Part shown: piece by piece, positions 1 through 64,000 of the stretch | How positions within the stretch are numbered: the stretch's first letter is position 1 | Layout of the letters: every line of letters starts with the position of its first letter | Source of the DNA: Ferruginibacter sp. | GTDB lineage: Bacteria; Bacteroidota; Bacteroidia; Chitinophagales; Chitinophagaceae | NCBI GenBank assembly: GCA_049840995.1 | Contig: JASGIP010000002.1 | DNA: 64,000 nucleotides | Direction: 5' to 3' (one strand) | Translations under genes and position numbers: made by a program | Notes under the pieces: generated by a model | Told to the model about the DNA's origin: nothing | Databases searched by the model: none | Seen by the model: only the letters and a program-made list of their open reading frames with translations

Positions 1-67
1 GGTTGGCTTTAACCGAATTTTAGCATAATTGTCGATAAATTTGTCGTCTAAACATTAAAATATCAAT

Positions 68-835
68 ATGAAAAAATTTACATTGATGGTATTGGCTGTT
101 GCAGCCGTTTCGTTTGCAAGTGCACAGGGCATTTTGAGCAAGATAAAAAAAGCCACTTCCAAAGACAGCAGTGGTAATATTTTATCGGGTGTTAATAAAA
201 CCATTTCAGGTGGTACAAGCGGCAAAGGGCTTACCAACGATGAGATCATCAGCGGTTTAAAAGAAGCATTGAGTATTGGCGCCGACAGCGCTTCAAAAAG
301 GCTGAATAAAACCGATGCCTTTTTTGCCAATGCGGCCATTAAAATATTAATGCCGGAAGAAGCCAAGAAAGCAGAAGCTACTTTGCGTAAAGCAGGCCTG
401 GGTTCGCTGGCGGATAAAGCGATCTTATCTATGAACAGGGCAGCAGAAGATGCAGCGGGCGGAATATCCAGCATTTTTATTGATGCGGTAAAACAAATGA
501 GTGTGACCGATGGTTTGAAAATATTACAGGGCGGCGACTTTGCTGCTACGGATTACCTGAAAGCCAACACCACCGCCAAGCTTACAGAAAAAATGCGCCC
601 GGTGATAGATGCATCGCTGGCTAAAGTAAATGCCACCAGCTACTGGAAAGAAGTATTTACAGCGTATAACAAATTGTCTTTCAGCAAAACACCTGTTAAT
701 ACCGATCTTTCAGCCTACGTTACCGAAAAAGCCATGAGTGGCATTTTCTACTCTATTGGCCAGGAAGAACAGAAGATACGTAAAGACCCTGCTGCACAGG
801 TTACTTCTTTATTAAAGAAAGTATTTGGAAAATAA
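68..835 (+). CDS. DUF4197 family exported protein
   Basis: Signal peptide (MKKFTLMVLAVAAVSFASA); DUF4197-type motifs GLKEALSIG, IKILMPEE, MNRAAE, YVTEKAMSGIFYSIGQEEQKIRKDP. Confidence 0.85.
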   Translation: MKKFTLMVLAVAAVSFASAQGILSKIKKATSKDSSGNILSGVNKTISGGTSGKGLTNDEIISGLKEALSIGADSASKRLNKTDAFFANAAIKILMPEEAKKAEATLRKAGLGSLADKAILSMNRAAEDAAGGISSIFIDAVKQMSVTDGLKILQGGDFAATDYLKANTTAKLTEKMRPVIDASLAKVNATSYWKEVFTAYNKLSFSKTPVNTDLSAYVTEKAMSGIFYSIGQEEQKIRKDPAAQVTSLLKKVFGK

Positions 836-877
836 TCACTTATCAATATATAACTGCAGGTTTACTGCAGTTTAAAT

Positions 878-909
878 AAAGCCGGAATTTATTTCCGGCT
901 TTGTTTTTG
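878..909 (+). terminator. Intrinsic terminator after the DUF4197 gene
   Basis: AAAGCCGGAA(878-887)/TTCCGGCTTT(893-902) stem followed by a T-rich tract. Confidence 0.7.
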
Positions 910-1024
910 ATGCAGGTATAAGGGAATGCCCGGTGGAAAAATGCCTGTTGCAAAAACAGATTATAATACTTAAATTTATAAGAGTTCTTTATTTCGCTAT
1001 TATCAATCATTTAAAACAAGCTAT

Positions 1025-1471
1025 ATGAATTATCTCCATCGCTTAGAGCTTTGGGGTGAAAGTCATCACTCCAAATGGCTTGATATTGTAAGAGTAGCAT
1101 TAGGTGCATTTATCTGCTACAAAGGCATCAGCTTTCTTGCCAACATGAGCACATTACTCGGGTTGCTCAGCAGTACCAATATGAATTCCGGATCTTTCGC
1201 CCTGCTTCTTTTGGGGCAATTTATTGTGATCGTTCATTTACTCGGCGGTTTTTTCATCATGATAGGCCTTCACACAAGGCTGGCCTGCCTTTCCCAGATA
1301 CCCATCCTTATCGGTGCAATTGTTTTACTTCGTGTATCCGGCAGTGGTAGCCTGGCATCCCAGGATATGGTAACAACAATAGTAGTATTGGCGCTGTTAC
1401 TGTTGTTCCTGGTAATGGGAAATGGCCCCTGGTCGTATGATAGAATGTTTGTGGAAGAAAAGAAGAGATAA
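1025..1471 (+). CDS. DoxX family membrane protein
   Basis: Four hydrophobic helices; RVALG near the N-terminus, GLHTRLA, and C-terminal GNGPWSYD typical of DoxX. Confidence 0.85.
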   Translation: MNYLHRLELWGESHHSKWLDIVRVALGAFICYKGISFLANMSTLLGLLSSTNMNSGSFALLLLGQFIVIVHLLGGFFIMIGLHTRLACLSQIPILIGAIVLLRVSGSGSLASQDMVTTIVVLALLLLFLVMGNGPWSYDRMFVEEKKR

Positions 1472-1507
1472 GTTCAATCAACACTTTATCTGACAACCAG
1501 TTGAATT

Positions 1508-1546
1508 AAAAAGATACCTGTGCTGTAAGCGCAGGTATCTTTTTTT
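1508..1546. terminator. Bidirectional terminator between convergent doxX and TonB receptor genes
   Basis: AAAAAGATACCTG(1508-1520)...CAGGTATCTTTTT(1532-1544) with A and T tracts on either side. Confidence 0.8.
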
Positions 1547-1549
1547 ATG

Positions 1550-4186
1550 TTACTTCAATTTAAATCTCCATCCTGCATACAGCATGCGGCCGGTTACAGG
1601 GCCCCATACCATCGATGCATCAAATGATGTGCTGAAGGGTTGATCCGCAGCAACAATCACATTTTTCTGAATAAAACCGGTGAGGTTCTCGCTGCCGATA
1701 TAAAAGTCCATAGGGTGCTTTTTACCAACGGTCTTACTTACCTGTGCATTCATCAATACATAAGAAGGGGAGTAAGCCGGTAGCTGGTATTGTGCCGGGC
1801 TGGATTGTGTATTGGGGATCCTTTTGCTGCCATTGTAAGTAATGGTGTAATCCAGTTTCCAGCCGCTGATACTATAAGCCAGGTTGGCAAATGCACGGTG
1901 CGGCGCCACCAATGGGCGTTGCAATAACTGGTTGCCATAAGTGGTCTTTACATCAAAATAGCGATAGGCCAGTCTTGCTTCCAGTTTATTAAACGGTTCA
2001 AAATTTATTTCGGCCTGTGCGCTGTTGGAATAAGATCTTCCGCTGAGGTTATAAAACTTTACCTGTGTGGGATCTTCCAGGTCCACCACCACCTGTTTAT
2101 TGAAATCATTCCTGAAAAAATCCACGCTCAGCAGCGCATCCCGCTGAAATAATTTGAACTTCTGATCAATGCTGATCCCTTTGTTCCAGGCCACTTCTGC
2201 ATCCAAACCATAAGCGAGGCCCGTTTTATTAGTAATGATATTTACCTGGCGGGAACTTACAAACACGCTCATATTCTCTGCCAGGATATTGGCAGTACGC
2301 TGGCCACGGCCTGCACTGATCCTGATGGTGGTGCCCTTTACAGGTTCGTAACGTACATGCACACGGGGCGTTGCAAAAAAGCCGTACAGGTTATTGTGAT
2401 CACCGCGGATGCCCGCTATCACACTGAATTTGGTATTGGGTGTGTAAGTATATTCAAAAAAAGCGCCGGGTACTTTTTCATTGCGTGTATACTGTACCGT
2501 TTTAAAGTCCTCATCGTACTTATCCATTAAAAAACTAAAACCTGTTCTGAACTTATGCTGCGTGTTATTGATAATGGATTGATAAATAAGATTGGCATAA
2601 AAATTCTTTTGCTCTGCATTGTAAGTTGTTAATCCAAAATAAGAATCCTGCTGGTGGTCGATAGCAGATAACTGCAAACCGATACTTTTGTACTTCTTTT
2701 CCGGGAATACATAGCCGATCTTTGCAAATGCTTCGTAGCGTTGCGTGTTGATACCAAGGCCATATTTACTGGTACTCTGCCGGTCTTTGGCAGGATCAAA
2801 ATCCGTTTGCCCGCCGGTTCTTTTATCCGTAAGCACTTTTACACCAAACTGTGTGAGAAATCCTTTGCCATCATCATATTTCCAGCGGTTGATGAGATTG
2901 AACTGGTTGCCGGTGGGCAGATCACGAAAACCATCTTTATTAAAATCAAGCTTGTTGTTGCTTAAAAAATCATCGTGCAGCAATAAACCGGTGGACCATT
3001 TTTTCCCGATCTTTTTTGCGAGGTTGAGATTAAGATCTGTCTTGCCAAAATCGTTTACATATACGTTGGCAAATAATGATTCACTGTTCTCCGGTTTTTT
3101 TAATTCCACGTTCACCTGGCCGGCAATGCTTTCGTAACCATTGGCAACGGAGCCAATACCTTTTGTAAGTTGAATCGATTCCACCCAGGGGCCTGCAATA
3201 GAATTCAATCCCAGTGGCGTTGCAATGCCCCTGGGGCCGGGCAAATTCTCAACGGTGAGTTGTGTATAATTGCCATTTAAACCCAGTAACTGTATTTGCT
3301 TAGATCCGGTAACAGCATCGTTATACGATACATCCACCGAAGGATTCGTTTCAAAACTTTCGCTGAGGTTACAGCATGCCGCTTTGAACAATTCCTTATC
3401 GGTCATCACCTGTGTACGGATGGGATTGACTGCAGAAAGATAAGTGGAGCGCTGTTTGGATACCACGGTTACTTCTTTCAGCTGATGGTTGGCAGCTAAA
3501 ATGATCTTCAGTTCATTCATATCGGTTACAGTTACGGTATCGGGCCTGTACCCTGTATAACTGATGATGAGCCTGCTGTTCACGCCATCATGCGGTATCA
3601 AAAAAACACCGTTGCTGTCCGTTGAAACACCTTTGCCCGAATGCAGCCACATAATGCTGGCGCCTGTTAATGGCGTAAAGGCTCCTTTTTTTCCTGTTTC
3701 CAGTACCACGCCTTTTATCACATGCACTATATCAATGTTTTTATCGACAATATCAGGTACATTCTTTTCGATCACACTGTCTTTTTGAAATAACTGCAAG
3801 GTATCTGTATTACTCTCGTGCAACATCTTGTCCATCTCCCTGTAATGACAGCAGGAAGGCAAGGCATTGTACACATTATCATTTGCTTTTTTGGTATCGA
3901 TATCATGCCCTGCAGCAACAATACGGTTCTGTATCTTTTCAAGCGAAACCTGCGCAGGATTGTAAGTAAGGTTTAATAATTTACTGTCGATATCCCAATT
4001 GGCTTTTTTAATGCCTTTTATTTTTAACACGCCTTCAATGCGCTGCTTGCATTGCTCGCAGGCGCCATGCACCATAAAGCTGATGCTGGTATCTTTTGCC
4101 ATTGGTTTGCTGACCTGTGCAAAAGATGGCCCTGCTGCAAAAACAAACAACAGCAGTATAAAATATGGTATCATTTTCATCTTCAT
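1550..4186 (-). CDS. TonB-dependent receptor with N-terminal heavy-metal-associated (HMA) domain
   Basis: Signal peptide; HMA GACEQC motif and LPSCCHY; carboxypeptidase-like domain; plug AACCNLSESFETNPSVDV; barrel ending YAGWRFKLK. Confidence 0.9.
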   Translation of the reverse strand: MKMKMIPYFILLLFVFAAGPSFAQVSKPMAKDTSISFMVHGACEQCKQRIEGVLKIKGIKKANWDIDSKLLNLTYNPAQVSLEKIQNRIVAAGHDIDTKKANDNVYNALPSCCHYREMDKMLHESNTDTLQLFQKDSVIEKNVPDIVDKNIDIVHVIKGVVLETGKKGAFTPLTGASIMWLHSGKGVSTDSNGVFLIPHDGVNSRLIISYTGYRPDTVTVTDMNELKIILAANHQLKEVTVVSKQRSTYLSAVNPIRTQVMTDKELFKAACCNLSESFETNPSVDVSYNDAVTGSKQIQLLGLNGNYTQLTVENLPGPRGIATPLGLNSIAGPWVESIQLTKGIGSVANGYESIAGQVNVELKKPENSESLFANVYVNDFGKTDLNLNLAKKIGKKWSTGLLLHDDFLSNNKLDFNKDGFRDLPTGNQFNLINRWKYDDGKGFLTQFGVKVLTDKRTGGQTDFDPAKDRQSTSKYGLGINTQRYEAFAKIGYVFPEKKYKSIGLQLSAIDHQQDSYFGLTTYNAEQKNFYANLIYQSIINNTQHKFRTGFSFLMDKYDEDFKTVQYTRNEKVPGAFFEYTYTPNTKFSVIAGIRGDHNNLYGFFATPRVHVRYEPVKGTTIRISAGRGQRTANILAENMSVFVSSRQVNIITNKTGLAYGLDAEVAWNKGISIDQKFKLFQRDALLSVDFFRNDFNKQVVVDLEDPTQVKFYNLSGRSYSNSAQAEINFEPFNKLEARLAYRYFDVKTTYGNQLLQRPLVAPHRAFANLAYSISGWKLDYTITYNGSKRIPNTQSSPAQYQLPAYSPSYVLMNAQVSKTVGKKHPMDFYIGSENLTGFIQKNVIVAADQPFSTSFDASMVWGPVTGRMLYAGWRFKLK

Positions 4187-4233
4187 AAAATTTTAAAAGG
4201 TACCGGTACGTTTAACATACCGGTACCGGGCCA

Positions 4234-4635
4234 TCAACTTTTTTCTTTTTTCACTTTCACCAGTTCCATACCGCATTTAGGACATTTACCGGGCTTATCG
4301 CTGGTGACATCCGGGTGCATAGAACAGGTATAGCTCTTTGTTTTTTCTTTTTTCACTTTTACCAGGTCCATGCCGCACTTAGAACATTTACCAGGCTCGT
4401 TGCTGGTAACTTCGGGGTGCATTGGACAGGCGTATATTTTTTCTTTTTTTGCCTTTACCAGGTCCATACCGCATTTGGAACATTTACCGGACTTATCGCT
4501 GGTAACTTCCGGGTGCATGGGACAGCTGTATTTTGCTTTTTGAGCAACAGCAGCAGTAGCAGGTTTTTTGTCGTTTTGTGCAAACAGTACGGTGCCTGTG
4601 ATCAGCGCAAACGCAAGGATGATCATTTTTTTCAT
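4234..4635 (-). CDS. Periplasmic protein with three heavy-metal-binding domain (HMBD) repeats
   Basis: Signal peptide then three Y-x-C-[PS]-M-H-P-x-V-T-S-x-x-[PS]-G-K-C-x-K-C-G-M repeats, also visible as near-tandem DNA repeats. Confidence 0.9.
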   Translation of the reverse strand: MKKMIILAFALITGTVLFAQNDKKPATAAVAQKAKYSCPMHPEVTSDKSGKCSKCGMDLVKAKKEKIYACPMHPEVTSNEPGKCSKCGMDLVKVKKEKTKSYTCSMHPDVTSDKPGKCPKCGMELVKVKKEKS

Positions 4636-4794
4636 TGTTGATTGTATTTTATGATGATGAAATGTTGCTCTCTAAGGTCAATATCAATTAACAGCTATGC
4701 AACATTGACTGTTACAAAAAATTAATTACTGTATTGAAAATTGACGGGTGGCTGTATATAACAGCGGGAGCGGAGCGCTCCGATAAGAGAAGGA

Positions 4795-5181
4795 TCAGAT
4801 GCGGTAAACGCAATTCATTATATAAACGGGAACAGTTCGATCTGGTGGTGCATGGCTGGTGTTGGCCAATACAACCGTTTCAGTTACCGGTACTGTAAAA
4901 CTAAACGCAGTTACAGGTATATCCAGCTCGCTGAAATGTTTTGTAAAAGCGACGCTGCCTGCATCCGTATTTACATGGCTGTCCTTTAATTTTAAGGTCT
5001 TGAATTTTGTTTTGCAGCAGCCTTTCATTGCAGCGGAGTTGCTGCATTTTTCTTTTGCTTCCTGCACCAGTGTAAGACTGGTGGATTTTAATTTACCACA
5101 GCAATAAAATTGCTTTACGCCAATGCCCAATACAGAAAGGGCATATACGGAAAGAAATAATATGGCGGCAATTTTTTTCAT
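4795..5181 (-). CDS. HYC_CC_PP family protein
   Basis: FYCCG, GCCK, HAPP and C-terminal PVYIMNCVYRI; sits upstream of a metal TonB receptor as usual for the family. Confidence 0.85.
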   Translation of the reverse strand: MKKIAAILFLSVYALSVLGIGVKQFYCCGKLKSTSLTLVQEAKEKCSNSAAMKGCCKTKFKTLKLKDSHVNTDAGSVAFTKHFSELDIPVTAFSFTVPVTETVVLANTSHAPPDRTVPVYIMNCVYRI

Positions 5182-5253
5182 TACTTATTGTAAAGATACA
5201 ATTATTGTGGCATCCCGGTTTTATAATTATGTGAAATTAACAGGACGCGGCCA

Positions 5254-6225
5254 TTATTTTTTCTGAAGCGCCCATATATCATTACTGTAAATGAACTCCG
5301 TATGATCCGGCGTGCCGCCATATTTTCCACCGGTGATGTATATTTTATTATTGAACACGGTGGCTGCAATGCCGCCTCTTGGCGACCAGGGAGCGCTTTG
5401 CCCCAACCAGTTCTTACCATCTTCACTTACCAGCACCTGGCTATTAAAACTGCCATTGCGGTTGCAACCCAACAGCCATATCCTGTTATCGTATACCACT
5501 GGCGTGTAGCCCACCAACCGTTCTCCTTTTGCAATTTCAGGTGTTACCTGCTGCCAGTTCAATCCATCTGTTGAACTCCACACATCATTATCGAGTAAAA
5601 ATAATTTTCCTTTAAAAACAACTACCTGTGCGCCGCTTTTTGCCCCCATAGGAATAGTATCTTTTTGTTTTAACCAGTTCACAGCATCTGTGGAATTCCA
5701 TATATCGGCATATTTTGTTGTTTTATCTTCTCCACTAATGATCCATATTTTATGATCAAATACAAAAGGATGATAGAAGAAACGATTGGGTAAATTACTT
5801 TGGGAAGAAATGATCGCCCATTGTTTAAGATCAGTGCTTTTATATATTTCCGGTTTAAAACTGAACTGTTCAATATTGCCTTCAAAATGACCGAGGCCAT
5901 ACATTGCATCGCTGAAATAAATATAATCGAGGAAGGCAAGGTTGTCAATAGCATTGGGCAAGGGCGACTTTATCCAGTTCTTTCCATCAACCGAGTACCA
6001 GTTGCCATCCGGGTGAAACACCCATGCGGTATCATGTACCGTGAACATTTGAAAATTATAACTCTTTTTCCAGGGAGCGCTGTCGGTGATCTTTACCCAT
6101 TGATAAGTGGAGTCAAGGATATTTTTTTCAACGTTTGATACAGGCGTATCTTTTTTATCATTGCTGCCGGCGCATGCAGCAAAACATAACAGTAGTATCG
6201 CAAAGGAATACCGCATCATAAACAT
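5254..6225 (-). CDS. Lipoprotein with Kelch-like beta-propeller repeats
   Basis: Lipobox-like FAACAG; repeated WSSxDGxNW and VFxNKI[WY]xxGG units. Confidence 0.65.
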   Translation of the reverse strand: MFMMRYSFAILLLCFAACAGSNDKKDTPVSNVEKNILDSTYQWVKITDSAPWKKSYNFQMFTVHDTAWVFHPDGNWYSVDGKNWIKSPLPNAIDNLAFLDYIYFSDAMYGLGHFEGNIEQFSFKPEIYKSTDLKQWAIISSQSNLPNRFFYHPFVFDHKIWIISGEDKTTKYADIWNSTDAVNWLKQKDTIPMGAKSGAQVVVFKGKLFLLDNDVWSSTDGLNWQQVTPEIAKGERLVGYTPVVYDNRIWLLGCNRNGSFNSQVLVSEDGKNWLGQSAPWSPRGGIAATVFNNKIYITGGKYGGTPDHTEFIYSNDIWALQKK

Positions 6226-6257
6226 GGGTTTAGTTAATGGTCTTATCCCGTGGTATC

Positions 6258-6626
6258 TCAGGCGCTTTCAATCTGCTGACCGAACTGCAGCATGTAACCG
6301 TTATTATCATAAATAGCAAATTCTCTCATCTGCCATTCAAAATTATCTATTGCATACACCACGCTTACTTTATCTTTCAGTGATTGCCATAATTCATCTA
6401 CCGCATTGGTGCGGATGTAAAAGGAACCCGTGAACGTGGGTTGACTGAAAGGAATATGTGCATTGGGTTTGGCGAGCATGATCTCCACCTCATCTTTATG
6501 CAGCGATGCCCATCCCCATTCTTCATTTCTTTCTGCACAGGTAAAACCCAGTATGCCTGTGTAAAAATCAATGGTCTCCTGCAAAGCATTGGTGTATAAC
6601 ATCGGGTGCAGTGCTGTAAATTTCAT
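6258..6626 (-). CDS. VOC (glyoxalase/bleomycin resistance) family protein
   Basis: TIDFYTGILGF and WQMREFAIYDNNGYMLQFGQ motifs. Confidence 0.85.
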   Translation of the reverse strand: MKFTALHPMLYTNALQETIDFYTGILGFTCAERNEEWGWASLHKDEVEIMLAKPNAHIPFSQPTFTGSFYIRTNAVDELWQSLKDKVSVVYAIDNFEWQMREFAIYDNNGYMLQFGQQIESA

Positions 6627-6638
6627 ATTGCTGTTGGG

Positions 6639-7091
6639 TTAAATTTCTTTTGTGTAAACATTTTTGTTATGAAATTCCATCCATCTATCCGGTGCAGCAA
6701 TGTCCTTCCATCCAAACTGGCGGTATAAGCCATGTGCATCGCCGGTGAGCAATATCCATCTTCTCAAACCCTGTAAGGACGGGTGTTGCATCACTTCTTC
6801 CATCAGCCATTTGGAAAGCCCGTTACCACGGAATGCAGGTAATACATATACATCACCCAGGTAAGCAATGGTGGCATAATCCGAAATGATCCTTGCATAT
6901 CCTACCTGTTGTTCTTTATAAAACACGCCAAAGTTCAGCGAATTTTCTGCCGCATTTTTTACTGTTTCAAAAGGAATGTTCTTACTCCAGTAAGCTTCCT
7001 TACTAAGAAACTGATGAATGGCCTGCAGGTCCATTTTAGTTTTATCTGTTGTCAACCAGAAATCGCCACGCTGCACTGTAATACTGTCCAT
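6639..7091 (-). CDS. GNAT family N-acetyltransferase
   Basis: YLGDVYVLPAFRGNGLSKWL acetyl-CoA motif A; DAHGLYRQFGW. Confidence 0.9.
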   Translation of the reverse strand: MDSITVQRGDFWLTTDKTKMDLQAIHQFLSKEAYWSKNIPFETVKNAAENSLNFGVFYKEQQVGYARIISDYATIAYLGDVYVLPAFRGNGLSKWLMEEVMQHPSLQGLRRWILLTGDAHGLYRQFGWKDIAAPDRWMEFHNKNVYTKEI

Positions 7092-7144
7092 GCTTTGTAA
7101 GATTAATTTGCTCCTTACAAATTTAAACAGATTTGTTTTGAATG

Positions 7145-8389
7145 TTACGCTTCATATTTTTTAAAAATGGTGGTGGCAATATGCCCGCCGAAACCAAACG
7201 TATTGCTCATGGCGTAATTTACTTTTTTGCTTACGGCCTTGCCTAATGTAAGATCAAATACATTTTCAAATTCCGGTTCTACATGGGTGGTATTGATTGT
7301 AGGAGGGATGAGGTCTTCCTGCACAGCCTTGATACAGGCAATGGCTTCCACAGCGCCTGCTGCGCCGAGTAAATGACCTGTCATGGATTTGGTAGCGCTG
7401 ATGTTCAATGCGCTGTTCTTTCCAAAAACCCTTTCTGCCGCTCTCAATTCGCTGGTATCACCTTGCGCTGTAGAGGTGGCATGTGTATTCAGGTAATCAA
7501 TATCCGCAGGTACAAGTCCGGCATCTTCCAGTGCCGCCAGCATGCCCAGGTAAGCGCCTTCGCCTTCGGGATGTGTGCCGGTAAGATGATAGGCATCCGC
7601 TGCCATGCCTCCGCCCACGATCTCTGCATAGATCACGGCGCCTCTTTTTTGTGCATGTTCCAGTTCTTCTAAAATAATTGCACCGGCGCCTTCGCCCATT
7701 ACAAAGCCATCACGACTTACATCAAATGGTCTTGAAGCAGTTTCGGGGCTGTCGTTCAAAGTAGACAGTGCTTTACTGGCGCCAAAACCACCTACTGCTG
7801 TTTCGCATACCGGCGCTTCGGAACCACCGGTGATGATCATGTCTGCTTTGTTCCATTTAATATAATTGAACGCATCGATGATGGCCGTATTGGAAGTGGC
7901 GCATGCGGATACAGTGGTAAAGTTGATGCCCCGCAACCCGTATTTGATAGAGATGATGCCCGATGCAATATCCACGATCATCTTGGGTATGAAATAAGGA
8001 TTGAACCGTGGCGTACCATCGCCCTGCAGAAATTCTGTTACCTGCTGCTGAAAAGTTTGTATACCACCATTGCCCGAACCCCAGATAACACCGATGCGGT
8101 TGCGGTTGAGTTGTTCAAAATCGATGCCGGCATTTTGTACGGCTTCTGCAGTGGCCGCCAGCGCATATTGTGTGTACAGGTCGTATTTTCTTACTTCGGC
8201 CTTTTCAAAATACTGCAAAGGATCAAAGTGCTTTACCTCGCAGGCAAACCTTGTTTTAAATTTTGATGCATCAAATTTTGTGATAGCTGCAGCGCCGCTT
8301 ACACCATTGGTAAGCGAAGCCCAGAAATCATTTACATTGTTACCGATGGGCGTTAATGCACCCATGCCGGTTACTACTACACGTCTCAT
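7145..8389 (-). CDS. fabF: Beta-ketoacyl-ACP synthase II
   Basis: RRVVVTGMG; catalytic Cys in SACATS; His in NTHATST and GHLLGAAG; NTFGFGG. Confidence 0.93.
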   Translation of the reverse strand: MRRVVVTGMGALTPIGNNVNDFWASLTNGVSGAAAITKFDASKFKTRFACEVKHFDPLQYFEKAEVRKYDLYTQYALAATAEAVQNAGIDFEQLNRNRIGVIWGSGNGGIQTFQQQVTEFLQGDGTPRFNPYFIPKMIVDIASGIISIKYGLRGINFTTVSACATSNTAIIDAFNYIKWNKADMIITGGSEAPVCETAVGGFGASKALSTLNDSPETASRPFDVSRDGFVMGEGAGAIILEELEHAQKRGAVIYAEIVGGGMAADAYHLTGTHPEGEGAYLGMLAALEDAGLVPADIDYLNTHATSTAQGDTSELRAAERVFGKNSALNISATKSMTGHLLGAAGAVEAIACIKAVQEDLIPPTINTTHVEPEFENVFDLTLGKAVSKKVNYAMSNTFGFGGHIATTIFKKYEA

Positions 8390-8943
8390 TGTTTATTTTT
8401 TAATTCTTTAATAATTGTTTCTTTTACCAGCTTAAAATCTTTTTCGCCGGTAAGCCTGGTAAGCTGCAGTGCCGCCAGCATATTGGTGATCACCAGCAAT
8501 GCCCTTGTGCGGGCGCTGGTATCAAAATGAAATATTTTTTTGTTGCGGCCTTCTTCCAGTATGCCGGTTACCCAGTGCAGTATTTTTTCCACCAGCAGTT
8601 TTAATTCCTGCTGTATGCTGCCATCCACGCTGTGCAGGTCGGTGGCCAGCGAGCCTACAATGCACACTTTATTCTCGGCCTTTGTATAAGTATAAATAGA
8701 AAGAAAGGCCTGCAGTTTTACCAGCGGGTCTTTGGCGGCGGTCTTTTGCATCAGCTCATCCACCAGGCGACTGTGCTGCTGCACCACTGCAATAGCCAGC
8801 GCCGTTTTAGTAGGGAAGTGGTAGTGCACCGAAGCATTTTTAATGCCCAGCGCTTTCGATACATCATAAAAACTAAAGGCATTAAAACCCCTGTCCCTGA
8901 TCAGTTCATCACCCACTTTTATAATGGCATCCCTGGTATTCAT
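8386..8943 (-). CDS. TetR/AcrR family transcriptional regulator
   Basis: RGFNAFSFYDVSKALGIKNASVHYHFPTK HTH; 4-nt overlap with fabF. Confidence 0.92.
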   Translation of the reverse strand: MNTRDAIIKVGDELIRDRGFNAFSFYDVSKALGIKNASVHYHFPTKTALAIAVVQQHSRLVDELMQKTAAKDPLVKLQAFLSIYTYTKAENKVCIVGSLATDLHSVDGSIQQELKLLVEKILHWVTGILEEGRNKKIFHFDTSARTRALLVITNMLAALQLTRLTGEKDFKLVKETIIKELKNKQ

Positions 8944-8956
8944 AGTGCAAATTTAC

Positions 8957-8970
8957 CTACCTACTGGTAG
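8957..8970. promoter_or_regulatory. Candidate TetR operator 1 (TACC-N4-GGTA)
   Basis: CTACC-TACT-GGTAG just upstream of the minus-strand tetR. Confidence 0.5.
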
Positions 8971-9030
8971 ATAGACAAATATTTTACAGCAACGGTAAAA
9001 ATGGCTGTGGATAACTTTTGTTGCAAAATA

Positions 9031-9044
9031 ATACCGAACGGTAT
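9031..9044. promoter_or_regulatory. Candidate TetR operator 2
   Basis: ATACCG-AA-CGGTAT palindrome upstream of the plus-strand tetR. Confidence 0.7.
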
Positions 9045-9071
9045 ATTTTTGTGCTGTAATTGATTATTAAC

Positions 9072-9659
9072 ATGACCAAGGCAGAACAGACAAGGGCTTT
9101 TATCATTGAAAAAACGGCGCCGCTTTTTAATACCAAGGGGTATGAGGGCACGTCTATGTCGGATATGACGGCTGCTACGGGCTTGACCAAGGGCAGCATC
9201 TACGGCAATTTTGCCAATAAGGATGAAGTGGCGCTGGCTGTGTTCGATCATAATTTACAGAAGGTAGAGAACATCATCCGCTCCGAAATGGCGCAGTACG
9301 AAACAGCTAAGGAAAAGCTGCTGGTATATATTGATGTGTATGAGAATTTCCTGCATTATCCTTTTCCTGAGGGCGGTTGCCCGATATTAAATACGGCAGT
9401 GGAAGCAGATGATACCCATCCTGCACTTAAAAAGAAAGCGGCGGCGGCCATCAACGGCTGGAAGAACAAAATAGTGCAGCTGATAGAGAAAGGCGTGGAA
9501 GCAAAAGAATTCTGTAAAGGCGTGGATGCAGAGCAAACCGCTATTACTATGATCGCAGCCATCGAGGGCGCCATCATGCTGGCCAAGCTTACCGGCAAAC
9601 TGCATTACCGCAGCGCCGTAATGCAGCATGTTAAAAATATGATCAATAACCTGGAGTAA
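9072..9659 (+). CDS. TetR/AcrR family transcriptional regulator
   Basis: KGYEGTSMSDMTAATGLTKGSIYGNFANK HTH and GGCPILNTAVEADD; ATG at 9072 preferred to the TTG at 9060. Confidence 0.92.
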   Translation: MTKAEQTRAFIIEKTAPLFNTKGYEGTSMSDMTAATGLTKGSIYGNFANKDEVALAVFDHNLQKVENIIRSEMAQYETAKEKLLVYIDVYENFLHYPFPEGGCPILNTAVEADDTHPALKKKAAAAINGWKNKIVQLIEKGVEAKEFCKGVDAEQTAITMIAAIEGAIMLAKLTGKLHYRSAVMQHVKNMINNLE

Positions 9660-9672
9660 TTTTTTTTCACTA

Positions 9673-9696
9673 AAAATATACCGAACGGTATATTTT
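9673..9696. promoter_or_regulatory. Candidate TetR operator 3
   Basis: Perfect 11-bp arms AAAATATACCG-AA-CGGTATATTTT ending 15 nt before the SDR start. Confidence 0.75.
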
Positions 9697-9711
9697 ATAA
9701 ACTATCATAAA

Positions 9712-10449
9712 ATGAACACGCAAAACAACACAATACTGGTAACCGGCGGCAGTGCCGGCATCGGTTTAGAAATTGCCAAACAGTTTACTGCAGCAGGCAA
9801 TAAAGTTATTATAACCGGCCGTACAAAAGAAAGGCTGGATAAAGCCCTGGCACAATTGCCCGGCGCCACCGGCATCATCAGCGATGTAAGTAAAAAAGAA
9901 GACACCGATGCGTTGGTAGCTACTTTAACGAAAGATTTTCCTGCTTTAAATATCGTGGTGAATAATGCGGGGCATGCTCTGCTGCATGATCTCAGTAAGG
10001 GAGAAAATTCTGCTGACAAAGCTGCGGAAGAAATACTCACCAATTATATCTCCATAATTCGCCTGAATGAAAAATTATTGCCTGTGCTGTCAAAACATGC
10101 CGAAGCTGCCATTGTAAATGTATCATCTGTAGTGGCATTTGTACCGGGTGCTTTATCTACTTATTCAGCCAGTAAAGCCGCTTTGCATTCTTACACCCAA
10201 TCATTGCGCATCAGCCTGGCCCGTGCAGGCAATATCAAAGTATTTGAATTGATGCCACCATTGGTGAATACAGATTTTTCTGCACCTATCGGCGGACAGA
10301 ATGGTATCGCTCCGGAAGTGGTTGCAGCCGACCTGCTGAACGGGTTGAAAAATAATATTTATGAAATAAGGACCGGCAATACACAAAAGATATACGACCT
10401 GTACCTGCAATCTCCTGCAGCTGCACTGGAAGCCATGCAACCGGCCTGA
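9712..10449 (+). CDS. Short-chain dehydrogenase/reductase (DltE-like)
   Basis: TGGSAGIG, NNAG and YSASK catalytic motifs. Confidence 0.9.
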   Translation: MNTQNNTILVTGGSAGIGLEIAKQFTAAGNKVIITGRTKERLDKALAQLPGATGIISDVSKKEDTDALVATLTKDFPALNIVVNNAGHALLHDLSKGENSADKAAEEILTNYISIIRLNEKLLPVLSKHAEAAIVNVSSVVAFVPGALSTYSASKAALHSYTQSLRISLARAGNIKVFELMPPLVNTDFSAPIGGQNGIAPEVVAADLLNGLKNNIYEIRTGNTQKIYDLYLQSPAAALEAMQPA

Positions 10450-10467
10450 TTTTTTTTGATCGATAAA

Positions 10468-10481
10468 ATACCAGTTGGTAT
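10468..10481. promoter_or_regulatory. Candidate TetR operator 4
   Basis: ATACCA-GT-TGGTAT palindrome immediately before the MFS start codon. Confidence 0.65.
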
Positions 10482-10486
10482 ATTTT

Positions 10487-12025
10487 ATGAAAAGAAAGCT
10501 ATTGTTGTTTACCGTGATAGCGGCTGCTATGATGGAACTGATCGATATCTCCATTGTGAATGTGGCATTGTCGCACATGAGCGGTAACCTGGGTGCTACG
10601 CTGGAAGATACTTCGTGGGTGATCACTTCTTATGCTATTGCGAACGTGATCATTATTCCCATTACGAGTTTTTTGGCAGCTAAGCTGGGCAGGCGCAATT
10701 ATTATATCGGTTCCATTATTGCCTTTGCTTTTTTTTCGCTGATGTGCGGACAGGCTACGAATATATGGGTGCTGGTGACCTTCCGCTTTTTGCAGGGCCT
10801 GGGTGGTGGTGCTTTGTTATCCGTATCGCAGGCCATCGTTTTTGAATTATTCCCGAAAGAAAAACAGAATGTTGCCAGCGCTTTATTTGGTATCGGCGTT
10901 TTTATCGGTCCTACCATCGGGCCAACACTCGGTGGTTTTATCACAGAGAATTACTCATGGCCCTGGATATTCTATATCAATGTGCCGCTGGGTATTATCA
11001 TCGCCAGCATCTGTACTGTATTGTTGCAGGAACCCAAAATAAAACAGCAGACGGGCAAAGTGGACTGGCTGGGCATTTTTCTGCTAGCCGTTGGCGTTAG
11101 TGCGCTGCAAACGGTATTGGAAAGGGGAGAAAGCGAAGATTGGTTCGAGACGAGTTATATCACCAACCTCAGCATCATTGCGGTATTGGGCCTCGGCAGT
11201 TTTATCTGGTGGGAATTGAAGACCGATCACCCGGTGGTGAACCTGCGGGTGCTGAAGAGTAAGAACCTGAGCATTGCCGCGATATTGACTTTTATTTCGG
11301 GGATCGGTTTGTTCAGCTCTGTTTTTTTAACGCCCGTGTTTGCACAACGCTTGCTGGGCTTTACTCCCACGCAAACAGGATTGTTACTACTGCCCGGCGC
11401 CTTACTCGCCATCGGTGGCCTGATCATTTCTGCAAGATTATTACAACGGGGTGTTTCGCCCTTGTATATGATTGCTGCGGGAGTTGCACTTTTTATTTTG
11501 TTCAGCTGGAAGATGTCAGGCTTTAACCTGGATGCGGGTGCTTCAGGTATTACGGCTGCATTGATTTTCCGTGGATTGGGTTTGGCTATCATCACAGTGC
11601 CGCTCACTACTTTGGCGGTATCTGCATTGGAACCAAAAGATGTACCGCAGGGCGCTGCATTGAATAATATGATGCGGCAACTGGGTGGCTCCTTCGGGCT
11701 GGCCCTGGTGAATACTTACTTACATATCCGTTCGGTGGAGCACCGTGCTGATATTGTAACGCACCTCAGCATCAACGATCCTGCTGTTACTGACCGGCTG
11801 AACAGGTATACCAATTTTTTTATAACGAAAGGATCTACACCGGGTCTGGCGCACCAGCAGGCTTTGCAGGTGATGGAAAATATAGTAACTAAACAGTCGA
11901 CACAACTGAGCTTTAGTGATACTTACCTGGTGGTGGGATTGATCTTTTTAGTGGCACTGCCCACTTTGCTGCTGGTTTCTAAAAGAAAGAAAAAGCAATT
12001 ACAGGTGGTGCTGGCTGATCATTGA
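10487..12025 (+). CDS. DHA2 (EmrB/QacA) family MFS efflux permease
   Basis: MELIDISIVNVAL, WVITSYAIA, GPTIGPTLGG, WPWIFYINVPLG; many TM helices; ATG at 10487. Confidence 0.92.
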   Translation: MKRKLLLFTVIAAAMMELIDISIVNVALSHMSGNLGATLEDTSWVITSYAIANVIIIPITSFLAAKLGRRNYYIGSIIAFAFFSLMCGQATNIWVLVTFRFLQGLGGGALLSVSQAIVFELFPKEKQNVASALFGIGVFIGPTIGPTLGGFITENYSWPWIFYINVPLGIIIASICTVLLQEPKIKQQTGKVDWLGIFLLAVGVSALQTVLERGESEDWFETSYITNLSIIAVLGLGSFIWWELKTDHPVVNLRVLKSKNLSIAAILTFISGIGLFSSVFLTPVFAQRLLGFTPTQTGLLLLPGALLAIGGLIISARLLQRGVSPLYMIAAGVALFILFSWKMSGFNLDAGASGITAALIFRGLGLAIITVPLTTLAVSALEPKDVPQGAALNNMMRQLGGSFGLALVNTYLHIRSVEHRADIVTHLSINDPAVTDRLNRYTNFFITKGSTPGLAHQQALQVMENIVTKQSTQLSFSDTYLVVGLIFLVALPTLLLVSKRKKKQLQVVLADH

Positions 12026-12093
12026 TAATATGAAAAACCATTTTACGGGTATAGCTGATAAAATAGCTGTACCCGTACTTATAACTGTTATGG

Positions 12094-12669
12094 TTACCCT
12101 AATAAACGCGAAATAAGGTCGGAGTGCAGGCTGATCTTCAGAAATGCGGTGAGCCCAAAAATGATACCCAGTACACTTACCGTACTGGAAAAATAGAACA
12201 ACCATTTTTTTTGTGTGAGCGCTGTTATACTGAACAATGCGATGGAGATGGTGAGCAATGCTTCTGTCATATCAAACTGGTCGTCGAATAGATTGATATG
12301 ATCGTATTCCTGCTGAAAACTTTCGGCCTGCTGTTTTATTTCGTTCTTTTCTTTTTCGTAGCGACTGATCTCTTCCGTATATTTTGCCGACATGGCTTTT
12401 GCCTCGGCGCTGTTCTCCAGCTTTAATAATTCGATGGTATTTTCTGCAATGGATTGCTTGGTGCTTTTTGCCTGGTAATACGACCATGCGTCGATACCAT
12501 GTGCCTGCGCCTGCGCCATGGCTTGTATGAGGTTGCCATCTTTTACATTACACAATGCCATAAAAGTGGCGGTGATGGCCACAAATACAGCCACTCTTGA
12601 ATTGATATTGTTGTGCGTCTTTGCTGCTTCTTCAACCGGCGCTTGCACGATCTCTGCGATGTCGGACAT
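12094..12669 (-). CDS. DUF4337 family membrane protein
   Basis: VAITATFMALC, DAWSYYQAKSTKQ and ISIALFSITALT pattern. Confidence 0.75.
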   Translation of the reverse strand: MSDIAEIVQAPVEEAAKTHNNINSRVAVFVAITATFMALCNVKDGNLIQAMAQAQAHGIDAWSYYQAKSTKQSIAENTIELLKLENSAEAKAMSAKYTEEISRYEKEKNEIKQQAESFQQEYDHINLFDDQFDMTEALLTISIALFSITALTQKKWLFYFSSTVSVLGIIFGLTAFLKISLHSDLISRLLG

Positions 12670-12721
12670 GGTGATCTGGTTTACAGGTGAATGGTTTTAC
12701 CAGTAATTTAAACATTATCTT

Positions 12722-13786
12722 TTAAAAATCGGTATCCAGCCATTTAATGGCCCACCAGTTTTGTTTGCCAAAAAAATGTTCCAGCAACTGCGTGGTTACT
12801 TTTAACCCGTTCTCGCTGTTGGTAAAATAAACCAGGCTTTGCTTTTTGCCGGGAAAGGCCATAAAGAAACATTTGAAATCATCATTATCGCCCCAGTGCC
12901 AAATGGCTTTGCCCAGTTCGTTCTGCTGTATGCCAATGCCCAGTCCCCAGAAGATATGATCGGCTGCATTGGAAACACTACGGTTAGCCGGCTTTACACT
13001 CACGGTATCATTCAGCATCATTTGATAAGTTGTTGCAGAAAGGCCGGTACCATTCATTACTGCCTGTAAGAATTTTGTATAATCGGTAGCAGTTGTTAAT
13101 AAAGAATAAGCGCCGGCAGGCAGAAAGAACTCCGCTCTTCCGGTTACCTGTTCTTCTTTATCATGTCCATATACCGCATTTTTTTCAAAGCCCGGTTGCC
13201 ATATAAAACTACTGGATCGCATTTGTAAGGGAGCGAAAACTTCCTGCTGTGCTATTTGCTGCAGCGATTGTTTCAGCAGATTCTGTATCGTGAATTGCAG
13301 GAACATAAAGCCTTCGCCGGAATAGCCCCAGTTGCTGCCGGGTGTGCTTTTAGTTTTTAAGGCAGAGTTGATCCATGTTTTAGACAAAGGATTACCAGCC
13401 CAGTTAGGCAGGCCGGATAAATGGTGCAGTACCATCCTTGCAGTGATCTTTTGTGCCGCGGTATCATTTTTTATTCTTTCATAGGTATAATAATGATAGA
13501 GCGGTGTATCGAGTGAAAGGATATGCCTGTCGTACAGTTTTAAGCTGATATAAGCCAGCACCACTTTACTTAAAGATGCCGCCTGGAAAATGCTGGCCGA
13601 ATTGATAAGCGCTTTTTCGCCGGCTTTTTGTTTGCCATAATTAAAAGCCTGCTGTTTACCATTATCGCTGTACAGCAATTGTACGCCGGTAACTTTTGCA
13701 TTTTTAAAGATGCTGTCTAAATTCTTTTGCTGGCCATTAGAAAAAAATGGTACCAGTAAAAACAGGTAAATAAGGAATGATCTCAT
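12722..13786 (-). CDS. Serine hydrolase (beta-lactamase class C-like family)
   Basis: SxxK (ASLSK), YSGEG, WGLG and HWG motifs; signal peptide. Confidence 0.85.
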   Translation of the reverse strand: MRSFLIYLFLLVPFFSNGQQKNLDSIFKNAKVTGVQLLYSDNGKQQAFNYGKQKAGEKALINSASIFQAASLSKVVLAYISLKLYDRHILSLDTPLYHYYTYERIKNDTAAQKITARMVLHHLSGLPNWAGNPLSKTWINSALKTKSTPGSNWGYSGEGFMFLQFTIQNLLKQSLQQIAQQEVFAPLQMRSSSFIWQPGFEKNAVYGHDKEEQVTGRAEFFLPAGAYSLLTTATDYTKFLQAVMNGTGLSATTYQMMLNDTVSVKPANRSVSNAADHIFWGLGIGIQQNELGKAIWHWGDNDDFKCFFMAFPGKKQSLVYFTNSENGLKVTTQLLEHFFGKQNWWAIKWLDTDF

Positions 13787-13820
13787 GGATGAGGCAGGTA
13801 GTAAAATTTAAAAAAGGAAT

Positions 13821-14642
13821 TTAATTTTTCATCACCAGTTTATAAATATAGGCTTTCTTTAAATGTTCCAGGCAGGCTGCTGTTTGCTGCTGAGGCGTTT
13901 TGTTGTTAAGGTCGTACACATTCAGCAGTACTTCTTTGCCGAATATTTTTATTACTGGTTTAAGGTATTCGAAGTTGTAATATTTTTCTTTTTTAATGAG
14001 GATGTTTTGCTCCGCCTGCACAAATTGTTCTTTGATCTGCCGGGGAGTGTACAGGTGCAGCCAGGTATTGTACAGTTGCCCTGATAGTTCGGTAGTAGCT
14101 GCGAATGGATTGAATAGAGGTGGCATCAACGTATCGATTGCCCTGGTGTAATCGCCCAATCCTGCATAGCATGCTGCGTACAGGCGTTGCTGTTGTATAA
14201 AAGCTTCTGCACGGGCATTGCCACATTGGTAACGTGGTACGAATGTATATTTAGCCAGGTCGATGTAGTTGATGGCCGTGCAGAAATCATTGCGGGCTAT
14301 ATAGATCTCCGCAATATGTATTGCAGCCTGGTTCTTGAAATATAACGCACTCATACTGTCTGCTAATGGCAGCTGCAATGATCGTTCGTATAATTGAATG
14401 GCAGAATCCGGCTTGTTATGTTGTTTGAGTATGTCTGCCAAAAAATAAAATGCTGCAGAGCGATAATTGCCAGCAGGGTTTTCGTTGAGATAAGTGCGTA
14501 ATTTCTTTTCAGCATTGGCAACACTTGCTTCGTTGCCGGGATTGTATGAAACAAGGGAGTAAAAACTTTCTTCAGCTGTTGGTTGCTGTGCTTTTGCAAA
14601 CAGCAGGGGCAATAAAAGCAGGAGCGTGGTAATATACTTCAT
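13821..14642 (-). CDS. Exported TPR-containing hypothetical protein
   Basis: Signal peptide; helical TPR-like segments (AIQLYERSL, YAGLGDYTRAI). Confidence 0.55.
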   Translation of the reverse strand: MKYITTLLLLLPLLFAKAQQPTAEESFYSLVSYNPGNEASVANAEKKLRTYLNENPAGNYRSAAFYFLADILKQHNKPDSAIQLYERSLQLPLADSMSALYFKNQAAIHIAEIYIARNDFCTAINYIDLAKYTFVPRYQCGNARAEAFIQQQRLYAACYAGLGDYTRAIDTLMPPLFNPFAATTELSGQLYNTWLHLYTPRQIKEQFVQAEQNILIKKEKYYNFEYLKPVIKIFGKEVLLNVYDLNNKTPQQQTAACLEHLKKAYIYKLVMKN

Positions 14643-14751
14643 AGCACCGGTTTGTATAAAGTAACAAAAATTCCGGCTAAGGAAGAAGCGCTTTGCAAAT
14701 TTTCACATTGTTTTAATACGGCTTATTTTCTTAGGATAACGGCAACAGATC

Positions 14752-15543
14752 TTACAATGAGCTGATATAGGTTTTCCAGTTGTTCAGCAATTCGTTTTCC
14801 GTAATGCCCAATGCAGCTAGTATATCCTTCTTTTTATTGAAGGGAAGCAGCTGCAGTAATTTATTTCTTCCATACTTGACATCAATATACTTTACCACGG
14901 AGCCGGAAATGCCGTACTTCAATTTGCCGGTCCAGAATAAGTCCAGTGTAGCGGGAACGGTATTGGCGGTAATGGCTTTTTGTACTTCTGCAATACGGGC
15001 AGCATCGCACTGGCCTGAGGCATAAGTGGCCAACCCTTCCACAAACCAGTCGATATTGGTTACATCACTAAAATCGGGACTTGCATTTATTTGTCCGTGA
15101 AATACATGTACCAGTTCATGAGTGATCACCTGTTGTGTTTTATTTGTCTCACTATAGCGATGCTCGCAGGCTTCTTTGTCCCAGGTGATGGGGGAGATAA
15201 TGTCCAGCCGGTTGGATACACCACTGGCCACCATCCAGCATTCCGACTTGAATTCAGGCATCTTCCAATCGTGCTGCCAGGTGCTGTCGATTGAATGCCG
15301 GTTGGGATGCACGTATACAGCGAATGTATTTTTAAATGCAGCGCCGAAAAATGTTTTTACTTCTCGGATGCCGGTTATAATAAACTGGTTGTAGGTTTTT
15401 GTATTGTTTTTATCTGCAGCAGTATAATGGTATTGATAGTTCCTGTTCTTTTCTGTAAGCCAGTTATCACTATCCATATCCCAACTGCTGAGTACCAGCA
15501 TTGCTGCAACGGATATTACCAGGTATTTTGTTTGTTTGTTCAT
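14752..15543 (-). CDS. Putative zinc metallopeptidase (peptidase MA-like)
   Basis: HExxH (THELVHVFH) followed by WFVEGLATY; signal peptide. Confidence 0.7.
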   Translation of the reverse strand: MNKQTKYLVISVAAMLVLSSWDMDSDNWLTEKNRNYQYHYTAADKNNTKTYNQFIITGIREVKTFFGAAFKNTFAVYVHPNRHSIDSTWQHDWKMPEFKSECWMVASGVSNRLDIISPITWDKEACEHRYSETNKTQQVITHELVHVFHGQINASPDFSDVTNIDWFVEGLATYASGQCDAARIAEVQKAITANTVPATLDLFWTGKLKYGISGSVVKYIDVKYGRNKLLQLLPFNKKKDILAALGITENELLNNWKTYISSL

Positions 15544-15655
15544 GGAAGCTTTGCCGGATGAATTGTTGCATCCAGTGCTACCTAAAGAAACAGCATTTTT
15601 TCAAGGAGCAAAAGCAAATAATGTATATGGCGTATTTTATTGAGCCAGCGGTATC

Positions 15656-16246
15656 TTACTCTGTTATCCAGGTAGTTTTTTCTTCCACTGCAGTTCTTTT
15701 AGAACCGGGTGAAGGAATGGCCACATGGCCGATATAAAAAAAGCCCAGCAGTTTATCCTCTTCTCCCAAACCAAAAAATGATTTTGCTTCTTCTGCATAA
15801 GTGATGCCACCGGTGGTCCAGTAACCGCCGAGCCCGTAAGCGCTCACGGATAAATAAATATTCTGCACGGCACAGGCCACTGCTTCTATCTCTTCAATTT
15901 CGGGTATGCGTTTGGTACTGCTTCGTTTCATGCCCAGCGCAATGATATGCGATGCCAGTAAGGGCTGCTGCTGCAACTTGATATATTTGCCTTCATTGAA
16001 AGAGGAACCTGCTGTTGTTTTGTACAACTCCGACTGGAATGCTGCGAAGGTTTGTAATCCTTTGCCGGAAAAAACGGTGAACTGCCAGGGCTCGGTCTGT
16101 GCATGATTGGGCGCCCAGGTGGCATTGGTGAGTATCTCTTTTATTATTGCATCTTCCACGGGTTTGCCGGTTACAAATTGTGCAGGGAAAACGGAACGCC
16201 TTGTTCTTACCAGTTCATTAAAATCCTGTACTGTTATCATATTCAA
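15656..16246 (-). CDS. Nitroreductase family protein (YdjA-like)
   Basis: RTRRSV, WAPNHAQTEPWQF, GLGGYWTTG. Confidence 0.88.
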   Translation of the reverse strand: MNMITVQDFNELVRTRRSVFPAQFVTGKPVEDAIIKEILTNATWAPNHAQTEPWQFTVFSGKGLQTFAAFQSELYKTTAGSSFNEGKYIKLQQQPLLASHIIALGMKRSSTKRIPEIEEIEAVACAVQNIYLSVSAYGLGGYWTTGGITYAEEAKSFFGLGEEDKLLGFFYIGHVAIPSPGSKRTAVEEKTTWITE

Positions 16247-16330
16247 TCTTATTTATGCAAAAATACAATGCTGCTATTGCAGTGCCATGCAGTATAAGAA
16301 AATTGTTTTTCGTTATAAGGAAAAATAAGG

Positions 16331-16735
16331 CTATTTCTTTTTGGCGACTTTCTTTTTTGTTGCTGCAGTTTTTGTCTTCGTGGTTTTTTTAGCGTTGACA
16401 GGCCTCACATGTTTCGGCTGATAGATACCGAGTTTACCGCCACCGGGCAGGGTGATATAGGTAATGCTGCCCCAGCGTTGCTCATCGATCTTTGTGCAGG
16501 TGACCTGGTGTTTTTTCATTAGCTGCAGGAACGCTTTGATATCGTCGCAGATCAAATACAGTTCGTGTAAACCATTTTCTGTAGAAGGATGTATCGCTAC
16601 TTCCGAAGGGGGCAGCGCAAAAATTAGCCAGCCGTGCCCCACGTCTACATGGGGAAATTGCAAAACGTTTTTAAAAAAATCTATATCCGCTTTTGTATCT
16701 GTGCTATAAATGATGGAATGTGCTCCGGTGATCAT
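16331..16735 (-). CDS. VOC/extradiol dioxygenase-like protein
   Basis: GAHSIIYS, GHGWLIFALPP, WGSITYITLPGGGKLGIYQPKH. Confidence 0.75.
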   Translation of the reverse strand: MITGAHSIIYSTDTKADIDFFKNVLQFPHVDVGHGWLIFALPPSEVAIHPSTENGLHELYLICDDIKAFLQLMKKHQVTCTKIDEQRWGSITYITLPGGGKLGIYQPKHVRPVNAKKTTKTKTAATKKKVAKKK

Positions 16736-16824
16736 ACAACAATTATTTAAGGATGAAAGAATGCTGTGTAAAAACTATTCTGAAGATACAGATTGCTTTG
16801 GAAGAGCCCTCAAAAAAATAGCTG

Positions 16825-16832
16825 TACCTTTG
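16825..16832 (+). promoter_or_regulatory. Bacteroidota -7 promoter element of rnpB
   Basis: TACCTTTG matches TAnnTTTG, 4 nt before the RNA. Confidence 0.7.
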
Positions 16833-16836
16833 CAGG

Positions 16837-17220
16837 CTATCAGCCGGGTTATCGCTCCCCGCAAGGGGTGAGGAAAGTCCGGACAGCGTAGGGCAACACA
16901 CCGGTTAACGGCCGGTCTCGTCTGGCCTAAGGCTAGACTGGAAGAAAGTGCCACAGAAAATTACCGTCTCGCCCAAGGCGAGATAAGGGTGAAAACGTGA
17001 GGTAAGAGCTCACGGGTTTTTGCAGTAATGTATCAACCGGGTAAACCTTGTGTGCTGTAATGCCACGTATACCAGTGTTGGAGGGCGGCTCGCCCGAATC
17101 CCGTTTCGGCGGGATACACTGGAGGGTAGGCAGCAAGATTGTAACAGTAATGTTGCAGCCAGATAAATGATGACCGTCCCGCCTTTGGCGAGATACAGAA
17201 TCCGGCTTACAGGCTGATAG
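16837..17220 (+). ncRNA. rnpB: RNase P RNA (type A)
   Basis: GAGGAAAGTCCGG, AGTGCCACAGAAA, GGTAAAC and ACAGAATCCGGCTTAC universal motifs; P1 pairing CTATCAGCC/GGCTGATAG. Confidence 0.96.
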
Positions 17221-17235
17221 TTTTTTAAAAGATTG

Positions 17236-17267
17236 AGGCCTCCAGCTTTTAGCTGGAGGCCTTTTTA
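17236..17267. terminator. Bidirectional terminator after rnpB
   Basis: AGGCCTCCAGCT-TTT-AGCTGGAGGCCT 12-bp stem with T tract. Confidence 0.85.
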
Positions 17268-17915
17268 TTAGTAACTTTTTATTTTAGGTACATCGTAGAT
17301 GGTATTGGTTGCCGGTGGGTGATCGATACAATCCACGAGCGCCCTGATCATTTGCCGAATGGTAACCGTATCCAGGTATATGGCTGCCTGTTTTTTGGAT
17401 GGAAATAATTTCATCACAGCAAACAATGGTTTTAATAATACCGGCCACCAGTGGCCCGGTCCCAGTACATACCAGGGACGTATAAACGAAGTTGTGAAAG
17501 GTTGCTGCGACAATATTGCTTCGCCTTCGGCACGTACCTGCTGAAAATCCTTCATGATATTAGTAGGATACATGGATACACTGAGGTAAACAAAATGCTG
17601 TATACCTGCATGTGCAGCGGCTTTTGCGGCCTGCAGCACCGATACCCGGTCGATATTTTTAAACTGTTCTTTTTTGGCAGGAGAGGGATGTGCCACACCG
17701 ATCAAATGCACGAATATGGTTGCGGGTGCAATATGTTCCTGGTAGCTAACTGCATTCAGTGCATTACCAACAATTACTTCACAACCTGCTGGTAACTTAT
17801 GTTCTGATCCTTGCCTAACTATTGCCCGTACACTATAATTGCCCTGCTGTAATAATGCTTTAATGAGCCTGGTGCCGATATAGCCCGTACCTCCTGTAAT
17901 AAAAACGGTTTGCAT
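17268..17915 (-). CDS. NAD(P)-binding atypical SDR/epimerase
   Basis: ITGGTGYIG Rossmann motif; IRPWYVLGPG. Confidence 0.8.
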   Translation of the reverse strand: MQTVFITGGTGYIGTRLIKALLQQGNYSVRAIVRQGSEHKLPAGCEVIVGNALNAVSYQEHIAPATIFVHLIGVAHPSPAKKEQFKNIDRVSVLQAAKAAAHAGIQHFVYLSVSMYPTNIMKDFQQVRAEGEAILSQQPFTTSFIRPWYVLGPGHWWPVLLKPLFAVMKLFPSKKQAAIYLDTVTIRQMIRALVDCIDHPPATNTIYDVPKIKSY

Positions 17916-17932
17916 GCTGCTTTTTTTCGCCC

Positions 17933-18961
17933 TTATAATTTACCGCCGTCCACATCTTTTATAAAACTGATGAGGCCGGGGAAATAGTGCTTCTGATCGT
18001 CATACATATCCATGTGGCTGCCGTTGGGGCAAAGCAGGAACCTGCCGTGTTGCACCTGTGTGCTCATCCATTTCATGTGTTCAGGATCCATGGTATCAAA
18101 TGTGCCACCAATGGTCAATGTTGGCACTTTTATTTGTGGCAATTGTTTTTTTATATCCCAGTTGATAAGATTACCGCCAATCCCGAATTCGCTGGGGCCC
18201 TGCATGGTGACGTACAGCGATTGGTTCATTTTTGCAAGGGAACGTGTTACCGGTTCGGGCCACTGCTCAATGGGTATGCGGCAGATATGTTTGGCATAAA
18301 AATGCGGCATCAGCAGTTCCATGTATTTGGGATTCTCAAAATCGCCTTTCTTTTCTATCTGACGGATAGTGTCCAGTATCTTCGGATCGAACTGCGGCGC
18401 CAGTACTTCCTGTGCATACTTACCGTATTCGGGACAACTGCTCATCATATTGCTGATGATAAGCCCTTTTAAATTATCCTGGTATTTTAATGCGTATTGC
18501 ATGGCCAGTATACCGCCCCAGCTATGCCCTAATAAATAAAAATTATCCTTGGTAAGATTCAATGCCTTGCGTACCTGCTCCACTTCTTCCACAAATCTTG
18601 ACAGGTCCCACATGCTGGTATCTTTGGGATTATCCGAAAGGCCACAGCCGAGCTGATCGTAATAAATGAATTCGATATCCTGTTGCGGTAAAAAACTTTC
18701 AAAGCATTCAAAGTATTCGTGCGTAGCGCCGGGACCACCGTTCAGCAACAGCAATTTTATTTTTGGATTATTACCCAGCGTTTTTGTCCAGATGTTGAAT
18801 TTGCCTTTGGGTGTTTCGATGGGGATTATTTTAATGCCACCGGTCTGTACTTCGTTATAGATGGTAGTGTCTGTTGCAGCAGCGGCAGTGCTGTTTGTTT
18901 TGCTATCGTTATTGCAGGAAATAAAAATTGCAATGATAATAACAGGGAAAAGAAATTTCAT
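17933..18961 (-). CDS. Proline iminopeptidase family lipoprotein (alpha/beta hydrolase)
   Basis: Lipobox FISC; NGGPG, YYDQLGCG, GHSWGG nucleophile, NGSHM. Confidence 0.9.
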   Translation of the reverse strand: MKFLFPVIIIAIFISCNNDSKTNSTAAAATDTTIYNEVQTGGIKIIPIETPKGKFNIWTKTLGNNPKIKLLLLNGGPGATHEYFECFESFLPQQDIEFIYYDQLGCGLSDNPKDTSMWDLSRFVEEVEQVRKALNLTKDNFYLLGHSWGGILAMQYALKYQDNLKGLIISNMMSSCPEYGKYAQEVLAPQFDPKILDTIRQIEKKGDFENPKYMELLMPHFYAKHICRIPIEQWPEPVTRSLAKMNQSLYVTMQGPSEFGIGGNLINWDIKKQLPQIKVPTLTIGGTFDTMDPEHMKWMSTQVQHGRFLLCPNGSHMDMYDDQKHYFPGLISFIKDVDGGKL

Positions 18962-19028
18962 GCGCAGTTGGTTTGATAAATTATAAAATGGCTGTTGCAG
19001 ACAGCAACAGCCATTGCTGATGATGAGT

Positions 19029-19538
19029 TTAATTTGATTTTGCCATCATGGCTTCCACCATTTCGGCAGTGGGGCCATAGATGTTGGGCTGCATGGCGCC
19101 CATTGGGCGGTAATAAGTAGATAACTGGCCGCGGTGATGGATGATATCGAACAAAAATGTCCAGCACATTTTACCCAGGGGGTATTCAAACAGTTTATTG
19201 CCGAACACATTCATGGGGATCACTTTTTCTTCCCAGGTTTTTTCATCCACTGCTTCTATCAAAGCGACCAGCCGGTTAGTCTCCTGTTCAAAAACATCGA
19301 TGGCTTTTTCTGTAGAAGGATAATCTGCCATTACGCGGTGGTTGATCACGCCGGTTTCCACGCCTTCAACCAGGTCCTCCACATGCGATACAAAATGATC
19401 CACCAGTTGTTTGGCGGTGCGGTTCTTTTCTGCCGGTTTGTAACCCAGTTTTGCCGCTTCGGGCAATGCTTTTAATGCAGTAAGGGTGGGGGCCAGTTCC
19501 GACCGCCAGCATTCCAGGAAAAATTCTTTGTTGGTCAT
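19029..19538 (-). CDS. DinB family protein
   Basis: IIHHRGQLSTYYRPMG...PNIYGPTA motif. Confidence 0.85.
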   Translation of the reverse strand: MTNKEFFLECWRSELAPTLTALKALPEAAKLGYKPAEKNRTAKQLVDHFVSHVEDLVEGVETGVINHRVMADYPSTEKAIDVFEQETNRLVALIEAVDEKTWEEKVIPMNVFGNKLFEYPLGKMCWTFLFDIIHHRGQLSTYYRPMGAMQPNIYGPTAEMVEAMMAKSN

Positions 19539-19714
19539 AACGATGATTTTTAGTTTTTTTAAATAATGCTATGGTTTACAGGACAGGCAGGCGTTTTGCA
19601 AAGGCAGGGATACAGCAAACAATGTACATACACTTAAAACTAAAGAATGGATTTATAAATTCCTATATTTTGAGGATATATTTTGGTTAAGTAGAGGAAA
19701 GGTATTGCGGGATA

Positions 19715-19830
19715 GCCGCCTGCGGCGGCTTTGGAGGAACGTGGATTTTTAGGATGGTGATGATGTGTGAGGATCTATTTTCGCCACCGTCTTGGTACTG
19801 AGCGATGTGGAAGTATGACAAACGGCATAT
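19715..19830. repeat. Repeat family R1 copy (19715-19778, +) followed by an R2 long copy (19781-19830, -)
   Basis: AGCCGCC-TGC-GGCGGCT hairpin + GGATTTTTAGGATGGTGATGAT core; the reverse complement of 19781-19830 is ...GCCGTTTGTCATACTTCCACATCGCTCAGTACCAAGACGGTGGCGA. Confidence 0.8.
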
Positions 19831-19980
19831 GAAACTCCTTATTACTAAGGCTGCTTACAATTAAAGGAAGTTGACGTTTGTTGCAAAGAATATTGCAGAC
19901 GTAGGCACCTGCGGTGCCTGATATGTGAACGCGGATTTTTAGGATGGTGATGATGTGTTAGGATCTATTTATGTAAATTA
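19824..19980 (+). repeat. Left copy of a ~157-bp direct repeat (contains R1)
   Basis: Aligns without gaps to 20856-21012. Confidence 0.85.
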
Positions 19981-20018
19981 CGATAGAGTATGTAGCTTTT
20001 ACCGTAATCTTTAAAATT

Positions 20019-20837
20019 ATGCTATTACGATCTGTTATTTTATTATGCTTGTTAATAGAGAGCGCCGGTTTTGTTAATGGGGCAGGATGGTATGGCATAT
20101 GGAAATATGATGAAGATAAAAATATAACCCTGCAAAACATGTATGCTTACAATGATATTGATTTTGATATTCACAACATTTCTACAATAAAAAATGAAGG
20201 ATGTTGGTTAATTGGATTTGCTGAAGATAGTCTACAGCTAAAAAAAATGAATGTTGTAAGGGATTCTTTAAAGAACGGCCTGTTTACTTTTGAATTTCCT
20301 GGAATCAATCAGCTTAGCTGGTCTTTGTTTCAACGATTCCCTAACGGGAGGTGGTTAGAGTATATAAAAAAGAAAGACACCGCATTTACACAATTTGAAA
20401 TTCAGAAAGAAAATACGTTCGAGGGAAAAATATTTCAATATAACCGGAATAAATTAATGATCAGTTTTTATTCCTATAAAAGGAGTATGTTAAATGGCGC
20501 TTTTGCAACATATTTTGATAACGGGAGTTTATTGTCCTTAGGATCTTTTAAAGACGACCAATTTGACGAGCTCTGTATTTTCACAAAAGACCAAAAACTA
20601 AGCAGAGCCTATTCTTTTCTAAATAAATTTGAGAAGATATGGTCGAAAAATGGAAACTTGATGCAATTTGTTCAGATAAATACTTCCAGAGAACGGGATG
20701 GGATAGTAAAAGAATGGTATGAAAATGGAAAGCTAAAATACGAAGGGAGATACAGGAATGGTAAACAAGATGGCAAATGGATCTTTTATAAAAAAGATGG
20801 CAGTGTATCTAAAGTTGAGAATTTTCCTTCGCCATAG
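20019..20837 (+). CDS. Exported MORN-variant (YwqK-like) repeat protein
   Basis: Signal peptide; NGAFATYFDNG, DGIVKEWYENGKLKYEGRYRNGKQDGKWIFY repeats; AT-rich. Confidence 0.7.
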   Translation: MLLRSVILLCLLIESAGFVNGAGWYGIWKYDEDKNITLQNMYAYNDIDFDIHNISTIKNEGCWLIGFAEDSLQLKKMNVVRDSLKNGLFTFEFPGINQLSWSLFQRFPNGRWLEYIKKKDTAFTQFEIQKENTFEGKIFQYNRNKLMISFYSYKRSMLNGAFATYFDNGSLLSLGSFKDDQFDELCIFTKDQKLSRAYSFLNKFEKIWSKNGNLMQFVQINTSRERDGIVKEWYENGKLKYEGRYRNGKQDGKWIFYKKDGSVSKVENFPSP

Positions 20838-20855
20838 ATATTAATACCAGGTATA

Positions 20856-21060
20856 GGCGTATAGAACTCCCTATTACTAAGGCTGCTTAAAATTAAAGGA
20901 AGTTATCCTTTATTGCAAAGAATATTGCAGGCGTAGCCACCTGCGGTGCCTGGTGTGGGAACGCGGATTTTTAGGAGGGTAATGATGTGTTATGATCTAT
21001 CAGAGTAAATCATAATGATCTTTATGATCAGCGTTCCGGTGTGCATCGCCGAAGGCGATG
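20856..21060 (+). repeat. Right copy of the direct repeat; full R1 element ending in a CATCGCC-GAA-GGCGATG hairpin
   Basis: Matches 19824-19980; terminal hairpin at 21044-21060. Confidence 0.85.
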
Positions 21061-21172
21061 AAGCTTCATGGTCATTCCGGTTTTGACACACTCTGCTTCC
21101 TTTAATAAATGATAAAATAAACAAAAGAGGAGACCTCAACGATCTCCTCCTGTAATTTATATTATACACGGG

Positions 21173-22189
21173 TTAGTTGTCGCTATCGTCCTGCTCGGCA
21201 TTGGGAAAAAACTCCCAGCAGTCATCAAAGTATTGCGAGGATGAGGCGCCGGTGGTGAGGAATCCGCGGCCGCCCACTACAAAGCCAATAGCACCTTCAC
21301 GTAAGGTTCCTTCAAAACTTGTTTTTTGCGACCATTGGTCATTGACAAAATCATATTGCCAGGTAGTGCTGGGATTACCGCCACTGCCGGTAGCCAGGTA
21401 GGCCCGGTCGTTCATCACCAATACCGCGGCATTGCTGCGGGTGATATTGGTGCCGTAATCATCATCGTACTCTTCGTCATCATTGTAAGAAATGATCTTT
21501 CTCTTGGAAGCCCAGGAATCTGTGGAGGGATCATATATCCACAGGTCATCCACATAACTGCCGTTATTCGTTCCCGTTATAACATAGGCTTTGCTGTTGT
21601 ATACAAATGCAATGGCATCTCTGCGTTTGTCGCCGGTAAGACTTGCTTTTTGGGTCCAGCTGTCACTGGCAGGATCGTATTCCCAGAGATCTTTCAGGTA
21701 ATTGCCATTGTAGCCCGAGCAGATATAACCCTTGCCGCCAATGGAAAAGGCCACGGCGCTGGTGCGTATACCGCCATCAAAATCCTTCAGCTGCCGCCAG
21801 CTGTCTGTAATGCTGTTGTATTCCCACACATCGCCCAGGTAACGGATGCCGTCAAAACCGGTAGCCACATAGGCTTTATCGCCAATTGCAAATGCTACTG
21901 CACTGGTGCGGAGTGTACCGGGAAAAGCCGCTTTCCTGTACCAGGTACCGGTGGAGGGTTCAAACTGCCACACATCACTTAAGCGATCATTGCCATCGGT
22001 ACCGCCACCGATATAGAAATGATCATTGATGATAAAGCTGAAGGCATCGGTTCGTCCTACACCTTCCATTTCCGAACTCCTTTTCCAGTTACCAACAAGG
22101 TCATCGGAATCATCGGATTTTTTACAAGACACAAAGAACAATAGTGATACAGCGACCAATATCTGGATGGGGCTGATTTTTTTTTCCAT
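21173..22189 (-). CDS. Kelch repeat lipoprotein
   Basis: Lipobox FVSC; about six Kelch blades (AFAIGDKAYVATG...DVWEY...W). Confidence 0.88.
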   Translation of the reverse strand: MEKKISPIQILVAVSLLFFVSCKKSDDSDDLVGNWKRSSEMEGVGRTDAFSFIINDHFYIGGGTDGNDRLSDVWQFEPSTGTWYRKAAFPGTLRTSAVAFAIGDKAYVATGFDGIRYLGDVWEYNSITDSWRQLKDFDGGIRTSAVAFSIGGKGYICSGYNGNYLKDLWEYDPASDSWTQKASLTGDKRRDAIAFVYNSKAYVITGTNNGSYVDDLWIYDPSTDSWASKRKIISYNDDEEYDDDYGTNITRSNAAVLVMNDRAYLATGSGGNPSTTWQYDFVNDQWSQKTSFEGTLREGAIGFVVGGRGFLTTGASSSQYFDDCWEFFPNAEQDDSDN

Positions 22190-22638
22190 AATAAGGATGT
22201 TTAAAAGTTAGCAATGGATGCTGCAACGAAGCATTAAAATTGTGCCACGGCGTTTTAAAAAACTTGTTAAAATAGCCTGGCAGGACAGATCAGCGGCTGA
22301 ACAGGAAAAATGCTTGTGTCGGCTGAAACCCGCATGAATACTGGATTTTTTTAACTTTTTATCCGCAGCTTTTTTTATATGTTTGCTGTCTTGGTTTTTT
22401 GTATACAGTTATAACAGGCTGAAGGGTACATGAACGCTGCAACGAAGCGATGTATCCTGAAGCCTGTTTTTTTATTAGAGAGGTACTGCTAAATGGCTGC
22501 TATAACAGCATAGGGTGTACGTAAAATATAGTGGCCATGCACTGAGAATCAATATTGTGATAAGGCTGTAAGTAATACGGCTTTGCATAGAGTTAATTTG
22601 CTTTTCGCTTGCTGTTAGCCGTGAAGGAGGGTTCGGTG

Positions 22639-22704
22639 GGAGTCCTGTATGTGTCCCGTTAAGATCCTGTAAATGTCCGGTTAAAGTCCCGTAAATGTCC
22701 CGTG
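22639..22704. repeat. Six tandem degenerate 11-mers
   Basis: TCC recurs at 22643, 22654, 22665, 22676, 22687, 22698; consensus about AAwGTCCyGTw. Confidence 0.8.
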
Positions 22705-22873
22705 AGTGTTCTATGATAATCCTTTGTTAGTGATGGTAGTAGGTATAGTGGATGTATTCATTTTTATCGGGTATGTTTTAATGATGGCGGCATGCGCCGG
22801 TTGTTAATAATAAGACGGTGGCGGGGAGGAAGAGGGTTGCATTTTATTTGGATATTGTTTTATGATGGAGGGA

Positions 22874-22943
22874 TACGCCGTTTGTCGGATCCAAGACGGC
22901 GGCGAGTGGAGTACGCCGTTTGTTGAAACCAAGACGGCGGCGA
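22874..22943 (+). repeat. Two tandem R2 short REP-like hairpins
   Basis: TACGCCGTTTGT-n-CCAAGACGGCGGCGA at 22874 and 22912. Confidence 0.85.
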
Positions 22944-23035
22944 AGCATGAAGCGAAGTTGCTTATACACTAAAAAAATGCATACCGCAAACAATCGTGTT
23001 TTTGGTATGCATTGTATTAAATGTGAGATCCGTTT

Positions 23036-23548
23036 TTATTTAGTATACCTGGCTTTTGTGGTCATATCACCTCTTGGAGATGAAGATTGTGTTACAACAG
23101 ATAATTCACCTTCTTTGGTAAGTGTCCAGGTCTCTGTTGATTTGAATTCATTGGTTTGGCCATCTCTTTCAAAAAGCGTGCTGTTGCTGATGATGAGTGT
23201 TTGTCCATCATCCGACCATTTTGCGGTGGATTTTCTTTTAGAGCCACCAAAGCCTTCTGATTCGGTTACTTTACCATCAAAAGTCAATGTGATCGTTGTA
23301 GTCCTGGGATCGCCGCCATTAAAACCGGGTGTTGTTCTTGCTATTGTGATAGCATTGTCTTTTTGCTCTGCTTTTATTGCAGTGGCTGCAAAGTTTTTAA
23401 AATCTCCGAGCTCACTTTTTGATTCGTTCAATTTCCAGTCGCCGGAAAAATTTGCTTTGTCGGCATTCCATGAAAATGAGCACAGCATTACTGCCGGCAG
23501 TAATAATAGATAAAGCGCTTTTTTTGAAAAGGAAAGTTTCATATACAT
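23036..23548 (-). CDS. Exported hypothetical protein (lipocalin-like beta barrel)
   Basis: Signal peptide; NFSGDWKLNESKS start, beta-strand pattern. Confidence 0.65.
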   Translation of the reverse strand: MYMKLSFSKKALYLLLLPAVMLCSFSWNADKANFSGDWKLNESKSELGDFKNFAATAIKAEQKDNAITIARTTPGFNGGDPRTTTITLTFDGKVTESEGFGGSKRKSTAKWSDDGQTLIISNSTLFERDGQTNEFKSTETWTLTKEGELSVVTQSSSPRGDMTTKARYTK

Positions 23549-23795
23549 TAGTTTTTAGGGATTAAATGTAAATGAAAAAATTTGATTTTTATGAATCACT
23601 TGCAGGGCAAGAGGGAAATAAACAGGAGCGCTGTGCTTAAAATTATTTTTAAGTTATCATTCAACTTTGTTTTACCCTGGTTCAATAAAGAAAATGACCT
23701 TTTCGCAATGCGTTTTTACAATATTAAGAAGAAGATTGTTTTTCTTGAAAACCAAGTTGCAATTATTGGTGGTTGTATGGAATAGGTTGAGTGGG

Positions 23796-23926
23796 TACGC
23801 CGTTTGTTGTACTTCGACAAAGCTCAGTACCAAGACGGCGGCGAAAAAATTGGGTTGCAATTATTGGGAGGTTGTGTGGAATAGGATGAGTGTATACGCC
23901 GTTTGTTGAAACCAAGACGGCGGCGG
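23796..23926 (+). repeat. R2 long copy (23796-23844) and R2 short copy (23895-23926)
   Basis: The long form carries GTACTTCGACAAAGCTCAGTAC in the loop. Confidence 0.85.
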
Positions 23927-23943
23927 CGGACGGGGCAAAGAAA

Positions 23944-23966
23944 AAAAGCAGGGAAAACCTGCTTTT
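23944..23966 (-). terminator. Terminator of the peptide-export operon
   Basis: AAAAGCAGG-GAAAA-CCTGCTTTT with the T-run on the minus strand, downstream of the HlyD stop. Confidence 0.75.
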
Positions 23967-23982
23967 ACGTTTTACATAAGGA

Positions 23983-25317
23983 TCAATTTTTTATGGTATT
24001 GAGCATGCTGTTATAAAACCGCTGGAGCAGGCGCATATTTTGTGTTATGATCTCTGCCTGGGCTGCAAGGCCATCGGTAAACTGCACTTGTTTTTTATAA
24101 TTGGTCTGTAGCTTGTTTGGCAAGATCACTCTTGCAAGATAGCCGCTGTCGGTGGTGATATTGGAAATGAAATCGATCCTTCCCCGTACGTATCCATATT
24201 CCTGGAAAGGGTAGGCGGCAAATTTTAATTGTACTTCCTGGCCAATATGCACTTTTCCAAAATTGGTTTGAGGTATATGGATCTCTGCATAATAAGATGC
24301 GTTGCCGGGATTCACAAAACATATTACCCGGTTGTTTTCCAGCTGTTGGTTTTCTTGCAGGAAGCTGGCAAATGCTACCACGCCATCAACTGGTGCGGTT
24401 AAAATATATTTCTTTTTCCATTCTTCCAGTTCGCTTTTGAAAGTATTTAATGACTGGATGAAAATATTTTTTTGTTGTGCCACCTGGTTATCCAGTTCCA
24501 GTATCTCTTTTTGTTTTTCATTTTGTGTGTTCTCATTACTGAGCAGGTTGCTGCTGATCTGTGGCAGGGATATTTTTTTATTCAGCAGTTTACTTTCCTC
24601 GTTGCGGTAATCGAAAGCGGATATCACGCCGTCTGTTTTCAATTGTTTGTTGGCATCAAATGTTTGCTGTGTTAGATCAAGATCCTTCTCCAGGATTTCT
24701 TTTTGCTGTTCCAGTGCCGAATGCTGCCGCTGCAGGTTCATCATATCTTTCTGCAACATATTTTTTTTGTGCAGATAAAAACCGCTGCTGAGGTAATCGC
24801 AGAATTGGCGCAACTGCTGCATGAATGTTTGGTATTGCGGTTGTAATTCGCCCAATTGCTGGTGAATGTCGGTAAGATAGGGCAGCGCTTTTTCGGGTGC
24901 GTTGTTATCAAGATGATACCGAAGGTTGTCAATTTCCTGGTCCAGTGCGATCACTTCTTCAGGATCGGCAATACTTTCCATGAAGGCGAGTACTGTTCCT
25001 TTTTTGACGAATGTATTTTCTTTTACAAAGAGCCGGACCAGTTTTCCCGCTATGAGTGTTTTAACTTCTTTGGGCGCATTCAGGGAGGTGAGCTTTGCTT
25101 TTGTAAGAACAGTGTCCGGGTAGCTTATCAGCCAGCAGGCAGCGATCATCAGCAGCAATACCACCAGGAAAATACTGGTACCCCGCCTGGTAATAAAGCC
25201 CGGCCGGTTGGATATGATTTCCTGTATCAAGGAATCCTGCAGTTCTTCCTTTGTTGCTGTAATGCTTATTTGCTCACTGTTATGTGTAGACGTAATATGA
25301 TGCCTATTGACTGGCAT
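23983..25317 (-). CDS. HlyD family membrane fusion protein of a type I peptide exporter
   Basis: Single N-terminal TM, lipoyl half-motifs (VKKGTVLA; LTAPVDG), coiled coil, AYPFQEYG; start 25317 avoids a 71-nt overlap with the transporter. Confidence 0.88.
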   Translation of the reverse strand: MPVNRHHITSTHNSEQISITATKEELQDSLIQEIISNRPGFITRRGTSIFLVVLLLMIAACWLISYPDTVLTKAKLTSLNAPKEVKTLIAGKLVRLFVKENTFVKKGTVLAFMESIADPEEVIALDQEIDNLRYHLDNNAPEKALPYLTDIHQQLGELQPQYQTFMQQLRQFCDYLSSGFYLHKKNMLQKDMMNLQRQHSALEQQKEILEKDLDLTQQTFDANKQLKTDGVISAFDYRNEESKLLNKKISLPQISSNLLSNENTQNEKQKEILELDNQVAQQKNIFIQSLNTFKSELEEWKKKYILTAPVDGVVAFASFLQENQQLENNRVICFVNPGNASYYAEIHIPQTNFGKVHIGQEVQLKFAAYPFQEYGYVRGRIDFISNITTDSGYLARVILPNKLQTNYKKQVQFTDGLAAQAEIITQNMRLLQRFYNSMLNTIKN

Positions 25318-25327
25318 ATAGTTATTT

Positions 25328-27520
25328 TTAATTGCCCATTTCAAGTTGATTGCGCACGAGTTCAAAATAATTTTTCTTTCTCCTGGCCAATTGCTCATGC
25401 GTTCCTTCTTCTATGATCTCACCTTTGTCCAGCACCACGATCTTATCGGCGTTCTTTACCGTACTTAAGCGGTGCGCTACCACCACCACTGTTTTGCCTT
25501 TAAAGAATTCCTGCAATTGTTCCATAATGAGTTTTTCATTATTGGCATCCAGGGCGTTGGTTGCTTCATCAAAAAAAAGGTATTCGGGATTTTTGTATAC
25601 GGCACGGGCTATTAAAATGCGCTGTCTTTGCCCGGCACTGATGCCATTACCTTCGGCGCCTATTTTTGTCTGGAACCCCAGCGGCAACGATTCTATGAAG
25701 GAGAGTATATTAGCCACTTTGCAGGCATGCAGTAATTTTTTGTGATCGGTCACTTCGTCACTTACCGCAATGTTTTTGGCAATGGTATCGCTGAAGATAA
25801 AGCCATCCTGCATTACCGTACCGCAATTGTGCCGCCAGTATTTGGGGCTGATATGTTGCAGGCTGCTGTCGCCTATTTTTAAACTGCCCTTATAACCACT
25901 GTAAAATTGCAGCAGTAATTTTAACAGTGTTGTTTTACCACTGCCACTCATACCTACTATGGCGGTGACCTTGCCCTCGGGTATCACGAGATCTAAATTT
26001 TTTAATACCGGTTCATTACCTGCACCGGCGTAAGTGAAAGAAAGATCATTGATATGGATAGATCTGTCCTGTGGTAAATGCGTGATGAAAGTTTTTTCTG
26101 CCGGTTCTTCTTCTTCCAGTTGATGGATCTCATTGAGCCGCTCCAGGCTTATCCGTGCATCCTGTGCCTGTTGCACAAAACTGATCAATTGTTCTATAGG
26201 GCTGTTAAGCTGACCGATGATGGATTGTATAGCCATCATAGCGCCCAATGTCAACTGACCATCGAGCACTGCTTTGGCAACAAAAAATGTAATGAGCATG
26301 TTTTTTCCTTCATTGATAAATAATGCCCCGGCCTGCTGGTATTGACTTAGTGAAAGGTTTTTAAAGCTGAGATTAAATATGGATGCCTGTACATTTTCCC
26401 ATTCCCATCGACGCAGGTGCTCTGCATTGTTCAGTTTTATATCCTGCATGCCCTGTATCATCTGCATGGTAATACCATTTTCTTTTGCAGAGAGGTCGAA
26501 GGTTTTATAATTGAGGTTGCGGCGGTATTTTAAAAACAGTTTTATCCAGGAAAAATATATAATGCTGCCGATACAGAAAATGAAAAAGATTCTCCAGTCG
26601 TACATTAAAAGCACAATCGAGAACATCACGAGGTTGATGCAAGAAAACAATACGTTCAATGTTGACCCGGTGAGAAAGGATTCTATTTTACGGTGATCGC
26701 CTATGCGCTGTAAAATATCCCCGGTCATTTTGGTATCAAAAAATGAGAGTGGCAGGCGCATCAGTTTTATCCAGAAGAAAGATAATAAGGAAAGGTTGAT
26801 CCGGGTACTGATAAATAACAATATGCGGCTTCGGATAAATTCTACAACCGTTCTGCCAAAGAACAGCATGAACTGAGCAATCAAAACAATATAGATGAAT
26901 TGGAGGTTGTGCGTATTGATGCCGGTATCAACTATGCTTTGTGTAAGAAAGGGGAGTACCAATTGCAACAGGCTGCCGATGCCCAGGCCCATGAATACCT
27001 GCACAATGTATTTTTTATGCCGTGTAAGCTGCTGTAACAATATGCTCCATCCCAGTTTTTTATCTTTATCACCTTCCTGTTTATAGAATGCGGCTGTTGG
27101 TTCCAGCAACAGGGCAATGCCCGTTTGTTCGCTGTTGTTTTTATTACTGCTCCATTTTTTTAAAAAACTCTCTTTACTGCATTCGATGATCCCGGTGGCT
27201 GGGTCTGCTATAATAATTTTTTTAAGGGTTGAAGAGGGAGTTACCACCACGAAATGGTCCTGTCCCCAATGTACAATGCAGGGCAGCTTTGTTGCTTTAA
27301 TTAATTGCTCAAAATTCAATTTTACGCCTGCTGTATGGTATCCTATGTTCTCTGCCGCTTCGCTGATGCCTAATAGTGATACACCTTCTTTACTGAAACC
27401 GCTTTTTTGCCGCAGGTTGTCCAGCGAAAAATGCCGTCCGTAATATTTACTGATCATGCGCAGGCAGGATGGCCCGCAATCCATGGTATCGTGCTGCTTA
27501 TAAAATGGGAAGGTTGGCAT
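25328..27520 (-). CDS. Peptidase-containing ABC transporter (C39 + ABC; PCAT)
   Basis: QHDTMDCG catalytic Cys, HW...HF catalytic His region, TM domain, Walker A GMSGSGKT, ISAGQRQR signature, FFDEATNALD. Confidence 0.95.
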   Translation of the reverse strand: MPTFPFYKQHDTMDCGPSCLRMISKYYGRHFSLDNLRQKSGFSKEGVSLLGISEAAENIGYHTAGVKLNFEQLIKATKLPCIVHWGQDHFVVVTPSSTLKKIIIADPATGIIECSKESFLKKWSSNKNNSEQTGIALLLEPTAAFYKQEGDKDKKLGWSILLQQLTRHKKYIVQVFMGLGIGSLLQLVLPFLTQSIVDTGINTHNLQFIYIVLIAQFMLFFGRTVVEFIRSRILLFISTRINLSLLSFFWIKLMRLPLSFFDTKMTGDILQRIGDHRKIESFLTGSTLNVLFSCINLVMFSIVLLMYDWRIFFIFCIGSIIYFSWIKLFLKYRRNLNYKTFDLSAKENGITMQMIQGMQDIKLNNAEHLRRWEWENVQASIFNLSFKNLSLSQYQQAGALFINEGKNMLITFFVAKAVLDGQLTLGAMMAIQSIIGQLNSPIEQLISFVQQAQDARISLERLNEIHQLEEEEPAEKTFITHLPQDRSIHINDLSFTYAGAGNEPVLKNLDLVIPEGKVTAIVGMSGSGKTTLLKLLLQFYSGYKGSLKIGDSSLQHISPKYWRHNCGTVMQDGFIFSDTIAKNIAVSDEVTDHKKLLHACKVANILSFIESLPLGFQTKIGAEGNGISAGQRQRILIARAVYKNPEYLFFDEATNALDANNEKLIMEQLQEFFKGKTVVVVAHRLSTVKNADKIVVLDKGEIIEEGTHEQLARRKKNYFELVRNQLEMGN

Positions 27521-27550
27521 CGGGAAATGTTTCTTTGTTCAATAAGGATC

Positions 27551-27594
27551 AAAAAAGTAAAACCTGGTTTGAGTAATACAAACCAGGTTTTACT
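27551..27594 (-). terminator. Strong hairpin/terminator between the precursor and PCAT genes
   Basis: Perfect 16-bp stem AGTAAAACCTGGTTTG(27556-71)/CAAACCAGGTTTTACT(27579-94), T-run on the minus strand. Confidence 0.85.
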
Positions 27595-27612
27595 GGCCTG
27601 CAATTGTTTTTC

Positions 27613-27861
27613 CTATGAAGGATTCATGCAGGTGCAGGATGCAGGCCAAGGTGGATTGTACATGCATCCCATCGCATCTACCTGAAGTGTTTCAGGGTCG
27701 CAATTAGGCACTGCAATGGCAATTGGGGTTGTGCATTCGCCACCAGATGCAGCTGCGCAACACCTGAAAAGGCATCCATTGGGTAATTTATACCCTCCTT
27801 TTACATTTTTCATTTCTTCTTTGGACAACAGTGTGCCCAAATCTTTATATTTCATTAACAT
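27613..27861 (-). CDS. Double-glycine leader precursor peptide with an 8-Cys core
   Basis: LSKEEMKNVKGG leader; 59-aa core C-x3-CC-x7-C-x10-C-x11-C-x9-C-x-C; directly upstream of the PCAT. Confidence 0.88.
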   Translation of the reverse strand: MLMKYKDLGTLLSKEEMKNVKGGYKLPNGCLFRCCAAASGGECTTPIAIAVPNCDPETLQVDAMGCMYNPPWPASCTCMNPS

Positions 27862-27971
27862 AGCTTACGACAGTTTTATAACATACAAAAGCTGCCAAAA
27901 ACTTTAATTTTTAATTTGCCTACTCTGTTATAAAGGTTTTCGGCTTCGCCTTCTTTTTGGCCAAAAGAATT

Positions 27972-29582
27972 TTAAAAGAAGTGGTTTAATTCGTTGATGC
28001 TGTAGTTTTCGGGTAATATCTTTTCATTTACAAAAAGGGTGGGTGTGTACATTATAGAAGAGGCTTTGCACCATTTAGTCATGGCTTCTACTTTTGCGTC
28101 CTGCATTTTCAGTTCGCCGTTCATGGGATATTTTGCAGCGAATGAAGGATAATCTTTTTGTGGTGCCAGGTACCAATCATCCAGCGCCTGCTGTGTTTGC
28201 TGCGCATTTCCTTTGGCAGCAATTGCCAACAAATGTTTCACCACAATGGCTGCTTTATCCTGTTCATTATTAGCGGCGGTAAAAATGATCTTGATCTTTA
28301 CATCATCATTGCGATGCAATATTTCTTCCAGTGCCGGGTGGGCTTTTGCACATGGACCGCAGTAGGGGTTGCATACTTTAATGATGGTTTGCGTAGCAGC
28401 TGGATTGCCGAGTGTTATACCAATATCCTGGTAGCCGGGTGCCGCAGTTTCTTCCTGGTTCAGCAGGCCCTGGAATACACTGGGATTATAGAAAAGTCGC
28501 TTATAAGCGGATTGATAATCTGCCCGTGCTTTTAGCCGAAGCCATACGGGTTTAATAATATACCATGCGGTAATGGGTACAAGGGTGGCTGTAAGCATGT
28601 TAACAGCGATCGCTCCTGAAATTGGTGGCAATGCCGGGTGTTGCCAAAAGTTAACCATACTCCAGGTTAGCTCCAGTAACAGTATCGCCTGTACGCTGAG
28701 GCATAAAGTACACCATTGTTTTACGATCTTCCATTGGTAATAAAGACTGAAGGGGATATAAGTTGCCGCAACGCAATTGGCAACCGCCAGCCAGGATATT
28801 TTTGCTGCATAGGAAATACCTGGCAACAGCAAAAACAATGTAGACCCCATAAAATAAAAAAAGCCCAGTTCGCCCCAACTGATGCCTGATATTTTTGCAG
28901 CCTTGCTATTTAACACCGCATCACAATTGGTGCGTGTGCCGCCTGTACAGACGCTTTTTACAAACTGGTTGCTTTTGTCGATATCGTATACCAGCAGCAA
29001 AGCAGTTACAGCAATACCTGAAAGTTTTAGCAACAAAATAGCTGTTGCCGAAAATGCAGCAGCACCTGTTGAAAATAAAAAACTGCCGATGAGTAAACCA
29101 ACAATTAAAATGGCGCTCAGTACCAGTCTTGTTTTTGCTGCGCTTGCTTTTTTCTCGTCCATTAAATGCTTTTCATAATCCGGTTCACCGCTTTTATCAG
29201 ACCGCTCTGCAACAAACACGATCTTTTCCCATTTCTCTATGAATTTTTCACGGTTCATAGTACGGGATCTGTTGGTACTGGATATATAACTGATCTGCCC
29301 TGCACTAATGCCTGTTACCAATACAAAATCCTTTTCATCGTCTTCCAGTTTCATGTAGGCCACAAAGGGTGTTTCCATTTCATCCAGTCTTGTCGGGTCT
29401 ATGCGGAAAGACTGGTTGGGAATATTTAATTTATCAAATACATCATTCAGGCTGTAAAGCGTTGGATAGTAAGGATTTTCTTCGATGCGCTTTTGCAATG
29501 TTTTTTTTGTGACGGGTATGGACAGGTGTTGTACATATTGGTAGGCAGTCTGTGATAACCTGCTCGAAATTGGCTGAAGCAT
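27972..29582 (-). CDS. C39-like domain / VKOR / thioredoxin(DsbA)-like fusion membrane protein
   Basis: N-terminal C39-like fold lacking the QxxxxDCG Cys; VKOR loop C212-x7-C220, SWGELG, and WCTLC (C291/C294); Trx CGPC (C408/C411) and YTPT cis-Pro loop. Confidence 0.88.
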   Translation of the reverse strand: MLQPISSRLSQTAYQYVQHLSIPVTKKTLQKRIEENPYYPTLYSLNDVFDKLNIPNQSFRIDPTRLDEMETPFVAYMKLEDDEKDFVLVTGISAGQISYISSTNRSRTMNREKFIEKWEKIVFVAERSDKSGEPDYEKHLMDEKKASAAKTRLVLSAILIVGLLIGSFLFSTGAAAFSATAILLLKLSGIAVTALLLVYDIDKSNQFVKSVCTGGTRTNCDAVLNSKAAKISGISWGELGFFYFMGSTLFLLLPGISYAAKISWLAVANCVAATYIPFSLYYQWKIVKQWCTLCLSVQAILLLELTWSMVNFWQHPALPPISGAIAVNMLTATLVPITAWYIIKPVWLRLKARADYQSAYKRLFYNPSVFQGLLNQEETAAPGYQDIGITLGNPAATQTIIKVCNPYCGPCAKAHPALEEILHRNDDVKIKIIFTAANNEQDKAAIVVKHLLAIAAKGNAQQTQQALDDWYLAPQKDYPSFAAKYPMNGELKMQDAKVEAMTKWCKASSIMYTPTLFVNEKILPENYSINELNHFF

Positions 29583-29773
29583 ACAATTAATTTTTCGGTT
29601 GATAAGGAATGACTGTTGCAGTGCTAAAATAGATTTTTACAAAAGGCAGGTTGCGTGACAATGACCATTGCACTGCCTGTTTTTATCAACTGCATGGTTT
29701 TAACAATAATTGCAGGACTGGTTTTATAAATTTTGCCTGCTACATAGGGTAATATTATTTATATTGTGTTGGT

Positions 29774-31654
29774 ATGCGCTTTTTAAACCAAACTCTTATG
29801 AAGTGTTGCCTTTTTGTACTGTGTATATTAACCAGTTACATCAGCCAGGCACAGCCCGGCAGCCTGCAGGAACTTATTGCCAGGGCCAAAACAGAAAAAG
29901 ATACCACCCAGGTAAATACATTGATAGATATTGCTGCCACTTACAGCTACAATGGGGCGCATGACAGTTCGGATTATTATACCCAACAGATACTGGAAAA
30001 ATCCACACAGCTCAATTACCCAAAGGGTATTTGTATGGCCTATAATGCCTGGGCAACGAGTTATATGGTACAGGGCAACTACGATAAATCGCTGGCTGAA
30101 TATTTTAAAGCCCTTGACATTGCGGAAAAGAACGGGCTGGAACAGGCTGAGATCATTATGACGATGAATATTGCAACGGTATATACTTTCCAGGAAGAAT
30201 TCAATAATGCCATTCCTCTTTTGAAAAAAGTGTACAACTATGTTTTTAATAAAAAACACAATATCATGCGCTCTGCAGGTGTAGCCACCAATATTGGTGT
30301 TTGTTTTCAGCACCTGGGCCGGATGGATTCTGCAAGGGCTTATTTTGATCGTGGCCTTGAACTGGAAGCTGCAATTGATACTGCCGGCTTTACAGAAACC
30401 AAGTGGGCGGAGTACGAATTGCTGAAAGGAAGTTCTCTGCCTAAAACAGCAGATTTTTATGTTGGTATTGGTAATCCCCGAAAAGCACTGGACCTGATAC
30501 TTCCTTTTTGGAACGACATAAAAAAAGGCGATGATAAGGAGGGGCAGTTGTCTGTTTTAACAGTATTGGGTAAATCGTACCTGGCCATTGATAAATACGA
30601 CAGCGTGATCTATTACAGCAATATTGGCCTGGGGCTTAATATGGCTGAACAGATCCCAGAGTCGGTAAAGGATATTTATTTCAACATTGCTTCGGCGTAT
30701 AATAAGACCGGGCATTTTAAAGAAGCTTTTGAAAGCCAGCTGCGTTTTCAGCAACTGAATGATTCTATTTACAACAAAGAAAAGTTCAGGTCCATTAAGA
30801 ATATGCAGGTGAAGTATGAAACGGAGAAGAAAGAACAACAGATACTTTCATTGAATAAAGAAAAAAAAGACCAGTTTATCATTATAGGAATCTCGATCGC
30901 TGCTTTTTTAATTGCGCTGGTGCTTTTGCTTTTTGTACTCCGTTCTAAAAGGTTTCAGAAAGAATTATTCCGCAACGAAAAGCTGTTGCAGAATAATGAG
31001 CTGGAGCGAAAGATGACCGAGCTGGAACAAACCGCCCTGCGGGCGCAGATGAACCCGCATTTTATTTTTAACTGCCTCAATTCTGTGCAGCGTTTTGTTA
31101 TTAAAGGAGATATTGAAGGAGTGAATACTTACCTCGCCACTTTTGCAGGATTGATACGACAGACGCTGGAAAATTCCGGAAAGAAATGGATCGTGCTTAA
31201 AGATGAGATACAATACCTGCAATCTTATTTAGGAGTGGAGCAAATGCGTGGAAATACTATTTTTCAATACCAGGTTACTGTTGATCCGGCGCTGGATACC
31301 AGTATGGTACTGGTACCGGGCATGATCATTCAGCCCTTTGTGGAAAATGCTATTAATCATGGCATGTCCGGCAAAGCAGCAGGGGCGGGCAGGATCATCC
31401 TGGATTTTACAAAGACAGATAAACTTGTATGCAGTATCACTGATAATGGTAATGGTATTAAAAATTCCGGTGGTCTTGCAAATGCTGCACACCAATCGTT
31501 GGGCAATGATATTACCAAGAAAAGAATTGCAGCGTATAACGCTTTGGAGCAGGATGCTATTGAACTGGATATTACAGATCTTTCAGAAAAGGATGCTGCA
31601 ACTACCGGCACCATGGTCCGTATCAGTTTTCCGTTGAAAATAAATGAAGCATGA
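29774..31654 (+). CDS. TPR-containing LytS/YehU-type sensor histidine kinase
   Basis: Signal peptide, TPR repeats, one TM, ALRAQMNPHFIFNCLN, QPFVENAINHG, DNGNG. Confidence 0.92.
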   Translation: MRFLNQTLMKCCLFVLCILTSYISQAQPGSLQELIARAKTEKDTTQVNTLIDIAATYSYNGAHDSSDYYTQQILEKSTQLNYPKGICMAYNAWATSYMVQGNYDKSLAEYFKALDIAEKNGLEQAEIIMTMNIATVYTFQEEFNNAIPLLKKVYNYVFNKKHNIMRSAGVATNIGVCFQHLGRMDSARAYFDRGLELEAAIDTAGFTETKWAEYELLKGSSLPKTADFYVGIGNPRKALDLILPFWNDIKKGDDKEGQLSVLTVLGKSYLAIDKYDSVIYYSNIGLGLNMAEQIPESVKDIYFNIASAYNKTGHFKEAFESQLRFQQLNDSIYNKEKFRSIKNMQVKYETEKKEQQILSLNKEKKDQFIIIGISIAAFLIALVLLLFVLRSKRFQKELFRNEKLLQNNELERKMTELEQTALRAQMNPHFIFNCLNSVQRFVIKGDIEGVNTYLATFAGLIRQTLENSGKKWIVLKDEIQYLQSYLGVEQMRGNTIFQYQVTVDPALDTSMVLVPGMIIQPFVENAINHGMSGKAAGAGRIILDFTKTDKLVCSITDNGNGIKNSGGLANAAHQSLGNDITKKRIAAYNALEQDAIELDITDLSEKDAATTGTMVRISFPLKINEA

Positions 31655-32406
31655 AAATTACCGCACTAATAATTGATGATGATGCCGACAGCAGGATGAT
31701 ACTGCGTGCCTTTATGGAGCAATACTGTCCGCAGGTAGCTATTGCCGCTGAAGCTGCATCGGTGGCTGAAGGATTTGAAAAGATCACGGAACTGCAACCC
31801 GACCTGCTGTTGCTGGATATTGAGATGAAGGACGGTACGGGTTTTGACCTGCTTCGTATGATGCCGCAGAAAAAATTTGAAGTGATCTTTATTACGGCTT
31901 ATGATACTTATGCAGTGGAAGCTTTTAAATATACCGCTATCGGCTACCTGCTGAAACCTGTACTGGTTGCAGACCTGGTAACTGCTGTGCAGGCTGCTTT
32001 GGAAAGGATCAGGAAAAATATTTTTGAATCGCAATGGATGGCGCTTTCGCATAACCTGGAGAGTAAGGAAAGGTATGACCGCAAGCTTGCTATTGCAACT
32101 TCGGCAGGATATGTGTTTGTGAATGTAAAGGAGATATCGTGGTGCGAATCGCAGGCCAACTATACGGCATTTCATTTTTTATCCAGCAAAAAGATCGTTT
32201 CGTCGCGTAACCTGGGTTTTTATGAAGAGTTGTTACCGGTTGAAAAATTTTGCCGTATTCATCACTCCAGCCTGGTGAATGTTGATTATATCGAAAAATT
32301 TAACCGGCGTACCAATGGTGGCTCGGTGATCATGATGGATGGTACTGAGCTGGATGTTTCTCAACGGAGGAAGGAAGAGTTTTTGCAGTATTTTTTGTCG
32401 AGATAG
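31651..32406 (+). CDS. LytTR family response regulator
   Basis: Receiver (IIDDD, LLLLDIEM, KP) plus LytTR RIHHSSLVN and VSQRRK; 4-nt overlap with the kinase. Confidence 0.93.
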   Translation: MKITALIIDDDADSRMILRAFMEQYCPQVAIAAEAASVAEGFEKITELQPDLLLLDIEMKDGTGFDLLRMMPQKKFEVIFITAYDTYAVEAFKYTAIGYLLKPVLVADLVTAVQAALERIRKNIFESQWMALSHNLESKERYDRKLAIATSAGYVFVNVKEISWCESQANYTAFHFLSSKKIVSSRNLGFYEELLPVEKFCRIHHSSLVNVDYIEKFNRRTNGGSVIMMDGTELDVSQRRKEEFLQYFLSR

Positions 32407-32431
32407 TTTTAGGATGGCGGCGAAAGGAGCG

Positions 32432-32866
32432 TTATTTAATTTTTTTTATTGTTTCGTCCAGGTAGCTTGAGACATAGGCGTTTCTTAATTTGCAAGAACG
32501 GGAATAGTTATCTGTAACTTTCACCTCCCAGGTTGAATCGATATTCATTTTCTGAAAATCTTCTTTCACCTGCAACAGATATGGAAGGTATTCTTTCCTG
32601 TTAAATTCATTGATATACCTGATAGCAGATTCTTTGGTCAGCAGATCGTTGTTAGCCGCGTTTAAAAATGTTTTTACCAGTTGATCACTTTCTTTAATTC
32701 CCTTTACTTTTTTTACAAATAAAAGGTTGTCGTAAGAGTCATCCTTGTCTCCCTCAAATACATAAGTGTAACTTCCTTTAAAATACAAGTCTATATATTG
32801 CCCAAAGACAAAGTAGCCGATAATCAGCAGGATGAAACATACGATGCCGCCTTTCAAATATTTCAT
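32432..32866 (-). CDS. Hypothetical protein with N-terminal membrane anchor
   Basis: 144-aa ORF, hydrophobic N-terminus, AT-rich; no family recognised. Confidence 0.55.
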   Translation of the reverse strand: MKYLKGGIVCFILLIIGYFVFGQYIDLYFKGSYTYVFEGDKDDSYDNLLFVKKVKGIKESDQLVKTFLNAANNDLLTKESAIRYINEFNRKEYLPYLLQVKEDFQKMNIDSTWEVKVTDNYSRSCKLRNAYVSSYLDETIKKIK

Positions 32867-32970
32867 AGTTTTATTTATAGCGTGTTTTTAGGGAAATGCT
32901 ATGTAAATTTATCCTATTTTTCTTTCCTTAACGGCTTCGATACAGGTATGAGGCTTTATAAAATCTTTCA

Positions 32971-33426
32971 ATGACCACTTTTACAATTATAAAAAAAGGA
33001 AACAGGTACGATATTGTTAAAGATGGCGTGCAAATTGTTTACGGCATCAGGACAGGTGGCTTTTCTACTGAAAAGATCAGTTTTTATTTTATGGATGCTA
33101 CTGAAGCCGGTACTTATTTTGAAAAGCGGCGATTTATTTTAAAAAGATCGCTTTATCTAATGCTGCCTGGTAGCGCCGAAAGGGTGGAGATCAGCAGTAA
33201 ATTTGCTGCTTTCTTCTTTACCTATAATGACCGGCTTTATGAGTTGCGGTACGGATTTTTCAGTTTCAAAGGATTTTTTATCAACGATGAGAAAGTCGGT
33301 ACTTTAGAGACCCTTAAATCAGGTGTGGCACGATACAGCAAGCAAATCAACTTCGACATTGATTCAGAAGACCTGCTTTTTTTGATCTATTGCTATATAG
33401 GGGAGCATGAGTTTGGTGTGAATTGA
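32971..33426 (+). CDS. Hypothetical protein
   Basis: 151-aa ORF filling the gap between repeats; beta-rich; no family recognised. Confidence 0.5.
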   Translation: MTTFTIIKKGNRYDIVKDGVQIVYGIRTGGFSTEKISFYFMDATEAGTYFEKRRFILKRSLYLMLPGSAERVEISSKFAAFFFTYNDRLYELRYGFFSFKGFFINDEKVGTLETLKSGVARYSKQINFDIDSEDLLFLIYCYIGEHEFGVN

Positions 33427-33458
33427 TATTTTGGCTTAGCGAAAGTGCAAGGGGGGCA

Positions 33459-33646
33459 TACACCGTTTGCCATACTTCGACAAAGCTCAGTACCAAGACG
33501 GCGGCGAAGGGTTTAAGTCACCTGCGGTGCCTTATGTTAGAACGCGGATCTTTATGATGGTGATGATCTGTTATGATCTATCTGTGTAGATCTTATTGAT
33601 CTGTGTTCCGTTTTGTATCGCCGAAGGCGAAAGCTAAGACGGCGGC
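33459..33646 (+). repeat. Composite R2 long + R1 + R2 half
   Basis: R2 long 33459-33508; R1 from about 33517 with CACC-TGC-GGTG and TCGCC-GAA-GGCGA hairpins; AAGACGGCGGC tail. Confidence 0.85.
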
Positions 33647-33652
33647 CGGTTT

Positions 33653-34099
33653 TTAAAAACCATCTTTCACCAGTTCCCAGAATTCATCCAGCGCCATGAT
33701 ACGGGGTTTAAGAAAACTGATGATGCCCGGCCAGTCTGATTGGTTGAAGATATTTACCTGCTGCAGTTGCTGCGATATACTGCTAATGGTTTGATGACCG
33801 GTTACTGCCGCTTCATCCCACTGCCAGCTAAAGCCGGTGGTATTTTCCAACAATGTTTTGAGCGACAAGAACTGTGTATAATAATGCGCTCTTTCCTCTG
33901 GGTTGGCATGTGTTATTTCAATGGCAACAATTGCTTTTGTGTTATCGGCATCCATCCTGAACCGGATATTTTTGATGCCTGTTTTATAATTGATCCAGTT
34001 AACCGGCAATCCAGATGTACCGGGTACGGGTTTCATATATTGCCCGAAGCTGGTCCAGAATTGGGTTTTTAATTTTGATGCCTGTTCTTTGGAGTACAT
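33653..34099 (-). CDS. DUF4268 family protein
   Basis: MYSKEQA...FWTSFG, WINYKTGIK, FLKPRIMALDEFW pattern. Confidence 0.8.
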   Translation of the reverse strand: MYSKEQASKLKTQFWTSFGQYMKPVPGTSGLPVNWINYKTGIKNIRFRMDADNTKAIVAIEITHANPEERAHYYTQFLSLKTLLENTTGFSWQWDEAAVTGHQTISSISQQLQQVNIFNQSDWPGIISFLKPRIMALDEFWELVKDGF

Positions 34100-34121
34100 G
34101 GGTGTAAGATAGGGAAATCGG

Positions 34122-34268
34122 GTTAAGTCACCTGCGGTGCCTTGTATTGGAACGCGGATTTTTATGATGGTGATGATGTGTTATGATCTATCGGTGTACA
34201 GCATAATGATCTTATTGATCTGTGTTCCGTTTTTTATCGCCGAAGGCGAAAAGCCAAGACGGCGGCGA
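34122..34268 (+). repeat. Composite R1 + R2 half
   Basis: Near-identical to about 33513-33646. Confidence 0.85.
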
Positions 34269-34289
34269 AGGGCGAGTGCCTTTATCAGT

Positions 34290-34784
34290 TTAAGGTGTTC
34301 GATTATACTTAGGGCTATACGTATTTATTATCAATGTCGTTGGTCTGGCAAGTGGTCCGTAAAGTTGTTGTGCAGCGTGAAATTCCATCGTGTCTACATA
34401 GCTTAAGCTGTTGGATGGAAGCGTTCGTAACTCCTTTTGTGCACCTGGTTGGCACAAAATGCCGTCTACAACAATTAAAATATTTGCACCGTTGTCTACT
34501 GAATGGAGAAAGTGCTTCAGCAATGCGTACCTTTCTTTTTGTAACGTTGTTTCTACTTTCTTTGTTTTAACAACAATAACAGTGGTGTCTTTGCCGCTAT
34601 AATAAAATTGGGGTGCTTTTCCGGGAAGATACTTGTTGTATGAAAATATTTCAGACGAGTCCAGTTTTTCTAATTGCTCTTTCGGCTGTCGTATATCATC
34701 TATAAAAATTGCTTCACGCCGATCATGCCTCGAACAAGAAGCGAGCAATAAAAAAAGAAGATTGATAAGAATAAGCTGTCTCAT
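34290..34784 (-). CDS. Hypothetical lipoprotein (cassette-array gene)
   Basis: MRQLILINLLFLLLASC lipobox if started at 34784 (the track's 34826 start overlaps the upstream gene). Confidence 0.6.
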   Translation of the reverse strand: MRQLILINLLFLLLASCSRHDRREAIFIDDIRQPKEQLEKLDSSEIFSYNKYLPGKAPQFYYSGKDTTVIVVKTKKVETTLQKERYALLKHFLHSVDNGANILIVVDGILCQPGAQKELRTLPSNSLSYVDTMEFHAAQQLYGPLARPTTLIINTYSPKYNRTP

Positions 34785-34808
34785 TGGCGATACTAATGTT
34801 GTAAGAAG
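34783..34808 (-). other. Truncated attC-like half site
   Basis: ATTGGCGATACTAATGTTGTAAG, near-identical to 35366-35388. Confidence 0.6.
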
Positions 34809-34810
34809 GT

Positions 34811-35284
34811 TCAAACGCCGAACCATTTTTTTCTTTTATAGATTAACCCTTTCCTTTTTTTGTCATACACAAAGTAAATTGTCAAACCGCCTTCATTACC
34901 CATACTAATATTGTTGTTCTCGTATGTTGCAGAAAATGGGATTACTCCGCAAGAAAATTCCCCTTTCCTGAAGTCGAAAGGGGTAATGCCGACGATAATT
35001 GTGCTGCCATTATTTTCATTGATCGCTCTTATATATTGACTGTCTGTTTCCAAATATCTTATGTCAAAGCTAAGGATCTTTTTCGGCCAACTGTCGCCAA
35101 TAAAGTGGTCATCTCTAACATAAACGACTTTAGACTTAGTAGAATCCAAAGATTTGCAATATTCTTTTAAGGAAAACAAATAAACGTTATTAAGATTATT
35201 TAAACCGTCGGTATCTAAAACTGTCTGTCCAATAGAGACATTTAAATTAAATGCTAAAAAAAGTAAGAAGAATGTGATTTTCAT
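34811..35284 (-). CDS. Exported hypothetical protein (cassette-array gene)
   Basis: Signal peptide; AT-rich; framed by GTTGTAAG (34798) and GCTTACA (35315). Confidence 0.6.
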   Translation of the reverse strand: MKITFFLLFLAFNLNVSIGQTVLDTDGLNNLNNVYLFSLKEYCKSLDSTKSKVVYVRDDHFIGDSWPKKILSFDIRYLETDSQYIRAINENNGSTIIVGITPFDFRKGEFSCGVIPFSATYENNNISMGNEGGLTIYFVYDKKRKGLIYKRKKWFGV

Positions 35285-35312
35285 TTTTAAATGATATGGT
35301 GTTGATTAAAAC

Positions 35313-35391
35313 TTGCTTACAGTAGGCATTGCCGCAGCAGATTGCTTCAATGTCTTGCCCCTCTTATTGGCAATACCAATGTTGTAAGCAA
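35313..35391 (-). other. attC-like recombination site (most complete copy)
   Basis: TTGCTTACA(35313-21)/TGTAAGCAA(35383-91) outer arms and GGCATTGCC/GGCAATACC inner arms. Confidence 0.65.
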
Positions 35392-35392
35392 T

Positions 35393-36025
35393 TTATCTGA
35401 TCACGGTTCCTTTATTTACTTTGCTGATGTTTATAATATTTCCTGTAGTAGCGTTTATTTCAATGACTTCAAAGTCTCCCATGTCTTTGCCGGTAGCATT
35501 TAAAACAACGGTCAAGGTATGCGAAGCTGTATAAATATACTGTTTTGATTTTTCGTCATAAGAAAGGATTGGAATAGATACCTTGTAACTGTTAGGCTTA
35601 CTATTTGATTGTACGATCGCCGAAGCTGAGTCAACAGAAATAAATTCGGAAGGCTTGTTTTCAACGATGAATTTTGGAATGAATTCAAAATTTAAACTGT
35701 CAATTAATTGGAAGTCTTTATCAACTATTAACCAAAGCCCCCCTCTGACCCCTTCTATTTTGGGATAATCAAAATGATACAAAAAGTTCAATGTCACGAA
35801 CGACTTTGGAAGTCGTTTTTTTTGTAAAAATCTCCACGTCCGTTGTTTTCCTTTCCTGCCTGCATAACTGTAATAAGAACCTCCGGAAACACTAAAATAT
35901 TGAAATAATCTGTCCCCAATTTGCGATCTTAAAATGCTGTCTGCAATCACGACTGCTTTCTTTGTCCTTTGAGCATAAGTAGTAAAGCAAAATAATAAGA
36001 GGCCAGGTAAAATAAATTTTCTCAT
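35393..36025 (-). CDS. Exported hypothetical protein (cassette-array gene)
   Basis: MRKFILPGLLLFCFTTYA signal peptide at 36025; C-terminal IEINATTGNII PepSY-like motif. Confidence 0.55.
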   Translation of the reverse strand: MRKFILPGLLLFCFTTYAQRTKKAVVIADSILRSQIGDRLFQYFSVSGGSYYSYAGRKGKQRTWRFLQKKRLPKSFVTLNFLYHFDYPKIEGVRGGLWLIVDKDFQLIDSLNFEFIPKFIVENKPSEFISVDSASAIVQSNSKPNSYKVSIPILSYDEKSKQYIYTASHTLTVVLNATGKDMGDFEVIEINATTGNIINISKVNKGTVIR

Positions 36026-36094
36026 AATGTTCAAATGATGCAATTACTGGAGGATTTACACAAATTGCGAATGCAATGCCAGGCACAGTTATTT

Positions 36095-36550
36095 TTACCA
36101 ACCGGGACCAAGTTTTTCTATTGGTTCGGGTTCAATTACTCTCATATCATTTAGCAACATTGGGTCTTCGCCTTTCTTGATCCTTTTATGCATGTCCAAT
36201 AAAGTTGTCAACAGTAATTCAATCCCTTCTTTTTTATTGTCATCCTCGATCCTTAGTTTGGTCAAAGCATGTTGTGCCGCTTGCCAGAAGTAGGCACGAT
36301 TATCAGGAGAAAAAGACCTTAGGTCAAAGTTGAACATTATGTTTTCCTCTTTTCTAATAAACCCACCATACCCATTGTACTCATCTCCGATTTCTTCACG
36401 ATAAACAAATCTCTCCAGGTATTCATAGAAAGTTTGCGCTCCGTTAATTTCTTTTAGTTCGTTTGTGATTAGTTCTAACATATATGCCATGCCTGCCCAT
36501 CGTCTTGCAAAGCCTCTGCCGTCTTCAAGTGTCCAAAATGCTGATGCCAT
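36095..36550 (-). CDS. Cytoplasmic hypothetical protein (cassette-array gene)
   Basis: 151-aa ORF, no signal peptide, framed by degenerate cores GCCAGGCAC (36078) and GAGCCTAAA (36563). Confidence 0.6.
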   Translation of the reverse strand: MASAFWTLEDGRGFARRWAGMAYMLELITNELKEINGAQTFYEYLERFVYREEIGDEYNGYGGFIRKEENIMFNFDLRSFSPDNRAYFWQAAQHALTKLRIEDDNKKEGIELLLTTLLDMHKRIKKGEDPMLLNDMRVIEPEPIEKLGPGW

Positions 36551-36562
36551 TATCTTATAATT

Positions 36563-36834
36563 GAGCCTAAAGTTGAGGACCCGCTGCTGTGCTGGTATTT
36601 TATAACGTCCAGCCCGGAACCACTACCTGCTTTTTTATAAAGTTAAATATTAACAACGAAAGTGGGGTTTTAAGGTTAAGTATATGAAGATGGCGGAGGA
36701 GAAATTGGCCGCATTACTTTTGATCTGGTAAAGTTTTAATGATGGTGGCATTCGCCGTTTGTCGAAGCCAAGACGGCGGCAAAAAGACCAGACGGCGGCG
36801 AATTCTCACTGAGGCAAAATCCCATGTTATGTGC
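36563..36834 (-). other. Long degenerate attC-like spacer interrupted by R2 repeats
   Basis: GAGCCTAAA at 36563, GCCCGGAACCACT internal motif, R2 at 36752-36802, intact GTTATGTGC at 36826. Confidence 0.5.
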
Positions 36835-37351
36835 CGGCAGTCGAATTGTTTTTTGAATAGTAGGCCGGTTTAAGTAATTCTATGATTTGGATATTTCTTA
36901 AACGATTTTCCTTGTCAGAATAAAATTTTGAGTCTTTATTTACTTTGAGCCATGCAGACTTAAACGATGATAAAAATTTTTCCCGATCTTGCTTGGCCAC
37001 AAAGAAATAAACAGTGTCCACTTTAAATAAATAAAAAATAGATTTCTTTTTCCTGCAATTAATAAGCGTAATATAATTTTTATTGTTATACCATTTTCCG
37101 CTATCAAAAAAACTACTGCCAAAGCAACCAGAGTGATATCTTCTAAATTTCATATTTGAGTCGAAGTAATAACTACCACTTAAAACATCTGCAAATACAA
37201 ACGAAAATTTTCCAATTGCATCTCGGGATAAAATTGAATCGCAAAACCTTGGCTGACTTAAAGATGAGTTAAAGGTGTCTTTTAAAGGATTAATTTGACA
37301 TTTGGCCAAAAAGGAAAGAAGAATGAATAATATGGTAGGTACACTTTTCAT
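36827..37351 (-). CDS. Exported hypothetical protein (cassette-array gene)
   Basis: MKSVPTILFILLSFLAKC start at 37351; the stop codon TAA lies inside the GCACATAAC core. Confidence 0.6.
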   Translation of the reverse strand: MKSVPTILFILLSFLAKCQINPLKDTFNSSLSQPRFCDSILSRDAIGKFSFVFADVLSGSYYFDSNMKFRRYHSGCFGSSFFDSGKWYNNKNYITLINCRKKKSIFYLFKVDTVYFFVAKQDREKFLSSFKSAWLKVNKDSKFYSDKENRLRNIQIIELLKPAYYSKNNSTAGT

Positions 37352-37374
37352 CTTAGAAAATGTTTCGAACGCTG

Positions 37375-37568
37375 GCACATAAAGTTAAACCATTGGCGAT
37401 GTGGCGGTATTCTATGTTCCGTGTGCCCGGTTCCGCTGCTGATTAAAGATACAAAAGCTGATTGTAATTCTGTTGCTTGGCGTTATTCATCTGCCGAAGC
37501 CGAATAGCGAACCAAAGTTGATGCTTACAACGTCAAGCACAAATTGCAGCAAACCTAATTTTGGTTGC
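37375..37568 (-). other. Long attC-like spacer
   Basis: GCACATAAA at 37375, GCCCGGTTCCGCTGCTG internal motif, ATTGCAGCAAACCTAAT-TTTGGTTGC at 37543-37568. Confidence 0.55.
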
Positions 37569-38169
37569 TGCTCTTCATTTTCAACAAAGTAACTTTCTTA
37601 ATGTATGTATCGTCAAATGTCTTTAGTACAACGTGATACCAGTTTTGTTCGGGTGTGTCAACTGTGAAGATTTCATTTTTCTTATGATTTCTAACAGCTT
37701 GTTCAAAATTTTTAACCATCATATTCTCTGTAAACCATTTCGTGTCACCTGTAAAATTACCATCCATATTATACTGCTGAACAAGGTCAAAAAAGCTTGT
37801 ACCAGTTTTAAATTTTGAAATTATTTCCTGCCTTAAGCTGTCAAGTTGCAGTTTGGAAAATTTGTCACCATTTAAATAAATATAGTTTACTCTAAATGAT
37901 AAAGTAGAGTCTATACTTAAAATTTTAAAAGCGATATTATCTATGTAAAAAGTAAAGCCAATTTTTTTGTTATAAAGGGGCATAAGAATTTCTGTCGTGT
38001 CATTACTTGATTCTATTGTAAAAAGTTTACTGCCTGTTTGGGGATTTTTTGATATAAATGCTTCTGCTTCAGAAACTGTTTTAATCTTTGAAATATCATT
38101 TCCTTTCGATTGTCCAAAAGTGAAAGAGTAAAATAAAAATAGTATTGTTGTAATAATAAGTCTTGTCAT
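37555..38169 (-). CDS. Exported PpiC/parvulin-type peptidyl-prolyl isomerase-like protein (cassette-array gene)
   Basis: Signal peptide; SFFDLVQQY..GDTKWF...MVKNFEQAV...WYHVV rotamase pattern. Confidence 0.7.
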   Translation of the reverse strand: MTRLIITTILFLFYSFTFGQSKGNDISKIKTVSEAEAFISKNPQTGSKLFTIESSNDTTEILMPLYNKKIGFTFYIDNIAFKILSIDSTLSFRVNYIYLNGDKFSKLQLDSLRQEIISKFKTGTSFFDLVQQYNMDGNFTGDTKWFTENMMVKNFEQAVRNHKKNEIFTVDTPEQNWYHVVLKTFDDTYIKKVTLLKMKSSNQN

Positions 38170-38479
38170 TTTATGTTGCTATAGGTTTTGTGTCAGAGTA
38201 TCAGCCAACACCAGGATTGCTGTTATTACACGCAATTCATCAAACCAAATATACGCTGGTAATCAACAAGCTAGTAGTATATATTTTAAATTGTTTATAG
38301 CAGCAATGGTATTTACGATTACTTACCAATGCTTAATTGTATAAAATCGTAATGGGGAAGCTTTAGCTTTATCAGGTGCGCCAAAGTAATCATTTTATTT
38401 ACAAAATAAAATACGGGAAACCCGCAATTTTGCGGCTTAAGCCAGCATCAGGCAGCCCTGCATTGAAGGTTGCGATGTG

Positions 38480-38528
38480 TACGCCGTTGGTCGTACTTTG
38501 ACGAGGCTCAGCACCCAGGCGGTGGCGA
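38480..38528 (+). repeat. R2 long copy (degenerate)
   Basis: TACGCCGTTGGTCGTACTTTGACGAGGCTCAGCACCCAGGCGGTGGCGA. Confidence 0.7.
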
Positions 38529-38560
38529 GGAATAATATTTTCCCTATGTTTTCTATGTGC

Positions 38561-38773
38561 CTATGTGGGTTTAATAGTTTGCTCCGTTGCTGCAGGTGCT
38601 TTTTCCTTTTGCAGTTTCAGCAACCGTAACGGTATCCACACCGTTTTCTTTTCGTTCTTTTTATTCAATCCTTCGCAAAGCGCTTCGCCCTTTACTTCAT
38701 CTACCTGGATGATCTTTTTGTCATTTAATTTTTTAAATGCCACAGCATCGCCAACCTTGAATTTTCCTTCCAT
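38561..38773 (-). CDS. Small hypothetical protein (DUF2158/YodC-like)
   Basis: MEGKFKVGDAV...ALCEG pattern; start 38773 because the longer ORF is only read-through of a DNA repeat. Confidence 0.45.
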   Translation of the reverse strand: MEGKFKVGDAVAFKKLNDKKIIQVDEVKGEALCEGLNKKNEKKTVWIPLRLLKLQKEKAPAATEQTIKPT

Positions 38774-38811
38774 GTTTTTTTGATTACAATATAGTGAATT
38801 AAATGTTGCCG

Positions 38812-38940
38812 TTTGATGGTTCAGACCGCTCCCGCCTGGGGCGAGACAGGTTAGGGCCCCGACCGGGAGGAGATGGTTCAGGCCGCAGGAGCGTCCCGAC
38901 CCACGATGATGGTTCAGGCCGCAGGAGCGGTCCCGACCCA
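38812..38940. repeat. GC-rich REP-like repeat, three units
   Basis: GATGGTTCAG(A/G)CCGC at 38815, 38872, 38908; the last two continue AGGAGCG(G)TCCCGACCCA. Confidence 0.75.
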
Positions 38941-38941
38941 A

Positions 38942-40243
38942 TTACTGCTTTCCATCCAGCAGTACTTCGGCATTTACTGTGGCCAGTTTATTCACACCTT
39001 CTTTTGTAATGAATTTACAATGCTGCAGGGTAATGTTTTTAGCAAAGAAGATTCCGAAAGGATTGTCGGCGGTGATGTTTACATTCTCTAAAGAAATATT
39101 GGCAATGGCAGCTTCGGGCAGTCCCCAGATAAGGCCGGCACGCCTGCCGGCTTCGGCAGTGGCGGTAATGTTCTCAAATTTTATGTTGCTGTAAATGGGT
39201 GTTAAGTCGGTTACCGGTGCAGCTGGATAAGTCGATGCAATTTCGGGCGTAAGTTTTTGCAGGTTCCTGTATTGTTTATCGGGCGCCATATAAGTGGCAT
39301 ACATTAAAATGGGAATGCCCACGTTCGTCATGGTAAGATTGCGGTAGGTGAGGTTCTGCACCTGGCCGCCCCGGTCACGGTCGGATTTGATGCGGATGCC
39401 GCATTCGGTATTGGTAAAGCTGCAGTCTTCTATTAAAAAATTCGATACGCCTCCTTTGGTATAACTGCCAATAGATAAACCATGTCCGTAACCATATTTG
39501 CAGTGCATGATGTGTACATTAAAAGTGCCGCCGCCACAGGTAAAATTATCATCGCCGGTACTGATGTCGCAGTTCTTGATCAGGATATCTTTACCGGAAA
39601 CATCGCAGGCATCGGTATTGTGGCTGGGATTCACCGGATCGGTGGAGGCAGGCGCACGGACTATTACACCACTTACCGTAACATTGTTCGACCTGCTGAT
39701 GGCAATATGAAACATCGGTGAGTTCATCAAGGTTACATTCTCGATCAACAGTTTTTCACAATCCTTCAGCGAGATCATGCGGGGGCGTTTGGCATCTTTT
39801 TCTTTCGCGAAGGGCCACCAGGGCGATCCTTGCCCGTCGATGGTGCCTTTACCGGTAATGGCCACATCGTGCAGTTTGGTGCCGCTGATAAAATCGGTAC
39901 CCGTTGTGGTGCCACCGGGATATTTATCGATCGGTAATAATTTTAGCAGTGCACCGGAATCCAGTTGAAAATTGAGGTTGTTCACAAACTGCAAAGGGCC
40001 GCAGAGAAAAACGCCTGCAGGCACCACCACTTTTCCGCCACCGGCGGTATTGGCTGCATCAATTGCTTTTTGAATAGCACTGGTATTGTCTGTTTGTGCA
40101 TCGGCTGCTGCACCAAAATCTTTTATGTTGAATGTTTTATTGGGAATTACTGGGAGCGCCGGTGTTACCAATGCTGTCTGTGCCTGTAGTTGTTGTAATG
40201 CGAGGAAACTGATCATTGCGATAACGCTGCAACGTATTTTCAT
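38942..40243 (-). CDS. Glycoside hydrolase family 28 (polygalacturonase-like)
   Basis: Signal peptide; NTD, GDD, GHG and RIKS catalytic motifs. Confidence 0.92.
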   Translation of the reverse strand: MKIRCSVIAMISFLALQQLQAQTALVTPALPVIPNKTFNIKDFGAAADAQTDNTSAIQKAIDAANTAGGGKVVVPAGVFLCGPLQFVNNLNFQLDSGALLKLLPIDKYPGGTTTGTDFISGTKLHDVAITGKGTIDGQGSPWWPFAKEKDAKRPRMISLKDCEKLLIENVTLMNSPMFHIAISRSNNVTVSGVIVRAPASTDPVNPSHNTDACDVSGKDILIKNCDISTGDDNFTCGGGTFNVHIMHCKYGYGHGLSIGSYTKGGVSNFLIEDCSFTNTECGIRIKSDRDRGGQVQNLTYRNLTMTNVGIPILMYATYMAPDKQYRNLQKLTPEIASTYPAAPVTDLTPIYSNIKFENITATAEAGRRAGLIWGLPEAAIANISLENVNITADNPFGIFFAKNITLQHCKFITKEGVNKLATVNAEVLLDGKQ

Positions 40244-40344
40244 GCTGTTTGAATTTTAGCTGGTACAATGTAAACATTAATTGAAGGACTGACTTTGATT
40301 GGGTGCTAAAGTTTGTTAATGGGGAGTTATTGGAGATTGGAATA

Positions 40345-40526
40345 AGTCGCCTGCGGCGTCTTTTATGGGAACGCAGATTTTTATGATGGTGATGATATGT
40401 TATGATCTATCTGTGTAGATCATGATCATCTTAATGATCCGTGTTTCGTTATTTATCATCGATGATGATAGGAAATATGTCGTTTGTTGTACTTCGACGA
40501 AGCTCAGTGTCAAGACGGCGGCGGAG
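40345..40526 (+). repeat. Composite R1 + R2 long
   Basis: CGCC-TGC-GGCG; GAACGCAGATTTTTATGATGGTGATGAT; ATCATC-GAT-GATGAT hairpin; R2 long at 40476-40526. Confidence 0.8.
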
Positions 40527-40548
40527 GTTATGAAATCCATTTTGGAAT

Positions 40549-41058
40549 TTATTTTTTACCTTCTTCCCGGACGAAGTGCCCATTTTTATCAAAAAACTTT
40601 GCATCAATAACTTGGCCGCTGTCATTAAATAAAAGTGAGGACTTTATAATACCCAGTGAATCTTCCCAATAGTCTGCACCATAACTCACTTCTTTATCCA
40701 TTCTGAAATATCTATGCCCGTTTAAAGTTCCGGTAGTATCATAAAAATAATAAGCATTTCCCCCGGCCAATCCATTTTGTACGGGTATTTTCCTGTCTAA
40801 AATACCATCATTATAAAACCATAATTGCTCGCCTTGAAATTGCCCTTCCTGGTTAAGTCTATGTATTTCCTTGACCTCTCCATTTTCGTAAAACGAGAGT
40901 TCAATCCGCAATTTATCTGTACCTGCGTTGTTGATAATGACAGATTTTATTTTGCCATTTTCATAATACGTGATTTGTTTGGATGATCTGCCAGCGCAGC
41001 TGCAAAATATTAATGCGAGTACTAACACGAGAAGTACCGGATAATTTGAATGCTTCAT
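40549..41058 (-). CDS. Lipoprotein with MORN-variant (YwqK-like) repeats
   Basis: Lipobox FCSC; YYENGKIKS, FYENGEVKE, QGEQLWFYNDG; AT-rich. Confidence 0.65.
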   Translation of the reverse strand: MKHSNYPVLLVLVLALIFCSCAGRSSKQITYYENGKIKSVIINNAGTDKLRIELSFYENGEVKEIHRLNQEGQFQGEQLWFYNDGILDRKIPVQNGLAGGNAYYFYDTTGTLNGHRYFRMDKEVSYGADYWEDSLGIIKSSLLFNDSGQVIDAKFFDKNGHFVREEGKK

Positions 41059-41102
41059 ATTATATTGTTTTTATTGACTGGCCGCTGACGAAGATAGGTT
41101 AG

Positions 41103-41172
41103 ATTTTATTTTGAAGGGGGATTGTTGTGTGATAGAGGAATACGCCGTTTGTCGGAGCCAAGACGGCGGCGA
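41103..41172 (+). repeat. R2 short copy with a 5' extension shared with 43100-43169
   Basis: GATTTTATTTT...GGGGATTGTTGTG...GAGG..TACGCCGTTTGTC...CCAAGACGGCG. Confidence 0.8.
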
Positions 41173-41198
41173 GTGTTTAATAACAATCAACATAATCG

Positions 41199-41206
41199 TA
41201 CCTTTG
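41199..41206 (+). promoter_or_regulatory. Bacteroidota -7 promoter element for the Bcr/CflA gene
   Basis: TACCTTTG about 120 nt upstream of the start. Confidence 0.55.
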
Positions 41207-41327
41207 CCGTTTAACAGGAGTTATAGTTGAAACGGATGGATACTGCTTTTAATAGTCGATACATTTTTTCCTATTGAGATAATTGCCTGGAAATGATTTT
41301 TTTAAAACTGTTTAACTATTAATTTCT

Positions 41328-42551
41328 ATGGATGTTGTTCTCCCCTCTCCATCACCAGGTAAAAATTATGTACAACGCAGCAGGTGGCAAAACATCCTGC
41401 TGATCACCATCATTGGTTTACTCAATACGCTTACGCCGTTCTCTATTGATATGTACCTGCCCGCTTTTCCAAAAATTGCGCAGGAACTGCATACCGGTAT
41501 TGGTAATGTGGCATTATCCGTCTCTACTTATTTTTTGGGATTTGCCCTTGGGCAAATACTATATGGACCTTTACTCGATCGCTTTGGAAGAAAGCGGCCT
41601 CTCTACATCGGGCTGTTTTTTTATATGATCGCAACCATTGGTTGTACGCTTTGTAACACGATCGAAATTTTCTGGGTCGCCCGTTTTTTACAGGCACTCA
41701 GCGGTTGCGTGGCTTCTGTTGCCGCCATGGCAATGGTACTCGATTTTTTTCCACCGGAAAAAAGTGCCCGGATCATCTCTTTGCTGATATTGATACTGGG
41801 TATATCGCCACTGCTGGCGCCTACAGTGGGCAGCCTTATTATTGCAAGCTGGCACTGGCATCTTGTTTTTGTTACGCTGGCAATTTTTGCGTTGCTGATG
41901 TTCTTAGTGTCTTTTTTCCTGTTGCCGGAAGGGCAGGAGCCTGATCTTTCCGTTTCATTGATGCCCCGGCCGATCATCAATAGTTTTAGACAGATATTGA
42001 CTGACCGGCAATTTTATGTACATGCACTGGCAGGTACTTTTTCGTTTGCAGGCCTGTTTGTATACGTGGCAGGTTCACCGGCTATTTTTATGGATGAGTT
42101 CCAGATGTCGCCCAAGATCTATGGCGCCATATTCGCCGGGCTTTCAATAGGCTTTATCGGCAGCAGCCAGTTGAACCATTTTCTTACCCAACGTTTTACT
42201 GGAAAACAAATATTGCAAACGGTGTTGATCATCCAGTCTTTAACCGGGATCATTTTTTTTATTACTGTTTTTAGTGGATGGTATACTATGAGCTCAACGA
42301 TCTTTTTTATATTTATTGTATTGGCCTGCTCCGGCCTTACTTATCCCAATGCTGCTGCACTTGCCATGACGCCCTTTACTAAAAATGCGGGAACTGCTGC
42401 TGCTTTATTAGGCTTCATCCAGATCGGTATCGGCGGGCTTATTTCTGCAGGCGTGGGCATGCTGCATTTTAAGGGCAGCTTTTCTGTTGCATTGATCATG
42501 GCAGTATCGGCATCTATTGCGTTGCTGATCTTTTTAAAGGGGAAGAAGTGA
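41328..42551 (+). CDS. Bcr/CflA family multidrug efflux MFS transporter
   Basis: PFSIDMYLPAFP, GPLLDRFGRKRP, RFLQALSGC; 12 TM. Confidence 0.92.
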   Translation: MDVVLPSPSPGKNYVQRSRWQNILLITIIGLLNTLTPFSIDMYLPAFPKIAQELHTGIGNVALSVSTYFLGFALGQILYGPLLDRFGRKRPLYIGLFFYMIATIGCTLCNTIEIFWVARFLQALSGCVASVAAMAMVLDFFPPEKSARIISLLILILGISPLLAPTVGSLIIASWHWHLVFVTLAIFALLMFLVSFFLLPEGQEPDLSVSLMPRPIINSFRQILTDRQFYVHALAGTFSFAGLFVYVAGSPAIFMDEFQMSPKIYGAIFAGLSIGFIGSSQLNHFLTQRFTGKQILQTVLIIQSLTGIIFFITVFSGWYTMSSTIFFIFIVLACSGLTYPNAAALAMTPFTKNAGTAAALLGFIQIGIGGLISAGVGMLHFKGSFSVALIMAVSASIALLIFLKGKK

Positions 42552-42682
42552 GGCAATAGTTTGTTTTTGTGTGTTGTGTAAACGGGGCACTTCTATTATA
42601 ATTTGTTTTACACCCAATACATTGTTGAATAAATCCATGAAGCCTGGCAATACTTATATCAGCCAGGTTGCGTAAATAAAAA

Positions 42683-43060
42683 ATGAACAAAAAATATCTG
42701 ATTTTTTTCCTGCTGGTGTGCGCTGTGTTTTTTAACGCCTGTAACCGGTATTATGTAAGCAGTATGTACCCCATCCCGGCAAAAAAATTATATAAACGCT
42801 CCGTGAAATATAAAGAGCGGTATGGAAAAATAACCTATGCTGCAGATACCATACTCATTAAAAGGAATTTTTGCAGGATCTATAAAAAAGGACAGCTTGT
42901 AAGTGCGGGCAAATTAAATAATGGCAGGCCAACAAGCTATTGGATCACTTTTGATGATGCATTAGAGCTGGAATATATCATATCATATAAAGAGTTTAAA
43001 ACAGATTCTTTTTTTCATCCCTTCGCAATAATAAATCAAAACTGGGGAAATGCTTTATAA
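42683..43060 (+). CDS. Hypothetical lipoprotein
   Basis: Lipobox FNAC; AT-rich; no family recognised. Confidence 0.5.
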   Translation: MNKKYLIFFLLVCAVFFNACNRYYVSSMYPIPAKKLYKRSVKYKERYGKITYAADTILIKRNFCRIYKKGQLVSAGKLNNGRPTSYWITFDDALELEYIISYKEFKTDSFFHPFAIINQNWGNAL

Positions 43061-43099
43061 TAGGTATTATCCTGGATATTCATTCATTAACCGATTACG

Positions 43100-43169
43100 G
43101 ATTTTATTTTAACCGGGGATTGTTGTGCGATTGAGGATACGCCGTTTGTCAAAGCCAAGACGGCGACGG
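43100..43169 (+). repeat. R2 short copy with 5' extension
   Basis: Aligns to 41103-41172. Confidence 0.8.
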
Positions 43170-43516
43170 AAGCCAGCATATTCTGCCTGCCTTAACAGTA
43201 CTACTACGTACCAAAATCACGTAATACCCGAATTGCAGAAGTAAAAGATCAATTATATTTTTATCTGTCACCCCCAGATCTTTCAATATCCCCCGATTGA
43301 TCCATCGCCGCTGAGATTTAACTGCACTGAGAGGAACCCTTGTATTGATAGTATAACCTGAACCTGGCTATAACCGGGCTGTATACCTTTTTTTCTGCTA
43401 CAGGCTGGATACCCCTGCACCCGGGTTACACTACCTCTTCATTTCTACCTGGTCCAAAGTTTAAAACCGGAGTTTGCTGAAAATCCGACAAAGAGTAGGC
43501 ATAAAACAACCACATT

Positions 43517-44992
43517 ATGAGTAACAATCAAGCAGGGCGCCACGGTATAGTTCGTGGGCTCGATTCCGTTGCACGGTCATCGAGTTTTGAAGGCCGTTTT
43601 GGAAGAATGTTCCGCACCTTACCCGCCGCAACATGGCCAGAGGATGCATTAAAAAAACTGGCAGCTGCCATGAGCGCAGATGCAGAAGAAAGTCCAACCC
43701 CCGAAAATAAATCCGATGATGAAGAAAATTCGGGTATCAGTGCCGGGTACACGTATTTTGGTCAATTCATTGATCACGACATTACCTTTGACCCCAACAG
43801 TTCGTTGCAGAAAGATAATGATGTGAACGGCCTGGTTGATTTCCGTACGCCAAGGCTGGACCTGGATAATGTATATGGCAGGGGACCGGATGACCAACCC
43901 TATATGTATGATAATACCGGTATGAAATTTTTACTGGGTAGGCAACTTACCGGTGCCGAAGCATTTGCCCATAACGTAAAAGATCTGCAAAGGATCACAA
44001 CCGAGCCTAAGCGTGCCATCATCGGCGATCCACGAAACGATGAAAATGTGATTGTTTCGCAACTGCAGGGAGCGTTCCTGCGTTTTCACAATTACTTGGT
44101 GGAAACGATGCCCGGTAGTAGCTTTTCTGATGTACAAAGGGAAGTGCGTTTTCATTATCAATGGGCGGTGCTGCACGATTTTCTGCCAACGATCATTGGC
44201 CAGAAGATGGTGGATGATATACTCTCCGGCGGTTTAAAATTTTATAAACCACGCAAAGAGGCTTACATGCCGGTGGAATTTTCGGTGGCAGCATACCGGT
44301 TTGGGCACAGCATGGTGCGACCCATATACCGCCTTAGCCAAACCATTCCCCGCTTTGCTATTTTTTCAAATGACCCGGGCAGTAGCCTGACCGGTTTCCG
44401 GGAATTCCCTTCCAACTGGGCCATCGACTGGCGGTTGTTTTTCAACTTCGGTAATAACCCGAATCCACTTTCGCCGGAACGTATTCAACCGGCGTATAAG
44501 ATCGACACCTCGCTGGTGAATCCATTGGCCAACCTGCCTGCAAGTGTGGGAGGTAACATACCAAGCCTTCCATTCAGAAATTTATTGCGGGGGCTTCGTA
44601 TGGGATTGCCCTGCGGCCAGGATGTGGCCTGTAAAATGAATGTAACCCCGATACCGGACAAAAATTTAAAAGTGGGCAAGGCTACAGAAGGGGATACGGC
44701 AACAAATAAAAGTATTGTGGATATAGATCCATCATTCAAAGGAAAGGCACCATTGTGGTTCTATATTCTTGCAGAAGCGCAGCAGCAATTTAAAAAGAAT
44801 AATACGCCCATCAGGCTCGGCGAGGTTGGAGGAAGAATTGTGGGCGAAGTGCTGATCGGTTTATTACTGAATGACAGCCATTCGTATCTCAGCATGGCCC
44901 CCTGCTGGCAGCCCCGGCACGACCTGTTGCTCAATGGTAAATTCAGTATCGCCGCTTTAATTGCTGCCGCAGGCAAGAGCAGCAATGTCTGA
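43517..44992 (+). CDS. Bacterial heme peroxidase (animal peroxidase/cyclooxygenase superfamily)
   Basis: GYTYFGQFIDHD distal motif, GDPRNDEN, AAYRFGHS proximal His, LWFYILAEA. Confidence 0.88.
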   Translation: MSNNQAGRHGIVRGLDSVARSSSFEGRFGRMFRTLPAATWPEDALKKLAAAMSADAEESPTPENKSDDEENSGISAGYTYFGQFIDHDITFDPNSSLQKDNDVNGLVDFRTPRLDLDNVYGRGPDDQPYMYDNTGMKFLLGRQLTGAEAFAHNVKDLQRITTEPKRAIIGDPRNDENVIVSQLQGAFLRFHNYLVETMPGSSFSDVQREVRFHYQWAVLHDFLPTIIGQKMVDDILSGGLKFYKPRKEAYMPVEFSVAAYRFGHSMVRPIYRLSQTIPRFAIFSNDPGSSLTGFREFPSNWAIDWRLFFNFGNNPNPLSPERIQPAYKIDTSLVNPLANLPASVGGNIPSLPFRNLLRGLRMGLPCGQDVACKMNVTPIPDKNLKVGKATEGDTATNKSIVDIDPSFKGKAPLWFYILAEAQQQFKKNNTPIRLGEVGGRIVGEVLIGLLLNDSHSYLSMAPCWQPRHDLLLNGKFSIAALIAAAGKSSNV

Positions 44993-45248
44993 GACCTGCT
45001 CTGTAATGTAAAACATGCAGCATGCGATCCGTTCTTGTTTGGAATGGATCGTATGCTTATTTTTTATACATAATATCTTTTTGTTGGAGTTAGTCTGTGT
45101 AATGACTTTGTTGATCGAGTGTAGTAGTGTTGGTTGTAAAAAGCGTGTATTCTTAATAGTTATAAATAAAAGTATTTGTGGTAAGTTGGGTGGCAATGGA
45201 GGTTAGTGGTATATTAGTTTGATCTGCTACCGTTTTATGATGGTGGGG

Positions 45249-45386
45249 TACGCCGTTTATCATACTTCGACAACGCTCAGTACCAAGACGGCGGCGGAGA
45301 AAGTTTGATTCTTAACTATTTTATGATGGTGGAGTGCGCCGTTTGCCGTGCTTCGACAAGGCTCCGTACCAGGACGGCGACGGCGA
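45249..45386 (+). repeat. Two R2 long copies
   Basis: 45249-45298 and about 45335-45386, each with a CTTCGAC-n3-GCTC(A/C)G insert. Confidence 0.8.
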
Positions 45387-45390
45387 AAAA

Positions 45391-45419
45391 TAAAAAAGGA
45401 ACACCATCAATAGTGTTCC
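45391..45419 (-). terminator. tRNA-Cys terminator
   Basis: GGAACAC/GTGTTCC stem with a T6 run on the minus strand. Confidence 0.7.
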
Positions 45420-45427
45420 CGTATCGG

Positions 45428-45499
45428 AGGTCCCTAGCGGATTCGAACCGCTGTAGAAGCTTTTGCAGAGCTTTGCCTGAGCCACTCGGCCAAAGGACC
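45428..45499 (-). tRNA. tRNA-Cys(GCA)
   Basis: GGTCCTT/AGGGACC acceptor, TGGCCGAGTGG D-arm, AAGCT-CTGCAAA-AGCTT anticodon arm, GGTTCGAATCC; CCA not encoded; TATTTTTG -7 element at 45569-45576 (minus). Confidence 0.96.
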
Positions 45500-45629
45500 G
45501 TATATAATTTTCTCAAAATAAATACTTTACAGTTTAGAGTTTCTTAGTAAAGTACTTTTTTAGTGTTGCAAAAATAGGGTATTTTTAGGCAAAATTACGC
45601 TTCTCACTAAATCTGTTATTAAAAATATC

Positions 45630-46508
45630 ATGACCAGTATTGCTGCTTCCGAATTAATTATCAACAGCCGGGGCGCTGTTTATCATCTTGATTGCCTTGC
45701 CGAAGAAATTGCATCCACTATTATTACCGTAGGCGACCCCGACAGGGTAGCCGCTGTGAGCAAACATTTTGATACGGTGGAAGTAAAGAACCAGCACCGC
45801 GAATTTGTAACGCATACAGGCTATATCGGTAAAAAACGCATCAGTGTTGTAAGCACGGGCATTGGTACGGATAATATTGATATTGTGCTGAATGAACTGG
45901 ATGCACTGGCGAATATCGATTTCGCTACCAGGACGATCAAAGAAAATCTTACCGCACTTAATATCATCCGCGTAGGCACTTCGGGTTCGTTGCAGCGGGA
46001 TATACCGGTGGATAGTTATGTGGTGAGCACCCATGGCCTGGGCATTGATAACCTGCTGAATTTTTACCGGCACAACAGCAATGAAGAAGAAAAACAACTG
46101 GTGCAGTCTTTTATTACACAAACACAATTAAATAATAATTTTGCACAGCCCTATATCAGCAGTGCCAGCGGCGCCCTGATAAAGCATTTTGTAGATGGTT
46201 TTCACCAGGGTATCACCGTTACCTGTCCCGGCTTTTATGGTCCGCAGGGCAGGGTGTTACGACTGGGACTTGCCAACCCGGCGCTGATCGATAACCTTAC
46301 TGCATTTACATTCGGGCAGCACCGCATTACCAATTTTGAAATGGAAACAGCGGGCATTTACGGGCTGGGTAATTTGCTGGGGCATCACTGCCTTTCCATC
46401 AGCGCTATTGTGGCCAACCGTATCTCCAAAGAGTTCAGTAAAGATGGCGGCGCAGTAGTGGAAAGCCTGATCAAAAAAACACTGGAGATCATCTCCGACA
46501 ACATATAA
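45630..46508 (+). CDS. Nucleoside (uridine/purine) phosphorylase family protein
   Basis: TVGDPDRV, STGIG, RVGTSG, FYGPQGR, NFEMET. Confidence 0.9.
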   Translation: MTSIAASELIINSRGAVYHLDCLAEEIASTIITVGDPDRVAAVSKHFDTVEVKNQHREFVTHTGYIGKKRISVVSTGIGTDNIDIVLNELDALANIDFATRTIKENLTALNIIRVGTSGSLQRDIPVDSYVVSTHGLGIDNLLNFYRHNSNEEEKQLVQSFITQTQLNNNFAQPYISSASGALIKHFVDGFHQGITVTCPGFYGPQGRVLRLGLANPALIDNLTAFTFGQHRITNFEMETAGIYGLGNLLGHHCLSISAIVANRISKEFSKDGGAVVESLIKKTLEIISDNI

Positions 46509-46510
46509 AC

Positions 46511-47293
46511 ATGAAGATCGATTTTTATAAATACCAGGGAACCGGCAACGATTTTGTCATACTGGATAACAGGGATAATAAATACGAAAAACTTTCCACC
46601 AAAGTGGTGAAACATATTTGCGACAGGCGGTTTGGCATAGGTGCAGATGGATTGATGTTGCTGACATTGAAGAGCGGTTACGACTTTGAGATGATCTATT
46701 TTAATGCTGATGGTAATGAAAGCAGCATGTGTGGTAATGGGGGCAGATGCCTGGTAAAATTTGCGTACCATATGGGCATTCATAAAAGCACCTATCATTT
46801 TATTGCTACTGATGGCGAGCATTATGCGGATATCAATACCGATCAAACGGTTCGTTTAAAAATGAAAGATGTGGAAGAAGTAGATGAACATTCTACTTAT
46901 GCGATACTGAATACCGGTTCGCCGCATTTTGTAAAATTTGCCAATAATGTAAAAGATATCGATGTGCTGGAAACAGGCCGTGAGATCCGCTACAGCAAAG
47001 AATTCAAGCAGGAAGGTATTAATGTGAATTTTGTGGAATCGATTGACGAAGATGGTATTTATGTACGTACCTACGAAAGAGGCGTAGAGGATGAGACCTA
47101 CAGCTGCGGCACCGGCGTTACTGCTGCTGCATTGATGAGCGCCCACAACGATAATGGTTTTAACCGTGTGGAAGTGGATACACCCGGCGGCCACCTGAGC
47201 GTGGAGTTTGAAAAGATAGACGATGAACATTTTACCAATATATGGTTGTGCGGCCCCGCCGAATTTGTATATAAAGGCGAAATAGAAGTATAA
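46511..47293 (+). CDS. dapF: Diaminopimelate epimerase
   Basis: KYQGTGNDF, MCGNGGRC, TGSPH, ERGVE...SCGTG. Confidence 0.95.
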   Translation: MKIDFYKYQGTGNDFVILDNRDNKYEKLSTKVVKHICDRRFGIGADGLMLLTLKSGYDFEMIYFNADGNESSMCGNGGRCLVKFAYHMGIHKSTYHFIATDGEHYADINTDQTVRLKMKDVEEVDEHSTYAILNTGSPHFVKFANNVKDIDVLETGREIRYSKEFKQEGINVNFVESIDEDGIYVRTYERGVEDETYSCGTGVTAAALMSAHNDNGFNRVEVDTPGGHLSVEFEKIDDEHFTNIWLCGPAEFVYKGEIEV

Positions 47294-47362
47294 CAAATAC
47301 ATAAAGCCGTTGGTATTTCATTACGGCATTATCCAATTAATTTTGCAGCAGCTGCATATTAT

Positions 47363-48301
47363 ATGATACAGTATTTTAAGATCATAGAACATCAAACCAT
47401 TGCCATCGACAAGCCCGAAGTGGGCAGTTGGGTGAATGTGCTGCCGCCTTTAAAGCAGGAAGAGTTCAATGAACTGAGTGAAACGCTGGATATACCCATC
47501 GACTTTTTAAAAGACTCGCTGGATATTGATGAACGCAGCCGTTACGAAATTGACGACAATGTAAAACTGGTGGTAATAAAAACACCTACCGAGAATAATT
47601 CCTTCAACGACAGCGATGCTTTTTATATCACCATTCCTATCTGTATCATTCTAACGCATAACCAGATCGTAACGGTGAATTCCTTCGAGAATGAGGCCAT
47701 CAAAAAATTCCTGAACAGTTTTCAGAACCGTCATCCCGATAAAAAGAATATGATGGTACTGAAGATATTTGAAAAGATCACCGCCAATTTCCAGGAATAC
47801 CTGAAGGAGATCAACCAGCGCAGGAATATACTGGAGCAGAAATTATATGATGCCAACCGTAATGAAGAATTGCTGCAACTGATGCGGATACAGAAAAGCC
47901 TGGTGTATTTTATTACCGCACTGCGCAGCAACGAATTGCTGATGATGAAGCTGGCACGTACCAATGTGATGCAACTGAATGATGATGAGAAGGATTTTTT
48001 AGATGATCTTATAGTGGAAACATCACAGGCATTGGAAACTGCCAATACTTATACTAACATACTCAGCTCTTCGCTGGATGCTTTTGCAAGCATCATCAGC
48101 AATAACCAGAACGAAGTGCTGAAAAGGCTCACCACGCTCACCATCTTTTTAAGTGTGCCGGTATTGATCGCCAGTATTTATGGTATGAATGTGCCTATTC
48201 CTTATAAAGATACTCACTACGCCTTCTGGGTACCCGTGATATTATCATTGGGTATATTAGGTGTGGTGATGTGGAACTATTTAAAACGGTTTAAAAGATA
48301 A
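47363..48301 (+). CDS. corA: CorA family Mg2+/Co2+ transporter
   Basis: Two C-terminal TMs with the YGMNV signature. Confidence 0.9.
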   Translation: MIQYFKIIEHQTIAIDKPEVGSWVNVLPPLKQEEFNELSETLDIPIDFLKDSLDIDERSRYEIDDNVKLVVIKTPTENNSFNDSDAFYITIPICIILTHNQIVTVNSFENEAIKKFLNSFQNRHPDKKNMMVLKIFEKITANFQEYLKEINQRRNILEQKLYDANRNEELLQLMRIQKSLVYFITALRSNELLMMKLARTNVMQLNDDEKDFLDDLIVETSQALETANTYTNILSSSLDAFASIISNNQNEVLKRLTTLTIFLSVPVLIASIYGMNVPIPYKDTHYAFWVPVILSLGILGVVMWNYLKRFKR

Positions 48302-48303
48302 TT

Positions 48304-48762
48304 ATGTTCTCAGTAAGGGTATACGGCATTTTGATGAATGATAAAAAACAGGTGCTGGTAAGTGATGAATTAATAAGGGGCATGCGGATTACCAAATTTC
48401 CCGGTGGCGGGCTGGAATTTGGCGAAGGCACCCGGGATTGCCTTAAAAGAGAGTTCATGGAAGAAATGCAGTTAGCAGTTTCCATCGGCGATCATATCTA
48501 CACCACCGATTTTTACCAGATGAGTGCTTTTGACAGCAGCAAACAGATCATCTCCATTTATTATTTTGCAACAGCGCTGGAAGAAATTAAAGCGCCACTT
48601 CGTACTACCGAATTTGATTTTGACGCACAACAGCTACGCATATACGAAACAACCGGTGAGACAGAAACCTTCCGCTTTGTGGACTGGAATGATTTTTCGG
48701 GCGCTTCTGTAACATTACCTATTGACAAGATCGTAGCCGATCTTTTAAAAGAAAAATATTAA
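48304..48762 (+). CDS. NUDIX hydrolase
   Basis: FPGGGLEFGEGTRDCLKREFMEE Nudix box. Confidence 0.9.
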   Translation: MFSVRVYGILMNDKKQVLVSDELIRGMRITKFPGGGLEFGEGTRDCLKREFMEEMQLAVSIGDHIYTTDFYQMSAFDSSKQIISIYYFATALEEIKAPLRTTEFDFDAQQLRIYETTGETETFRFVDWNDFSGASVTLPIDKIVADLLKEKY

Positions 48763-48769
48763 CCGGCAA

Positions 48770-49372
48770 ATGAACCAGGAGAGTTTTTTTGATCAGCATA
48801 TTATTTTAGAAGATGCACTGGTGCGGCTGGAACCGCTGGAAGAAAGGCATTACGATGCACTACTGCCTGTGGCACTGCATAAGGACCTGTGGCTATACAC
48901 CGGCGCCAAAGTAAATTCGGAAGCTGATTTTAAAAGATATTTTGATAACGCTTTACTGGAAAAGAAAAATAAGAAAGCCTATCCTTTTGCATATTATCAT
49001 AAACAACAAAACAAGATAGTAGGCTGTACCCGTTTTGGTAATATCGATCTTGCCAATAAAAGATTGGAAATAGGCTGGACCTGGCTGGATCCTTCCCTGC
49101 ACGGTACCGGTTTTAATAAACATTGCAAGTTCCTGCTCATCAGTTATGGTTTTGAACAACTGCAGCTGAACCGGGTTGAATTAAAGACCAGCCACCTTAA
49201 CCTGCGCTCACAAAAAGCCATGCGCAAGATCGGTGCTGTAGAAGAAGGCACACTCCGCCGCCACAGCATCAACGAAGATGGCCTGGTAAGGGATACGGTG
49301 TATTTTAGTTTTATTGCGGAAGAATGGCCTGCAATAAAAGCCCGTATATTTGACGACCTCATAAACTCATAA
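48770..49372 (+). CDS. GNAT acetyltransferase, RimJ/RimL type
   Basis: LEIGWTW, LNRVELKT, SQKAMRKIGAVEEG. Confidence 0.88.
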   Translation: MNQESFFDQHIILEDALVRLEPLEERHYDALLPVALHKDLWLYTGAKVNSEADFKRYFDNALLEKKNKKAYPFAYYHKQQNKIVGCTRFGNIDLANKRLEIGWTWLDPSLHGTGFNKHCKFLLISYGFEQLQLNRVELKTSHLNLRSQKAMRKIGAVEEGTLRRHSINEDGLVRDTVYFSFIAEEWPAIKARIFDDLINS

Positions 49373-49576
49373 CTCCCTCATTTTCATACCCAATTGCGTT
49401 GTATTCCCGGGTGCTCCCGGTTGGTTTCCCGGCAATCGGTTTTCAAATTATAATGCCTGTCATATAATACCCAGAGCCTGGTTTATCCATGTTTTTGTAG
49501 TAATATATATGATACATTTCATATTAATTAGTCTACAGCTTTTATAGCCTTTTGTGTATTTATTTGTGGCCTGTTT

Positions 49577-52500
49577 ATGAACCCAGGTAATACTTCACAT
49601 AAAACACCGACCAGCGCTGATCTTGGGATGATCTTTGAAAATCTCCCGGGGTTATATCTTGTGCTATATCCCGATCTTACTATTGCCGCGGTGAGCAATA
49701 GTTACCTGCGTGCCACGCTTACCTGCAGGGAGCAGATCGTGGGCCGTCATCTCTTTGATGTTTTTCCTGATAATCCTGCTGACCTGCATGCAGATGGTGT
49801 TTCAAAATTGCAGGCTTCGCTTGATGTTGTAATTGCAAAAGGCATTCCTCATAAAATGGCCGATCAGCAATATGATGTGCGCAGGCCCGATGGTGTTTTT
49901 GAAGAAAAATACTGGCGACCATTGAACACACCAGTTTTTAACGAACAAAAAGAATTGATCTATATCATTCACCAGGCAGAAGATGTAACGGTAGAGAAAA
50001 AAACAGAAAAGAAATTACTGCAGAGCCAGAAAGATTTTCAACGGCTGGTGAGTGGTGTAAAGGATTATGCAATATTTCTATTGGACATTAATGGAAAAGT
50101 GGCGAGCTGGAATAGTGGTGCAGAAGTGATCAAGGGATACCGGCAGCAAGAGATCGTAGACCGGCACATGGAAGTATTTTATACTGAGGCCGACCGGCAA
50201 ATTGGTATCCCTGCCGAAAATCTCCGTAAGGCAATACAATGGGGGCGTTATGAGTCGGAAGGATGGAGAAGAAGAAATGATGGTTCAGAATTTTTTGCCA
50301 ATACAGTTATTACTGCGTTGAAAGATGATGCAGGAGATCTGTATGGTTTTTCCAATATCACCAGGGATATTACCGAAAGAAAAAAGATCTACCTGCAGCT
50401 GGATTTTCTTTCCAGGCAGGTGAACCAGTCGAACGATGCGATCTGTACCATTGATACCACGCTCCGTATCAACAACTGGAACAGGGGCGCTGAAAAACTG
50501 TATGGCGTTAGTGCTGCTGAGGCTATAGGCAAACAGCCCGGTGAATTATTCCGTACTTCCCTTACGGCAGCAGAATTCAATGCGGTCATACAAAAAGCGG
50601 AACAGGACGGCTATTGGTCGGGCGAGTATACCATAAAAGACCGCAAGGGCGCTGATATTTTTGTACGCTCTTCGCTTACGGGTGTAAAAGATGATGTTGG
50701 AAATATTCGTGGATACATCTCCGTTAGTTTTGATGTAACTGCAGAAAAGCAATTACAGCAGCAAGTGAATCATCTTGCTAATATTGTAGAGCAATCTGAT
50801 GAAGCTATCTTCTCCCGTGGGCTCGACCGCAGGATCATCAGCTGGAACAGTGGTGCAGAAAAATTGCTGGGCTACAGTAAAGAAGAAGCCATTGGCAAAA
50901 CAGGTGCAGAATTAGGTATGGCAAAAATATCAGAAGAAGAGATACGGGGGATAGAAAATACTTTGTTTAAAAATGGCAGCTGGAAATCGCAGCGAAACTA
51001 TTTTCATAAAAAGGGCCGCAGCTTTACTGCCGAGGTAACGGGCACCGCGGTAAAGAACGAAGCAGGGGAGATCAATTCCATGGTATTTATCATCAAGGAT
51101 ATCAGCCTGCGCCTGGCGCTGGAACAGCAATTGCTGCATGCCAACGAAATGCTGGAACAAAAAGTAGTGGCAAGGGCCGAACAGATCATCAAAACAGAAA
51201 GCAGGTACCAGGCGATCATTGAAAACAGCGGCGAGATATTTTTCCTGATGAATGATGAATTGAAAGTGATCTACCGAAGTTCATCGGCAGCGAGGATCAC
51301 CGGCTGGAAGAATGAAGAGTTACTGCAAAAGAATGGTATGCTGAAAGTGCACCCCGATGATAAACAGAATTTGGAAGCTACAATACGGGAGCTGGTTGCA
51401 AACCCCGGAAGGTTGATCCATTGCAGGTTCAGGAAACGCCATAAAGAAGGACACTATCTTTGGCTGGAAGGCACCGTGATCAACCTGCTGCACGAAAAAA
51501 ATGTGAATGCGATGGTTTTTAATTTGCGGGATGTAAGTGCAAAAATAGTGGCAGAACAAAAGCTGCGGCATTCGGAAGAGAACCTGAAAGCCATTTTTGA
51601 CAATGCCTCACAGAGTTTTGTGCTGATCACTAAAGAAGGGATCATTAAATCATATAATAAAAGAGCGGAACGTACCATTTTCCGCAATAGCAGCGGTGTC
51701 ATCACCGAGGGTAAAAGCATCTTCAGCCTGGTGGAAGGACCGGCGGAAGATTTTTTTAATAACCTGTTGCAAAAAGTAGCTGCCGGCGAAACAGTGCAAT
51801 ACGAACGCTCCTTTACACATGCAGGCGGATCAGTGACCTGGATGCATTTTTCCTATTGCCCGGTGCTGAAAGAAAATGGGGATGTTGACATATGCATTAC
51901 CGGTAGTGATATCACGGAAAAAAAGCTGGCCGAACAACAAAAGGATTTTGACAGCAATAACCTGAGCGCCCTTATCAATAATACCACCGACCTGATATGG
52001 AGTGTGGACAGGGAATATAAATTGATCGCTTTCAATGAAGCGTTTCATGATATCGTAAGCAGGATCACCGGTAAAACACCCGAGAAAGAATACAGTATCC
52101 TGTTCCATGAATTCAGCCCCGAGCAAATAGAACGGTATAAAAAATATTATGACCGTGCATTTGAAGGAGAAGTATTTACGGTGATAGAAAAAGATGAGAC
52201 GGTGCCGCGTTTATGGTCCGAATTGTCTTTTTACCCGATCTATGAAAAAGATATCGTTATAGGCACCGCCTGTTTTTCCCGTGATATTTCTGAAAAGATG
52301 CAGGCGCAGGAAGCGCTTAAGAAAAGCCTGGCAGAAAAGCAGGCATTGGGTGAAAGGATGTCGGTTATCCTTAACAGTCTGCCTGCCACCATTGCGTTGC
52401 TGGATAGTAAAGGTGTGATTGTGGAAGTGAACGAGGCCTGGAAAAGATCTGCCGATGCAAATGCAGTGACATCGATACATTGCAGCGTTGGCAGTAATTA

Positions 52501-53413
52501 CCTGGATGATACAGTGGATATCAATTGCCCTTTGCAAAAAGATGCCGGGCGTGCCCGCAGAGGTATCAGGCAGGTGTTGCAGGGTAAAAGAAACGAGTTT
52601 GTAATGGAATATTCCTGTGATCGGCAGGAGCAGGAACGATGGTTCCGTATGGTGGTTACTCCTTTAAAAGAAAAAGCTTATGAAGGTGTGGTGGTGATGT
52701 ACGTGGATATTTCCGAACTGCGCAGGCTGGAAAAAGAACGTTTGCAAAGTAAACTGGATGAACAAAAGAAGATCACCAAGGCCATGATAACAGGGCAGGA
52801 GAATGAACGCAATCATATTGGTAAAGAGTTGCACGATAATATCAACCAGTTACTGGCGGGCACCAGGTTGTACCTGAATGTTGCCGGCAGAAAAGATGAG
52901 ATATTGAATGAGCTGATCCGTTACCCGATGGAGTTGCTGGATCATACTATTGCAGAGATCAGGGCATTGTGTGCTAAAATGGTTACGCCATTAAAAGATA
53001 TTCAGCTGCAAACATTACTGCAGGAACTGCTGTACAAAGTAGACCAGGCCAGCGGTATGGGTACCGATCTGATCTATGATGTACCCGGCGGCTTATTATC
53101 AGATGATCTTAAACTCAATATTTACCGCATCATACAGGAGCAGGTAAACAATATTTTAAAACATGCTGCTGCACGCAATGTAATTATTACTGTTAGCAGC
53201 AACGATCGTTGTATATCTATATCCATTAAAGATGATGGTAAAGGTTTTGATACAAAGGTCAAACGCAACGGCATTGGTATCTCCAATATCATCAACCGGG
53301 CGCAGACTTTTAACGGGCAGGCGATTGTTGTAAGCAGCCCGGGTAAAGGTTGTAGTTTAAAAATTGAGATACCAGTAGTAGCACCACCTGTTGCTGTAAT
53401 TGCAGGTGAATAG
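49577..53413 (+). CDS. Cytoplasmic multi-PAS sensor histidine kinase (HisKA_3 type)
   Basis: About seven PAS/PAC repeats; ERNHIGKELHDNINQ; IKDDGKGFD...GIG; no TM. Confidence 0.9.
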   Translation: MNPGNTSHKTPTSADLGMIFENLPGLYLVLYPDLTIAAVSNSYLRATLTCREQIVGRHLFDVFPDNPADLHADGVSKLQASLDVVIAKGIPHKMADQQYDVRRPDGVFEEKYWRPLNTPVFNEQKELIYIIHQAEDVTVEKKTEKKLLQSQKDFQRLVSGVKDYAIFLLDINGKVASWNSGAEVIKGYRQQEIVDRHMEVFYTEADRQIGIPAENLRKAIQWGRYESEGWRRRNDGSEFFANTVITALKDDAGDLYGFSNITRDITERKKIYLQLDFLSRQVNQSNDAICTIDTTLRINNWNRGAEKLYGVSAAEAIGKQPGELFRTSLTAAEFNAVIQKAEQDGYWSGEYTIKDRKGADIFVRSSLTGVKDDVGNIRGYISVSFDVTAEKQLQQQVNHLANIVEQSDEAIFSRGLDRRIISWNSGAEKLLGYSKEEAIGKTGAELGMAKISEEEIRGIENTLFKNGSWKSQRNYFHKKGRSFTAEVTGTAVKNEAGEINSMVFIIKDISLRLALEQQLLHANEMLEQKVVARAEQIIKTESRYQAIIENSGEIFFLMNDELKVIYRSSSAARITGWKNEELLQKNGMLKVHPDDKQNLEATIRELVANPGRLIHCRFRKRHKEGHYLWLEGTVINLLHEKNVNAMVFNLRDVSAKIVAEQKLRHSEENLKAIFDNASQSFVLITKEGIIKSYNKRAERTIFRNSSGVITEGKSIFSLVEGPAEDFFNNLLQKVAAGETVQYERSFTHAGGSVTWMHFSYCPVLKENGDVDICITGSDITEKKLAEQQKDFDSNNLSALINNTTDLIWSVDREYKLIAFNEAFHDIVSRITGKTPEKEYSILFHEFSPEQIERYKKYYDRAFEGEVFTVIEKDETVPRLWSELSFYPIYEKDIVIGTACFSRDISEKMQAQEALKKSLAEKQALGERMSVILNSLPATIALLDSKGVIVEVNEAWKRSADANAVTSIHCSVGSNYLDDTVDINCPLQKDAGRARRGIRQVLQGKRNEFVMEYSCDRQEQERWFRMVVTPLKEKAYEGVVVMYVDISELRRLEKERLQSKLDEQKKITKAMITGQENERNHIGKELHDNINQLLAGTRLYLNVAGRKDEILNELIRYPMELLDHTIAEIRALCAKMVTPLKDIQLQTLLQELLYKVDQASGMGTDLIYDVPGGLLSDDLKLNIYRIIQEQVNNILKHAAARNVIITVSSNDRCISISIKDDGKGFDTKVKRNGIGISNIINRAQTFNGQAIVVSSPGKGCSLKIEIPVVAPPVAVIAGE

Positions 53414-53491
53414 AAAAGAACAGTATTCCTTCATTCAATTTTATAAACGGGATTGCTTAACTTGTAATGCTGTTGCATTAAAAGTACCTGT

Positions 53492-53938
53492 ATGCGATCT
53501 TTCTTCCTTAGTCTATTGGCTTTTTTCTTATTCTCCTGTAAAGAAGAGAAGAAGCTGGATTACAACAATCGTCAATCATTATATAATGAGACTGTTACCT
53601 GTTTACTTCAAAAAAGGGAGGGGATATTAAAACTGCAGGATAGTTCGCTGCAAGCCATTTCTATTTACCAGGAAGACCTTGAAAGATTGAATTTATGCAA
53701 ACAGGTGGATGCTCTTTTCCGGGCAGAGCCCTTAAGTTTTATTTTCATGGAAAAAGATGGTACTGTATCTTTTTATGCAACAATAAGAGGTAATACCCTG
53801 CGGGCAAAGCAATTTATTGTAATGCGCTTAAAAGATACCGGCCTGCTTTCACATAAAATAACCAGTGATATGAAAGTGAAAAAGATCAGTGATGATGGAT
53901 GGTATGAATTGGAAAGATCAATAAGTATAGCAAATTGA
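53492..53938 (+). CDS. Hypothetical lipoprotein
   Basis: Lipobox LFSC; AT-rich. Confidence 0.55.
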   Translation: MRSFFLSLLAFFLFSCKEEKKLDYNNRQSLYNETVTCLLQKREGILKLQDSSLQAISIYQEDLERLNLCKQVDALFRAEPLSFIFMEKDGTVSFYATIRGNTLRAKQFIVMRLKDTGLLSHKITSDMKVKKISDDGWYELERSISIAN

Positions 53939-53955
53939 GTAAACAGGAAAATGCA

Positions 53956-54339
53956 ATGAAGTACATAAGACCATTCTTTATATTGATGCTGTTGATCTAT
54001 TCCGGGTGTGACTCATTTTATGCTGAAGAAAAAACAGTTGTGGGAAATATTATTTTAATAAATGACCATGTGCAAAAGGATAATGGTTTCAGGCTAAATC
54101 ATTACACAGGTAGTTTCAACGATAACCTGATACAGGATTACGTAGTGTCTTTATATGGTAATGACACTGTTTTATTTGTAAAAACCAGGGATACCATTAC
54201 CGGCCACAGGTATTTTGAGGTAAAGCATAACAAAGGAAATGAACCTATAAGGGTAAAGGAACTGGATAGTGCTGCAGTGATCTATAATTCATATTCCAGG
54301 CAGATCGATCATAAGTATAGTTTTGAAGAAAAAAAATAG
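53956..54339 (+). CDS. Hypothetical lipoprotein (DUF3997-like)
   Basis: MKYIRPFFILMLLIYSGC lipobox with ATG at 53956. Confidence 0.5.
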   Translation: MKYIRPFFILMLLIYSGCDSFYAEEKTVVGNIILINDHVQKDNGFRLNHYTGSFNDNLIQDYVVSLYGNDTVLFVKTRDTITGHRYFEVKHNKGNEPIRVKELDSAAVIYNSYSRQIDHKYSFEEKK

Positions 54340-54540
54340 CGCTGTATCAGACAGTATATCCCTTTTTTAATGCGGTTTTAATTTTTTTTAAGCAGCTGTT
54401 TATCAGTAGATTTGAATTGCTTTGCCAGCACGGCATAATAATTGAATAAATCCTGTATTACTTGAAATATTCCGGATCATTTTACTGTAAGGTAAATGGT
54501 CTGCAATAAGCTTAATATTTTAACCAATCAGTAATTAAGG

Positions 54541-54900
54541 ATGAAAAAAATACTGGCGCTGGATGATAATGAAGATATACTGGAGATGCTGCAACTCATC
54601 CTCGGGAAAAAATACGAGGTGCACTGCATCACAGAACCAGACAGGTTTGAACCGCTGATGCATACCCTGCAACCTGACCTGGTGATCATCGATCATTTTA
54701 TTGGCAATTATACTTCCGGTTCGGTAGTGGAAGATATTGGCAGGAACAACAGCCGTCGTACTTTTCCTTTTATACTTTTTTCAGGCTCACATGATGTTGA
54801 AAAGAAAGCTGCCGAATTGGGCGCTGCCGGTTTTATTACCAAACCAAGCAGTATTGGTTATATACGGGATTATATCGACCAGTTTTTTAATCCTGCCTGA
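54541..54900 (+). CDS. Single-domain response regulator
   Basis: ALDDNED, VIIDHF (phospho-Asp), FSG, ITKP. Confidence 0.85.
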   Translation: MKKILALDDNEDILEMLQLILGKKYEVHCITEPDRFEPLMHTLQPDLVIIDHFIGNYTSGSVVEDIGRNNSRRTFPFILFSGSHDVEKKAAELGAAGFITKPSSIGYIRDYIDQFFNPA

Positions 54901-54944
54901 GTATAGCTGTTATTGATAATTTACCACTAATAAACCTTATTCTT

Positions 54945-55520
54945 TTGATCATTGATACTTTAAGAACCGCCACCAAAAAAGCACACCAGGACCTGGATCA
55001 TTATATTTTTCCTATCATACGGAAAATAGACGATAATGAGGAATATGCAAAACTGCTGAAAGTGTTTTTCGGGTATTTTAAACCGGTATATAACCAGTTG
55101 GATAAATACCTTACAGATGATAATGTGCAGCTGTACAGCAGTCGTCGTAAACCGGAACGCATTATCGAAGACCTTACAGCATTGGGTATGCAGGAAGAAG
55201 GATTTTTATTATGTGATAGTTGTCCATTGATCGATACAACAGCCAAAGCCTTTGGCGCTTTTTACGTGTTGGAAGGGTCAACTATGGGAGGTAATATCAT
55301 TGTGCGCAACCTCATGGGACAGTTAAAAAAAGCGCCACCGGCAAGTTTCAGTTTCTTTTCCGGTTATGCAGACCAGAACCTCCAGATGTGGAATTTTTTC
55401 CTCACTGATCTGGAAAATAATACGCAACCGGCAGCAGTGGACGAACTGGTGCATACCGCTTCAGCAACTTTTTTAACATTCGCTAACTGGATAAAAAATA
55501 ATTATGAGTCTGCAGATTAA
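54945..55520 (+). CDS. bphO: Biliverdin-producing heme oxygenase
   Basis: LRTATKKAHQ proximal His; GAFYVLEGSTMGG; TTG start; overlaps the phytochrome by 17 nt. Confidence 0.88.
   Translation: MIIDTLRTATKKAHQDLDHYIFPIIRKIDDNEEYAKLLKVFFGYFKPVYNQLDKYLTDDNVQLYSSRRKPERIIEDLTALGMQEEGFLLCDSCPLIDTTAKAFGAFYVLEGSTMGGNIIVRNLMGQLKKAPPASFSFFSGYADQNLQMWNFFLTDLENNTQPAAVDELVHTASATFLTFANWIKNNYESAD

Positions 55521-64000: not shown

What the first reader, a model, noticed from the sequence alone, without database searches (positions are those of the whole stretch)
19715..40469. Repeat R1: element bounded by GNA-triloop hairpins on opposite strands, with compensatory changes
Seen: six same-strand copies (about 19715, 19903, 20936, 33517, 34127, 40345) share GAACG(C/T)(G/A)GAT(T/C)TTTA(G/T)GA(T/G)GGT(G/A)ATGAT. 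The left hairpin covaries (AGCCGCC-TGC-GGCGGCT versus AGGCACC-TGC-GGTGCCT); its loop reads GCA on the minus strand. The right hairpin, present in four copies, also covaries (CATCGCC-GAA-GGCGATG at 21044 versus ATCATC-GAT-GATGAT at 40455). Established: c-GNA-g mini-hairpins are exceptionally stable in ssDNA, and HUH/RAYT-type enzymes recognise ssDNA hairpins. Inference: a non-autonomous element selected for DNA-level structure. The core recalls tracts I associate with GxxExxY-family genes (unverified).
Basis: partly seen in the sequence, partly recalled or inferred. Interest (0 to 1): 0.62.

Follow-up and report, generated by a model that had tools for sequence, protein, structure and literature searches.

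The report
Capped gene-less hairpin cassettes (R1)
R1 is a real family of small inserted DNA palindromes: gene-less copies of a widespread, barely described cassette whose full form carries a small GxxExxY nuclease gene, and in this Ferruginibacter genome each end also has a tiny GC hairpin of fixed orientation.

Summary
Six same-strand copies match the core (0 expected). The small hairpins exist and show compensatory Watson-Crick changes. R1 is larger than described: cap hairpin, spacer, arm, loop, inverted arm, spacer, inverted cap. The genome holds about 37 arms at about 21 sites, mostly between convergent genes.

The arm is three or four 9-nt words ending in GAT (GGAACGCGGAT TTTTATGAT GGTGATGAT). 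It occurs in Chitinophagaceae, Cytophagales, Saprospiraceae-like and Ignavibacteriota genomes. There the same inverted arms directly bracket GxxExxY (PD-(D/E)XK) genes in at least seven loci. All R1-armed proteins form one clade. In a protein-first sample, seven of eight clade members have arms headed GGAACRCNGAT or a one-base variant.

Orthologous junctions are empty in relatives. R1 is therefore a gene-less, MITE-like member of this cassette family, whose closest described relatives are the ORF-bearing intervening sequences of 23S rRNA.

The caps are usually absent elsewhere, are expanded in this genome (25 against 0-4), cap a second arm family too, and always read T-G/T-C on the arm strand.

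The RAYT/HUH idea is not supported. Each RAYT-like gene has its own different REP. How the element moves, and whether the caps act in DNA or RNA, is unresolved.

The parts
19714..19779 (+). E1, a half element. Left cap AGCCGCC-TGC-GGCGGCT (19714-19730), spacer, left arm from GGAACGTGGAT (19736). It is cut off at 19780 by a copy of the unrelated R2 hairpin repeat (reverse strand).
19903..19970 (+). E2, a half element. Left cap AGGCACC-TGC-GGTGCCT (19903-19919) and left arm from 19926. It is followed by the MORN-repeat gene 20019-20837. It lies inside a direct repeat of about 140 nt that recurs at about 20862-21002.
20935..21060 (+). E3, a full element. Cap (loop TGC, 20942-20944), left arm from 20958, right arm ending ATCAGCGTTCC at 21037, cap CATCGCC-GAA-GGCGATG (21044-21060). 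It lies between convergent genes (MORN + and Kelch -).
33516..33630 (+). E4, a full element. Cap AGTCACC-TGC-GGTGCCT (33516-33532), left arm from 33539, right arm ending ATCTGTGTTCC at 33609, cap TCGCC-GAA-GGCGA (33618-33630). It lies 23 nt (cap end 33630 to gene end 33653) from the 3' end of the DUF4268 gene (33653-34099, minus strand).
34126..34249 (+). E5, a full element. Cap (34126-34142), left arm from 34149, right arm ending at 34228, cap (34237-34249). It lies about 25 nt upstream of the DUF4268 start codon. It is absent from the same leader in two relatives.
40345..40470 (+). E6, a full element. Cap AGTCGCC-TGC-GGCGTCT (40345-40361), left arm from 40368, right arm ending ATCCGTGTTTC at 40447, cap TATCATC-GAT-GATGATA (40454-40470). 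The right cap has two fully compensated pair changes relative to E4 and E5.

Best explanation
R1 is the gene-less (MITE-like) form of a hairpin cassette whose full form carries a GxxExxY PD-(D/E)XK nuclease gene between two inverted arms.

Shown:
- Anatomy. Each arm is a head GGAACRCRGAT followed by two or three further 9-nt words ending in GAT. Two inverted arms enclose a short loop.
- In this Ferruginibacter genome nearly every arm carries an outer cap 5-9 nt away. The cap is a 5-9-bp GC-rich hairpin whose triloop reads TGC or TTC on the arm strand, so GCA or GAA on the other strand.
- Kinship with GxxExxY cassettes.
- R1 is absent from the same junctions in relatives.
- There is no target-site duplication.
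- The window copies arose by local copying.
- The caps are oriented and covary.

Inferred:
- The arms are protein-recognition sites (iteron-like), most likely for the clade-A GxxExxY nuclease. This genome encodes one such gene (contig C3:33112-33513), whose arms share the head GGAACACGGAT.
- That nuclease, or host recombination and repair acting on the extruded hairpin, copies gene-less units in trans.
- The caps form stable C(GNA)G DNA mini-hairpins, or short inward-facing transcription stops, that mark the ends of the unit.
- Copies persist mainly at gene 3' ends, where they do no harm.
For: Anatomy and copy number.

The arm occurs across Chitinophagaceae, Cytophagales, Saprospiraceae-like and Ignavibacteriota genomes. 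More than 119 stretches match a 28-nt pattern for which I estimate about 0.1 chance matches. Arm pairs mostly span 54-224 nt.

Thirteen GxxExxY ORFs lie in those loci. At least seven are bracketed directly by inverted R1 arms: L179, L130, L182, L170, L087, L089 and L123. Family TIGR04256 is confirmed.

In the protein tree all R1-armed proteins form one clade, separate from proteins with other arms, with support 1.0.

In a protein-first sample of eight clade-A genes, six have arms headed GGAACRCNGAT, one GAAACACGGAT, and one (G017) CCCACGGAT.

Across 77 palindromes the conserved positions are GAACnCnGAT nnTnAnGAT nnTnAnGAT. The variable positions are barely matched between the two arms (23.4 against 22.7 of 28) and show no G-T bias. 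This is conservation of sequence, not merely of pairing.

Filled against empty sites:
- 3-HAO/ACMSD junction: R1 plus GxxExxY in L087, four empty junctions, other cassettes elsewhere.
- Aminotransferase/amidase junction: capped R1 in this genome, absent in G115 and G011.
- DUF4268 leader: E5 only in this genome.

There is no target-site duplication of 3 nt or more.

Caps:
- Covariation.
- Orientation 18:1 for R1 and 24:1 for R3, against 23:31 at random positions.
- 25 capped heads here against 0-4 in 150 genus genomes, with controls at 0.
- Only 12 of 209 arms elsewhere are capped.

Placement: 11 of 19 R1 intergenic regions are convergent, against a 12.8% background.
Against:
- The genome has no GxxExxY gene with true R1 arms, only one sharing the 11-12-nt head.
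- R1-rich relatives G009 and G022 show no clade-A gene, although they are only 80% and 71% complete.
- Similar cassettes carry a four-helix-bundle protein that is not a nuclease. The enclosed protein may therefore be cargo or an arm binder rather than the mobilising enzyme.
- The gene may have entered pre-existing palindromes rather than the reverse.
- The empty sites are in species too diverged for base-exact boundaries.
- The match between protein clade and arm type could reflect shared descent alone.
Confidence: 0.68

Rival explanations
1. R1 is a REP/REPIN family mobilised by a RAYT (HUH Y1 transposase) that recognises the small ssDNA hairpins.
For: Inverted doublets with small GC hairpins resemble REPINs/BIMEs. 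The genome encodes four Y1_Tnp ORFs. The caps keep their structure through compensatory change. Four of 11 other genomes with a capped arm have an orthologue (63% identity or more) of the best RAYT, against roughly 1 in 9 of the rest.
Against: No RAYT gene is flanked by R1, and each has its own different REP. Orthologues of the best RAYT are flanked in 12 genomes by a conserved REP, AGCCCTGAAAGGGCG, unlike the variable-stem caps. G148 (87% orthologue) has one capped arm and G140 (80%) has none. Most R1 copies elsewhere have no hairpins at all. Cap stems vary far more than REPs of one family do.
Confidence: 0.07
2. R1 is mainly a host-useful RNA-level element. It would act as a portable bidirectional terminator or insulator, or as an mRNA 3'-end stabiliser or RNase III site, kept by selection at gene ends. 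This does not exclude a mobile origin.
For: There is strong enrichment between convergent genes and near stop codons. Caps are followed by T/G-rich spacers and face inward from both sides. In other genomes the palindrome lies between an A-rich left flank and a T-rich right flank. The related 23S rRNA intervening sequences are RNase III substrates (PMC4990558).
Against: The caps fail a simple hairpin-plus-T-tract scan. Flanking genes such as pnp and the Kelch gene have their own canonical terminators. There is no G-U tolerance in caps or arms. Copies also sit upstream of start codons and inside operon junctions. There is no Rfam match.
Confidence: 0.15
3. R1 is an ordinary MITE derived from a DDE-transposase insertion sequence.
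For: It has terminal inverted repeats, small size, many copies and gene-less forms.
Against: No target-site duplication of 3 nt or more appears at any of six tested end offsets in 81 elements. Among 56 arm pairs, the four long ones enclose a GxxExxY gene, a PIN toxin-antitoxin pair plus a small ORF, an amidohydrolase, or nothing coding. None encloses a transposase.
Confidence: 0.03
4. The six copies are only local segmental duplications with no family behind them.
For: The window copies are each other's closest relatives and share orientation. A direct repeat of about 140 nt around the MORN gene includes one copy.
Against: About 37 arms lie at about 21 sites on six contigs. The arm occurs in more than 119 stretches across the genome collection.
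Confidence: 0.02

Closest known systems
ORF-bearing intervening sequences (IVS) of 23S rRNA (Coxiella burnetii, Leptospira; S23p four-helix-bundle ORF; PMC4990558)
   Same: Both have terminal inverted repeats that form a long stem around a small ORF. Both have gene-less hairpin versions. Origin and mobility are unknown for both, and both are regarded as selfish insertions. In this genome S23p-family genes (PF05635, 11 copies) sit in the same kind of word-repeat arms.
   Different: R1 lies between protein genes, not in rRNA. Its partner protein is a GxxExxY PD-(D/E)XK nuclease, not S23p. RNase III processing is untested here. No outer GC caps are mentioned in the passages of the Coxiella IVS paper that I read.
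REP / BIME / REPIN elements with RAYT transposases
   Same: Both are short extragenic palindromes, often in inverted pairs, enriched at gene 3' ends. Structure is kept by compensatory change. A single-copy protein gene is flanked by the same repeats.
   Different: The partner is not a Y1/HUH enzyme. The RAYT genes of this genome have other REPs. The arms are periodic 9-nt words rather than one imperfect palindrome. Cap stems are not conserved in sequence.
MITEs and ERIC/Correia-type imperfect palindromes
   Same: Both are gene-less palindromic repeats of 80-130 nt, found in intergenic DNA and derived from longer gene-bearing units.
   Different: R1 has no target-site duplication and no DDE transposase partner.
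C(GNA)G DNA mini-hairpins such as d(GCGAAGC) (established biophysics, cited from my own knowledge)
   Same: The cap loops read GCA or GAA, closed by C-G, on the strand opposite the arm in about 34 of 36 caps.
   Different: Those are model oligonucleotides and phage origin motifs. Nothing here shows that the caps fold in vivo.

Membership tests
GxxExxY / four-helix-bundle hairpin cassettes (IVS-like elements) | The same inverted arms bracket a GxxExxY (TIGR04256) gene in related copies | tested here: met
   At least seven of 13 GxxExxY ORFs in R1-bearing loci are bracketed directly by R1 arms.
GxxExxY / four-helix-bundle hairpin cassettes (IVS-like elements) | Arms are built of short periodic words | tested here: met
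   The words have a 9-nt period and end in GAT. The conserved pattern is GAACnCnGAT nnTnAnGAT nnTnAnGAT in 77 palindromes.
GxxExxY / four-helix-bundle hairpin cassettes (IVS-like elements) | Arm type goes with protein clade | tested here: met
   R1-armed proteins form one clade (support 1.0). In a protein-first sample of eight, six have arms headed GGAACRCNGAT, one GAAACACGGAT, and one CCCACGGAT.
GxxExxY / four-helix-bundle hairpin cassettes (IVS-like elements) | Insertion polymorphism at orthologous junctions | tested here: met
   The junctions tested are 3-HAO/ACMSD, aminotransferase/amidase and the DUF4268 leader. Boundaries are not base-exact.
GxxExxY / four-helix-bundle hairpin cassettes (IVS-like elements) | Excision of the stem by RNase III, as in rRNA intervening sequences | not testable with these tools
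REP/REPIN with RAYT | A RAYT (Y1_Tnp) gene flanked by the repeat | tested here: not met
   There are four Y1_Tnp ORFs. Each has another REP and none has R1.
REP/REPIN with RAYT | The repeat count tracks presence of the cognate RAYT across genomes | tested here: not met
   G148 (87% orthologue) has one capped arm and G140 has none. G175, G218 and G153 have capped arms without an orthologue.
MITE of a DDE transposon | Target-site duplication | tested here: not met
   No excess of direct repeats of 3 nt or more appears at offsets 0-5 in 81 elements.
MITE of a DDE transposon | An autonomous copy with a transposase between the same ends | tested here: not met
   Long arm pairs enclose GxxExxY, a toxin-antitoxin pair or unrelated genes only.
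Intrinsic terminator | A GC-rich hairpin followed by a T tract | tested here: inconclusive
   The window caps are not picked up by the consensus scan. Spacers are T/G-rich, and some R3 caps are true terminators with a run of eight T.
Any Rfam RNA family | A match to a covariance model | tested here: not met
   There is no hit on R1 at gathering threshold over the whole window, nor at E up to 10 over 19600-21200.

The most novel reading that the evidence does not exclude
GxxExxY nucleases are the mobilising enzymes of a previously undescribed class of very small mobile elements (arm, 125-aa PD-(D/E)XK nuclease, arm). The elements insert without target duplication at gene ends, through hairpin or cruciform DNA. 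In this lineage the class has acquired oriented C(GNA)G mini-hairpin caps that mark the ends in single-stranded DNA. This let gene-less R1 and R3 units multiply.
Probability: 0.2. Interest if true: 0.8.

Novelty: new variant of a known kind. Interest (0 to 1): 0.55.

Why it matters
GxxExxY (PF13366/TIGR04256) is a large family of unknown function. My full-text searches found only a handful of passing mentions of it. Tying a defined repeat (R1, with 9-nt GAT words) to one clade of the family gives a concrete candidate substrate for a simple binding or cleavage assay.

It also links three things: unexplained short intergenic palindromes of Bacteroidota, the old puzzle of rRNA intervening sequences, and small selfish cassettes that settle in operon junctions.

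The oriented, Watson-Crick-only covarying caps are shared by two arm families in one genome. I did not see this feature described in the literature I searched or in earlier notes of this scan. It could tell whether these elements act as DNA or as RNA.

Tried and rejected
- DUF4268 as the R1 enzyme. The gene is flanked by two full copies in the window. It is rejected because it is present in 14 genus genomes, most of which had no R1 match, and is absent from the R1-rich G009, G022 and G028.
- RAYT link: rejected.
- Rfam: only RNase P, a tRNA and two DUF805b motifs in the window, none on R1.
- Caps as pre-existing host terminators used as targets. This is unlikely. Free caps are rare (25 of the 65 such hairpins genome-wide sit next to R1 arms and about 13 more next to R3 or other word-repeat arms, read by eye). 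Both ends are capped at fixed spacing. Syntenic relatives lack them.
- Target-site duplication: none.
- Vectors: no match in plasmids, phages or viral contigs.
- RNA-level wobble bias in arms or caps: none.
- Fold search of the nuclease model: only generic PD-(D/E)XK hits with E of 2e-3 or worse (3IJM, Cas4, lambda exonuclease, Hjc). No specific subfamily could be assigned.
- The closest sampled relative (G148) is only about 74% identical in DNA and not syntenic, so base-exact empty sites could not be obtained.
- One script call returned nothing and was repeated.
Full report
**Observation**

Direct reading confirms the left hairpins with TGC loops in all six copies. It also confirms the right hairpins with GAA or GAT loops in four copies, at the stated coordinates.

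The right cap of the copy at 40345 differs from its sisters by two fully compensated pair changes (ATCGCC/GGCGAT to ATCATC/GATGAT). The rest of that element is about 90% identical to them.

**True anatomy**

Each full copy is a 115-126-nt palindrome: cap hairpin, 5-9-nt spacer, left arm (GGAACGCGGATTTTTATGATGGTGATGAT...), loop, diverged inverted right arm (...ATCTGTGTTCC), spacer, inverted cap. The copies at 19715 and 19903 are left halves only. The first is cut off by an unrelated hairpin repeat, R2.

Genome-wide there are about 37 arms at about 21 sites on six contigs. The six window copies are a local subfamily. They are 86% identical to each other and 72% identical to the rest, and each has its best match inside the window.

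**Placement**

I built an approximate gene map from long ORFs. On it, 11 of 19 R1-bearing intergenic regions lie between convergent genes, against a background of 12.8%. Only one lies in a divergent region. My binomial estimate for this is about 4e-6. Several caps abut or even supply the stop codon of the upstream gene.

**What it is not**

No Rfam family matches R1.

The genome has four Y1-transposase (RAYT-like) ORFs. Each is flanked by its own different REP family and none by R1. Orthologues of the best-scoring RAYT are flanked in a dozen other genomes by a conserved REP, AGCCCTGAAAGGGCG, and its inverse. Presence of that RAYT does not track the number of capped arms.

The DUF4268 gene sits between two full copies in the window. 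It is not the partner, because its distribution across relatives is unrelated to that of R1.

There is no target-site duplication of 3 nt or more at any plausible end offset in 81 elements. No transposase lies between arm pairs.

**What it is**

The hosts include Ferruginibacter, Segetibacter, Pinibacter, Sediminibacterium, Chitinophaga, Spirosoma, Fibrella, Saprospiraceae-like genomes and Melioribacter/Ignavibacteriales. A few contigs come from MAGs labelled otherwise.

The window's genus is the one that holds a MAG labelled Ferruginibacter. The evidence is that contig G009:C5 and record CAYOLS010000005.1 have the same length and carry R1 at the same position.

In those genomes R1 is usually a plain palindrome of 54-224 nt, or a single arm, without caps. 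Sometimes it forms tandem arrays. One has a 111-nt period with 13 or more copies in an Ignavibacteriales MAG. Another has a 140-nt period.

I built an HMM from this genome's four GxxExxY proteins and searched those loci. It found 13 GxxExxY ORFs. At least seven are bracketed directly, within a few bases of start and stop, by inverted R1 arms. NCBIfam confirms TIGR04256.

In a tree, all R1-armed proteins form one clade together with this genome's gene at C3:33112-33513. They are separated with support 1.0 from GxxExxY proteins that sit in other arms.

That sample was chosen by arm, so I also sampled by protein. Of eight clade-A genes found in relatives by protein search, six have arms headed GGAACRCNGAT, one GAAACACGGAT, and one CCCACGGAT. 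Each head is followed by about 9-nt words ending in GAT.

Across 77 distinct palindromes the conserved positions are GAACnCnGAT nnTnAnGAT nnTnAnGAT. The variable positions are hardly better matched between the two arms of one element than between shuffled pairs (23.4 against 22.7 of 28). Mismatches show no G-T bias. The arms are therefore conserved as sequence, like arrays of protein-binding sites, and not merely as a stem.

**Insertion polymorphism**

The junction between the 3-hydroxyanthranilate dioxygenase gene and the next gene was compared across Chitinophagaceae:
- It is 0-25 nt long in four genomes.
- It holds gene-less palindromes of other arm families in three genomes.
- It holds four-helix-bundle genes in three different arm families, including in this genome.
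- It holds an R1-armed GxxExxY gene in a Ferruginibacter MAG.

A capped R1 fills the aminotransferase/omega-amidase junction of this genome. The two syntenic relatives have neither R1 nor caps there.

The leader of the DUF4268 gene (CAT-GGGYGYAAGATA...) is conserved in three genomes. Only this genome has E5, caps included, about 25 nt upstream of the start codon.

These species are too diverged for base-exact boundaries.

**The caps**

This part is specific to the finding. On 36 caps of this genome:
- 84.7% of cells pair, against 65.8% in shuffles and 37-53% in slid controls.
- There are 67 double-change cells, against 25 expected.
- G-U pairs are nearly absent.

The loop reads TGC or TTC on the strand where the arm reads GGAAC. 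The opposite strand therefore reads GCA or GAA, closed by C-G.

A perfect triloop hairpin of 5 bp or more lies within 32 nt upstream of 44% of R1 arms. The same holds for 37.5% of arms of a second, more abundant family, R3 (GCCACGGAT TACACGGAT TTTCACGGAT; 88 arms). The figure for random positions is 2.9%. Loop orientation is 18:1 for R1 and 24:1 for R3, against 23:31 at random.

Capped R1 heads number 25 in this genome. They number 0-4 in each of 150 other genomes of the genus, and reversed-pattern controls give 0 everywhere. Elsewhere only 12 of 209 arms have any GC hairpin nearby.

The caps are not canonical terminators by a simple scan. Neighbouring genes have their own terminators.

The caps are therefore an oriented module that travels with the arms. 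They are shared by two arm families and expanded in this lineage. Watson-Crick-only covariation and GNA loops favour a DNA-level role, or templated correction within the palindrome. An RNA role is not excluded.

**Mechanism: what is shown and what is inferred**

Shown:
- the anatomy;
- kinship with GxxExxY cassettes;
- absence from orthologous sites in relatives;
- lack of target-site duplication;
- local amplification;
- cap orientation and covariation.

Inferred:
- The arms are recognition arrays for the clade-A nuclease. A model with pLDDT 88 has the PD-(D/E)XK fold, but fold matches are only generic.
- Gene-less units are copied in trans or by host repair acting on extruded hairpins.
- The caps fold as DNA mini-hairpins.

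Similar cassettes carry a non-nuclease four-helix-bundle protein. This cautions that the enclosed protein may be cargo or an arm binder rather than a transposase.

**Comparison and novelty**

The closest described system is the ORF-bearing intervening sequence of 23S rRNA. It has a 28-bp terminal stem around an S23p ORF, is excised by RNase III, and its mobility is unknown (PMC4990558). REP/REPIN-RAYT systems and MITEs are analogues that fail membership tests.

Full-text searches found almost nothing on GxxExxY beyond a table entry listing its function as unknown.

Earlier notes of this scan describe the same cassette class in more than 100 genomes. They agree with what I derived independently. 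None that I saw mentions caps.

I rate this a new variant of a known kind, of moderate interest.

Noticed in passing
window 19780-19820 (reverse), about 33458-33510, 34250-34275 and 40480-40530; about 30 copies genome-wide: R2 is a separate REP-like hairpin family, TACGCCGTTTGTC-loop-CAAGACGGCGGCG, with a short or a long loop. It often lies next to R1, and one copy truncates E1.
   Followed up: partly
window 19830-19970 and 20862-21002, around the gene 20019-20837: A MORN-repeat gene is sandwiched by a direct repeat of about 140 nt. The repeat includes an R1 cap and left arm. This suggests duplication or recombination between R1 copies.
   Followed up: partly
window 33516-34249: A DUF4268 gene (33653-34099, minus strand) lies between two full R1 copies in the same orientation. 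Relatives have the gene without R1.
   Followed up: yes
G000 genome-wide, for example C3:549719-549830, C3:915229-915320, C8:732780-733130: R3 is a second and more abundant palindrome family, with arms GCCACGGATTACACGGATTTTCACGGAT (88 arms). Many copies carry the same oriented TGC/TTC caps. Some form tandem arrays.
   Followed up: partly
G000 C6:450250-451750, C3:72300-73250, C8:219150-219460, C7:201880-202480: There are four RAYT-like (Y1_Tnp) genes. Each sits among its own REP family: GTACCCGGAAGCTCCAGCTTCCGG, CCGAAAATTCTTTTCGG, a roughly 100-nt repeat, and AGCCCTGAAAGGGCG.
   Followed up: partly
L084:6570-8000 (Ignavibacteriales MAG); L118:3310-3810; L164:540-900: Whole R1 palindromes occur as tandem arrays. 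The first has a 111-nt period with 13 or more copies and the second a 140-nt period with four copies.
   Followed up: no
L134:5863-7131 (Bacteroidia MAG): Inverted R1 arms enclose three ORFs, including a PIN-domain toxin with a small upstream partner. A GxxExxY gene is not among them.
   Followed up: no
L196-L205 and L087 (3-HAO/ACMSD junction in Chitinophagaceae): One operon junction is empty in some genera. In others it is occupied by at least six different arm families, with a four-helix-bundle gene, a GxxExxY gene or no gene in the loop.
   Followed up: partly
window 16836-17225, 27917-27953 (-), 43467-43501 (+), 45428-45499 (-): The window also holds an RNase P RNA, two DUF805b RNA motifs and a tRNA. 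None is related to R1.
   Followed up: no
G000 caps, for example C3:301198-301220: Sixteen of 36 caps begin with TAA or TAG. In at least one case this triplet is the stop codon of the upstream gene.
   Followed up: no

Follow-up and report, generated by a model that had tools for sequence, protein, structure and literature searches.

A Ferruginibacter operon pairing a cysteine-rich double-glycine-leader peptide with a C39-like/VKOR/DsbA-like fusion predicted to face the cytoplasm

Bacteriocin operons that carry a PCAT together with a thiol-disulfide pair of their own, made up of a quinone-linked membrane oxidase and a partner of thioredoxin (Trx) fold, are known from sublancin 168 of Bacillus subtilis SPbeta (sunA-sunT-bdbA-sunS-bdbB) and from pediocin, where the accessory protein is PedC. 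Dedicated oxidoreductases in bacteriocin loci are already familiar, from the bacteroidetocins as well as from sublancin. PCATs cut the leader off their substrate at export, and double-glycine (GG) peptides modified by disulfides alone are usually counted among the class II bacteriocins or microcins and not among the RiPPs. The C39 fold also occurs without its catalytic cysteine in the C39-like domain (CLD) of HlyB-type transporters, which binds the secretion substrate instead of cutting it.

Among Bacteroidota, the bacteroidetocins have been proposed to form class IIf of the bacteriocins (Coyne et al. 2019, PMC6671954); deletion of the oxidoreductase from their loci attenuates toxin activity, and four genes are enough in E. 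coli (PMC6671954). The initial annotation of the present DNA had left it undecided whether homologous Bacteroidota clusters had been characterised, and with the bacteroidetocins this is partly so for related loci (PMC6671954). VKOR-DsbA fusions are known in Bacteroidota and Clostridia (PMC12453122). In the current view bacterial VKORs, like DsbB, are oriented outward, and an orientation towards the cytoplasm is limited to some crenarchaeal VKORs (PMC13486548). The latter are the inward-facing VKORs (VKORi) of Aeropyrum pernix and Pyrobaculum (Hibender et al. 2017, as summarised in PMC13486548 and PMC12453122). An inward-facing VKOR combined with a signal-less DsbA forms disulfides in the E. 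coli cytoplasm (PMC13486548).

Gene content and layout of the operon

The window analysed here is a stretch of 64,000 nt from Ferruginibacter sp. (contig JASGIP010000002.1). It holds an operon of four co-oriented minus-strand genes (Table 1), encoding a fusion of a Cys-less C39-like domain, a VKOR core and a DsbA-like domain, a precursor peptide, a PCAT and a HlyD-family adaptor; a terminator closes the set. ORF, Pfam and hairpin analyses agreed with the initial annotation on this arrangement, and the ORF check placed all four genes where it had put them. Its claims that the PCAT has an intact catalytic Cys, that radical SAM, lanthionine synthetase and YcaO genes are missing from the vicinity, and that the disulfide oxidase is the sole tailoring enzyme were likewise borne out: C15 of the PCAT is accompanied by Q9, H89 and D106, the neighbouring ORFs scanned gave no hit to radical SAM, LanM/LanB/LanC or YcaO domains, and apart from the fusion the operon encodes no tailoring-type enzyme.

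Table 1. Position of the operon features and of the adjoining regulatory genes within the window
Feature	Position	Strand	Basis or detail
Terminator-like hairpin closing the operon	23944..23966	-	9-bp stem, 4 GC pairs, T-run; 17 nt past HlyD stop
HlyD-family periplasmic adaptor	23983..25317	-	TIGR01843 E 1e-32, HlyD_3; likely start M28
PCAT, 730 aa	25328..27520	-	Pfam and NCBIfam; intact C39 active site
Strong stem-loop in precursor/PCAT gap	27556..27594	-	16-bp stem, T-run, MFE -24.4 kcal/mol
Precursor, 82 aa	27613..27861	-	leader, residues 1-23, at 27793-27861, ends GG; core at 27616-27792
Fusion, 536 aa: C39-like, TM0, VKOR core, DsbA-like thioredoxin domain	27972..29582	-	Pfam, AF2, Foldseek
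DsbA-like thioredoxin domain, residues 365-536, C408-G-P-C411	27975..28490	-	Pfam Thioredoxin_4
VKOR core TM1-TM5, residues 177-343, C212/C220 and C291xxC294	28554..29054	-	Pfam VKOR, PDB alignment
TM0, residues 152-171, extra hydrophobic helix ahead of VKOR TM1	29070..29129	-	hydropathy, alignment, AF2
C39-like domain, residues 1-135, Cys-less, presumed leader-docking	29178..29582	-	Pfam C39, no Cys
Divergent TPR/LytS-type histidine kinase and LytTR response regulator	29774..32406	+	Pfam His_kinase, TPR, HATPase_c; Response_reg, LytTR

The precursor leader (MLMKYKDLGTLLSKEEMKNVKGG) fits the pattern LSxxELxxIxGG and has the hallmarks of a double-glycine leader (LSKEEMKNVKGG, with V-4, M-7 and L-12). 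The core of 59 aa carries eight Cys (positions 7, 11, 12, 20, 31, 43, 53 and 55), and its predicted monoisotopic mass is 6181.66 Da when reduced and 6173.59 Da with four disulfides. It is acidic (pI 4.3, net charge about -2), unlike known cationic bacteriocins, which was counted against the explanation preferred below. A search of 5.8 billion protein clusters gave no core homologue and returned the precursor itself and one leader-level match. The leader, and the leader only, scored below the cut-offs of TIGR04149 (NCBIfam, GG-type rSAM-modified RiPP; 19.8 vs 25 bits) and of the NF047798 leader family (19.9 vs 23.5 bits); no rSAM gene lies near the precursor. The initial annotation called the peptide RiPP-like; the class to which disulfide-only GG peptides are usually assigned is that of the class II bacteriocins or microcins.

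The PCAT has Pfam C39 (E 1e-34, 119 bits), ABC_membrane and ABC_tran domains with Walker A at residue 523 and Walker B at 648, as expected of this transporter type. The longest HlyD ORF (23983-25398) would overlap the PCAT gene by 71 nt; M28 (25317) is the likely start, given the N-termini of homologues and the resulting 10-nt spacing past the PCAT stop. As the initial annotation had stated, no TolC family member was found among the window ORFs scanned, a part of all ORFs. About 10 TolC-family ORFs occur elsewhere in the genome. With HlyD 10 nt past the PCAT and these distant TolC-family ORFs, the set has the make-up of a tripartite PCAT-adaptor-TolC exporter of the microcin V type. That such an exporter bypasses the periplasm, also claimed at the outset, is to our knowledge established for E. 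coli systems but not for Bacteroidota.

The stem-loop between precursor and PCAT (27594-27556), absent from the initial annotation, is stronger than the hairpin past HlyD and is a probable attenuator or partial terminator. Family-wide, the 70 nt past the peptide stops fold more stably than random windows (median -15.7 vs -9.6 kcal/mol, p=3e-15). Upstream of the fusion, the intergenic region shared with the divergent histidine kinase contains a 17-nt direct repeat (29608-29624 and 29660-29676, 82% identical, 52 nt apart). Homologous HK/LytTR pairs lie near the fusion in 4/80 loci and also on Emticicia pEMTOL02; the pair possibly regulates the operon, and its membership of the system is uncertain. 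Other neighbours of the operon, namely a Kelch lipoprotein, a 170-aa protein, a MORN protein and small ORFs, are unlinked to the fusion in 80 related loci and were dropped from the system. Public data yielded no sequencing run for the locus.

Domains and predicted orientation of the fusion

Pfam divides the fusion into Peptidase_C39 (residues 18-128, E 2e-8), VKOR (181-307, E 7e-15) and Thioredoxin_4 (388-534, E 4e-12). The N-terminal domain has a C39 fold without a catalytic Cys: Foldseek matched it to the peptidase domain of PCAT1, and residues 1-211 contain zero Cys, so that it cannot be a cysteine protease. The Pfam match (34.5 bits) begins at profile position 23, and the segment bearing the catalytic Cys is therefore missing. 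In a hand alignment the catalytic Cys falls at about R8/L9 and the catalytic His at D85 (KDFVLV in the fusion vs DHFVVV in the PCAT); pairwise BLASTP against the C39 domain of the operon PCAT gave no usable alignment, so these correspondences rest on motif and Pfam register. The domain presumably binds the precursor leader. Mantel and partial Mantel tests did not discriminate, with a partial r of 0.146 between leader and C39-like domain and 0.128 between leader and catalytic domains. The VKOR core belongs to PF07884 (55.8 bits vs a cut-off of 27.5), and PDB 3KP9, 4NV2 and 4NV6 align to residues 186-303. The C-terminal domain resembles DsbA, BdbD and ScsC in Foldseek, with a target-normalised TM-score (TMt) of 0.6-0.68 to BdbD, alpha-DsbA2 and ScsC-type oxidoreductases. 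All three cysteine pairs, C212/C220 in the VKOR loop, C291xxC294 and C408GPC411 in the Trx domain, are invariant in 79 homologues.

The fusion has an additional hydrophobic helix, TM0, ahead of the VKOR core. Its mean hydropathy is 2.15 with about 0.1 K/R (79 homologues), it is hydrophobic in all 79+17 members checked, and the junction with TM1 is polar and rich in Gly/Pro/Asn/Ser; the alignment to the Synechococcus VKOR structure begins only at residue 186. An AF2 model from 25 sequences let TM0 run into TM1 as an unbroken helix (136-201, pTM 0.59), and one from 79 sequences (pLDDT 91.3) introduced a one-residue break at residue 172, at the TM0/TM1 junction, with pTM rising from 0.59 to 0.77.

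The charge distribution is strongly asymmetric. On the active-site side, K/R average 5.0 before TM0, 4.7 in loop 1-2, 2.0 in loop 3-4 and 5.3 after TM5 (sum 17.1), and on the opposite side 0.10, 0.67 (loop 2-3) and 0.33 (loop 4-5; sum 1.1). The sign of the bias is identical in 79/79 fusion-family sequences, and a K/R-rich helix (5.3 K/R per 20 aa) continues from TM5 into the DsbA-like domain. Loop 1-2 is 39 aa long, which makes it weaker evidence under the positive-inside rule. Canonical VKOR-DsbA fusions of Bacteroidota have 3-10 K/R before TM1, 1-5 in loop 2-3 (3-5 in 5/6), 2-6 in loop 4-5 and 0-2 after TM5, and the pattern of the fusion family is the mirror image of theirs. The extra TM0 and the reversed K/R set the protein apart from the canonical outward-facing VKOR-Trx/DsbA fusion of the Synechococcus type. 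One stand-alone VKOR had a suspicious charge pattern but was set aside, as its neighbours are unrelated.

With TM0 bringing the spans to six, and with this charge distribution, the C39-like domain, all four VKOR Cys and the CGPC motif are predicted to be cytoplasmic. The assignment as an inward-facing VKOR is a prediction drawn from the number of spans, the positive-inside rule and the logic of the domain arrangement, and it would place every redox centre on the same side of the membrane as the C39-like domain. The cytoplasm is a reducing compartment, which was counted against this explanation.

Family-wide linkage and competing explanations

The fusion is one of a large family in Bacteroidota, which comprises 1779 clusters (50% identity, E<=1e-30). 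By a strict automated rule, 53/71 related loci have a Cys-rich leader peptide gene that starts <600 bp downstream of the fusion and is co-oriented with it, compared with 12/533 random control positions, and the association is therefore not due to chance; counting AG/GS-type cleavage motifs raises the number to 64/71. A PCAT is present within 8 kb (<=8 kb) in 35/49 loci and HlyD is next in 32, and among distant members sampled across the phylum a PCAT falls inside a 7-kb window in 11/17. The neighbourhood check that the initial annotation had called for thus came out in its favour, since almost all the fusions are accompanied by Cys-rich GG/AG-leader peptides, and usually by PCAT and HlyD. The number of core Cys is even in 129/147 peptides (88%), most commonly 6. 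The genome holds a second, paralogous system of identical gene order, and in the family several fusion copies occur per genome, each with its own peptide; Emticicia oligotrophica DSM 17448 and Hydrotalea flava are cultured carriers. The genome lacks DsbB and its VKORs are the two fusions only, so that an oxidase of the system's own is needed. Any VKOR at all occurs in just 35/201 Bacteroidota genomes and in neither of two same-genus relatives, making it accessory. Signal-peptide-bearing TlpA-like WCxPC proteins directly follow the peptide genes in 42/80 related loci, with none at this locus; the periplasm may thus not be irrelevant family-wide, and the pairing hints at periplasmic redox chemistry on the peptides elsewhere in the family. 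In a Parabacteroides locus the fusion is found together with LanC-like and glycosyltransferase genes.

With moderate confidence, we regard the operon as a self-contained system for the manufacture and export of a disulfide-rich miniprotein that is oxidised by the inward-facing fusion before export. The precursor would be synthesised in the cytoplasm with its 23-aa double-glycine leader, and the stem-loop behind its gene would probably keep its transcript above that of the machinery. The membrane oxidase would then cross-link the core with the leader still attached, the dead C39-like domain presumably holding that leader while the DsbA-like CGPC domain oxidises the eight core Cys, probably into four disulfides, the number and pairing of which we infer. 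The VKOR core would re-oxidise the CGPC domain through C212/C220 and C291xxC294 and pass the electrons to membrane quinone. Finally, the PCAT (C15/H89/D106) would cleave past Gly23 and export the core with the HlyD adaptor and a TolC-family protein encoded elsewhere; as the PCAT removes the leader at export, a leader-bearing substrate would exist only in the cytoplasm. Folding before export, the central proposal of the initial annotation, gains computational support short of proof from TM0 and the family-wide K/R bias. That an inward-facing VKOR can work with a signal-less DsbA in E. coli also speaks for it (PMC13486548). Against this explanation we counted that the operon contains no evident immunity gene and that the bacterial VKORs characterised so far all face outward (PMC13486548).

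That report (PMC13486548) also speaks for an outward arrangement, which we consider unlikely. In it, the VKOR/DsbA module would be periplasmic, TM0 would be no true span but lie at the membrane interface or belong to a long tilted helix, the cytoplasmic C39-like domain would only dock leader or PCAT, and the peptide would be oxidised in or at the periplasm during or after transport. The continuous helix 136-201 of the shallow-alignment AF2 model and the TlpA-like CxPC proteins paired with peptide genes in 42/80 loci are in keeping with it, as are the bacteroidetocin loci, which need a 'thiol oxidoreductase' for activity and have no adaptor gene (PMC6671954). However, the K/R bias is mirrored at every short loop in the 79/79 sequences and in 17 distant members, the 48-residue hydrophobic stretch with its polar Gly/Pro/Asn turn midway is typical of a helical hairpin, and the K/R-rich helix past TM5 is unlike the Ala/Pro-rich linker of canonical fusions. 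Moreover, a PCAT-HlyD-TolC route would deny a periplasmic oxidase its substrate.

Very little credence is given to the view that the fusion is no dedicated maturase but serves the cell envelope at large as disulfide oxidase, or acts in immunity or regulation, and only happens to adjoin peptide genes. A genome without DsbB whose sole VKORs are the two fusions would suit a general oxidase, but an activity that is accessory in the phylum (35/201 genomes) and missing from two congeners does not, nor do the leader-peptidase-like domain, the Cys-rich leader peptide almost always found immediately downstream and the several copies per genome with a peptide each. Slightly less probable still is that the core Cys bind metal or are modified by an enzyme encoded elsewhere, with the oxidase acting on another substrate. 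The Parabacteroides locus with its LanC-like and glycosyltransferase genes may point in that direction, while the prevalence of even Cys counts (129/147), the DsbA/VKOR oxidase as the only enzyme conserved alongside the peptides and the lack of a further tailoring gene in the operon all argue for disulfides.

Relation to known systems

No description of a leader-docking, apparently inward-facing VKOR fusion was found in the literature searched. Slightly more cautiously than for the operon itself, we think it fairly likely that these proteins form a bacterial family of VKOR-DsbA oxidases that naturally face inward, the first of its kind, flipped by TM0, aimed at a leader and dedicated to multi-disulfide folding just before export, and that they serve a very large hypervariable library of miniproteins. 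If the orientation is true, bacteria have evolved substrate-targeted cytoplasmic oxidative folding, which would explain how peptides leaving through a periplasm-bypassing exporter acquire multiple disulfides, including in hosts without DsbB. It would also give production strains a compact and portable means of making disulfide-rich miniproteins in their cytoplasm, similar to engineered CyDisCo-type systems with a leader tag built in. The hypervariable and mostly orphan cores also make this large family an untapped source of knottin-like peptides, whose biological activity, like that of the present product, is putative.

The sublancin and PedC enzymes differ from the fusion in being separate proteins of the DsbB rather than the VKOR family, without a leader-binding domain, that work outside the Gram-positive membrane. 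The CLD of HlyB is part of the transporter and binds leaderless RTX substrates, whereas here the dead C39 domain sits on the oxidase and the partner PCAT retains an active one. The bacteroidetocin loci share with this operon their occurrence in Bacteroidota and a GG-leader Cys peptide beside a PCAT and a dedicated thiol oxidoreductase. Nevertheless, their leader of 15 aa and cationic core of 42 aa with 2-4 Cys contrast with the 23-aa leader and acidic 59-aa core with 8 Cys found here, they encode a separate 5-TM protein and no HlyD where this operon has HlyD and no 5-TM protein, and the gene order is different. On leader and core length, pI 4.3, the 8 Cys and the missing 5-TM gene, the peptide thus falls outside class IIf. 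A C39-like/VKOR fusion is undescribed in PMC6671954, whose oxidoreductase is compared here by description only.

With the Synechococcus-type VKOR-thioredoxin fusions (PDB 3KP9, 4NV2, 4NV5, 4NV6) the protein shares the VKOR core, the loop Cys pair, the CXXC, TM5 and the Trx/DsbA-like CXXC. The canonical VKOR-Trx/DsbA fusions have five spans with the N-terminus in the cytoplasm and the Trx domain in the periplasm, loops 2-3 and 4-5 are rich in K/R, and a C39-like domain is lacking, whereas the present family has added TM0, inverted K/R and an N-terminal C39-like domain. Likened by description only, the crenarchaeal VKORi resembles the predicted fusion as a natural VKOR with cytoplasmic catalytic Cys, but it is archaeal and stand-alone, forms general cytoplasmic disulfides in hyperthermophiles, and has neither a targeting domain nor a link to an exporter.

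The operon and its fusion enzyme

Four co-oriented ORFs span 23983-29582 on the minus strand, and ORF, Pfam and hairpin analyses confirmed the arrangement recognized in the initial annotation: the fusion, a precursor with a GG leader and 8 Cys, a PCAT and an HlyD, closed by a terminator. The fusion matches Peptidase_C39 (residues 18-128), VKOR (181-307) and Thioredoxin_4 (388-534), each above the gathering score. Its N-terminal domain is a catalytically dead C39-like fold, since residues 1-211 contain no cysteine, the Pfam match begins at profile position 23 and thus misses the catalytic-Cys segment, and, in the motif register, approximately R8/L9 fall at the catalytic Cys position and D85 stands in place of the catalytic His (KDFVLV, compared with DHFVVV in the adjoining PCAT). 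Foldseek searches with the AF2 model of the fusion matched the N-terminal domain to the peptidase domain of PCAT1 and the C-terminal domain to the DsbA-type oxidases BdbD, alpha-DsbA2 and ScsC. The cysteines C212/C220 (VKOR loop), C291xxC294 (VKOR) and C408GPC411 (Trx) are invariant in 79 homologues at 36-57% identity, and equally so in the paralogue that this genome also encodes (23% identity) and in 17 more distant members.

The precursor carries a 23-aa leader ending in ...LSKEEMKNVKGG, a classical double-glycine consensus, followed by an acidic (pI 4.3), Pro-rich core of 59 aa with 8 Cys, for which a search of 5.8 billion protein clusters detected no homologue. The predicted monoisotopic mass of this core is 6181.66 Da when reduced and 6173.59 Da when four disulfides are formed. 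The PCAT retains Q9, C15, H89 and D106 together with intact Walker motifs, so that the catalytic Cys is intact, as had been read, and the fourth gene encodes an HlyD-family adaptor whose true start, judged against its homologues, is probably M28 at 25317, 10 nt past the PCAT stop. In agreement with the initial annotation, no radical SAM, lanthipeptide or YcaO enzyme was found among the neighbouring ORFs scanned, and no immunity gene is evident in the operon. The hairpin between precursor and PCAT (-24.4 kcal/mol) conforms to a family-wide tendency: the median MFE is -15.7 kcal/mol over the 70 nt past the peptide stops and -9.6 kcal/mol in random windows (p=3e-15), a rough comparison as the random windows are mostly coding. 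It resembles the attenuators located behind the structural genes of bacteriocin operons.

Coordinates of the genes and other elements in the window
Feature	Position	Strand	Remarks
Fusion gene	27972-29582	minus	536 aa, first of four genes
Precursor gene	27613-27861	minus	82 aa, second gene
Stronger hairpin	27594-27556	minus	16-bp stem and T-run, between precursor and PCAT
Terminator-like hairpin	23966-23944	minus	after HlyD
17-nt direct repeat	29608-29624; 29660-29676		82% identical, 52 nt apart
Short repeated palindromes	22874-22957; 23768-23940; 33459-33508		TACGCCGTTTGTTG…ACCAAGACGGCGGCGAA
TonB-dependent-receptor-like protein	1550-4186	minus	878 aa
Animal-haem-peroxidase-like protein	43517-44992	plus	
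Multi-PAS histidine kinase	49577-53413	plus	1278 aa
Bacteriophytochrome histidine kinase	55504-57753	plus	

The direct repeat is located between the fusion gene and a divergently oriented TPR/LytS-LytTR pair, in an intergenic region of 191 nt, and could be a LytTR site, although its spacing is atypical. The palindromes, which look like REP-type repeats, are intergenic, flank the locus on both sides and generate spurious small ORFs. Elsewhere in the window, the TonB-dependent-receptor-like protein begins with a heavy-metal-associated (HMA) domain followed by CarboxypepD_reg and Plug, an unusual combination, and the haem-peroxidase-like, multi-PAS and bacteriophytochrome genes appear unrelated to the peptide operon.

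Linkage of the fusion to cysteine-rich peptides

The fusion family comprises 1779 clusters at 50% identity (E<=1e-30), and the only annotation its members bear is ‘vitamin K epoxide reductase family protein.’ From 80 genome loci, chiefly from Chitinophagaceae with some from Sphingobacteriia and Cytophagia, 71 had sufficient downstream sequence to be searched with a strict regular expression (leader peptide, >=4 Cys, start <=600 bp downstream, same strand). Co-occurrence of fusion homologues with Cys-rich GG peptides, on which the initial annotation had staked its interpretation, was borne out, with such a peptide downstream of the fusion in 53/71 loci vs 12/533 random control positions; the count rose to 64/71 when AG/GS-type cleavage motifs (…IMAGSG…) and non-ATG starts were admitted. 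The peptides begin a median of 113 nt after the fusion stop and have hypervariable cores (median 49 aa), with an even number of Cys in 129 of the 147 peptides and exactly 6 in 89. Of 49 loci, 35 have a PCAT at most 8 kb beyond the fusion, and in 32 an HlyD comes next. The 17 more distant members, which represent other families and classes of the phylum, are all full-length, 11 having a PCAT within a 7-kb window.

The same genome holds a second copy of the system, 23% identical (L103:6070-10858; contig C3, about 396570-401360), consisting of a 530-aa fusion, a 76-aa 6-Cys precursor, a 734-aa PCAT and a 177-aa HlyD ORF that may be truncated. Neither DsbB (PF02600) nor any VKOR beyond the two fusions was found in this genome (98% complete), and the organism thus seems to be without a recognisable general quinone-linked envelope disulfide oxidase, which fits a need for a dedicated one. 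Together, the data support in silico the interpretation of the locus as an oxidase-equipped peptide system.

Two plasmid-borne relatives have distinct surroundings. On the Parabacteroides distasonis plasmid NZ_OY725766.1 (L121; 4995-11605 of the locus), a distant family member (24% identity) precedes genes for a Cys-rich peptide of 59 aa with an AG leader, a DUF4369 protein, a LanC-like protein, a pair of glycosyltransferases and a PCAT, possibly a version of the system that resembles glycocin loci. Plasmid pEMTOL02 of Emticicia oligotrophica DSM 17448 (L122) carries two tandem fusion/peptide/TlpA-like modules adjoining a histidine kinase-LytTR pair and a lantibiotic dehydratase; this cultured type strain would be a practical experimental organism. 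Hydrotalea flava CCUG 51397 and Sediminibacterium salmoneum NBRC 103935 are further carriers in culture.

Predicted orientation of the oxidase and proposed folding before export

Whether the peptide folds before export is decided by the side of the membrane on which the oxidase acts. The solved structure of Synechococcus VKOR-Trx aligns with the fusion from residue 186 on, so its TM1 corresponds to fusion residues 177-199. Upstream of this span lies an additional 19-20-residue hydrophobic segment (TM0, residues 152-171), poorly conserved in sequence yet hydrophobic in all members (mean hydropathy 2.15); between it and TM1 comes a short polar turn enriched in Gly, Pro, Asn and Ser. With six spans, the C39-like and DsbA-like domains would share a side with the VKOR cysteines. 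Counted as mean Lys+Arg per segment over 79 sequences, this active-site side carries 5.0 in the 15 residues before TM0, 4.7 in the Cys-pair loop (loop 1-2), 2.0 in the loop before CXXC (loop 3-4) and 5.3 in the 20 residues after TM5, a total of 17.1 vs 1.1 on the opposite side (TM0-TM1 turn, 0.10; loop 2-3, 0.67; loop 4-5, 0.33). The sign of the bias is identical in 79/79 sequences, and the 17 distant members are alike. Canonical VKOR-DsbA fusions from other Bacteroidota genomes, ~410-450 aa long and without C39-like domain or TM0, served as a matched control and were reversed, with 3-10 Lys+Arg ahead of TM1, 1-5 (3-5 for 5/6 fusions) in loop 2-3, 2-6 in loop 4-5 and 0-2 after TM5, where an Ala/Pro-rich linker leads to the DsbA domain. 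AF2 modelled residues 136-201 as a single helix from 25 sequences (pTM 0.59), and as a helix broken at residue 172 from 79 sequences (pLDDT 91.3, pTM 0.77).

The 150-residue N-terminal domain of the fusion has no signal peptide and a leader-bearing substrate is confined to the cytoplasm, both of which argue for an inward orientation. Combining helix, charges, models and substrate logic, we consider it fairly likely that the enzyme faces inward. TM0 and a charge bias opposite to that of canonical fusions thereby lend in silico support to the proposal in the initial annotation of oxidative folding before export. The precursor leader would dock onto the dead C39-like domain, and the DsbA-like CGPC would oxidise the core cysteines, passing electrons via C212/C220 and C291/C294 to quinone, by homology to VKOR-Trx. 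A Mantel analysis found that leaders co-diverge with the whole fusion and not with the C39-like domain specifically. The oxidised precursor would then be handed to the PCAT, cut after G23, and the core exported by PCAT, HlyD and one of the ~10 TolC-family proteins encoded elsewhere in the genome. The cavity of PCAT1 is reportedly big enough for small folded proteins, which would permit export of a cross-linked 6-kDa core.

One argument against folding before export is the pairing of many family peptides with a TlpA-like protein. In 42/80 related loci, a TlpA-like protein of 300-500 aa is encoded directly after each Cys-rich peptide gene, often as tandem peptide/TlpA pairs (e.g. L079:5533-10097, L080:2629-6993, L038, L040, L073; L122:8967-10079). 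These proteins have a conserved WCxPC motif in nearly all cases and, by a simple rule, a signal-peptide-like N-terminus in 45/64. They may serve as reductases providing immunity or as isomerases dedicated to one peptide, and either role implies that redox chemistry in the periplasm is relevant to part of the family. The window and the second locus of the genome are both devoid of a TlpA-like gene.

Relation to known systems

Precedent for an inward-facing VKOR comes from a crenarchaeal VKORi, which combined with a signal-less DsbA makes disulfides in the E. coli cytoplasm; the bacterial VKORs characterised so far are outward-facing (PMC13486548). An inward orientation of the fusion, if confirmed, would be new for bacteria. 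Small stand-alone VKORs (~136-160 aa) with nearly no N-terminal tail and a Lys/Arg-rich Cys-pair loop occur in three loci from other Bacteroidota genomes (L087, L088 and L102) and might also be inverted; that of L088, with 6 Lys/Arg in this loop, has neighbours unrelated to peptide export.

The idea of oxidoreductases dedicated to a bacteriocin is established, with bdbA/bdbB of sublancin and PedC of pediocin as examples. Conceptually, the nearest relatives to have been characterised are the bacteroidetocin loci, which encode a GG peptide, a thiol oxidoreductase needed for activity and a PCAT (PMC6671954). Leader length, core type and gene order differ, however: bacteroidetocins are cationic whereas the core described here is acidic and Pro-rich, and their loci have a separate 5-TM protein and no HlyD, in contrast to the present operon. 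The literature searched contained no description of a dead leader peptidase fused to VKOR-DsbA with an orientation-flipping helix. The system is a variation on two known kinds, the oxidoreductase dedicated to a bacteriocin and the fusion of VKOR with DsbA.

Follow-up and report, generated by a model that had tools for sequence, protein, structure and literature searches.

Disulfide bond formation in bacteria is, by textbook account, extracytoplasmic. Among the enzymes most similar to the protein described here are the Synechococcus VKOR-thioredoxin (PDB 3KP9, 4NV2, 4NV5, 4NV6) and the five-helix (5-TM) VKOR-DsbA fusions of Bacteroidota (loci L009-L031), which combine a four-helix core, a loop cysteine pair and a CXXC motif with a fifth helix and with a thioredoxin-fold partner in the same chain, and which pass electrons to quinone. 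Their N-terminus is cytoplasmic and their redox side periplasmic, the thioredoxin-fold active site is mostly CPHC, and the linker is rich in Pro and Ala. VKORs that face inward are found, in the literature searched, only in a few Crenarchaea and among engineered constructs. Aeropyrum pernix has a natural inward-facing VKOR (ApVKORi), so the archaeal precedent invoked in a preliminary description of the present locus is a real one; the inward orientation has been assayed through activation of signal-less PhoA in the cytoplasm (PMC13486548), and E. coli cells given an inverted VKOR or DsbB form disulfides in their cytoplasm (Hatahet and Ruddock 2013; Hibender et al. 2017; CyDisCo). These archaeal or man-made enzymes have a cytoplasmic active site, are stand-alone, general oxidants, and make disulfides there together with a cytoplasmic DsbA partner.

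Dedicated oxidoreductases for Cys-containing peptides are represented by sublancin bdbA/bdbB, but these Bacillus Bdb proteins work extracytoplasmically. The peptidase domain of peptidase-containing ABC exporters (PCATs; PCAT1, ComA, LahT147) and the HlyB-type C39-like domain share one fold, are cytosolic and lead through a short basic linker into a membrane helix; the HlyB domain shows that a dead C39 domain can bind substrate. The PCAT peptidase domain, with its Cys/His/Asp triad and attached ABC transporter, binds the GG leader of its substrate via a hydrophobic groove. Bacteroidetocin loci likewise pair a Cys-containing GG-leader peptide and a peptidase-ABC exporter with an oxidoreductase of their own; deletion of this enzyme reduces the activity of the toxin, and in E. 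coli four genes are enough (Coyne et al. 2019). Neither that paper, with its supplements, nor a review describes domains, topology or sequence for this 'thiol oxidoreductase'. A link between it and the family described below was not established; a search started from a Bacteroidales-labelled homologue returned only Chitinophagaceae-like relatives.

A C39-VKOR-DsbA gene heads a GG-leader peptide operon

The whole stretch of DNA analysed (64,000 nucleotides from Ferruginibacter sp.; the window) contains the following genes:

27972..29582, minus strand: the whole gene under study, 536 aa, encoding a C39-like domain, TM0, VKOR, TM5 and a DsbA-like domain (ORF list, Pfam)
27613..27861, minus strand: precursor peptide, 82 aa, the presumed substrate (ORF, NCBIfam leader models)
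25328..27520, minus strand: PCAT, 730 aa (Pfam, NCBIfam, alignment to PCAT1)
23983..25398, minus strand: HlyD-family periplasmic adaptor, 471 aa (Pfam, NCBIfam)

Pfam matches in the 536-aa protein were Peptidase_C39 at residues 18-128 (E 2e-8), VKOR at 181-307 (E 7e-15) and Thioredoxin_4 at 388-534 (E 4e-12). Its cysteines lie at positions 212, 220, 270, 291, 294, 404, 408, 411 and 505, with none before 212, and an AlphaFold2 (AF2) model was obtained with pLDDT 89 and pTM 0.74. The precursor consists of a 23-aa GG leader (L-12, E-8, M-7, V-4, G-2, G-1) that fits the PCAT consensus, and a 59-aa core with 8 Cys. The C39 active site of the neighbouring PCAT is intact (DCGPSC ... DHFVVV).

The operon order, with the tri-domain gene first and then the GG-leader peptide, PCAT and HlyD, recurs across Bacteroidota. 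At ~100 loci from several families and two classes, GG-leader peptides, PCAT and HlyD were downstream in most. The partner peptides contain 4-12 Cys, mostly in even counts, chiefly 6 or 8 and also 4. More than 1600 homologues in a protein collection share the tri-domain architecture, and at least 568 stretches in reference genomes were confirmed to carry such a gene. Literature searches returned no paper on a C39-VKOR-DsbA fusion, and no report of a dead C39 domain on an oxidase rather than on an ABC transporter.

Compared with the 5-TM fusions, the tri-domain protein has six helices, reversed charges, a CGPC motif, a Lys/Arg-rich helical linker and a dead C39 domain. Unlike ApVKORi and the CyDisCo enzymes, it is bacterial, has its own DsbA-like partner and a putative substrate-recruiting domain fused to it, and is encoded in a peptide operon. 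In contrast to the PCAT peptidase domain, its N-domain lacks the triad and is joined to a predicted oxidase. On the evidence set out below, we consider it quite probable that the protein faces inward and serves as a disulfide oxidase dedicated to the adjoining GG-leader peptide.

The N-terminal domain is a predicted pseudo-peptidase

The N-terminal part of the protein is delimited as follows:

29178..29582, minus strand: C39-like (PCAT peptidase-like) domain, residues 1-135, dead and proposed to be a leader-docking module (Pfam PF03412, hhalign, Foldseek)

The C39 fold was recognised by Peptidase_C39 (PF03412) with a score of 34.5 bits against a cut-off of 22, and by hhalign against PCAT C39 domains with a probability of 98% (E 1e-13). 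In the latter alignment the catalytic His corresponds to D85 and the Asp to S101. The D85 column is never His, and the catalytic triad columns of 151 aligned sequences contain no conserved Cys or His. Judged from these alignments, the domain is a pseudo-peptidase and not an active member of Peptidase C39, in agreement with the earlier proposal that it is catalytically dead.

The best Foldseek match for the N-domain was PCAT1. The motif most strongly conserved in the domain falls, in the alignment, on the PCAT1 helix by which the leader is held. Within this motif (HPxYPSLLSISD) the invariant L42 corresponds to the PCAT1 leader-knot residue A55, and elsewhere in the domain I121 corresponds to the -4 pocket, both assignments passing through two alignments at ~15% identity. 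From these correspondences we infer that the N-domain would hold the leader without cutting it. The domain contains 18 Lys and Arg residues and its N-terminus is not hydrophobic, bearing out the reported absence of a signal peptide.

Homology of TM0, the helix that follows, to the first PCAT helix was considered and rejected: the two are collinear, but the local alignment stops at residue 142 and the remainder is without confidence. Separately, sub-threshold NCBIfam matches extending to residue 166 give a mere hint of kinship between the two helices.

The VKOR core and the DsbA-like domain retain all redox cysteines

The redox part of the protein comprises the following features:

28644..29066, minus strand: VKOR four-helix core, TM1-TM4, residues 173-313 (Pfam VKOR, alignment to Synechococcus VKOR structures)
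28947-28949, minus strand: loop cysteine C212
28923-28925, minus strand: loop cysteine C220
28701-28712, minus strand: C291-T-L-C294 motif
27975..28460, minus strand: DsbA-fold thioredoxin domain, residues 375-536 (Pfam Thioredoxin_4, Foldseek)
28350-28361, minus strand: C408-G-P-C411 in the DsbA-fold domain, the cis-Pro loop of which is T513-P514-T515

The VKOR match (PF07884) scored 55.8 bits against a cut-off of 27.5 over residues 181-307. C212, C220 and C291xxC294 occupy the positions of the loop pair and CXXC in alignments to Synechococcus VKOR (4NV6/3KP9), and all four cysteines are invariant in 81/81 distant homologues, with the CXXC at the start of TM4. The Thioredoxin_4 match (PF13462) scored 47 bits against a cut-off of 23.2, Foldseek matched the C-terminal domain, a thioredoxin fold with a helical insert, to BdbD, ScsC and DsbA proteins, and C408, C411, T513, P514 and T515 are invariant in homologues. 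The stretch around the CGPC active site resembles that of cytoplasmic thioredoxins.

A structural disulfide between C404 and C505 would favour a periplasmic location of this domain. The coupling of the two residues is not strict, with C404 present without C505 in seven sequences and the reverse in one, and homologous solved structures have no Cys at these positions; the alignment evidence for such a bond is not decisive.

An additional membrane helix precedes the VKOR core

Two helices outside the four-helix core bear on the orientation of the protein:

29070..29129, minus strand: TM0, residues 152-171, an extra helix preceded by a Lys/Arg-rich helix at 136-151 (hydropathy, AF2)
28539..28616, minus strand: TM5 linker helix, residues 323-348, predicted to bring the chain back to the active-site side and running on as a Lys/Arg-rich helix to 364 (AF2 helix 323-364)

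The family hydropathy profile and the AF2 model both gave six membrane helices, the first of which (~152-171) lies outside the VKOR domain, confirming the earlier count of one extra helix before the VKOR core. In the model, helices span residues 136-171, 173-201, 236-252, 258-287, 292-313 and 323-364; that at 136-171 is unbroken and reaches TM1 through a one-residue turn, giving a tight TM0/TM1 hairpin. TM0 is conserved across the whole tri-domain family, and no five-helix member carrying the C39-like domain was seen among the homologues examined.

Because the number of helices is even, the C39-like domain, the VKOR cysteines and the DsbA domain would share one side of the membrane. The N-terminus of a canonical VKOR is already cytoplasmic; TM0 is therefore required only where the N-domain has to lie on the same side as the active site. 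The arrangement is not that of a canonical five-helix VKOR with the N-terminus inside and the thioredoxin domain outside: there are six helices, and the charge pattern is reversed relative to the 5-TM fusions of the same phylum.

The charge pattern predicts a cytoplasmic redox face

Lys and Arg residues (K+R) were counted between loop limits taken from the alignment, as a simple helix finder miscounted helices in some sequences. Across 70 homologues the mean K+R was 5.5 before TM0, 0.06 in the TM0-1 loop, 5.0 in the Cys loop, 0.97 in the TM2-3 loop, 2.0 in the TM3-4 loop, 0.43 in the TM4-5 loop and 5.1 after TM5. Summed by side, the redox side had 17.6 and the opposite side 1.5, with the bias present in 70/70 homologues. 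A more distant set gave 16.9 versus 1.2, again with the bias in every sequence (81/81), and the difference persisted in these 81 sequences when the long Cys loop was excluded (12.2 versus 1.2). The value after TM5 averaged 5.1-5.3 in the two sets.

Nine 5-TM VKOR-DsbA fusions of the same phylum served as a control. Here K+R was ~3.9 before TM1, ~3.3 in the TM2-3 loop and ~3.9 in the TM4-5 loop, and only ~0.4 in the TM3-4 loop and ~1.1 after TM5. In homologous loops, the ordinary five-helix fusions are thus opposite in charge pattern to the six-helix family.

The residues on which the positive-inside argument was originally based (K203, K209, R217, K227, K230, K285, K288 and K344-R362) are all present, and the asymmetry, which holds in 70/70 and 81/81 homologues, lies far beyond chance. 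The proposal that the N-domain, the redox cysteines and the thioredoxin domain are on one side is what the conserved TM0 predicts, and by the positive-inside rule that side is cytoplasmic in 151/151 sequences. A cytoplasmic redox face is a strong prediction, drawn from helix counting, the positive-inside rule and arguments from homology.

The canonical outward orientation would place the VKOR cysteines and DsbA domain in the periplasm, with the 150-aa N-domain translocated without a signal peptide or TM0 not spanning the membrane, and oxidation occurring during or after export. In its favour, the published VKORs from bacteria are outward-facing, the cytoplasm is a reducing compartment, and some bacteriocin loci encode extracytoplasmic Dsb proteins of their own (sublancin BdbA/BdbB). 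We nevertheless judge this orientation improbable. The K+R bias of 17 versus 1.5 in 151/151 sequences runs opposite to that of outward-facing fusions from this phylum. TM0 has a strongly hydrophobic sequence (mean 17-residue Kyte-Doolittle score 2.3) and, in the model, pairs with TM1 as a tight hairpin; the N-domain is charged, folded and without a signal peptide. Moreover, a leader-binding domain in the periplasm would find no leader, since the PCAT cleaves it at export, and the periplasm is bypassed by PCAT and HlyD.

A proposed route for leader-guided oxidation before export

In the inward-facing oxidase that we favour, the dead C39-like domain would grip the leader of the 82-aa precursor (L-12, E-8, M-7, V-4, GG) without cleaving it. 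The 8 core cysteines would then be oxidised by the tethered DsbA-like domain, and electrons would flow from C408/C411 to the loop pair C212/C220, on to C291/C294 and finally to menaquinone in the membrane. The cross-linked precursor would be handed to the PCAT, the active C39 domain of which would cut off the leader, and PCAT and HlyD would carry the peptide out, past the periplasm. Oxidation would accordingly be expected in the cytoplasm, and the 8-cysteine peptide would probably be cross-linked before export.

Inward oxidation is feasible, given that inverted VKOR or DsbB is active in the E. coli cytoplasm and that a natural case exists in A. pernix. A reducing cytoplasm, and a CGPC motif classically associated with reducing thioredoxins, mean that net oxidation is not assured. 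As for export, the PCAT1 cavity measures ~15,000 cubic angstroms, compared with ~8,000 for a 59-aa core (arithmetic of the PCAT1 paper). The cargo of PCAT1 itself is unstructured inside the cavity, which counts against taking the export of a knotted peptide as settled.

The protein could also face inward and serve another purpose: the C39-like domain might dock on the PCAT, replacing one peptidase domain, or on the peptide core, instead of on the leader, or the CGPC domain might be an isomerase or holdase, shuffling or keeping thiols, and not the net oxidant. The PCAT1 peptidase domain also touches the transporter core, the C39-like domain of HlyB binds its substrate at a site other than the secretion signal, CGPC is thioredoxin-like, and leader binding is a prediction. 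Nonetheless, the four invariant VKOR cysteines point to electron flow to quinone, i.e. oxidation; the most strongly conserved N-domain motif corresponds to the leader-binding helix and to no transporter-contact surface; and the partner peptides mostly have even Cys numbers (6, 8 or 4). Such a role seems to us rather unlikely, if less so than the outward orientation.

For bacteria, a cytoplasm-facing, leader-guided disulfide enzyme would be new relative to the literature searched. With somewhat less assurance than for the function of the individual protein, we lean towards regarding the family as the first natural bacterial inward-facing VKOR-DsbA oxidases, in which TM0 flips the relay and an exporter-derived pseudo-protease aims it at leader-tagged peptides. 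If true, a widespread bacterial family makes disulfides in the cytoplasm on chosen substrates, and multi-disulfide peptides are formed in a reducing compartment with the quinone pool as driving force and are cross-linked by the time of export, explaining how Gram-negative bacteria secrete them via a PCAT-HlyD route that bypasses the periplasm. Disulfide formation would then count among leader-guided RiPP-type modifications, as a natural counterpart to the engineered CyDisCo, and the dead C39 domain would be a new leader-reading module in peptide biosynthesis. A leader tag and one enzyme could serve as a compact tool for producing disulfide-rich peptides in the bacterial cytoplasm.

Host genome and distribution of the family

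The same genome contains a second locus with a tri-domain VKOR, a GG peptide and a PCAT. No DsbB or other type of VKOR was found in this genome, which would suit a general housekeeping disulfide oxidase that stands beside a bacteriocin operon by chance. This explanation is very hard to sustain and is the least probable of those considered. Both VKOR genes of the genome are tri-domain, each beside a Cys-rich GG peptide and a PCAT, and the synteny with GG peptides holds phylum-wide. VKOR matches were present in 3/16 listed genomes of the same family and in 0/3 other genomes of the genus, a distribution that marks the tri-domain gene as accessory. The genome also encodes MauE-family proteins and a free DsbA-like protein, which could cover housekeeping; a periplasmic oxidation route may therefore exist, weakening any argument from need.

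Fusions of the dead C39-like domain to other enzymes would have spoken for a general leader-reading role. Across 401 genomes from the phylum, a profile scan, judged by frame lengths alone with odd frames included, suggested no such fusion. Strong matches were almost exclusively tri-domain frames of 503-600 aa, accompanied by a few short frames and weak PCAT matches. ABC exporters apparently lacking a peptidase domain at five loci proved to be an artefact of ATG-only ORF calling, and the full genes have DCGPTC.

A C39-like domain, a VKOR domain and a DsbA fold in one protein

The tri-domain protein is encoded in an operon with the following features:

27972-29582, minus strand: tri-domain gene (536 residues, from the ORF list)
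27613-27861, minus strand, downstream of the tri-domain gene: precursor peptide (82 aa; leader MLMKYKDLGTLLSKEEMKNVKGG followed by 59 core residues, 8 of them Cys)
25328-27520, minus strand, downstream of the tri-domain gene: ABC exporter (730 aa) with an intact C39 peptidase site
23983-25398, minus strand, downstream of the tri-domain gene: HlyD adaptor

Adjoining the operon and divergent from it (29774-32406, plus strand) are a TPR-histidine-kinase (626 aa) and a LytTR response regulator (251 aa), likely regulators of the peptide locus.

The 536-residue protein is a VKOR and DsbA-fold family member and a C39 pseudo-member, with Pfam matches to Peptidase_C39 (18-128), VKOR (181-307) and Thioredoxin_4 (388-534). 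Its nine cysteines (212, 220, 270, 291, 294, 404, 408, 411 and 505) follow a cysteine-free stretch (residues 1-211). In alignment with Synechococcus VKOR structures (3KP9, 4NV2, 4NV6), C212 and C220 match the loop pair and C291-T-L-C294 matches the CXXC motif; the redox cysteines are invariant in the family. A confident AlphaFold2 model (pLDDT 89.2, pTM 0.74; alignment of 70 homologues) contained long helices at 136-171, 173-201, 236-252, 258-287, 292-313 and 323-364, and the family hydropathy profile shows the same six hydrophobic segments. Foldseek matched the N-terminal part of the model to the PCAT1 transporter, a peptidase-containing ABC exporter (PCAT), and the C-terminal part to the DsbA-type proteins BdbD, ScsC and DsbA. 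All sequence details listed in the preliminary description are present in the protein; its observation is confirmed and its interpretation supported.

The active-site motif of the DsbA-fold domain is CGPC (28350-28361), with flanks that match cytoplasmic thioredoxins, and the thioredoxin motif Y-C-G-P-C occurs in 58 of 81 tri-domain members; CPHC is usual in outward VKOR-DsbA fusions of the same phylum. With such a motif and flanks, the domain could have a lower redox potential or act more like an isomerase. The additional cysteines C404 and C505 are highly conserved; their coupling is not strict, so an obligatory structural disulfide between them is not apparent.

An added helix and the placement of the domains

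The VKOR domain begins at TM1 (about 174-199), leaving the preceding helix TM0 (152-171) outside it. TM0 is as hydrophobic as the other helices (mean best 17-residue Kyte-Doolittle score 2.3 in both alignments), and in the AlphaFold2 model a charged helix (136-151) continues straight into it, followed by a one-residue turn and TM1. This extra helix, previously described for the single protein, was found in every member examined: 70 close and 81 more distant homologues, 15 members of further families in the class and 5 of a different class. Two scans across the phylum (301 and 401 genomes) paired the C39-like domain with VKOR only in frames of 503-600 residues.

The N-terminus of canonical VKOR is cytoplasmic, so a cytoplasmic domain could be fused to it without an added helix. 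Conservation of TM0 therefore argues that the C39-like domain (N-domain, residues 1-135) must share a face with the VKOR cysteines and the DsbA-like domain, whichever face that is, and we regard this same-face arrangement as highly probable.

Within the core, K186 (29025-29027) lies mid-TM1 and E304 (28671-28673) mid-TM4. Both are present in 70/70 close homologues and they strictly co-occur in the 81 further sequences (53 K/E pairs, K without E in none), probably as an ion pair buried in the VKOR core, a feature that other subfamilies lack.

Lys+Arg distribution predicts a cytoplasmic redox face

Lys and Arg were tallied per loop, with boundaries taken from the alignment.

Mean Lys+Arg count per loop, 70 close homologues
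Before TM0: 5.5
TM0-TM1 loop: 0.06
Cys loop (TM1-TM2): 5.0
TM2-TM3 loop: 0.97
TM3-TM4 loop: 2.0
TM4-TM5 loop: 0.43
After TM5: 5.1

Totals were 17.6 on the face of the N-domain, cysteines and DsbA-like domain versus 1.5 on the opposite face, and 70/70 close homologues agreed. The 81 more distant sequences (38-52% identity, from named genomes) gave 16.9 versus 1.2 without exception, and still 12.2 versus 1.2 when the long Cys loop was excluded. As a control, nine ordinary 5-TM VKOR-DsbA fusions of the same phylum were taken from the VKOR scan. These were rich in Lys+Arg before TM1 (about 3.9), in TM2-TM3 (3.3) and in TM4-TM5 (3.9), and poor in TM3-TM4 (about 0.4) and after TM5 (1.1; means, n=9), the mirror image of the tri-domain pattern in homologous loops. 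The earlier proposal of a positive-inside pattern with the redox side inside thus extends across the family. Read by the positive-inside rule, this pattern makes it very likely that the redox face, given the same-face arrangement, is cytoplasmic. Moreover, the N-domain carries 18 Lys+Arg and, as initially reported, lacks a signal peptide, making its export unlikely. An inward orientation is strongly predicted from these sequence features.

Most VKORs (bacterial, plant and mammalian) face outward, and an inward paralogue is confined to a few Crenarchaea (2026 PNAS, PMC13486548). The tri-domain protein departs from the topology that defines canonical bacterial VKOR-Trx fusions; it is predicted to work like the archaeal inward VKOR, with the addition of a putative leader-reading module. 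A 2026 preprint with InterPro counts of VKOR-thioredoxin fusions does not discuss the C39-VKOR-DsbA architecture, and our literature search found no paper on such a fusion, although most subscription journals lay outside its coverage and absence is not proof. Genetic studies of bacteroidetocins report that full toxin activity needs a locus-encoded 'thiol oxidoreductase', giving no domains or topology; its membership of the tri-domain family was considered and not established.

The N-domain as a pseudo-peptidase

Profile-profile comparison matched the N-domain (residues 21-140) to the peptidase domains of neighbouring PCATs (98% probability, E 1e-13). The catalytic His of C39 aligns to D85, a column with His in 0/151 sequences, and the catalytic Asp aligns to S101; no N-domain column holds a conserved Cys in these sequences, the segment with the catalytic Cys not being alignable. 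By these alignments the N-domain is a pseudo-peptidase, upholding the suggestion of a catalytically dead C39-like domain.

The most conserved N-domain motif, HPxYPSLLSISD, surrounds an invariant L42; the PCAT motif aligned to it is GVSLLGISEAAE. By way of the window's PCAT, L42 corresponds to A55 of PCAT1, one of two residues that build a 'hydrophobic knot' with the leader at positions -7 and -12, and I121 corresponds to the PCAT1 pocket for position -4. This mapping, through two low-identity alignments, is only suggestive. The leader of the 82-aa peptide (L-12, E-8, M-7, V-4, G-2 G-1) shows the consensus gripped by PCAT1's cytosolic peptidase domain. Leader binding by the N-domain is somewhat favoured.

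In other genomes of the phylum, short VKOR-less frames (150-231 aa) match the dead C39-like profile strongly (E 1e-13 to 1e-24) and may represent either free-standing proteins that bind leaders or fragments of genes. By genome and contig handle, they are:

G387:C21:26296-26595, short C39-like frame
G335:C1:2431416-2431757, short C39-like frame
G371:C13:3039-3419, short C39-like frame

Distribution and genomic context

Tri-domain homologues number >1600 in the protein collection, nearly all of the best 120 having the same three Pfam domains, and the reference-genome scan gave at least 568 confirmed stretches. The matches listed are mostly Chitinophagaceae (Ferruginibacter, Hanamia, Puia, Ginsengibacter, Chitinophaga, Sediminibacterium, Hydrotalea), and include Mucilaginibacter, Cyclobacteriaceae and Cytophagaceae. 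Where enough downstream sequence was available, at least 38/62 loci had 1-4 GG-leader peptides (4-12 Cys, mostly 6, 8 or 4) encoded on the same strand within 4 kb, and a PCAT lay downstream in at least 32/50; the strict pattern used makes both figures lower bounds. This gene order recurs elsewhere in the class, in other families, and also in a further class of the phylum. In one locus (L118 6642-11588; genome G187, contig C4), two tandem tri-domain genes flank a single 4-Cys GG peptide, with PCAT and HlyD coming next. The phylum also contains a different VKOR architecture, a 465-aa frame (locus L017; genome G124, contig C5) with the VKOR core amid many added hydrophobic helices and without a thioredoxin domain.

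The window's own genome has two such systems, since a second tri-domain gene (530 aa, CNPC; L002 775-2367, minus strand; contig C3 around 399.8-401.4 kb) adjoins a GG-leader peptide of 76 aa containing 6 Cys (L002 440-670) and a PCAT start. No DsbB or non-tri-domain VKOR was found in this genome. VKOR matches occurred in 3/16 listed genomes of the same family and in 0/3 other genomes of the genus; given this patchy presence, the tri-domain gene has an accessory role tied to its operon rather than a housekeeping one. Four MauE-family proteins of this genome score above the Pfam cut-off, and a single free DsbA-like protein is encoded at C9:30536-31015. MauE could supply periplasmic oxidation (2026 preprint), and housekeeping oxidation there, if any, may use this recently proposed route.

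A candidate mechanism for leader-guided peptide oxidation

In the proposed mechanism, the dead C39-like domain would hold the precursor leader while the tethered DsbA-like domain oxidises the peptide core, with electrons passing first to C212/C220, next to C291/C294 and finally to menaquinone. Leader removal by the PCAT would follow, and together with HlyD the PCAT would export the cross-linked peptide, bypassing the periplasm. We consider this scheme of inward-facing oxidation followed by PCAT export fairly likely. The CGPC motif, the presence of MauE and a free DsbA-like protein, and the fact that PCAT1's own cargo is unstructured inside its cavity, a counterpoint to cross-linked export, weigh against it. 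Its feasibility is supported by disulfide formation in the E. coli cytoplasm by inverted VKOR or DsbB, and by Aeropyrum pernix, where a natural inward-facing VKOR forms disulfides with a signal-less DsbA (PMC13486548), bearing out the archaeal precedent cited in the preliminary description. The cavity of PCAT1 measures about 15,000 cubic angstroms and, by the PCAT1 paper's arithmetic, a 66-residue cargo occupies about 9,000; by the same arithmetic the 59-residue core of the window's peptide would occupy about 8,000, again supporting feasibility.

Follow-up and report, generated by a model that had tools for sequence, protein, structure and literature searches.

Positions 34290-38335 of the window (the whole 64,000-nt stretch of Ferruginibacter sp. 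DNA analysed here) very probably represent a decayed, recombinase-less array of mobile gene cassettes from an integron-like system, widespread in Chitinophagaceae and also found in other Bacteroidia. In its intact form, seen in relatives, this system comprises an Xer-like recombinase, an attI-like site and a co-directional array with one attC-like element per ORF; here the recombinase appears to be gone, a single element is near complete and the others are truncated, collapsed or interrupted by a REP-like repeat. The original prediction of an integron-like, CALIN-like array, built by a tyrosine recombinase that is absent from the window, was supported by recurrent spacers, a recombinase linked to them and complementary cassette ends.

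The six-gene array of Ferruginibacter sp.

The array occupies the minus strand, where an attI-like site is followed by six co-oriented low-GC ORFs (g1-g6) with a GC content of 35.4% compared to 42% for the genome, in agreement with the AT-richness first noted. Beginning at the attI-like site, g6 (37555-38169) encodes an exported protein of 204 aa that carries a PPIC-type PPIase domain, and g5 (36827-37351) an exported 174-aa protein that is framed by TTATGTGCC... and ...GGCACATAAC and had no homolog among 5.8 billion proteins. The product of g4 (36095-36550) is a cytoplasmic 151-aa member of a conserved family with no Pfam match (243 homologs of 70-84% identity in Niastella, Polaribacter and Flavobacterium), and that of g3 (35393-36025/36043) is an exported protein of ~210 aa with 38 homologs, one of them source-named PepSY-like. 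They are followed by g2 (34811-35284; exported, 157 aa, no family match) and by the last gene, g1 (34290-34784), which encodes a lipoprotein-like 164-aa protein. The array ends at g1 because no element follows it, and g1, having no downstream element, may not be a cassette. Signal-peptide or lipoprotein-like N-termini were read from the translations of five of the six genes, all except g4. The genes were thus correctly described as six, co-oriented and mostly exported, but the term orphan applies only in part, given the homologs of g3 and g4 and the PPIase domain of g6. None of the six proteins matched an immunity family in Pfam, NCBIfam or PADLOC. In the same genome, a SUKH gene lies just past the C6 array.

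The spacers between these genes are one full and several truncated copies (two to four partial copies by our count) of a single ~208-nt attC-like element, which the original prediction overlooked along with the attI-like site at 38199-38335. [quoted passage not shown] It also contains TATATTTG, which we take to fit the Bacteroidetes -7 promoter motif TAnnTTTG as a candidate promoter, and the six genes may be co-transcribed from this promoter-like motif.

Covariance model R1 of the element matched the window at 37371-37572 and in two fragments, all on the minus strand like the remaining spacers. The match at 37371-37572 (88 bits, E = 1e-22, model positions 1-208) is the only near full-length element in the window, with its 5′ anchor mutated from AAC to AAA and its 3′ core from CGTT to CTTT. 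The element at 36551-36836 (20.8 bits, model positions 104-171) is disrupted: its R′′ core and 5′ start (GGCACATAAC ATGGGATTTTGCC) lie at about 36805-36835, the insertion at 36740-36802 is a REP-like pair of GCCGCCGTCTT repeats, and the 3′ half at 36583-36665 is followed by an R′ core mutated to CTTTAGGCTC (36563-36572). The spacer between g4 and g3 (36026-36094) was recognised as a collapsed element by alignment with a metagenome contig, L129, in which a g3 homolog of 80% identity forms a single-ORF cassette between two full elements, with neighbours that differ from those in the window. There, the complete element upstream of the homolog ends ...CCCTGAAC|GTTGTAGGCAATTTGTG; in the window an AAATAAC core runs directly into ..GCCTGGC ATTG, corresponding to the element 3′ end and a mutated GTT, after which comes the 5′ leader of the g3 cassette. 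A truncated element at 35311-35393 (20.7 bits) retains an R′′ core (TTGCTTACAAC) and L′′ arm, with a short stretch of interior, joined to an R′-like TGTAAGCAA from which GTT is lost; it folds with 9-bp outer arms (z = -2.6), as had been proposed for 35313-35391. The last spacer (34785-34810) is a 26-nt stub (CTTACAAC ATTAGTATCGCCA) that forms part of a 27-nt repeat, 89% identical to 35362-35388, and the ATG of g1 sits within its inner-arm motif CCAATG. The shared ATTG..AAT motif noted before most of the left cores proved real, being the inner (L′′) arm TTGCCAAT of the conserved element. The conserved GTT is gone from all four internal junctions; with the recombinase gone and the elements damaged as well, it is therefore most likely that the six genes can no longer move, and the array is probably frozen.

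Complementarity framing a gene exceeded chance for g5 and g6 only, as judged by 500 shuffles. The g5 pair GTTATGTGC/GCACATAAA lies in a 26-nt inverted repeat with 20 of 26 matches and has the g5 stop codon within the core (GGCACATAAC), as first noted; a single shuffle in 500 produced a repeat of this quality, and the same was true of the g6 pair (GTTGGCTG upstream and CAACCAAA 3′). Framing of g1-g4 fell within the shuffle range: the pair claimed for g4, GCCAGGCAC/GAGCCTAAA, was at chance level (95/500), and that for g2 was not significant alone (148/500) but coincides exactly with the positions of the R′ and R′′ cores in the family model. These values for g1-g4, and the shortness of the 7-9-nt cores first listed, are what would be expected if the cores had matched by chance in an AT-rich background and the six genes were an ordinary islet gained by horizontal transfer. 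We regard the probability of this as close to negligible in view of the R1 match to the g6-g5 spacer, the two further fragments, the framing of g5 and g6 and the homology of the attI-like site to those of relatives.

Intact arrays and cassette structure in relatives

Across the genus, the spacer elements recur beside unrelated genes in 112 of 121 genomes. The coding regions of g1-g6 had no DNA match in 40 relatives whereas the spacers did match, so that the outcome named beforehand as refuting the original prediction did not arise. In the same-genus genomes every array is preceded by a ~400-aa Xer-like tyrosine recombinase, with which its elements are invariably co-directional; the largest array noted (G132) has 110/110 elements on the recombinase strand over ~103 kb. 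The same arrangement was found for 64/64 elements at 36 recombinase loci from other Chitinophagaceae genera, including the cultured isolates Ilyomonas limi 17mud1-8 and Sediminibacterium sp. C3. There is one ORF per element of 190-240 nt, filling the gap to the next element. In about 25 arrays the recombinase stop codon is immediately followed by a conserved ~110-nt attI-like sequence that ends in GyGTTR, and the nucleotides following its GTT match R′′ of the first cassette, which suggests that it could be the cassette entry site. Similar arrays occur in Flavobacteriales and Cytophagales, with elements of 122-145 nt compared to ~208 nt in Chitinophagaceae. The cargo sampled in relatives is diverse (e.g. 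a restriction-modification system, dehydrogenase, arginase, beta-lactamase and glyoxalase): 88 cassette proteins matched 71 Pfam families, of which the top 25 are of metabolic, restriction-modification and resistance type and include no immunity family.

An alignment of 60 copies showed that the element spans YAAC to GTTR, with both anchors near invariant, and contains a strongly covarying inner stem of 15 pairs, 11 of which have compensatory changes. Over 19 stem pairs, 95.3% of cells were paired, compared to 75% in shuffles and 31-47% when the pairing was slid, and 213 cells carried double changes versus 76, a number exceeded by none of 500 shuffles. The intact element has outer YAAC...GTTR cores and a covarying inner stem of ~15-19 bp; it shows the attC layout R′′(..AAC)-L′′...L′-R′(GTT..), an imperfect palindrome in which structure is conserved more than sequence, and matches no Rfam family.

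Taking at least six contiguous complementary variable nucleotides as the criterion, the two ends of each ORF were reverse-complementary in 81% of 67 cassettes. The same criterion picked out 3% of cases when both ends came from a single element and 3.5% when they were paired at random. A site rebuilt from a cassette's own ends folded better, by 6-7 kcal/mol, than the one actually present in the array. One cassette is present in two arrays of genome G117, where identity stops exactly at ...CCCGTT|, and another, common to G009 and G117, starts at the GTT core with differing upstream sequence. Cassettes consisting of an ORF plus a site with complementary ends (crossover of G|TT type) were thus found in relatives and, in the window, for g5 and g6. 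Taken together, element structure, cassette ends and cassette boundaries match the structure of integron cassettes.

By analogy with integrons, the recombinase would cut within or beside the GTT core, the substrate probably being a folded single strand, and circles of ORF plus element would be excised and then inserted at the attI-like site. Such excision and insertion would account for the finding that nucleotides 3′ of GTT move with the downstream ORF and complement those 5′ of the AAC behind it. We infer both reactions, as well as the position of the crossover and the strand involved, from sequence patterns throughout.

Two other roles for the elements were weighed against recombination. 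They might be ordinary dispersed intergenic repeats (REP/BIME- or MITE-like) unrelated to gene movement: like REP/BIME-type repeats they are short structured repeats between genes, they have terminal inverted repeats, and further REP-like families do exist in the genome (a 131-nt repeat, together with the GCCGCCGTCTT hairpin, about 30 copies) and cluster in this region. This is exceedingly unlikely, however, given the strand bias, the one ORF per element and the linkage to a recombinase and attI-like site. Moreover, complementarity spans each ORF in place of target-site duplications, the stem covaries freely, unlike a transposase-bound terminal repeat, and the distribution is array-only, with the element confined to two clusters in the window's own genome. 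The elements might alternatively act in RNA, as terminators, stabilisers or RNase processing stems of a polycistronic transcript with the ORF-flanking ends as processing stalks. A covarying stem would form in RNA too, and the genes are co-oriented and closely spaced, with the lack of an Rfam match weighing neither way. We nevertheless hold this to be highly improbable because it leaves unexplained the linked recombinase and attI-like site, the shared cassettes bounded exactly at the GTT core across arrays and genomes, and the fact that the genes lying between conserved elements are unrelated. Recombination and a role in RNA could, however, operate side by side.

The array-linked recombinase and canonical integrons

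The array-linked recombinase is an Xer-like protein of ~400 aa with an extra N-terminal region of ~120 aa. We called IntI by a TIGR02249 score above the NCBIfam cut-off of 265 bits; the recombinase (P0001) scored 183 bits, and its alignment to VchIntIA (2a3v) skips IntI4 residues ~215-246, the IntI-specific segment. Since integron integrases are defined by an additional IntI-specific domain around patch III, which this protein lacks, its sequence identifies it as a recombinase other than IntI. That insertion is held to be essential for attC recognition, so the molecular mechanism may differ from that of integrons. P0001-like proteins (35-55% identity) were present in 214 of 401 Bacteroidia genomes, and no true IntI was found above the cut-off in the 121 genomes of the genus. 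In the window's own genome the best TIGR02249 score was 80 bits and no array-type recombinase was present in the 98%-complete assembly of 10 contigs, the unassembled part of which may hold one. Of the proposal that an IntI-like or other tyrosine recombinase is encoded elsewhere in the genome, the tyrosine recombinase was therefore recovered in relatives, but it is no IntI and is missing from this assembly.

A canonical integron remnant (CALIN), with true attC sites both made and used by a genuine IntI that is encoded elsewhere or has recently disappeared, would account for the R′′/L′′/L′/R′ layout with AAC and GTT cores, the complementary cassette ends, the stop codon within the core and the attI-like site. 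We nevertheless consider it very unlikely. In addition to the IntI results above, the recombinase gene is co-directional with its cassettes, whereas intI is divergent with Pc in intI/attI, and the elements measure ~208 nt (122-145 nt in other orders) compared to the usual 57-141 nt. A further difference from integrons is that, of the GTTRRRY/RYYYAAC cores, only GTTR/YAAC are conserved.

Our preferred reading, an integron-like system with its own recombinase, still shares much with sedentary chromosomal integrons such as the Vibrio superintegron: arrays of as many as ~110 cassettes, most with a single ORF, in which every cassette ends in an imperfect palindrome that folds through an inner stem and has AAC/GTT as its outer cores, elements that resemble one another closely within an array, a conserved attI-like site adjoining the recombinase, complementary cassette ends with the nucleotides 3′ of GTT belonging to the next cassette, and diverse, mostly unknown cargo. 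CALINs, defined as at least two attC sites with no integrase nearby, likewise occur as recombinase-less clusters; the elements here are attC-like by structure.

Other recombinase-associated systems and implications

The arrays also resemble the pdif modules of Acinetobacter plasmids, where discrete sets of genes lie between inverted recombination sites and are mobilised by tyrosine recombinases of the Xer type. The pdif sites differ from the elements described here in being 28-bp double-stranded XerC/XerD sites used by housekeeping Xer proteins, and to our knowledge pdif modules have no dedicated recombinase, attI-like site, long folded element or long co-oriented arrays.

[quoted passage not shown] 2019, bioRxiv 10.1101/471110; 10.1101/2025.05.03.651265). 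By definition, rAID-1 clusters start at the 5′ end with an XerD-like recombinase that shares at least 44% identity with BF9343_RS08045, followed by at least two co-directional downstream genes with a GC content of at most 41% and repetitive intergenic sequences. The window has the last features (six genes, 35.4% GC, repeated elements). Our arrays differ in their hosts (Chitinophagaceae, Flavobacteriales and Cytophagales, not Bacteroidales), in the diversity of the cargo sampled as opposed to orphan immunity genes and in reaching ~103 kb as opposed to '>16 kb, up to 31 genes'; a search of the text of the rAID papers found no mention of a folded element structure or cassette-end complementarity.

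Integrons are the textbook case of bacterial gene capture, with an integrase defined by an extra domain thought necessary for the recognition of folded attC sites. The arrays described here match the Vibrio superintegron in size and follow the same cassette logic, but they are tied to a recombinase without the IntI domain, in a phylum from which integrons were reported to be almost absent (IntegronFinder 2.0 paper). Whether the broadest interpretation holds seems to us evenly balanced: Bacteroidia would own a widespread integron-like gene-capture platform, with an Xer-like recombinase lacking the IntI domain, folded attC-like sites of 122-145 or ~208 nt, an attI-like site that is co-directional and super-arrays exceeding 100 cassettes, largely missed by standard integron finders; gut rAID-1 would be a specialised branch and the window a fossil with each crossover core knocked out. 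The window shows how arrays may decay after recombinase loss, with GTT lost and elements truncated while the genes stay. If the proposed recombination mechanism holds, cassette-type capture either had more than one origin or predates IntI and extends beyond it, rAID-1 could be understood in mechanistic terms, and soil and freshwater Bacteroidota would hold a very large unexplored pool of cassette genes.

The spacer element and its spread

The six minus-strand ORFs within 34290-38169 of the window (C2:19588-83587 of a 5.8 Mb assembly of 10 contigs) lie, for their most plausible start codons and in order of transcription, at 37555-38169 (g6), 36827-37351 (g5), 36095-36550 (g4), 35393-36025 (g3), 34811-35284 (g2) and 34290-34784 (g1). 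The G+C content of this stretch is 35.4%, versus 42% for the genome. BLASTN comparison of window 29700-42600 with 40 relatives returned zero matches to the g1-g6 coding regions and many to the spacers, as repeats in same-genus genomes, which aligned as one family whose members, approximately 170-210 nt long, end in inverted repeats that covary. The genome-wide search with a spacer model proposed in the original prediction bore it out: the element (~208 nt from YAAC to GTTR in its covariance model, R1) is present in 112 of the 121 genomes of the genus, and nhmmer located it at only two places in the genome of origin, the window and C6:206,695-215,220, with all copies in both clusters co-oriented with the genes. 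Typically, one ORF (130-330 aa) takes up the gap after each 190-240-nt element.

The consensus of 60 copies reads ..nGCnnnYAAC|AttGGGTTTGCnnnAAgnnnGGCTGGAC ... GCGGTTCCGGGCGGAC..AATTCCnnnnCnnCnGCAAGCCCTGnnC|GTTRnnnGCnA, and RNAalifold paired YAAC with GTTR and predicted an inner stem of 15 pairs. On this structure 95.3% of cells were paired, compared with 75% in column shuffles and 31-47% when it was slid; double-change cells numbered 213 versus 76 in the shuffles, and the covariation score of 0.48 (shuffles 0.14) was exceeded by none of 500 shuffles. Since the stem sequence covaries freely, this argues that selection acts on base pairing itself, as in attC, and not on a fixed protein-binding repeat. 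Wobble and mismatch positions leave the choice of strand ambiguous, with one of each per strand.

Two further repeat families cluster here, a 131-nt repeat and a hairpin-like unit with the motif CAAGACGGCGGCGAA, ~30 copies genome-wide (window 33464-33650, 34113-34270, 36740-36802, 38485-38531, 40332-40527 and 41130-41190; also ~19700-23900 and ~43100-45400). They look REP-like and unrelated to the cassette element, and one such repeat pair sits inside the element between g5 and g4. REP-like repeats also lie on both sides of a gene for an exported MORN_2 protein (YwqK-type, antitoxin/immunity-like) at 40549-41058, outside the cassette array. At 38815-38929 three irregularly spaced copies of a 22-nt unit, GATGGTTCAGGCCGCAGGAGCG, lie within the long reading of ORF 38561-38941; the true start of that gene is probably further downstream, at MEGKFKVGD... 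On the other side of the array lie a LytS-like histidine kinase and a LytTR regulator (29774-32406, plus strand); the conserved core of the kinase gave many short paralog matches in relatives by BLASTN.

Recombinase-headed arrays in relatives

No integron integrase was found in the genome of origin or in the 121 genomes of the genus at the TIGR02249 cut-off of 265 bits. The same search revealed tyrosine recombinases of ~400 aa with split matches to the IntI model, and nhmmer and the covariance model placed long element arrays 3′ of these, always on the strand of the recombinase. One array of relative G132 comprises 110 plus-strand elements over ~103 kb (C1:2,785,738-2,889,023; L054, L131-L135) 3′ of a single recombinase, and is comparable to the Vibrio cholerae superintegron; more element clusters lie near 1.975-1.995 Mb in this genome. 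A recombinase with a downstream co-directional array was also found in Ferruginibacter, Hanamia, Lacibacter and Ginsengibacter, and in the isolates Ilyomonas limi 17mud1-8 and Sediminibacterium sp. C3; across these other Chitinophagaceae 64 of 64 elements were downstream of the recombinase on the same strand.

The recombinase P0001 (402 aa, from relative G017) has Phage_integrase and SAM-like N-terminal domains preceded by ~120 unassigned N-terminal residues. It scored below the cut-offs for XerA (207 versus 220), IntI (183 versus 265), XerC and XerD, and among solved structures archaeal XerA and VchIntIA matched about equally. Its alignment with IntI4 jumps residues ~215-246, the IntI-specific segment that is the defining feature of IntIs, so P0001 is by definition not an IntI. 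In every sequence-level respect tested the system is nonetheless integron-like.

Immediately after the recombinase stop codon of approximately 25 arrays we found a conserved attI-like sequence, GGATTGTACTAATAACAATACAAAATGTATAAC..TTGATTTTCAA...TAGCGTCTTATATCATAAATTTAcGyGTTR. Some of these regions (L095, L096) carry two or three extra palindromic copies of ACAATACAAAATGTATAAC 5′ of the core, recalling the accessory integrase-binding repeats of attI1. Window 38335-38199 is a clear homolog of the consensus, with its terminal GGTGTTGGCTG just 5′ of g6. No remnant of a recombinase lies upstream of it, where instead the terminator-like hairpin of an unrelated gene (38426-38412) and a REP-like repeat are found. 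The window site includes TATATTTG, which fits TAnnTTTG, the Bacteroidetes -7 promoter motif, and may serve as a promoter.

Cassette ends and evidence of movement

Integrons recombine at G|TT, so that the bases 3′ of the crossover accompany the downstream ORF and base-pair with the R'' that belongs to it. The same end complementarity was found in the Chitinophagaceae arrays: the variable nt that follow the GTT of one element (at least 7) are repeated in reverse complement before the AAC of the next (e.g. GTTAGCCGCT/AGCGGCTAAC and GTTATGGGCA/TGCCCATAAC). At least 6 contiguous complementary nt were present in 81% of 67 cassettes, whereas controls pairing both ends of a single element reached 3% and random pairs 3.5%. 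A C/A mismatch is usual at position 8, and pairing often resumes beyond it. With DNA parameters, sites rebuilt from a cassette's own ends folded at -34.5 (top) and -36.2 (bottom) kcal/mol, versus -27.8 and -28.9 kcal/mol for sites as they stand in the array, and in 43 of 56 cases the bottom strand gave the more stable fold, a modest preference.

Sequence comparisons provide evidence that cassettes move as units. One cassette is common to two arrays of relative G117 with 98.8% identity and different neighbours, the identity ending exactly after ...AAGCCCTGCCCGTT. A second, shared by G117 and another genome, G009, at 88% identity, starts at the GTT core and adjoins the attI-like site in G117 and an element in G009. 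A g3 homolog with 80% identity on a metagenome contig forms a single-ORF cassette between full elements (156 and 192 bits), with a glyoxalase gene and one unrelated gene as its neighbours. The arrays of relatives carry varied cargo, such as a BsuBI/PstI restriction-modification pair, a short-chain dehydrogenase, arginase, thioredoxin, a beta-lactamase-fold protein, glyoxalase, a RelA/SpoT domain and many uncharacterised proteins. G117:C1 has three recombinase-headed arrays (L049, L050 and L051), two of whose recombinase genes are ~94.6% identical; these arrays share cassettes and contain internal duplicates, for example 122+240-aa and 219-aa cassettes present twice in L051.

The window array and its relation to known systems

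R1 matched 37371-37572 over the whole model (88 bits), and 36596-36663 and 35311-35393 at ~21 bits each. In coding-strand order on the minus strand, the attI-like site, its GTT intact, precedes g6; element 1 (5′ AAC changed to AAA, 3′ CGTT to CTTT) precedes g5; element 2, which starts properly with GGCACATAAC|ATGGGATTTTGCC, is interrupted by a GCCGCCGTCTT repeat pair and continues in a 3′ half whose CGTT has become CTTT, precedes g4; a collapsed element (AAATAAC..GCCTGGC ATTG) precedes g3; element 3, a 5′ part plus TGTAAGCAA with GTT lost, precedes g2; and a 26-nt stub whose CCAATG provides the start codon precedes g1. A composite element split by insertion of g4-g3 was considered and dropped, as the 3′ half 5′ of g4 and the 5′ part 3′ of g3 belong to two different decayed elements.

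The G of GTT is present in 59 of the 60 aligned copies, the window's mutated copy being counted among the 60, and the GTT core is lost at all four internal junctions of the window array. The original prediction placed the recombinase elsewhere; a tyrosine recombinase does head the arrays of relatives, but none of the P0001 type was found in the genome of origin (best match 32% identity, Xer-like; none at E ≤ 1e-40). Given the loss of GTT and of such a recombinase, the window array is most likely immobile. The cassette array as first described is largely real: its related, co-oriented spacers stand, as does the framing of g5 and g6 by complementary cores (1 of 500 shuffles each), while that of g1-g4 does not exceed chance. 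The second cluster (L032 8696-17221) likewise lacks a recombinase. Its 6-7 elements all lie on the plus strand and are separated by 1-2 genes, among them those for a dioxygenase and for a beta-propeller protein carrying a Por secretion tail. Mid-array there is an attI-like copy (C6:213,305-213,410), and a KAP NTPase is encoded upstream; cassette-end complementarity is poor in this cluster, as in the window.

The description of the cargo as mostly exported orphans held in part. Translations of all but g4 begin with a signal-peptide or lipoprotein-like N-terminus, and g5 has no homologs among 5.8 billion proteins, but g3 and g4 have homologs and g6 has a PPIC-type PPIase domain, the sole Pfam match. 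NCBIfam and PADLOC added nothing, and a reading of the six as rAID-like immunity genes was unsupported in all three resources. By tblastn against the arrays studied here and the rest of the genome we found no homologs except a weak g6 paralog. The g4 family (151 aa) has 243 homologs at 70-84% identity in Niastella, Polaribacter and Flavobacterium (Chitinophagaceae and Flavobacteriaceae); g4 is cytoplasmic and belongs to no Pfam family, and such tight conservation is unusual in a small uncharacterised accessory protein. An Rfam scan of 30000-42000 gave no match at E ≤ 1, and promoter and terminator consensus counts equalled shuffle level.

Of 401 Bacteroidia genomes sampled, 214 encode P0001-like proteins (35-55% identity), in many cases at the end of a contig. 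In Flavobacteriales MAGs, one Cyclobacteriaceae MAG and one further family these proteins are followed by co-directional arrays, built of 122-145-nt elements with the same YAAC/GTTR cores and cassette-end complementarity as in Chitinophagaceae. Self-BLAST for repeats 3′ of distant homologs found almost nothing; the covariance model detected divergent elements there, so the BLAST negative was a problem of sensitivity. L100, from Parabacteroides goldsteinii, was rejected as an array locus. The IntegronFinder 2.0 paper lists for Bacteroidetes only In0 elements and one complete integron, in Salinibacter ruber, and rAID-1 of Bacteroidales (10.1101/471110) is the published system with the same architecture as these arrays. 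We found no description of these Chitinophagaceae arrays in the literature, of which our coverage is incomplete, and an earlier one may exist.

The proposed integron-like, CALIN-like reading (an attC cluster without a nearby integrase) is supported by the element arrays behind a recombinase, the attI-like site and the complementary cassette ends in relatives, with the window array as a fossil member of a recombinase-associated integron-like cassette system. We regard this system as a variant of the integron/rAID-1 kind, whose interest rests on the form of the family in relatives rather than on activity of the window copy.
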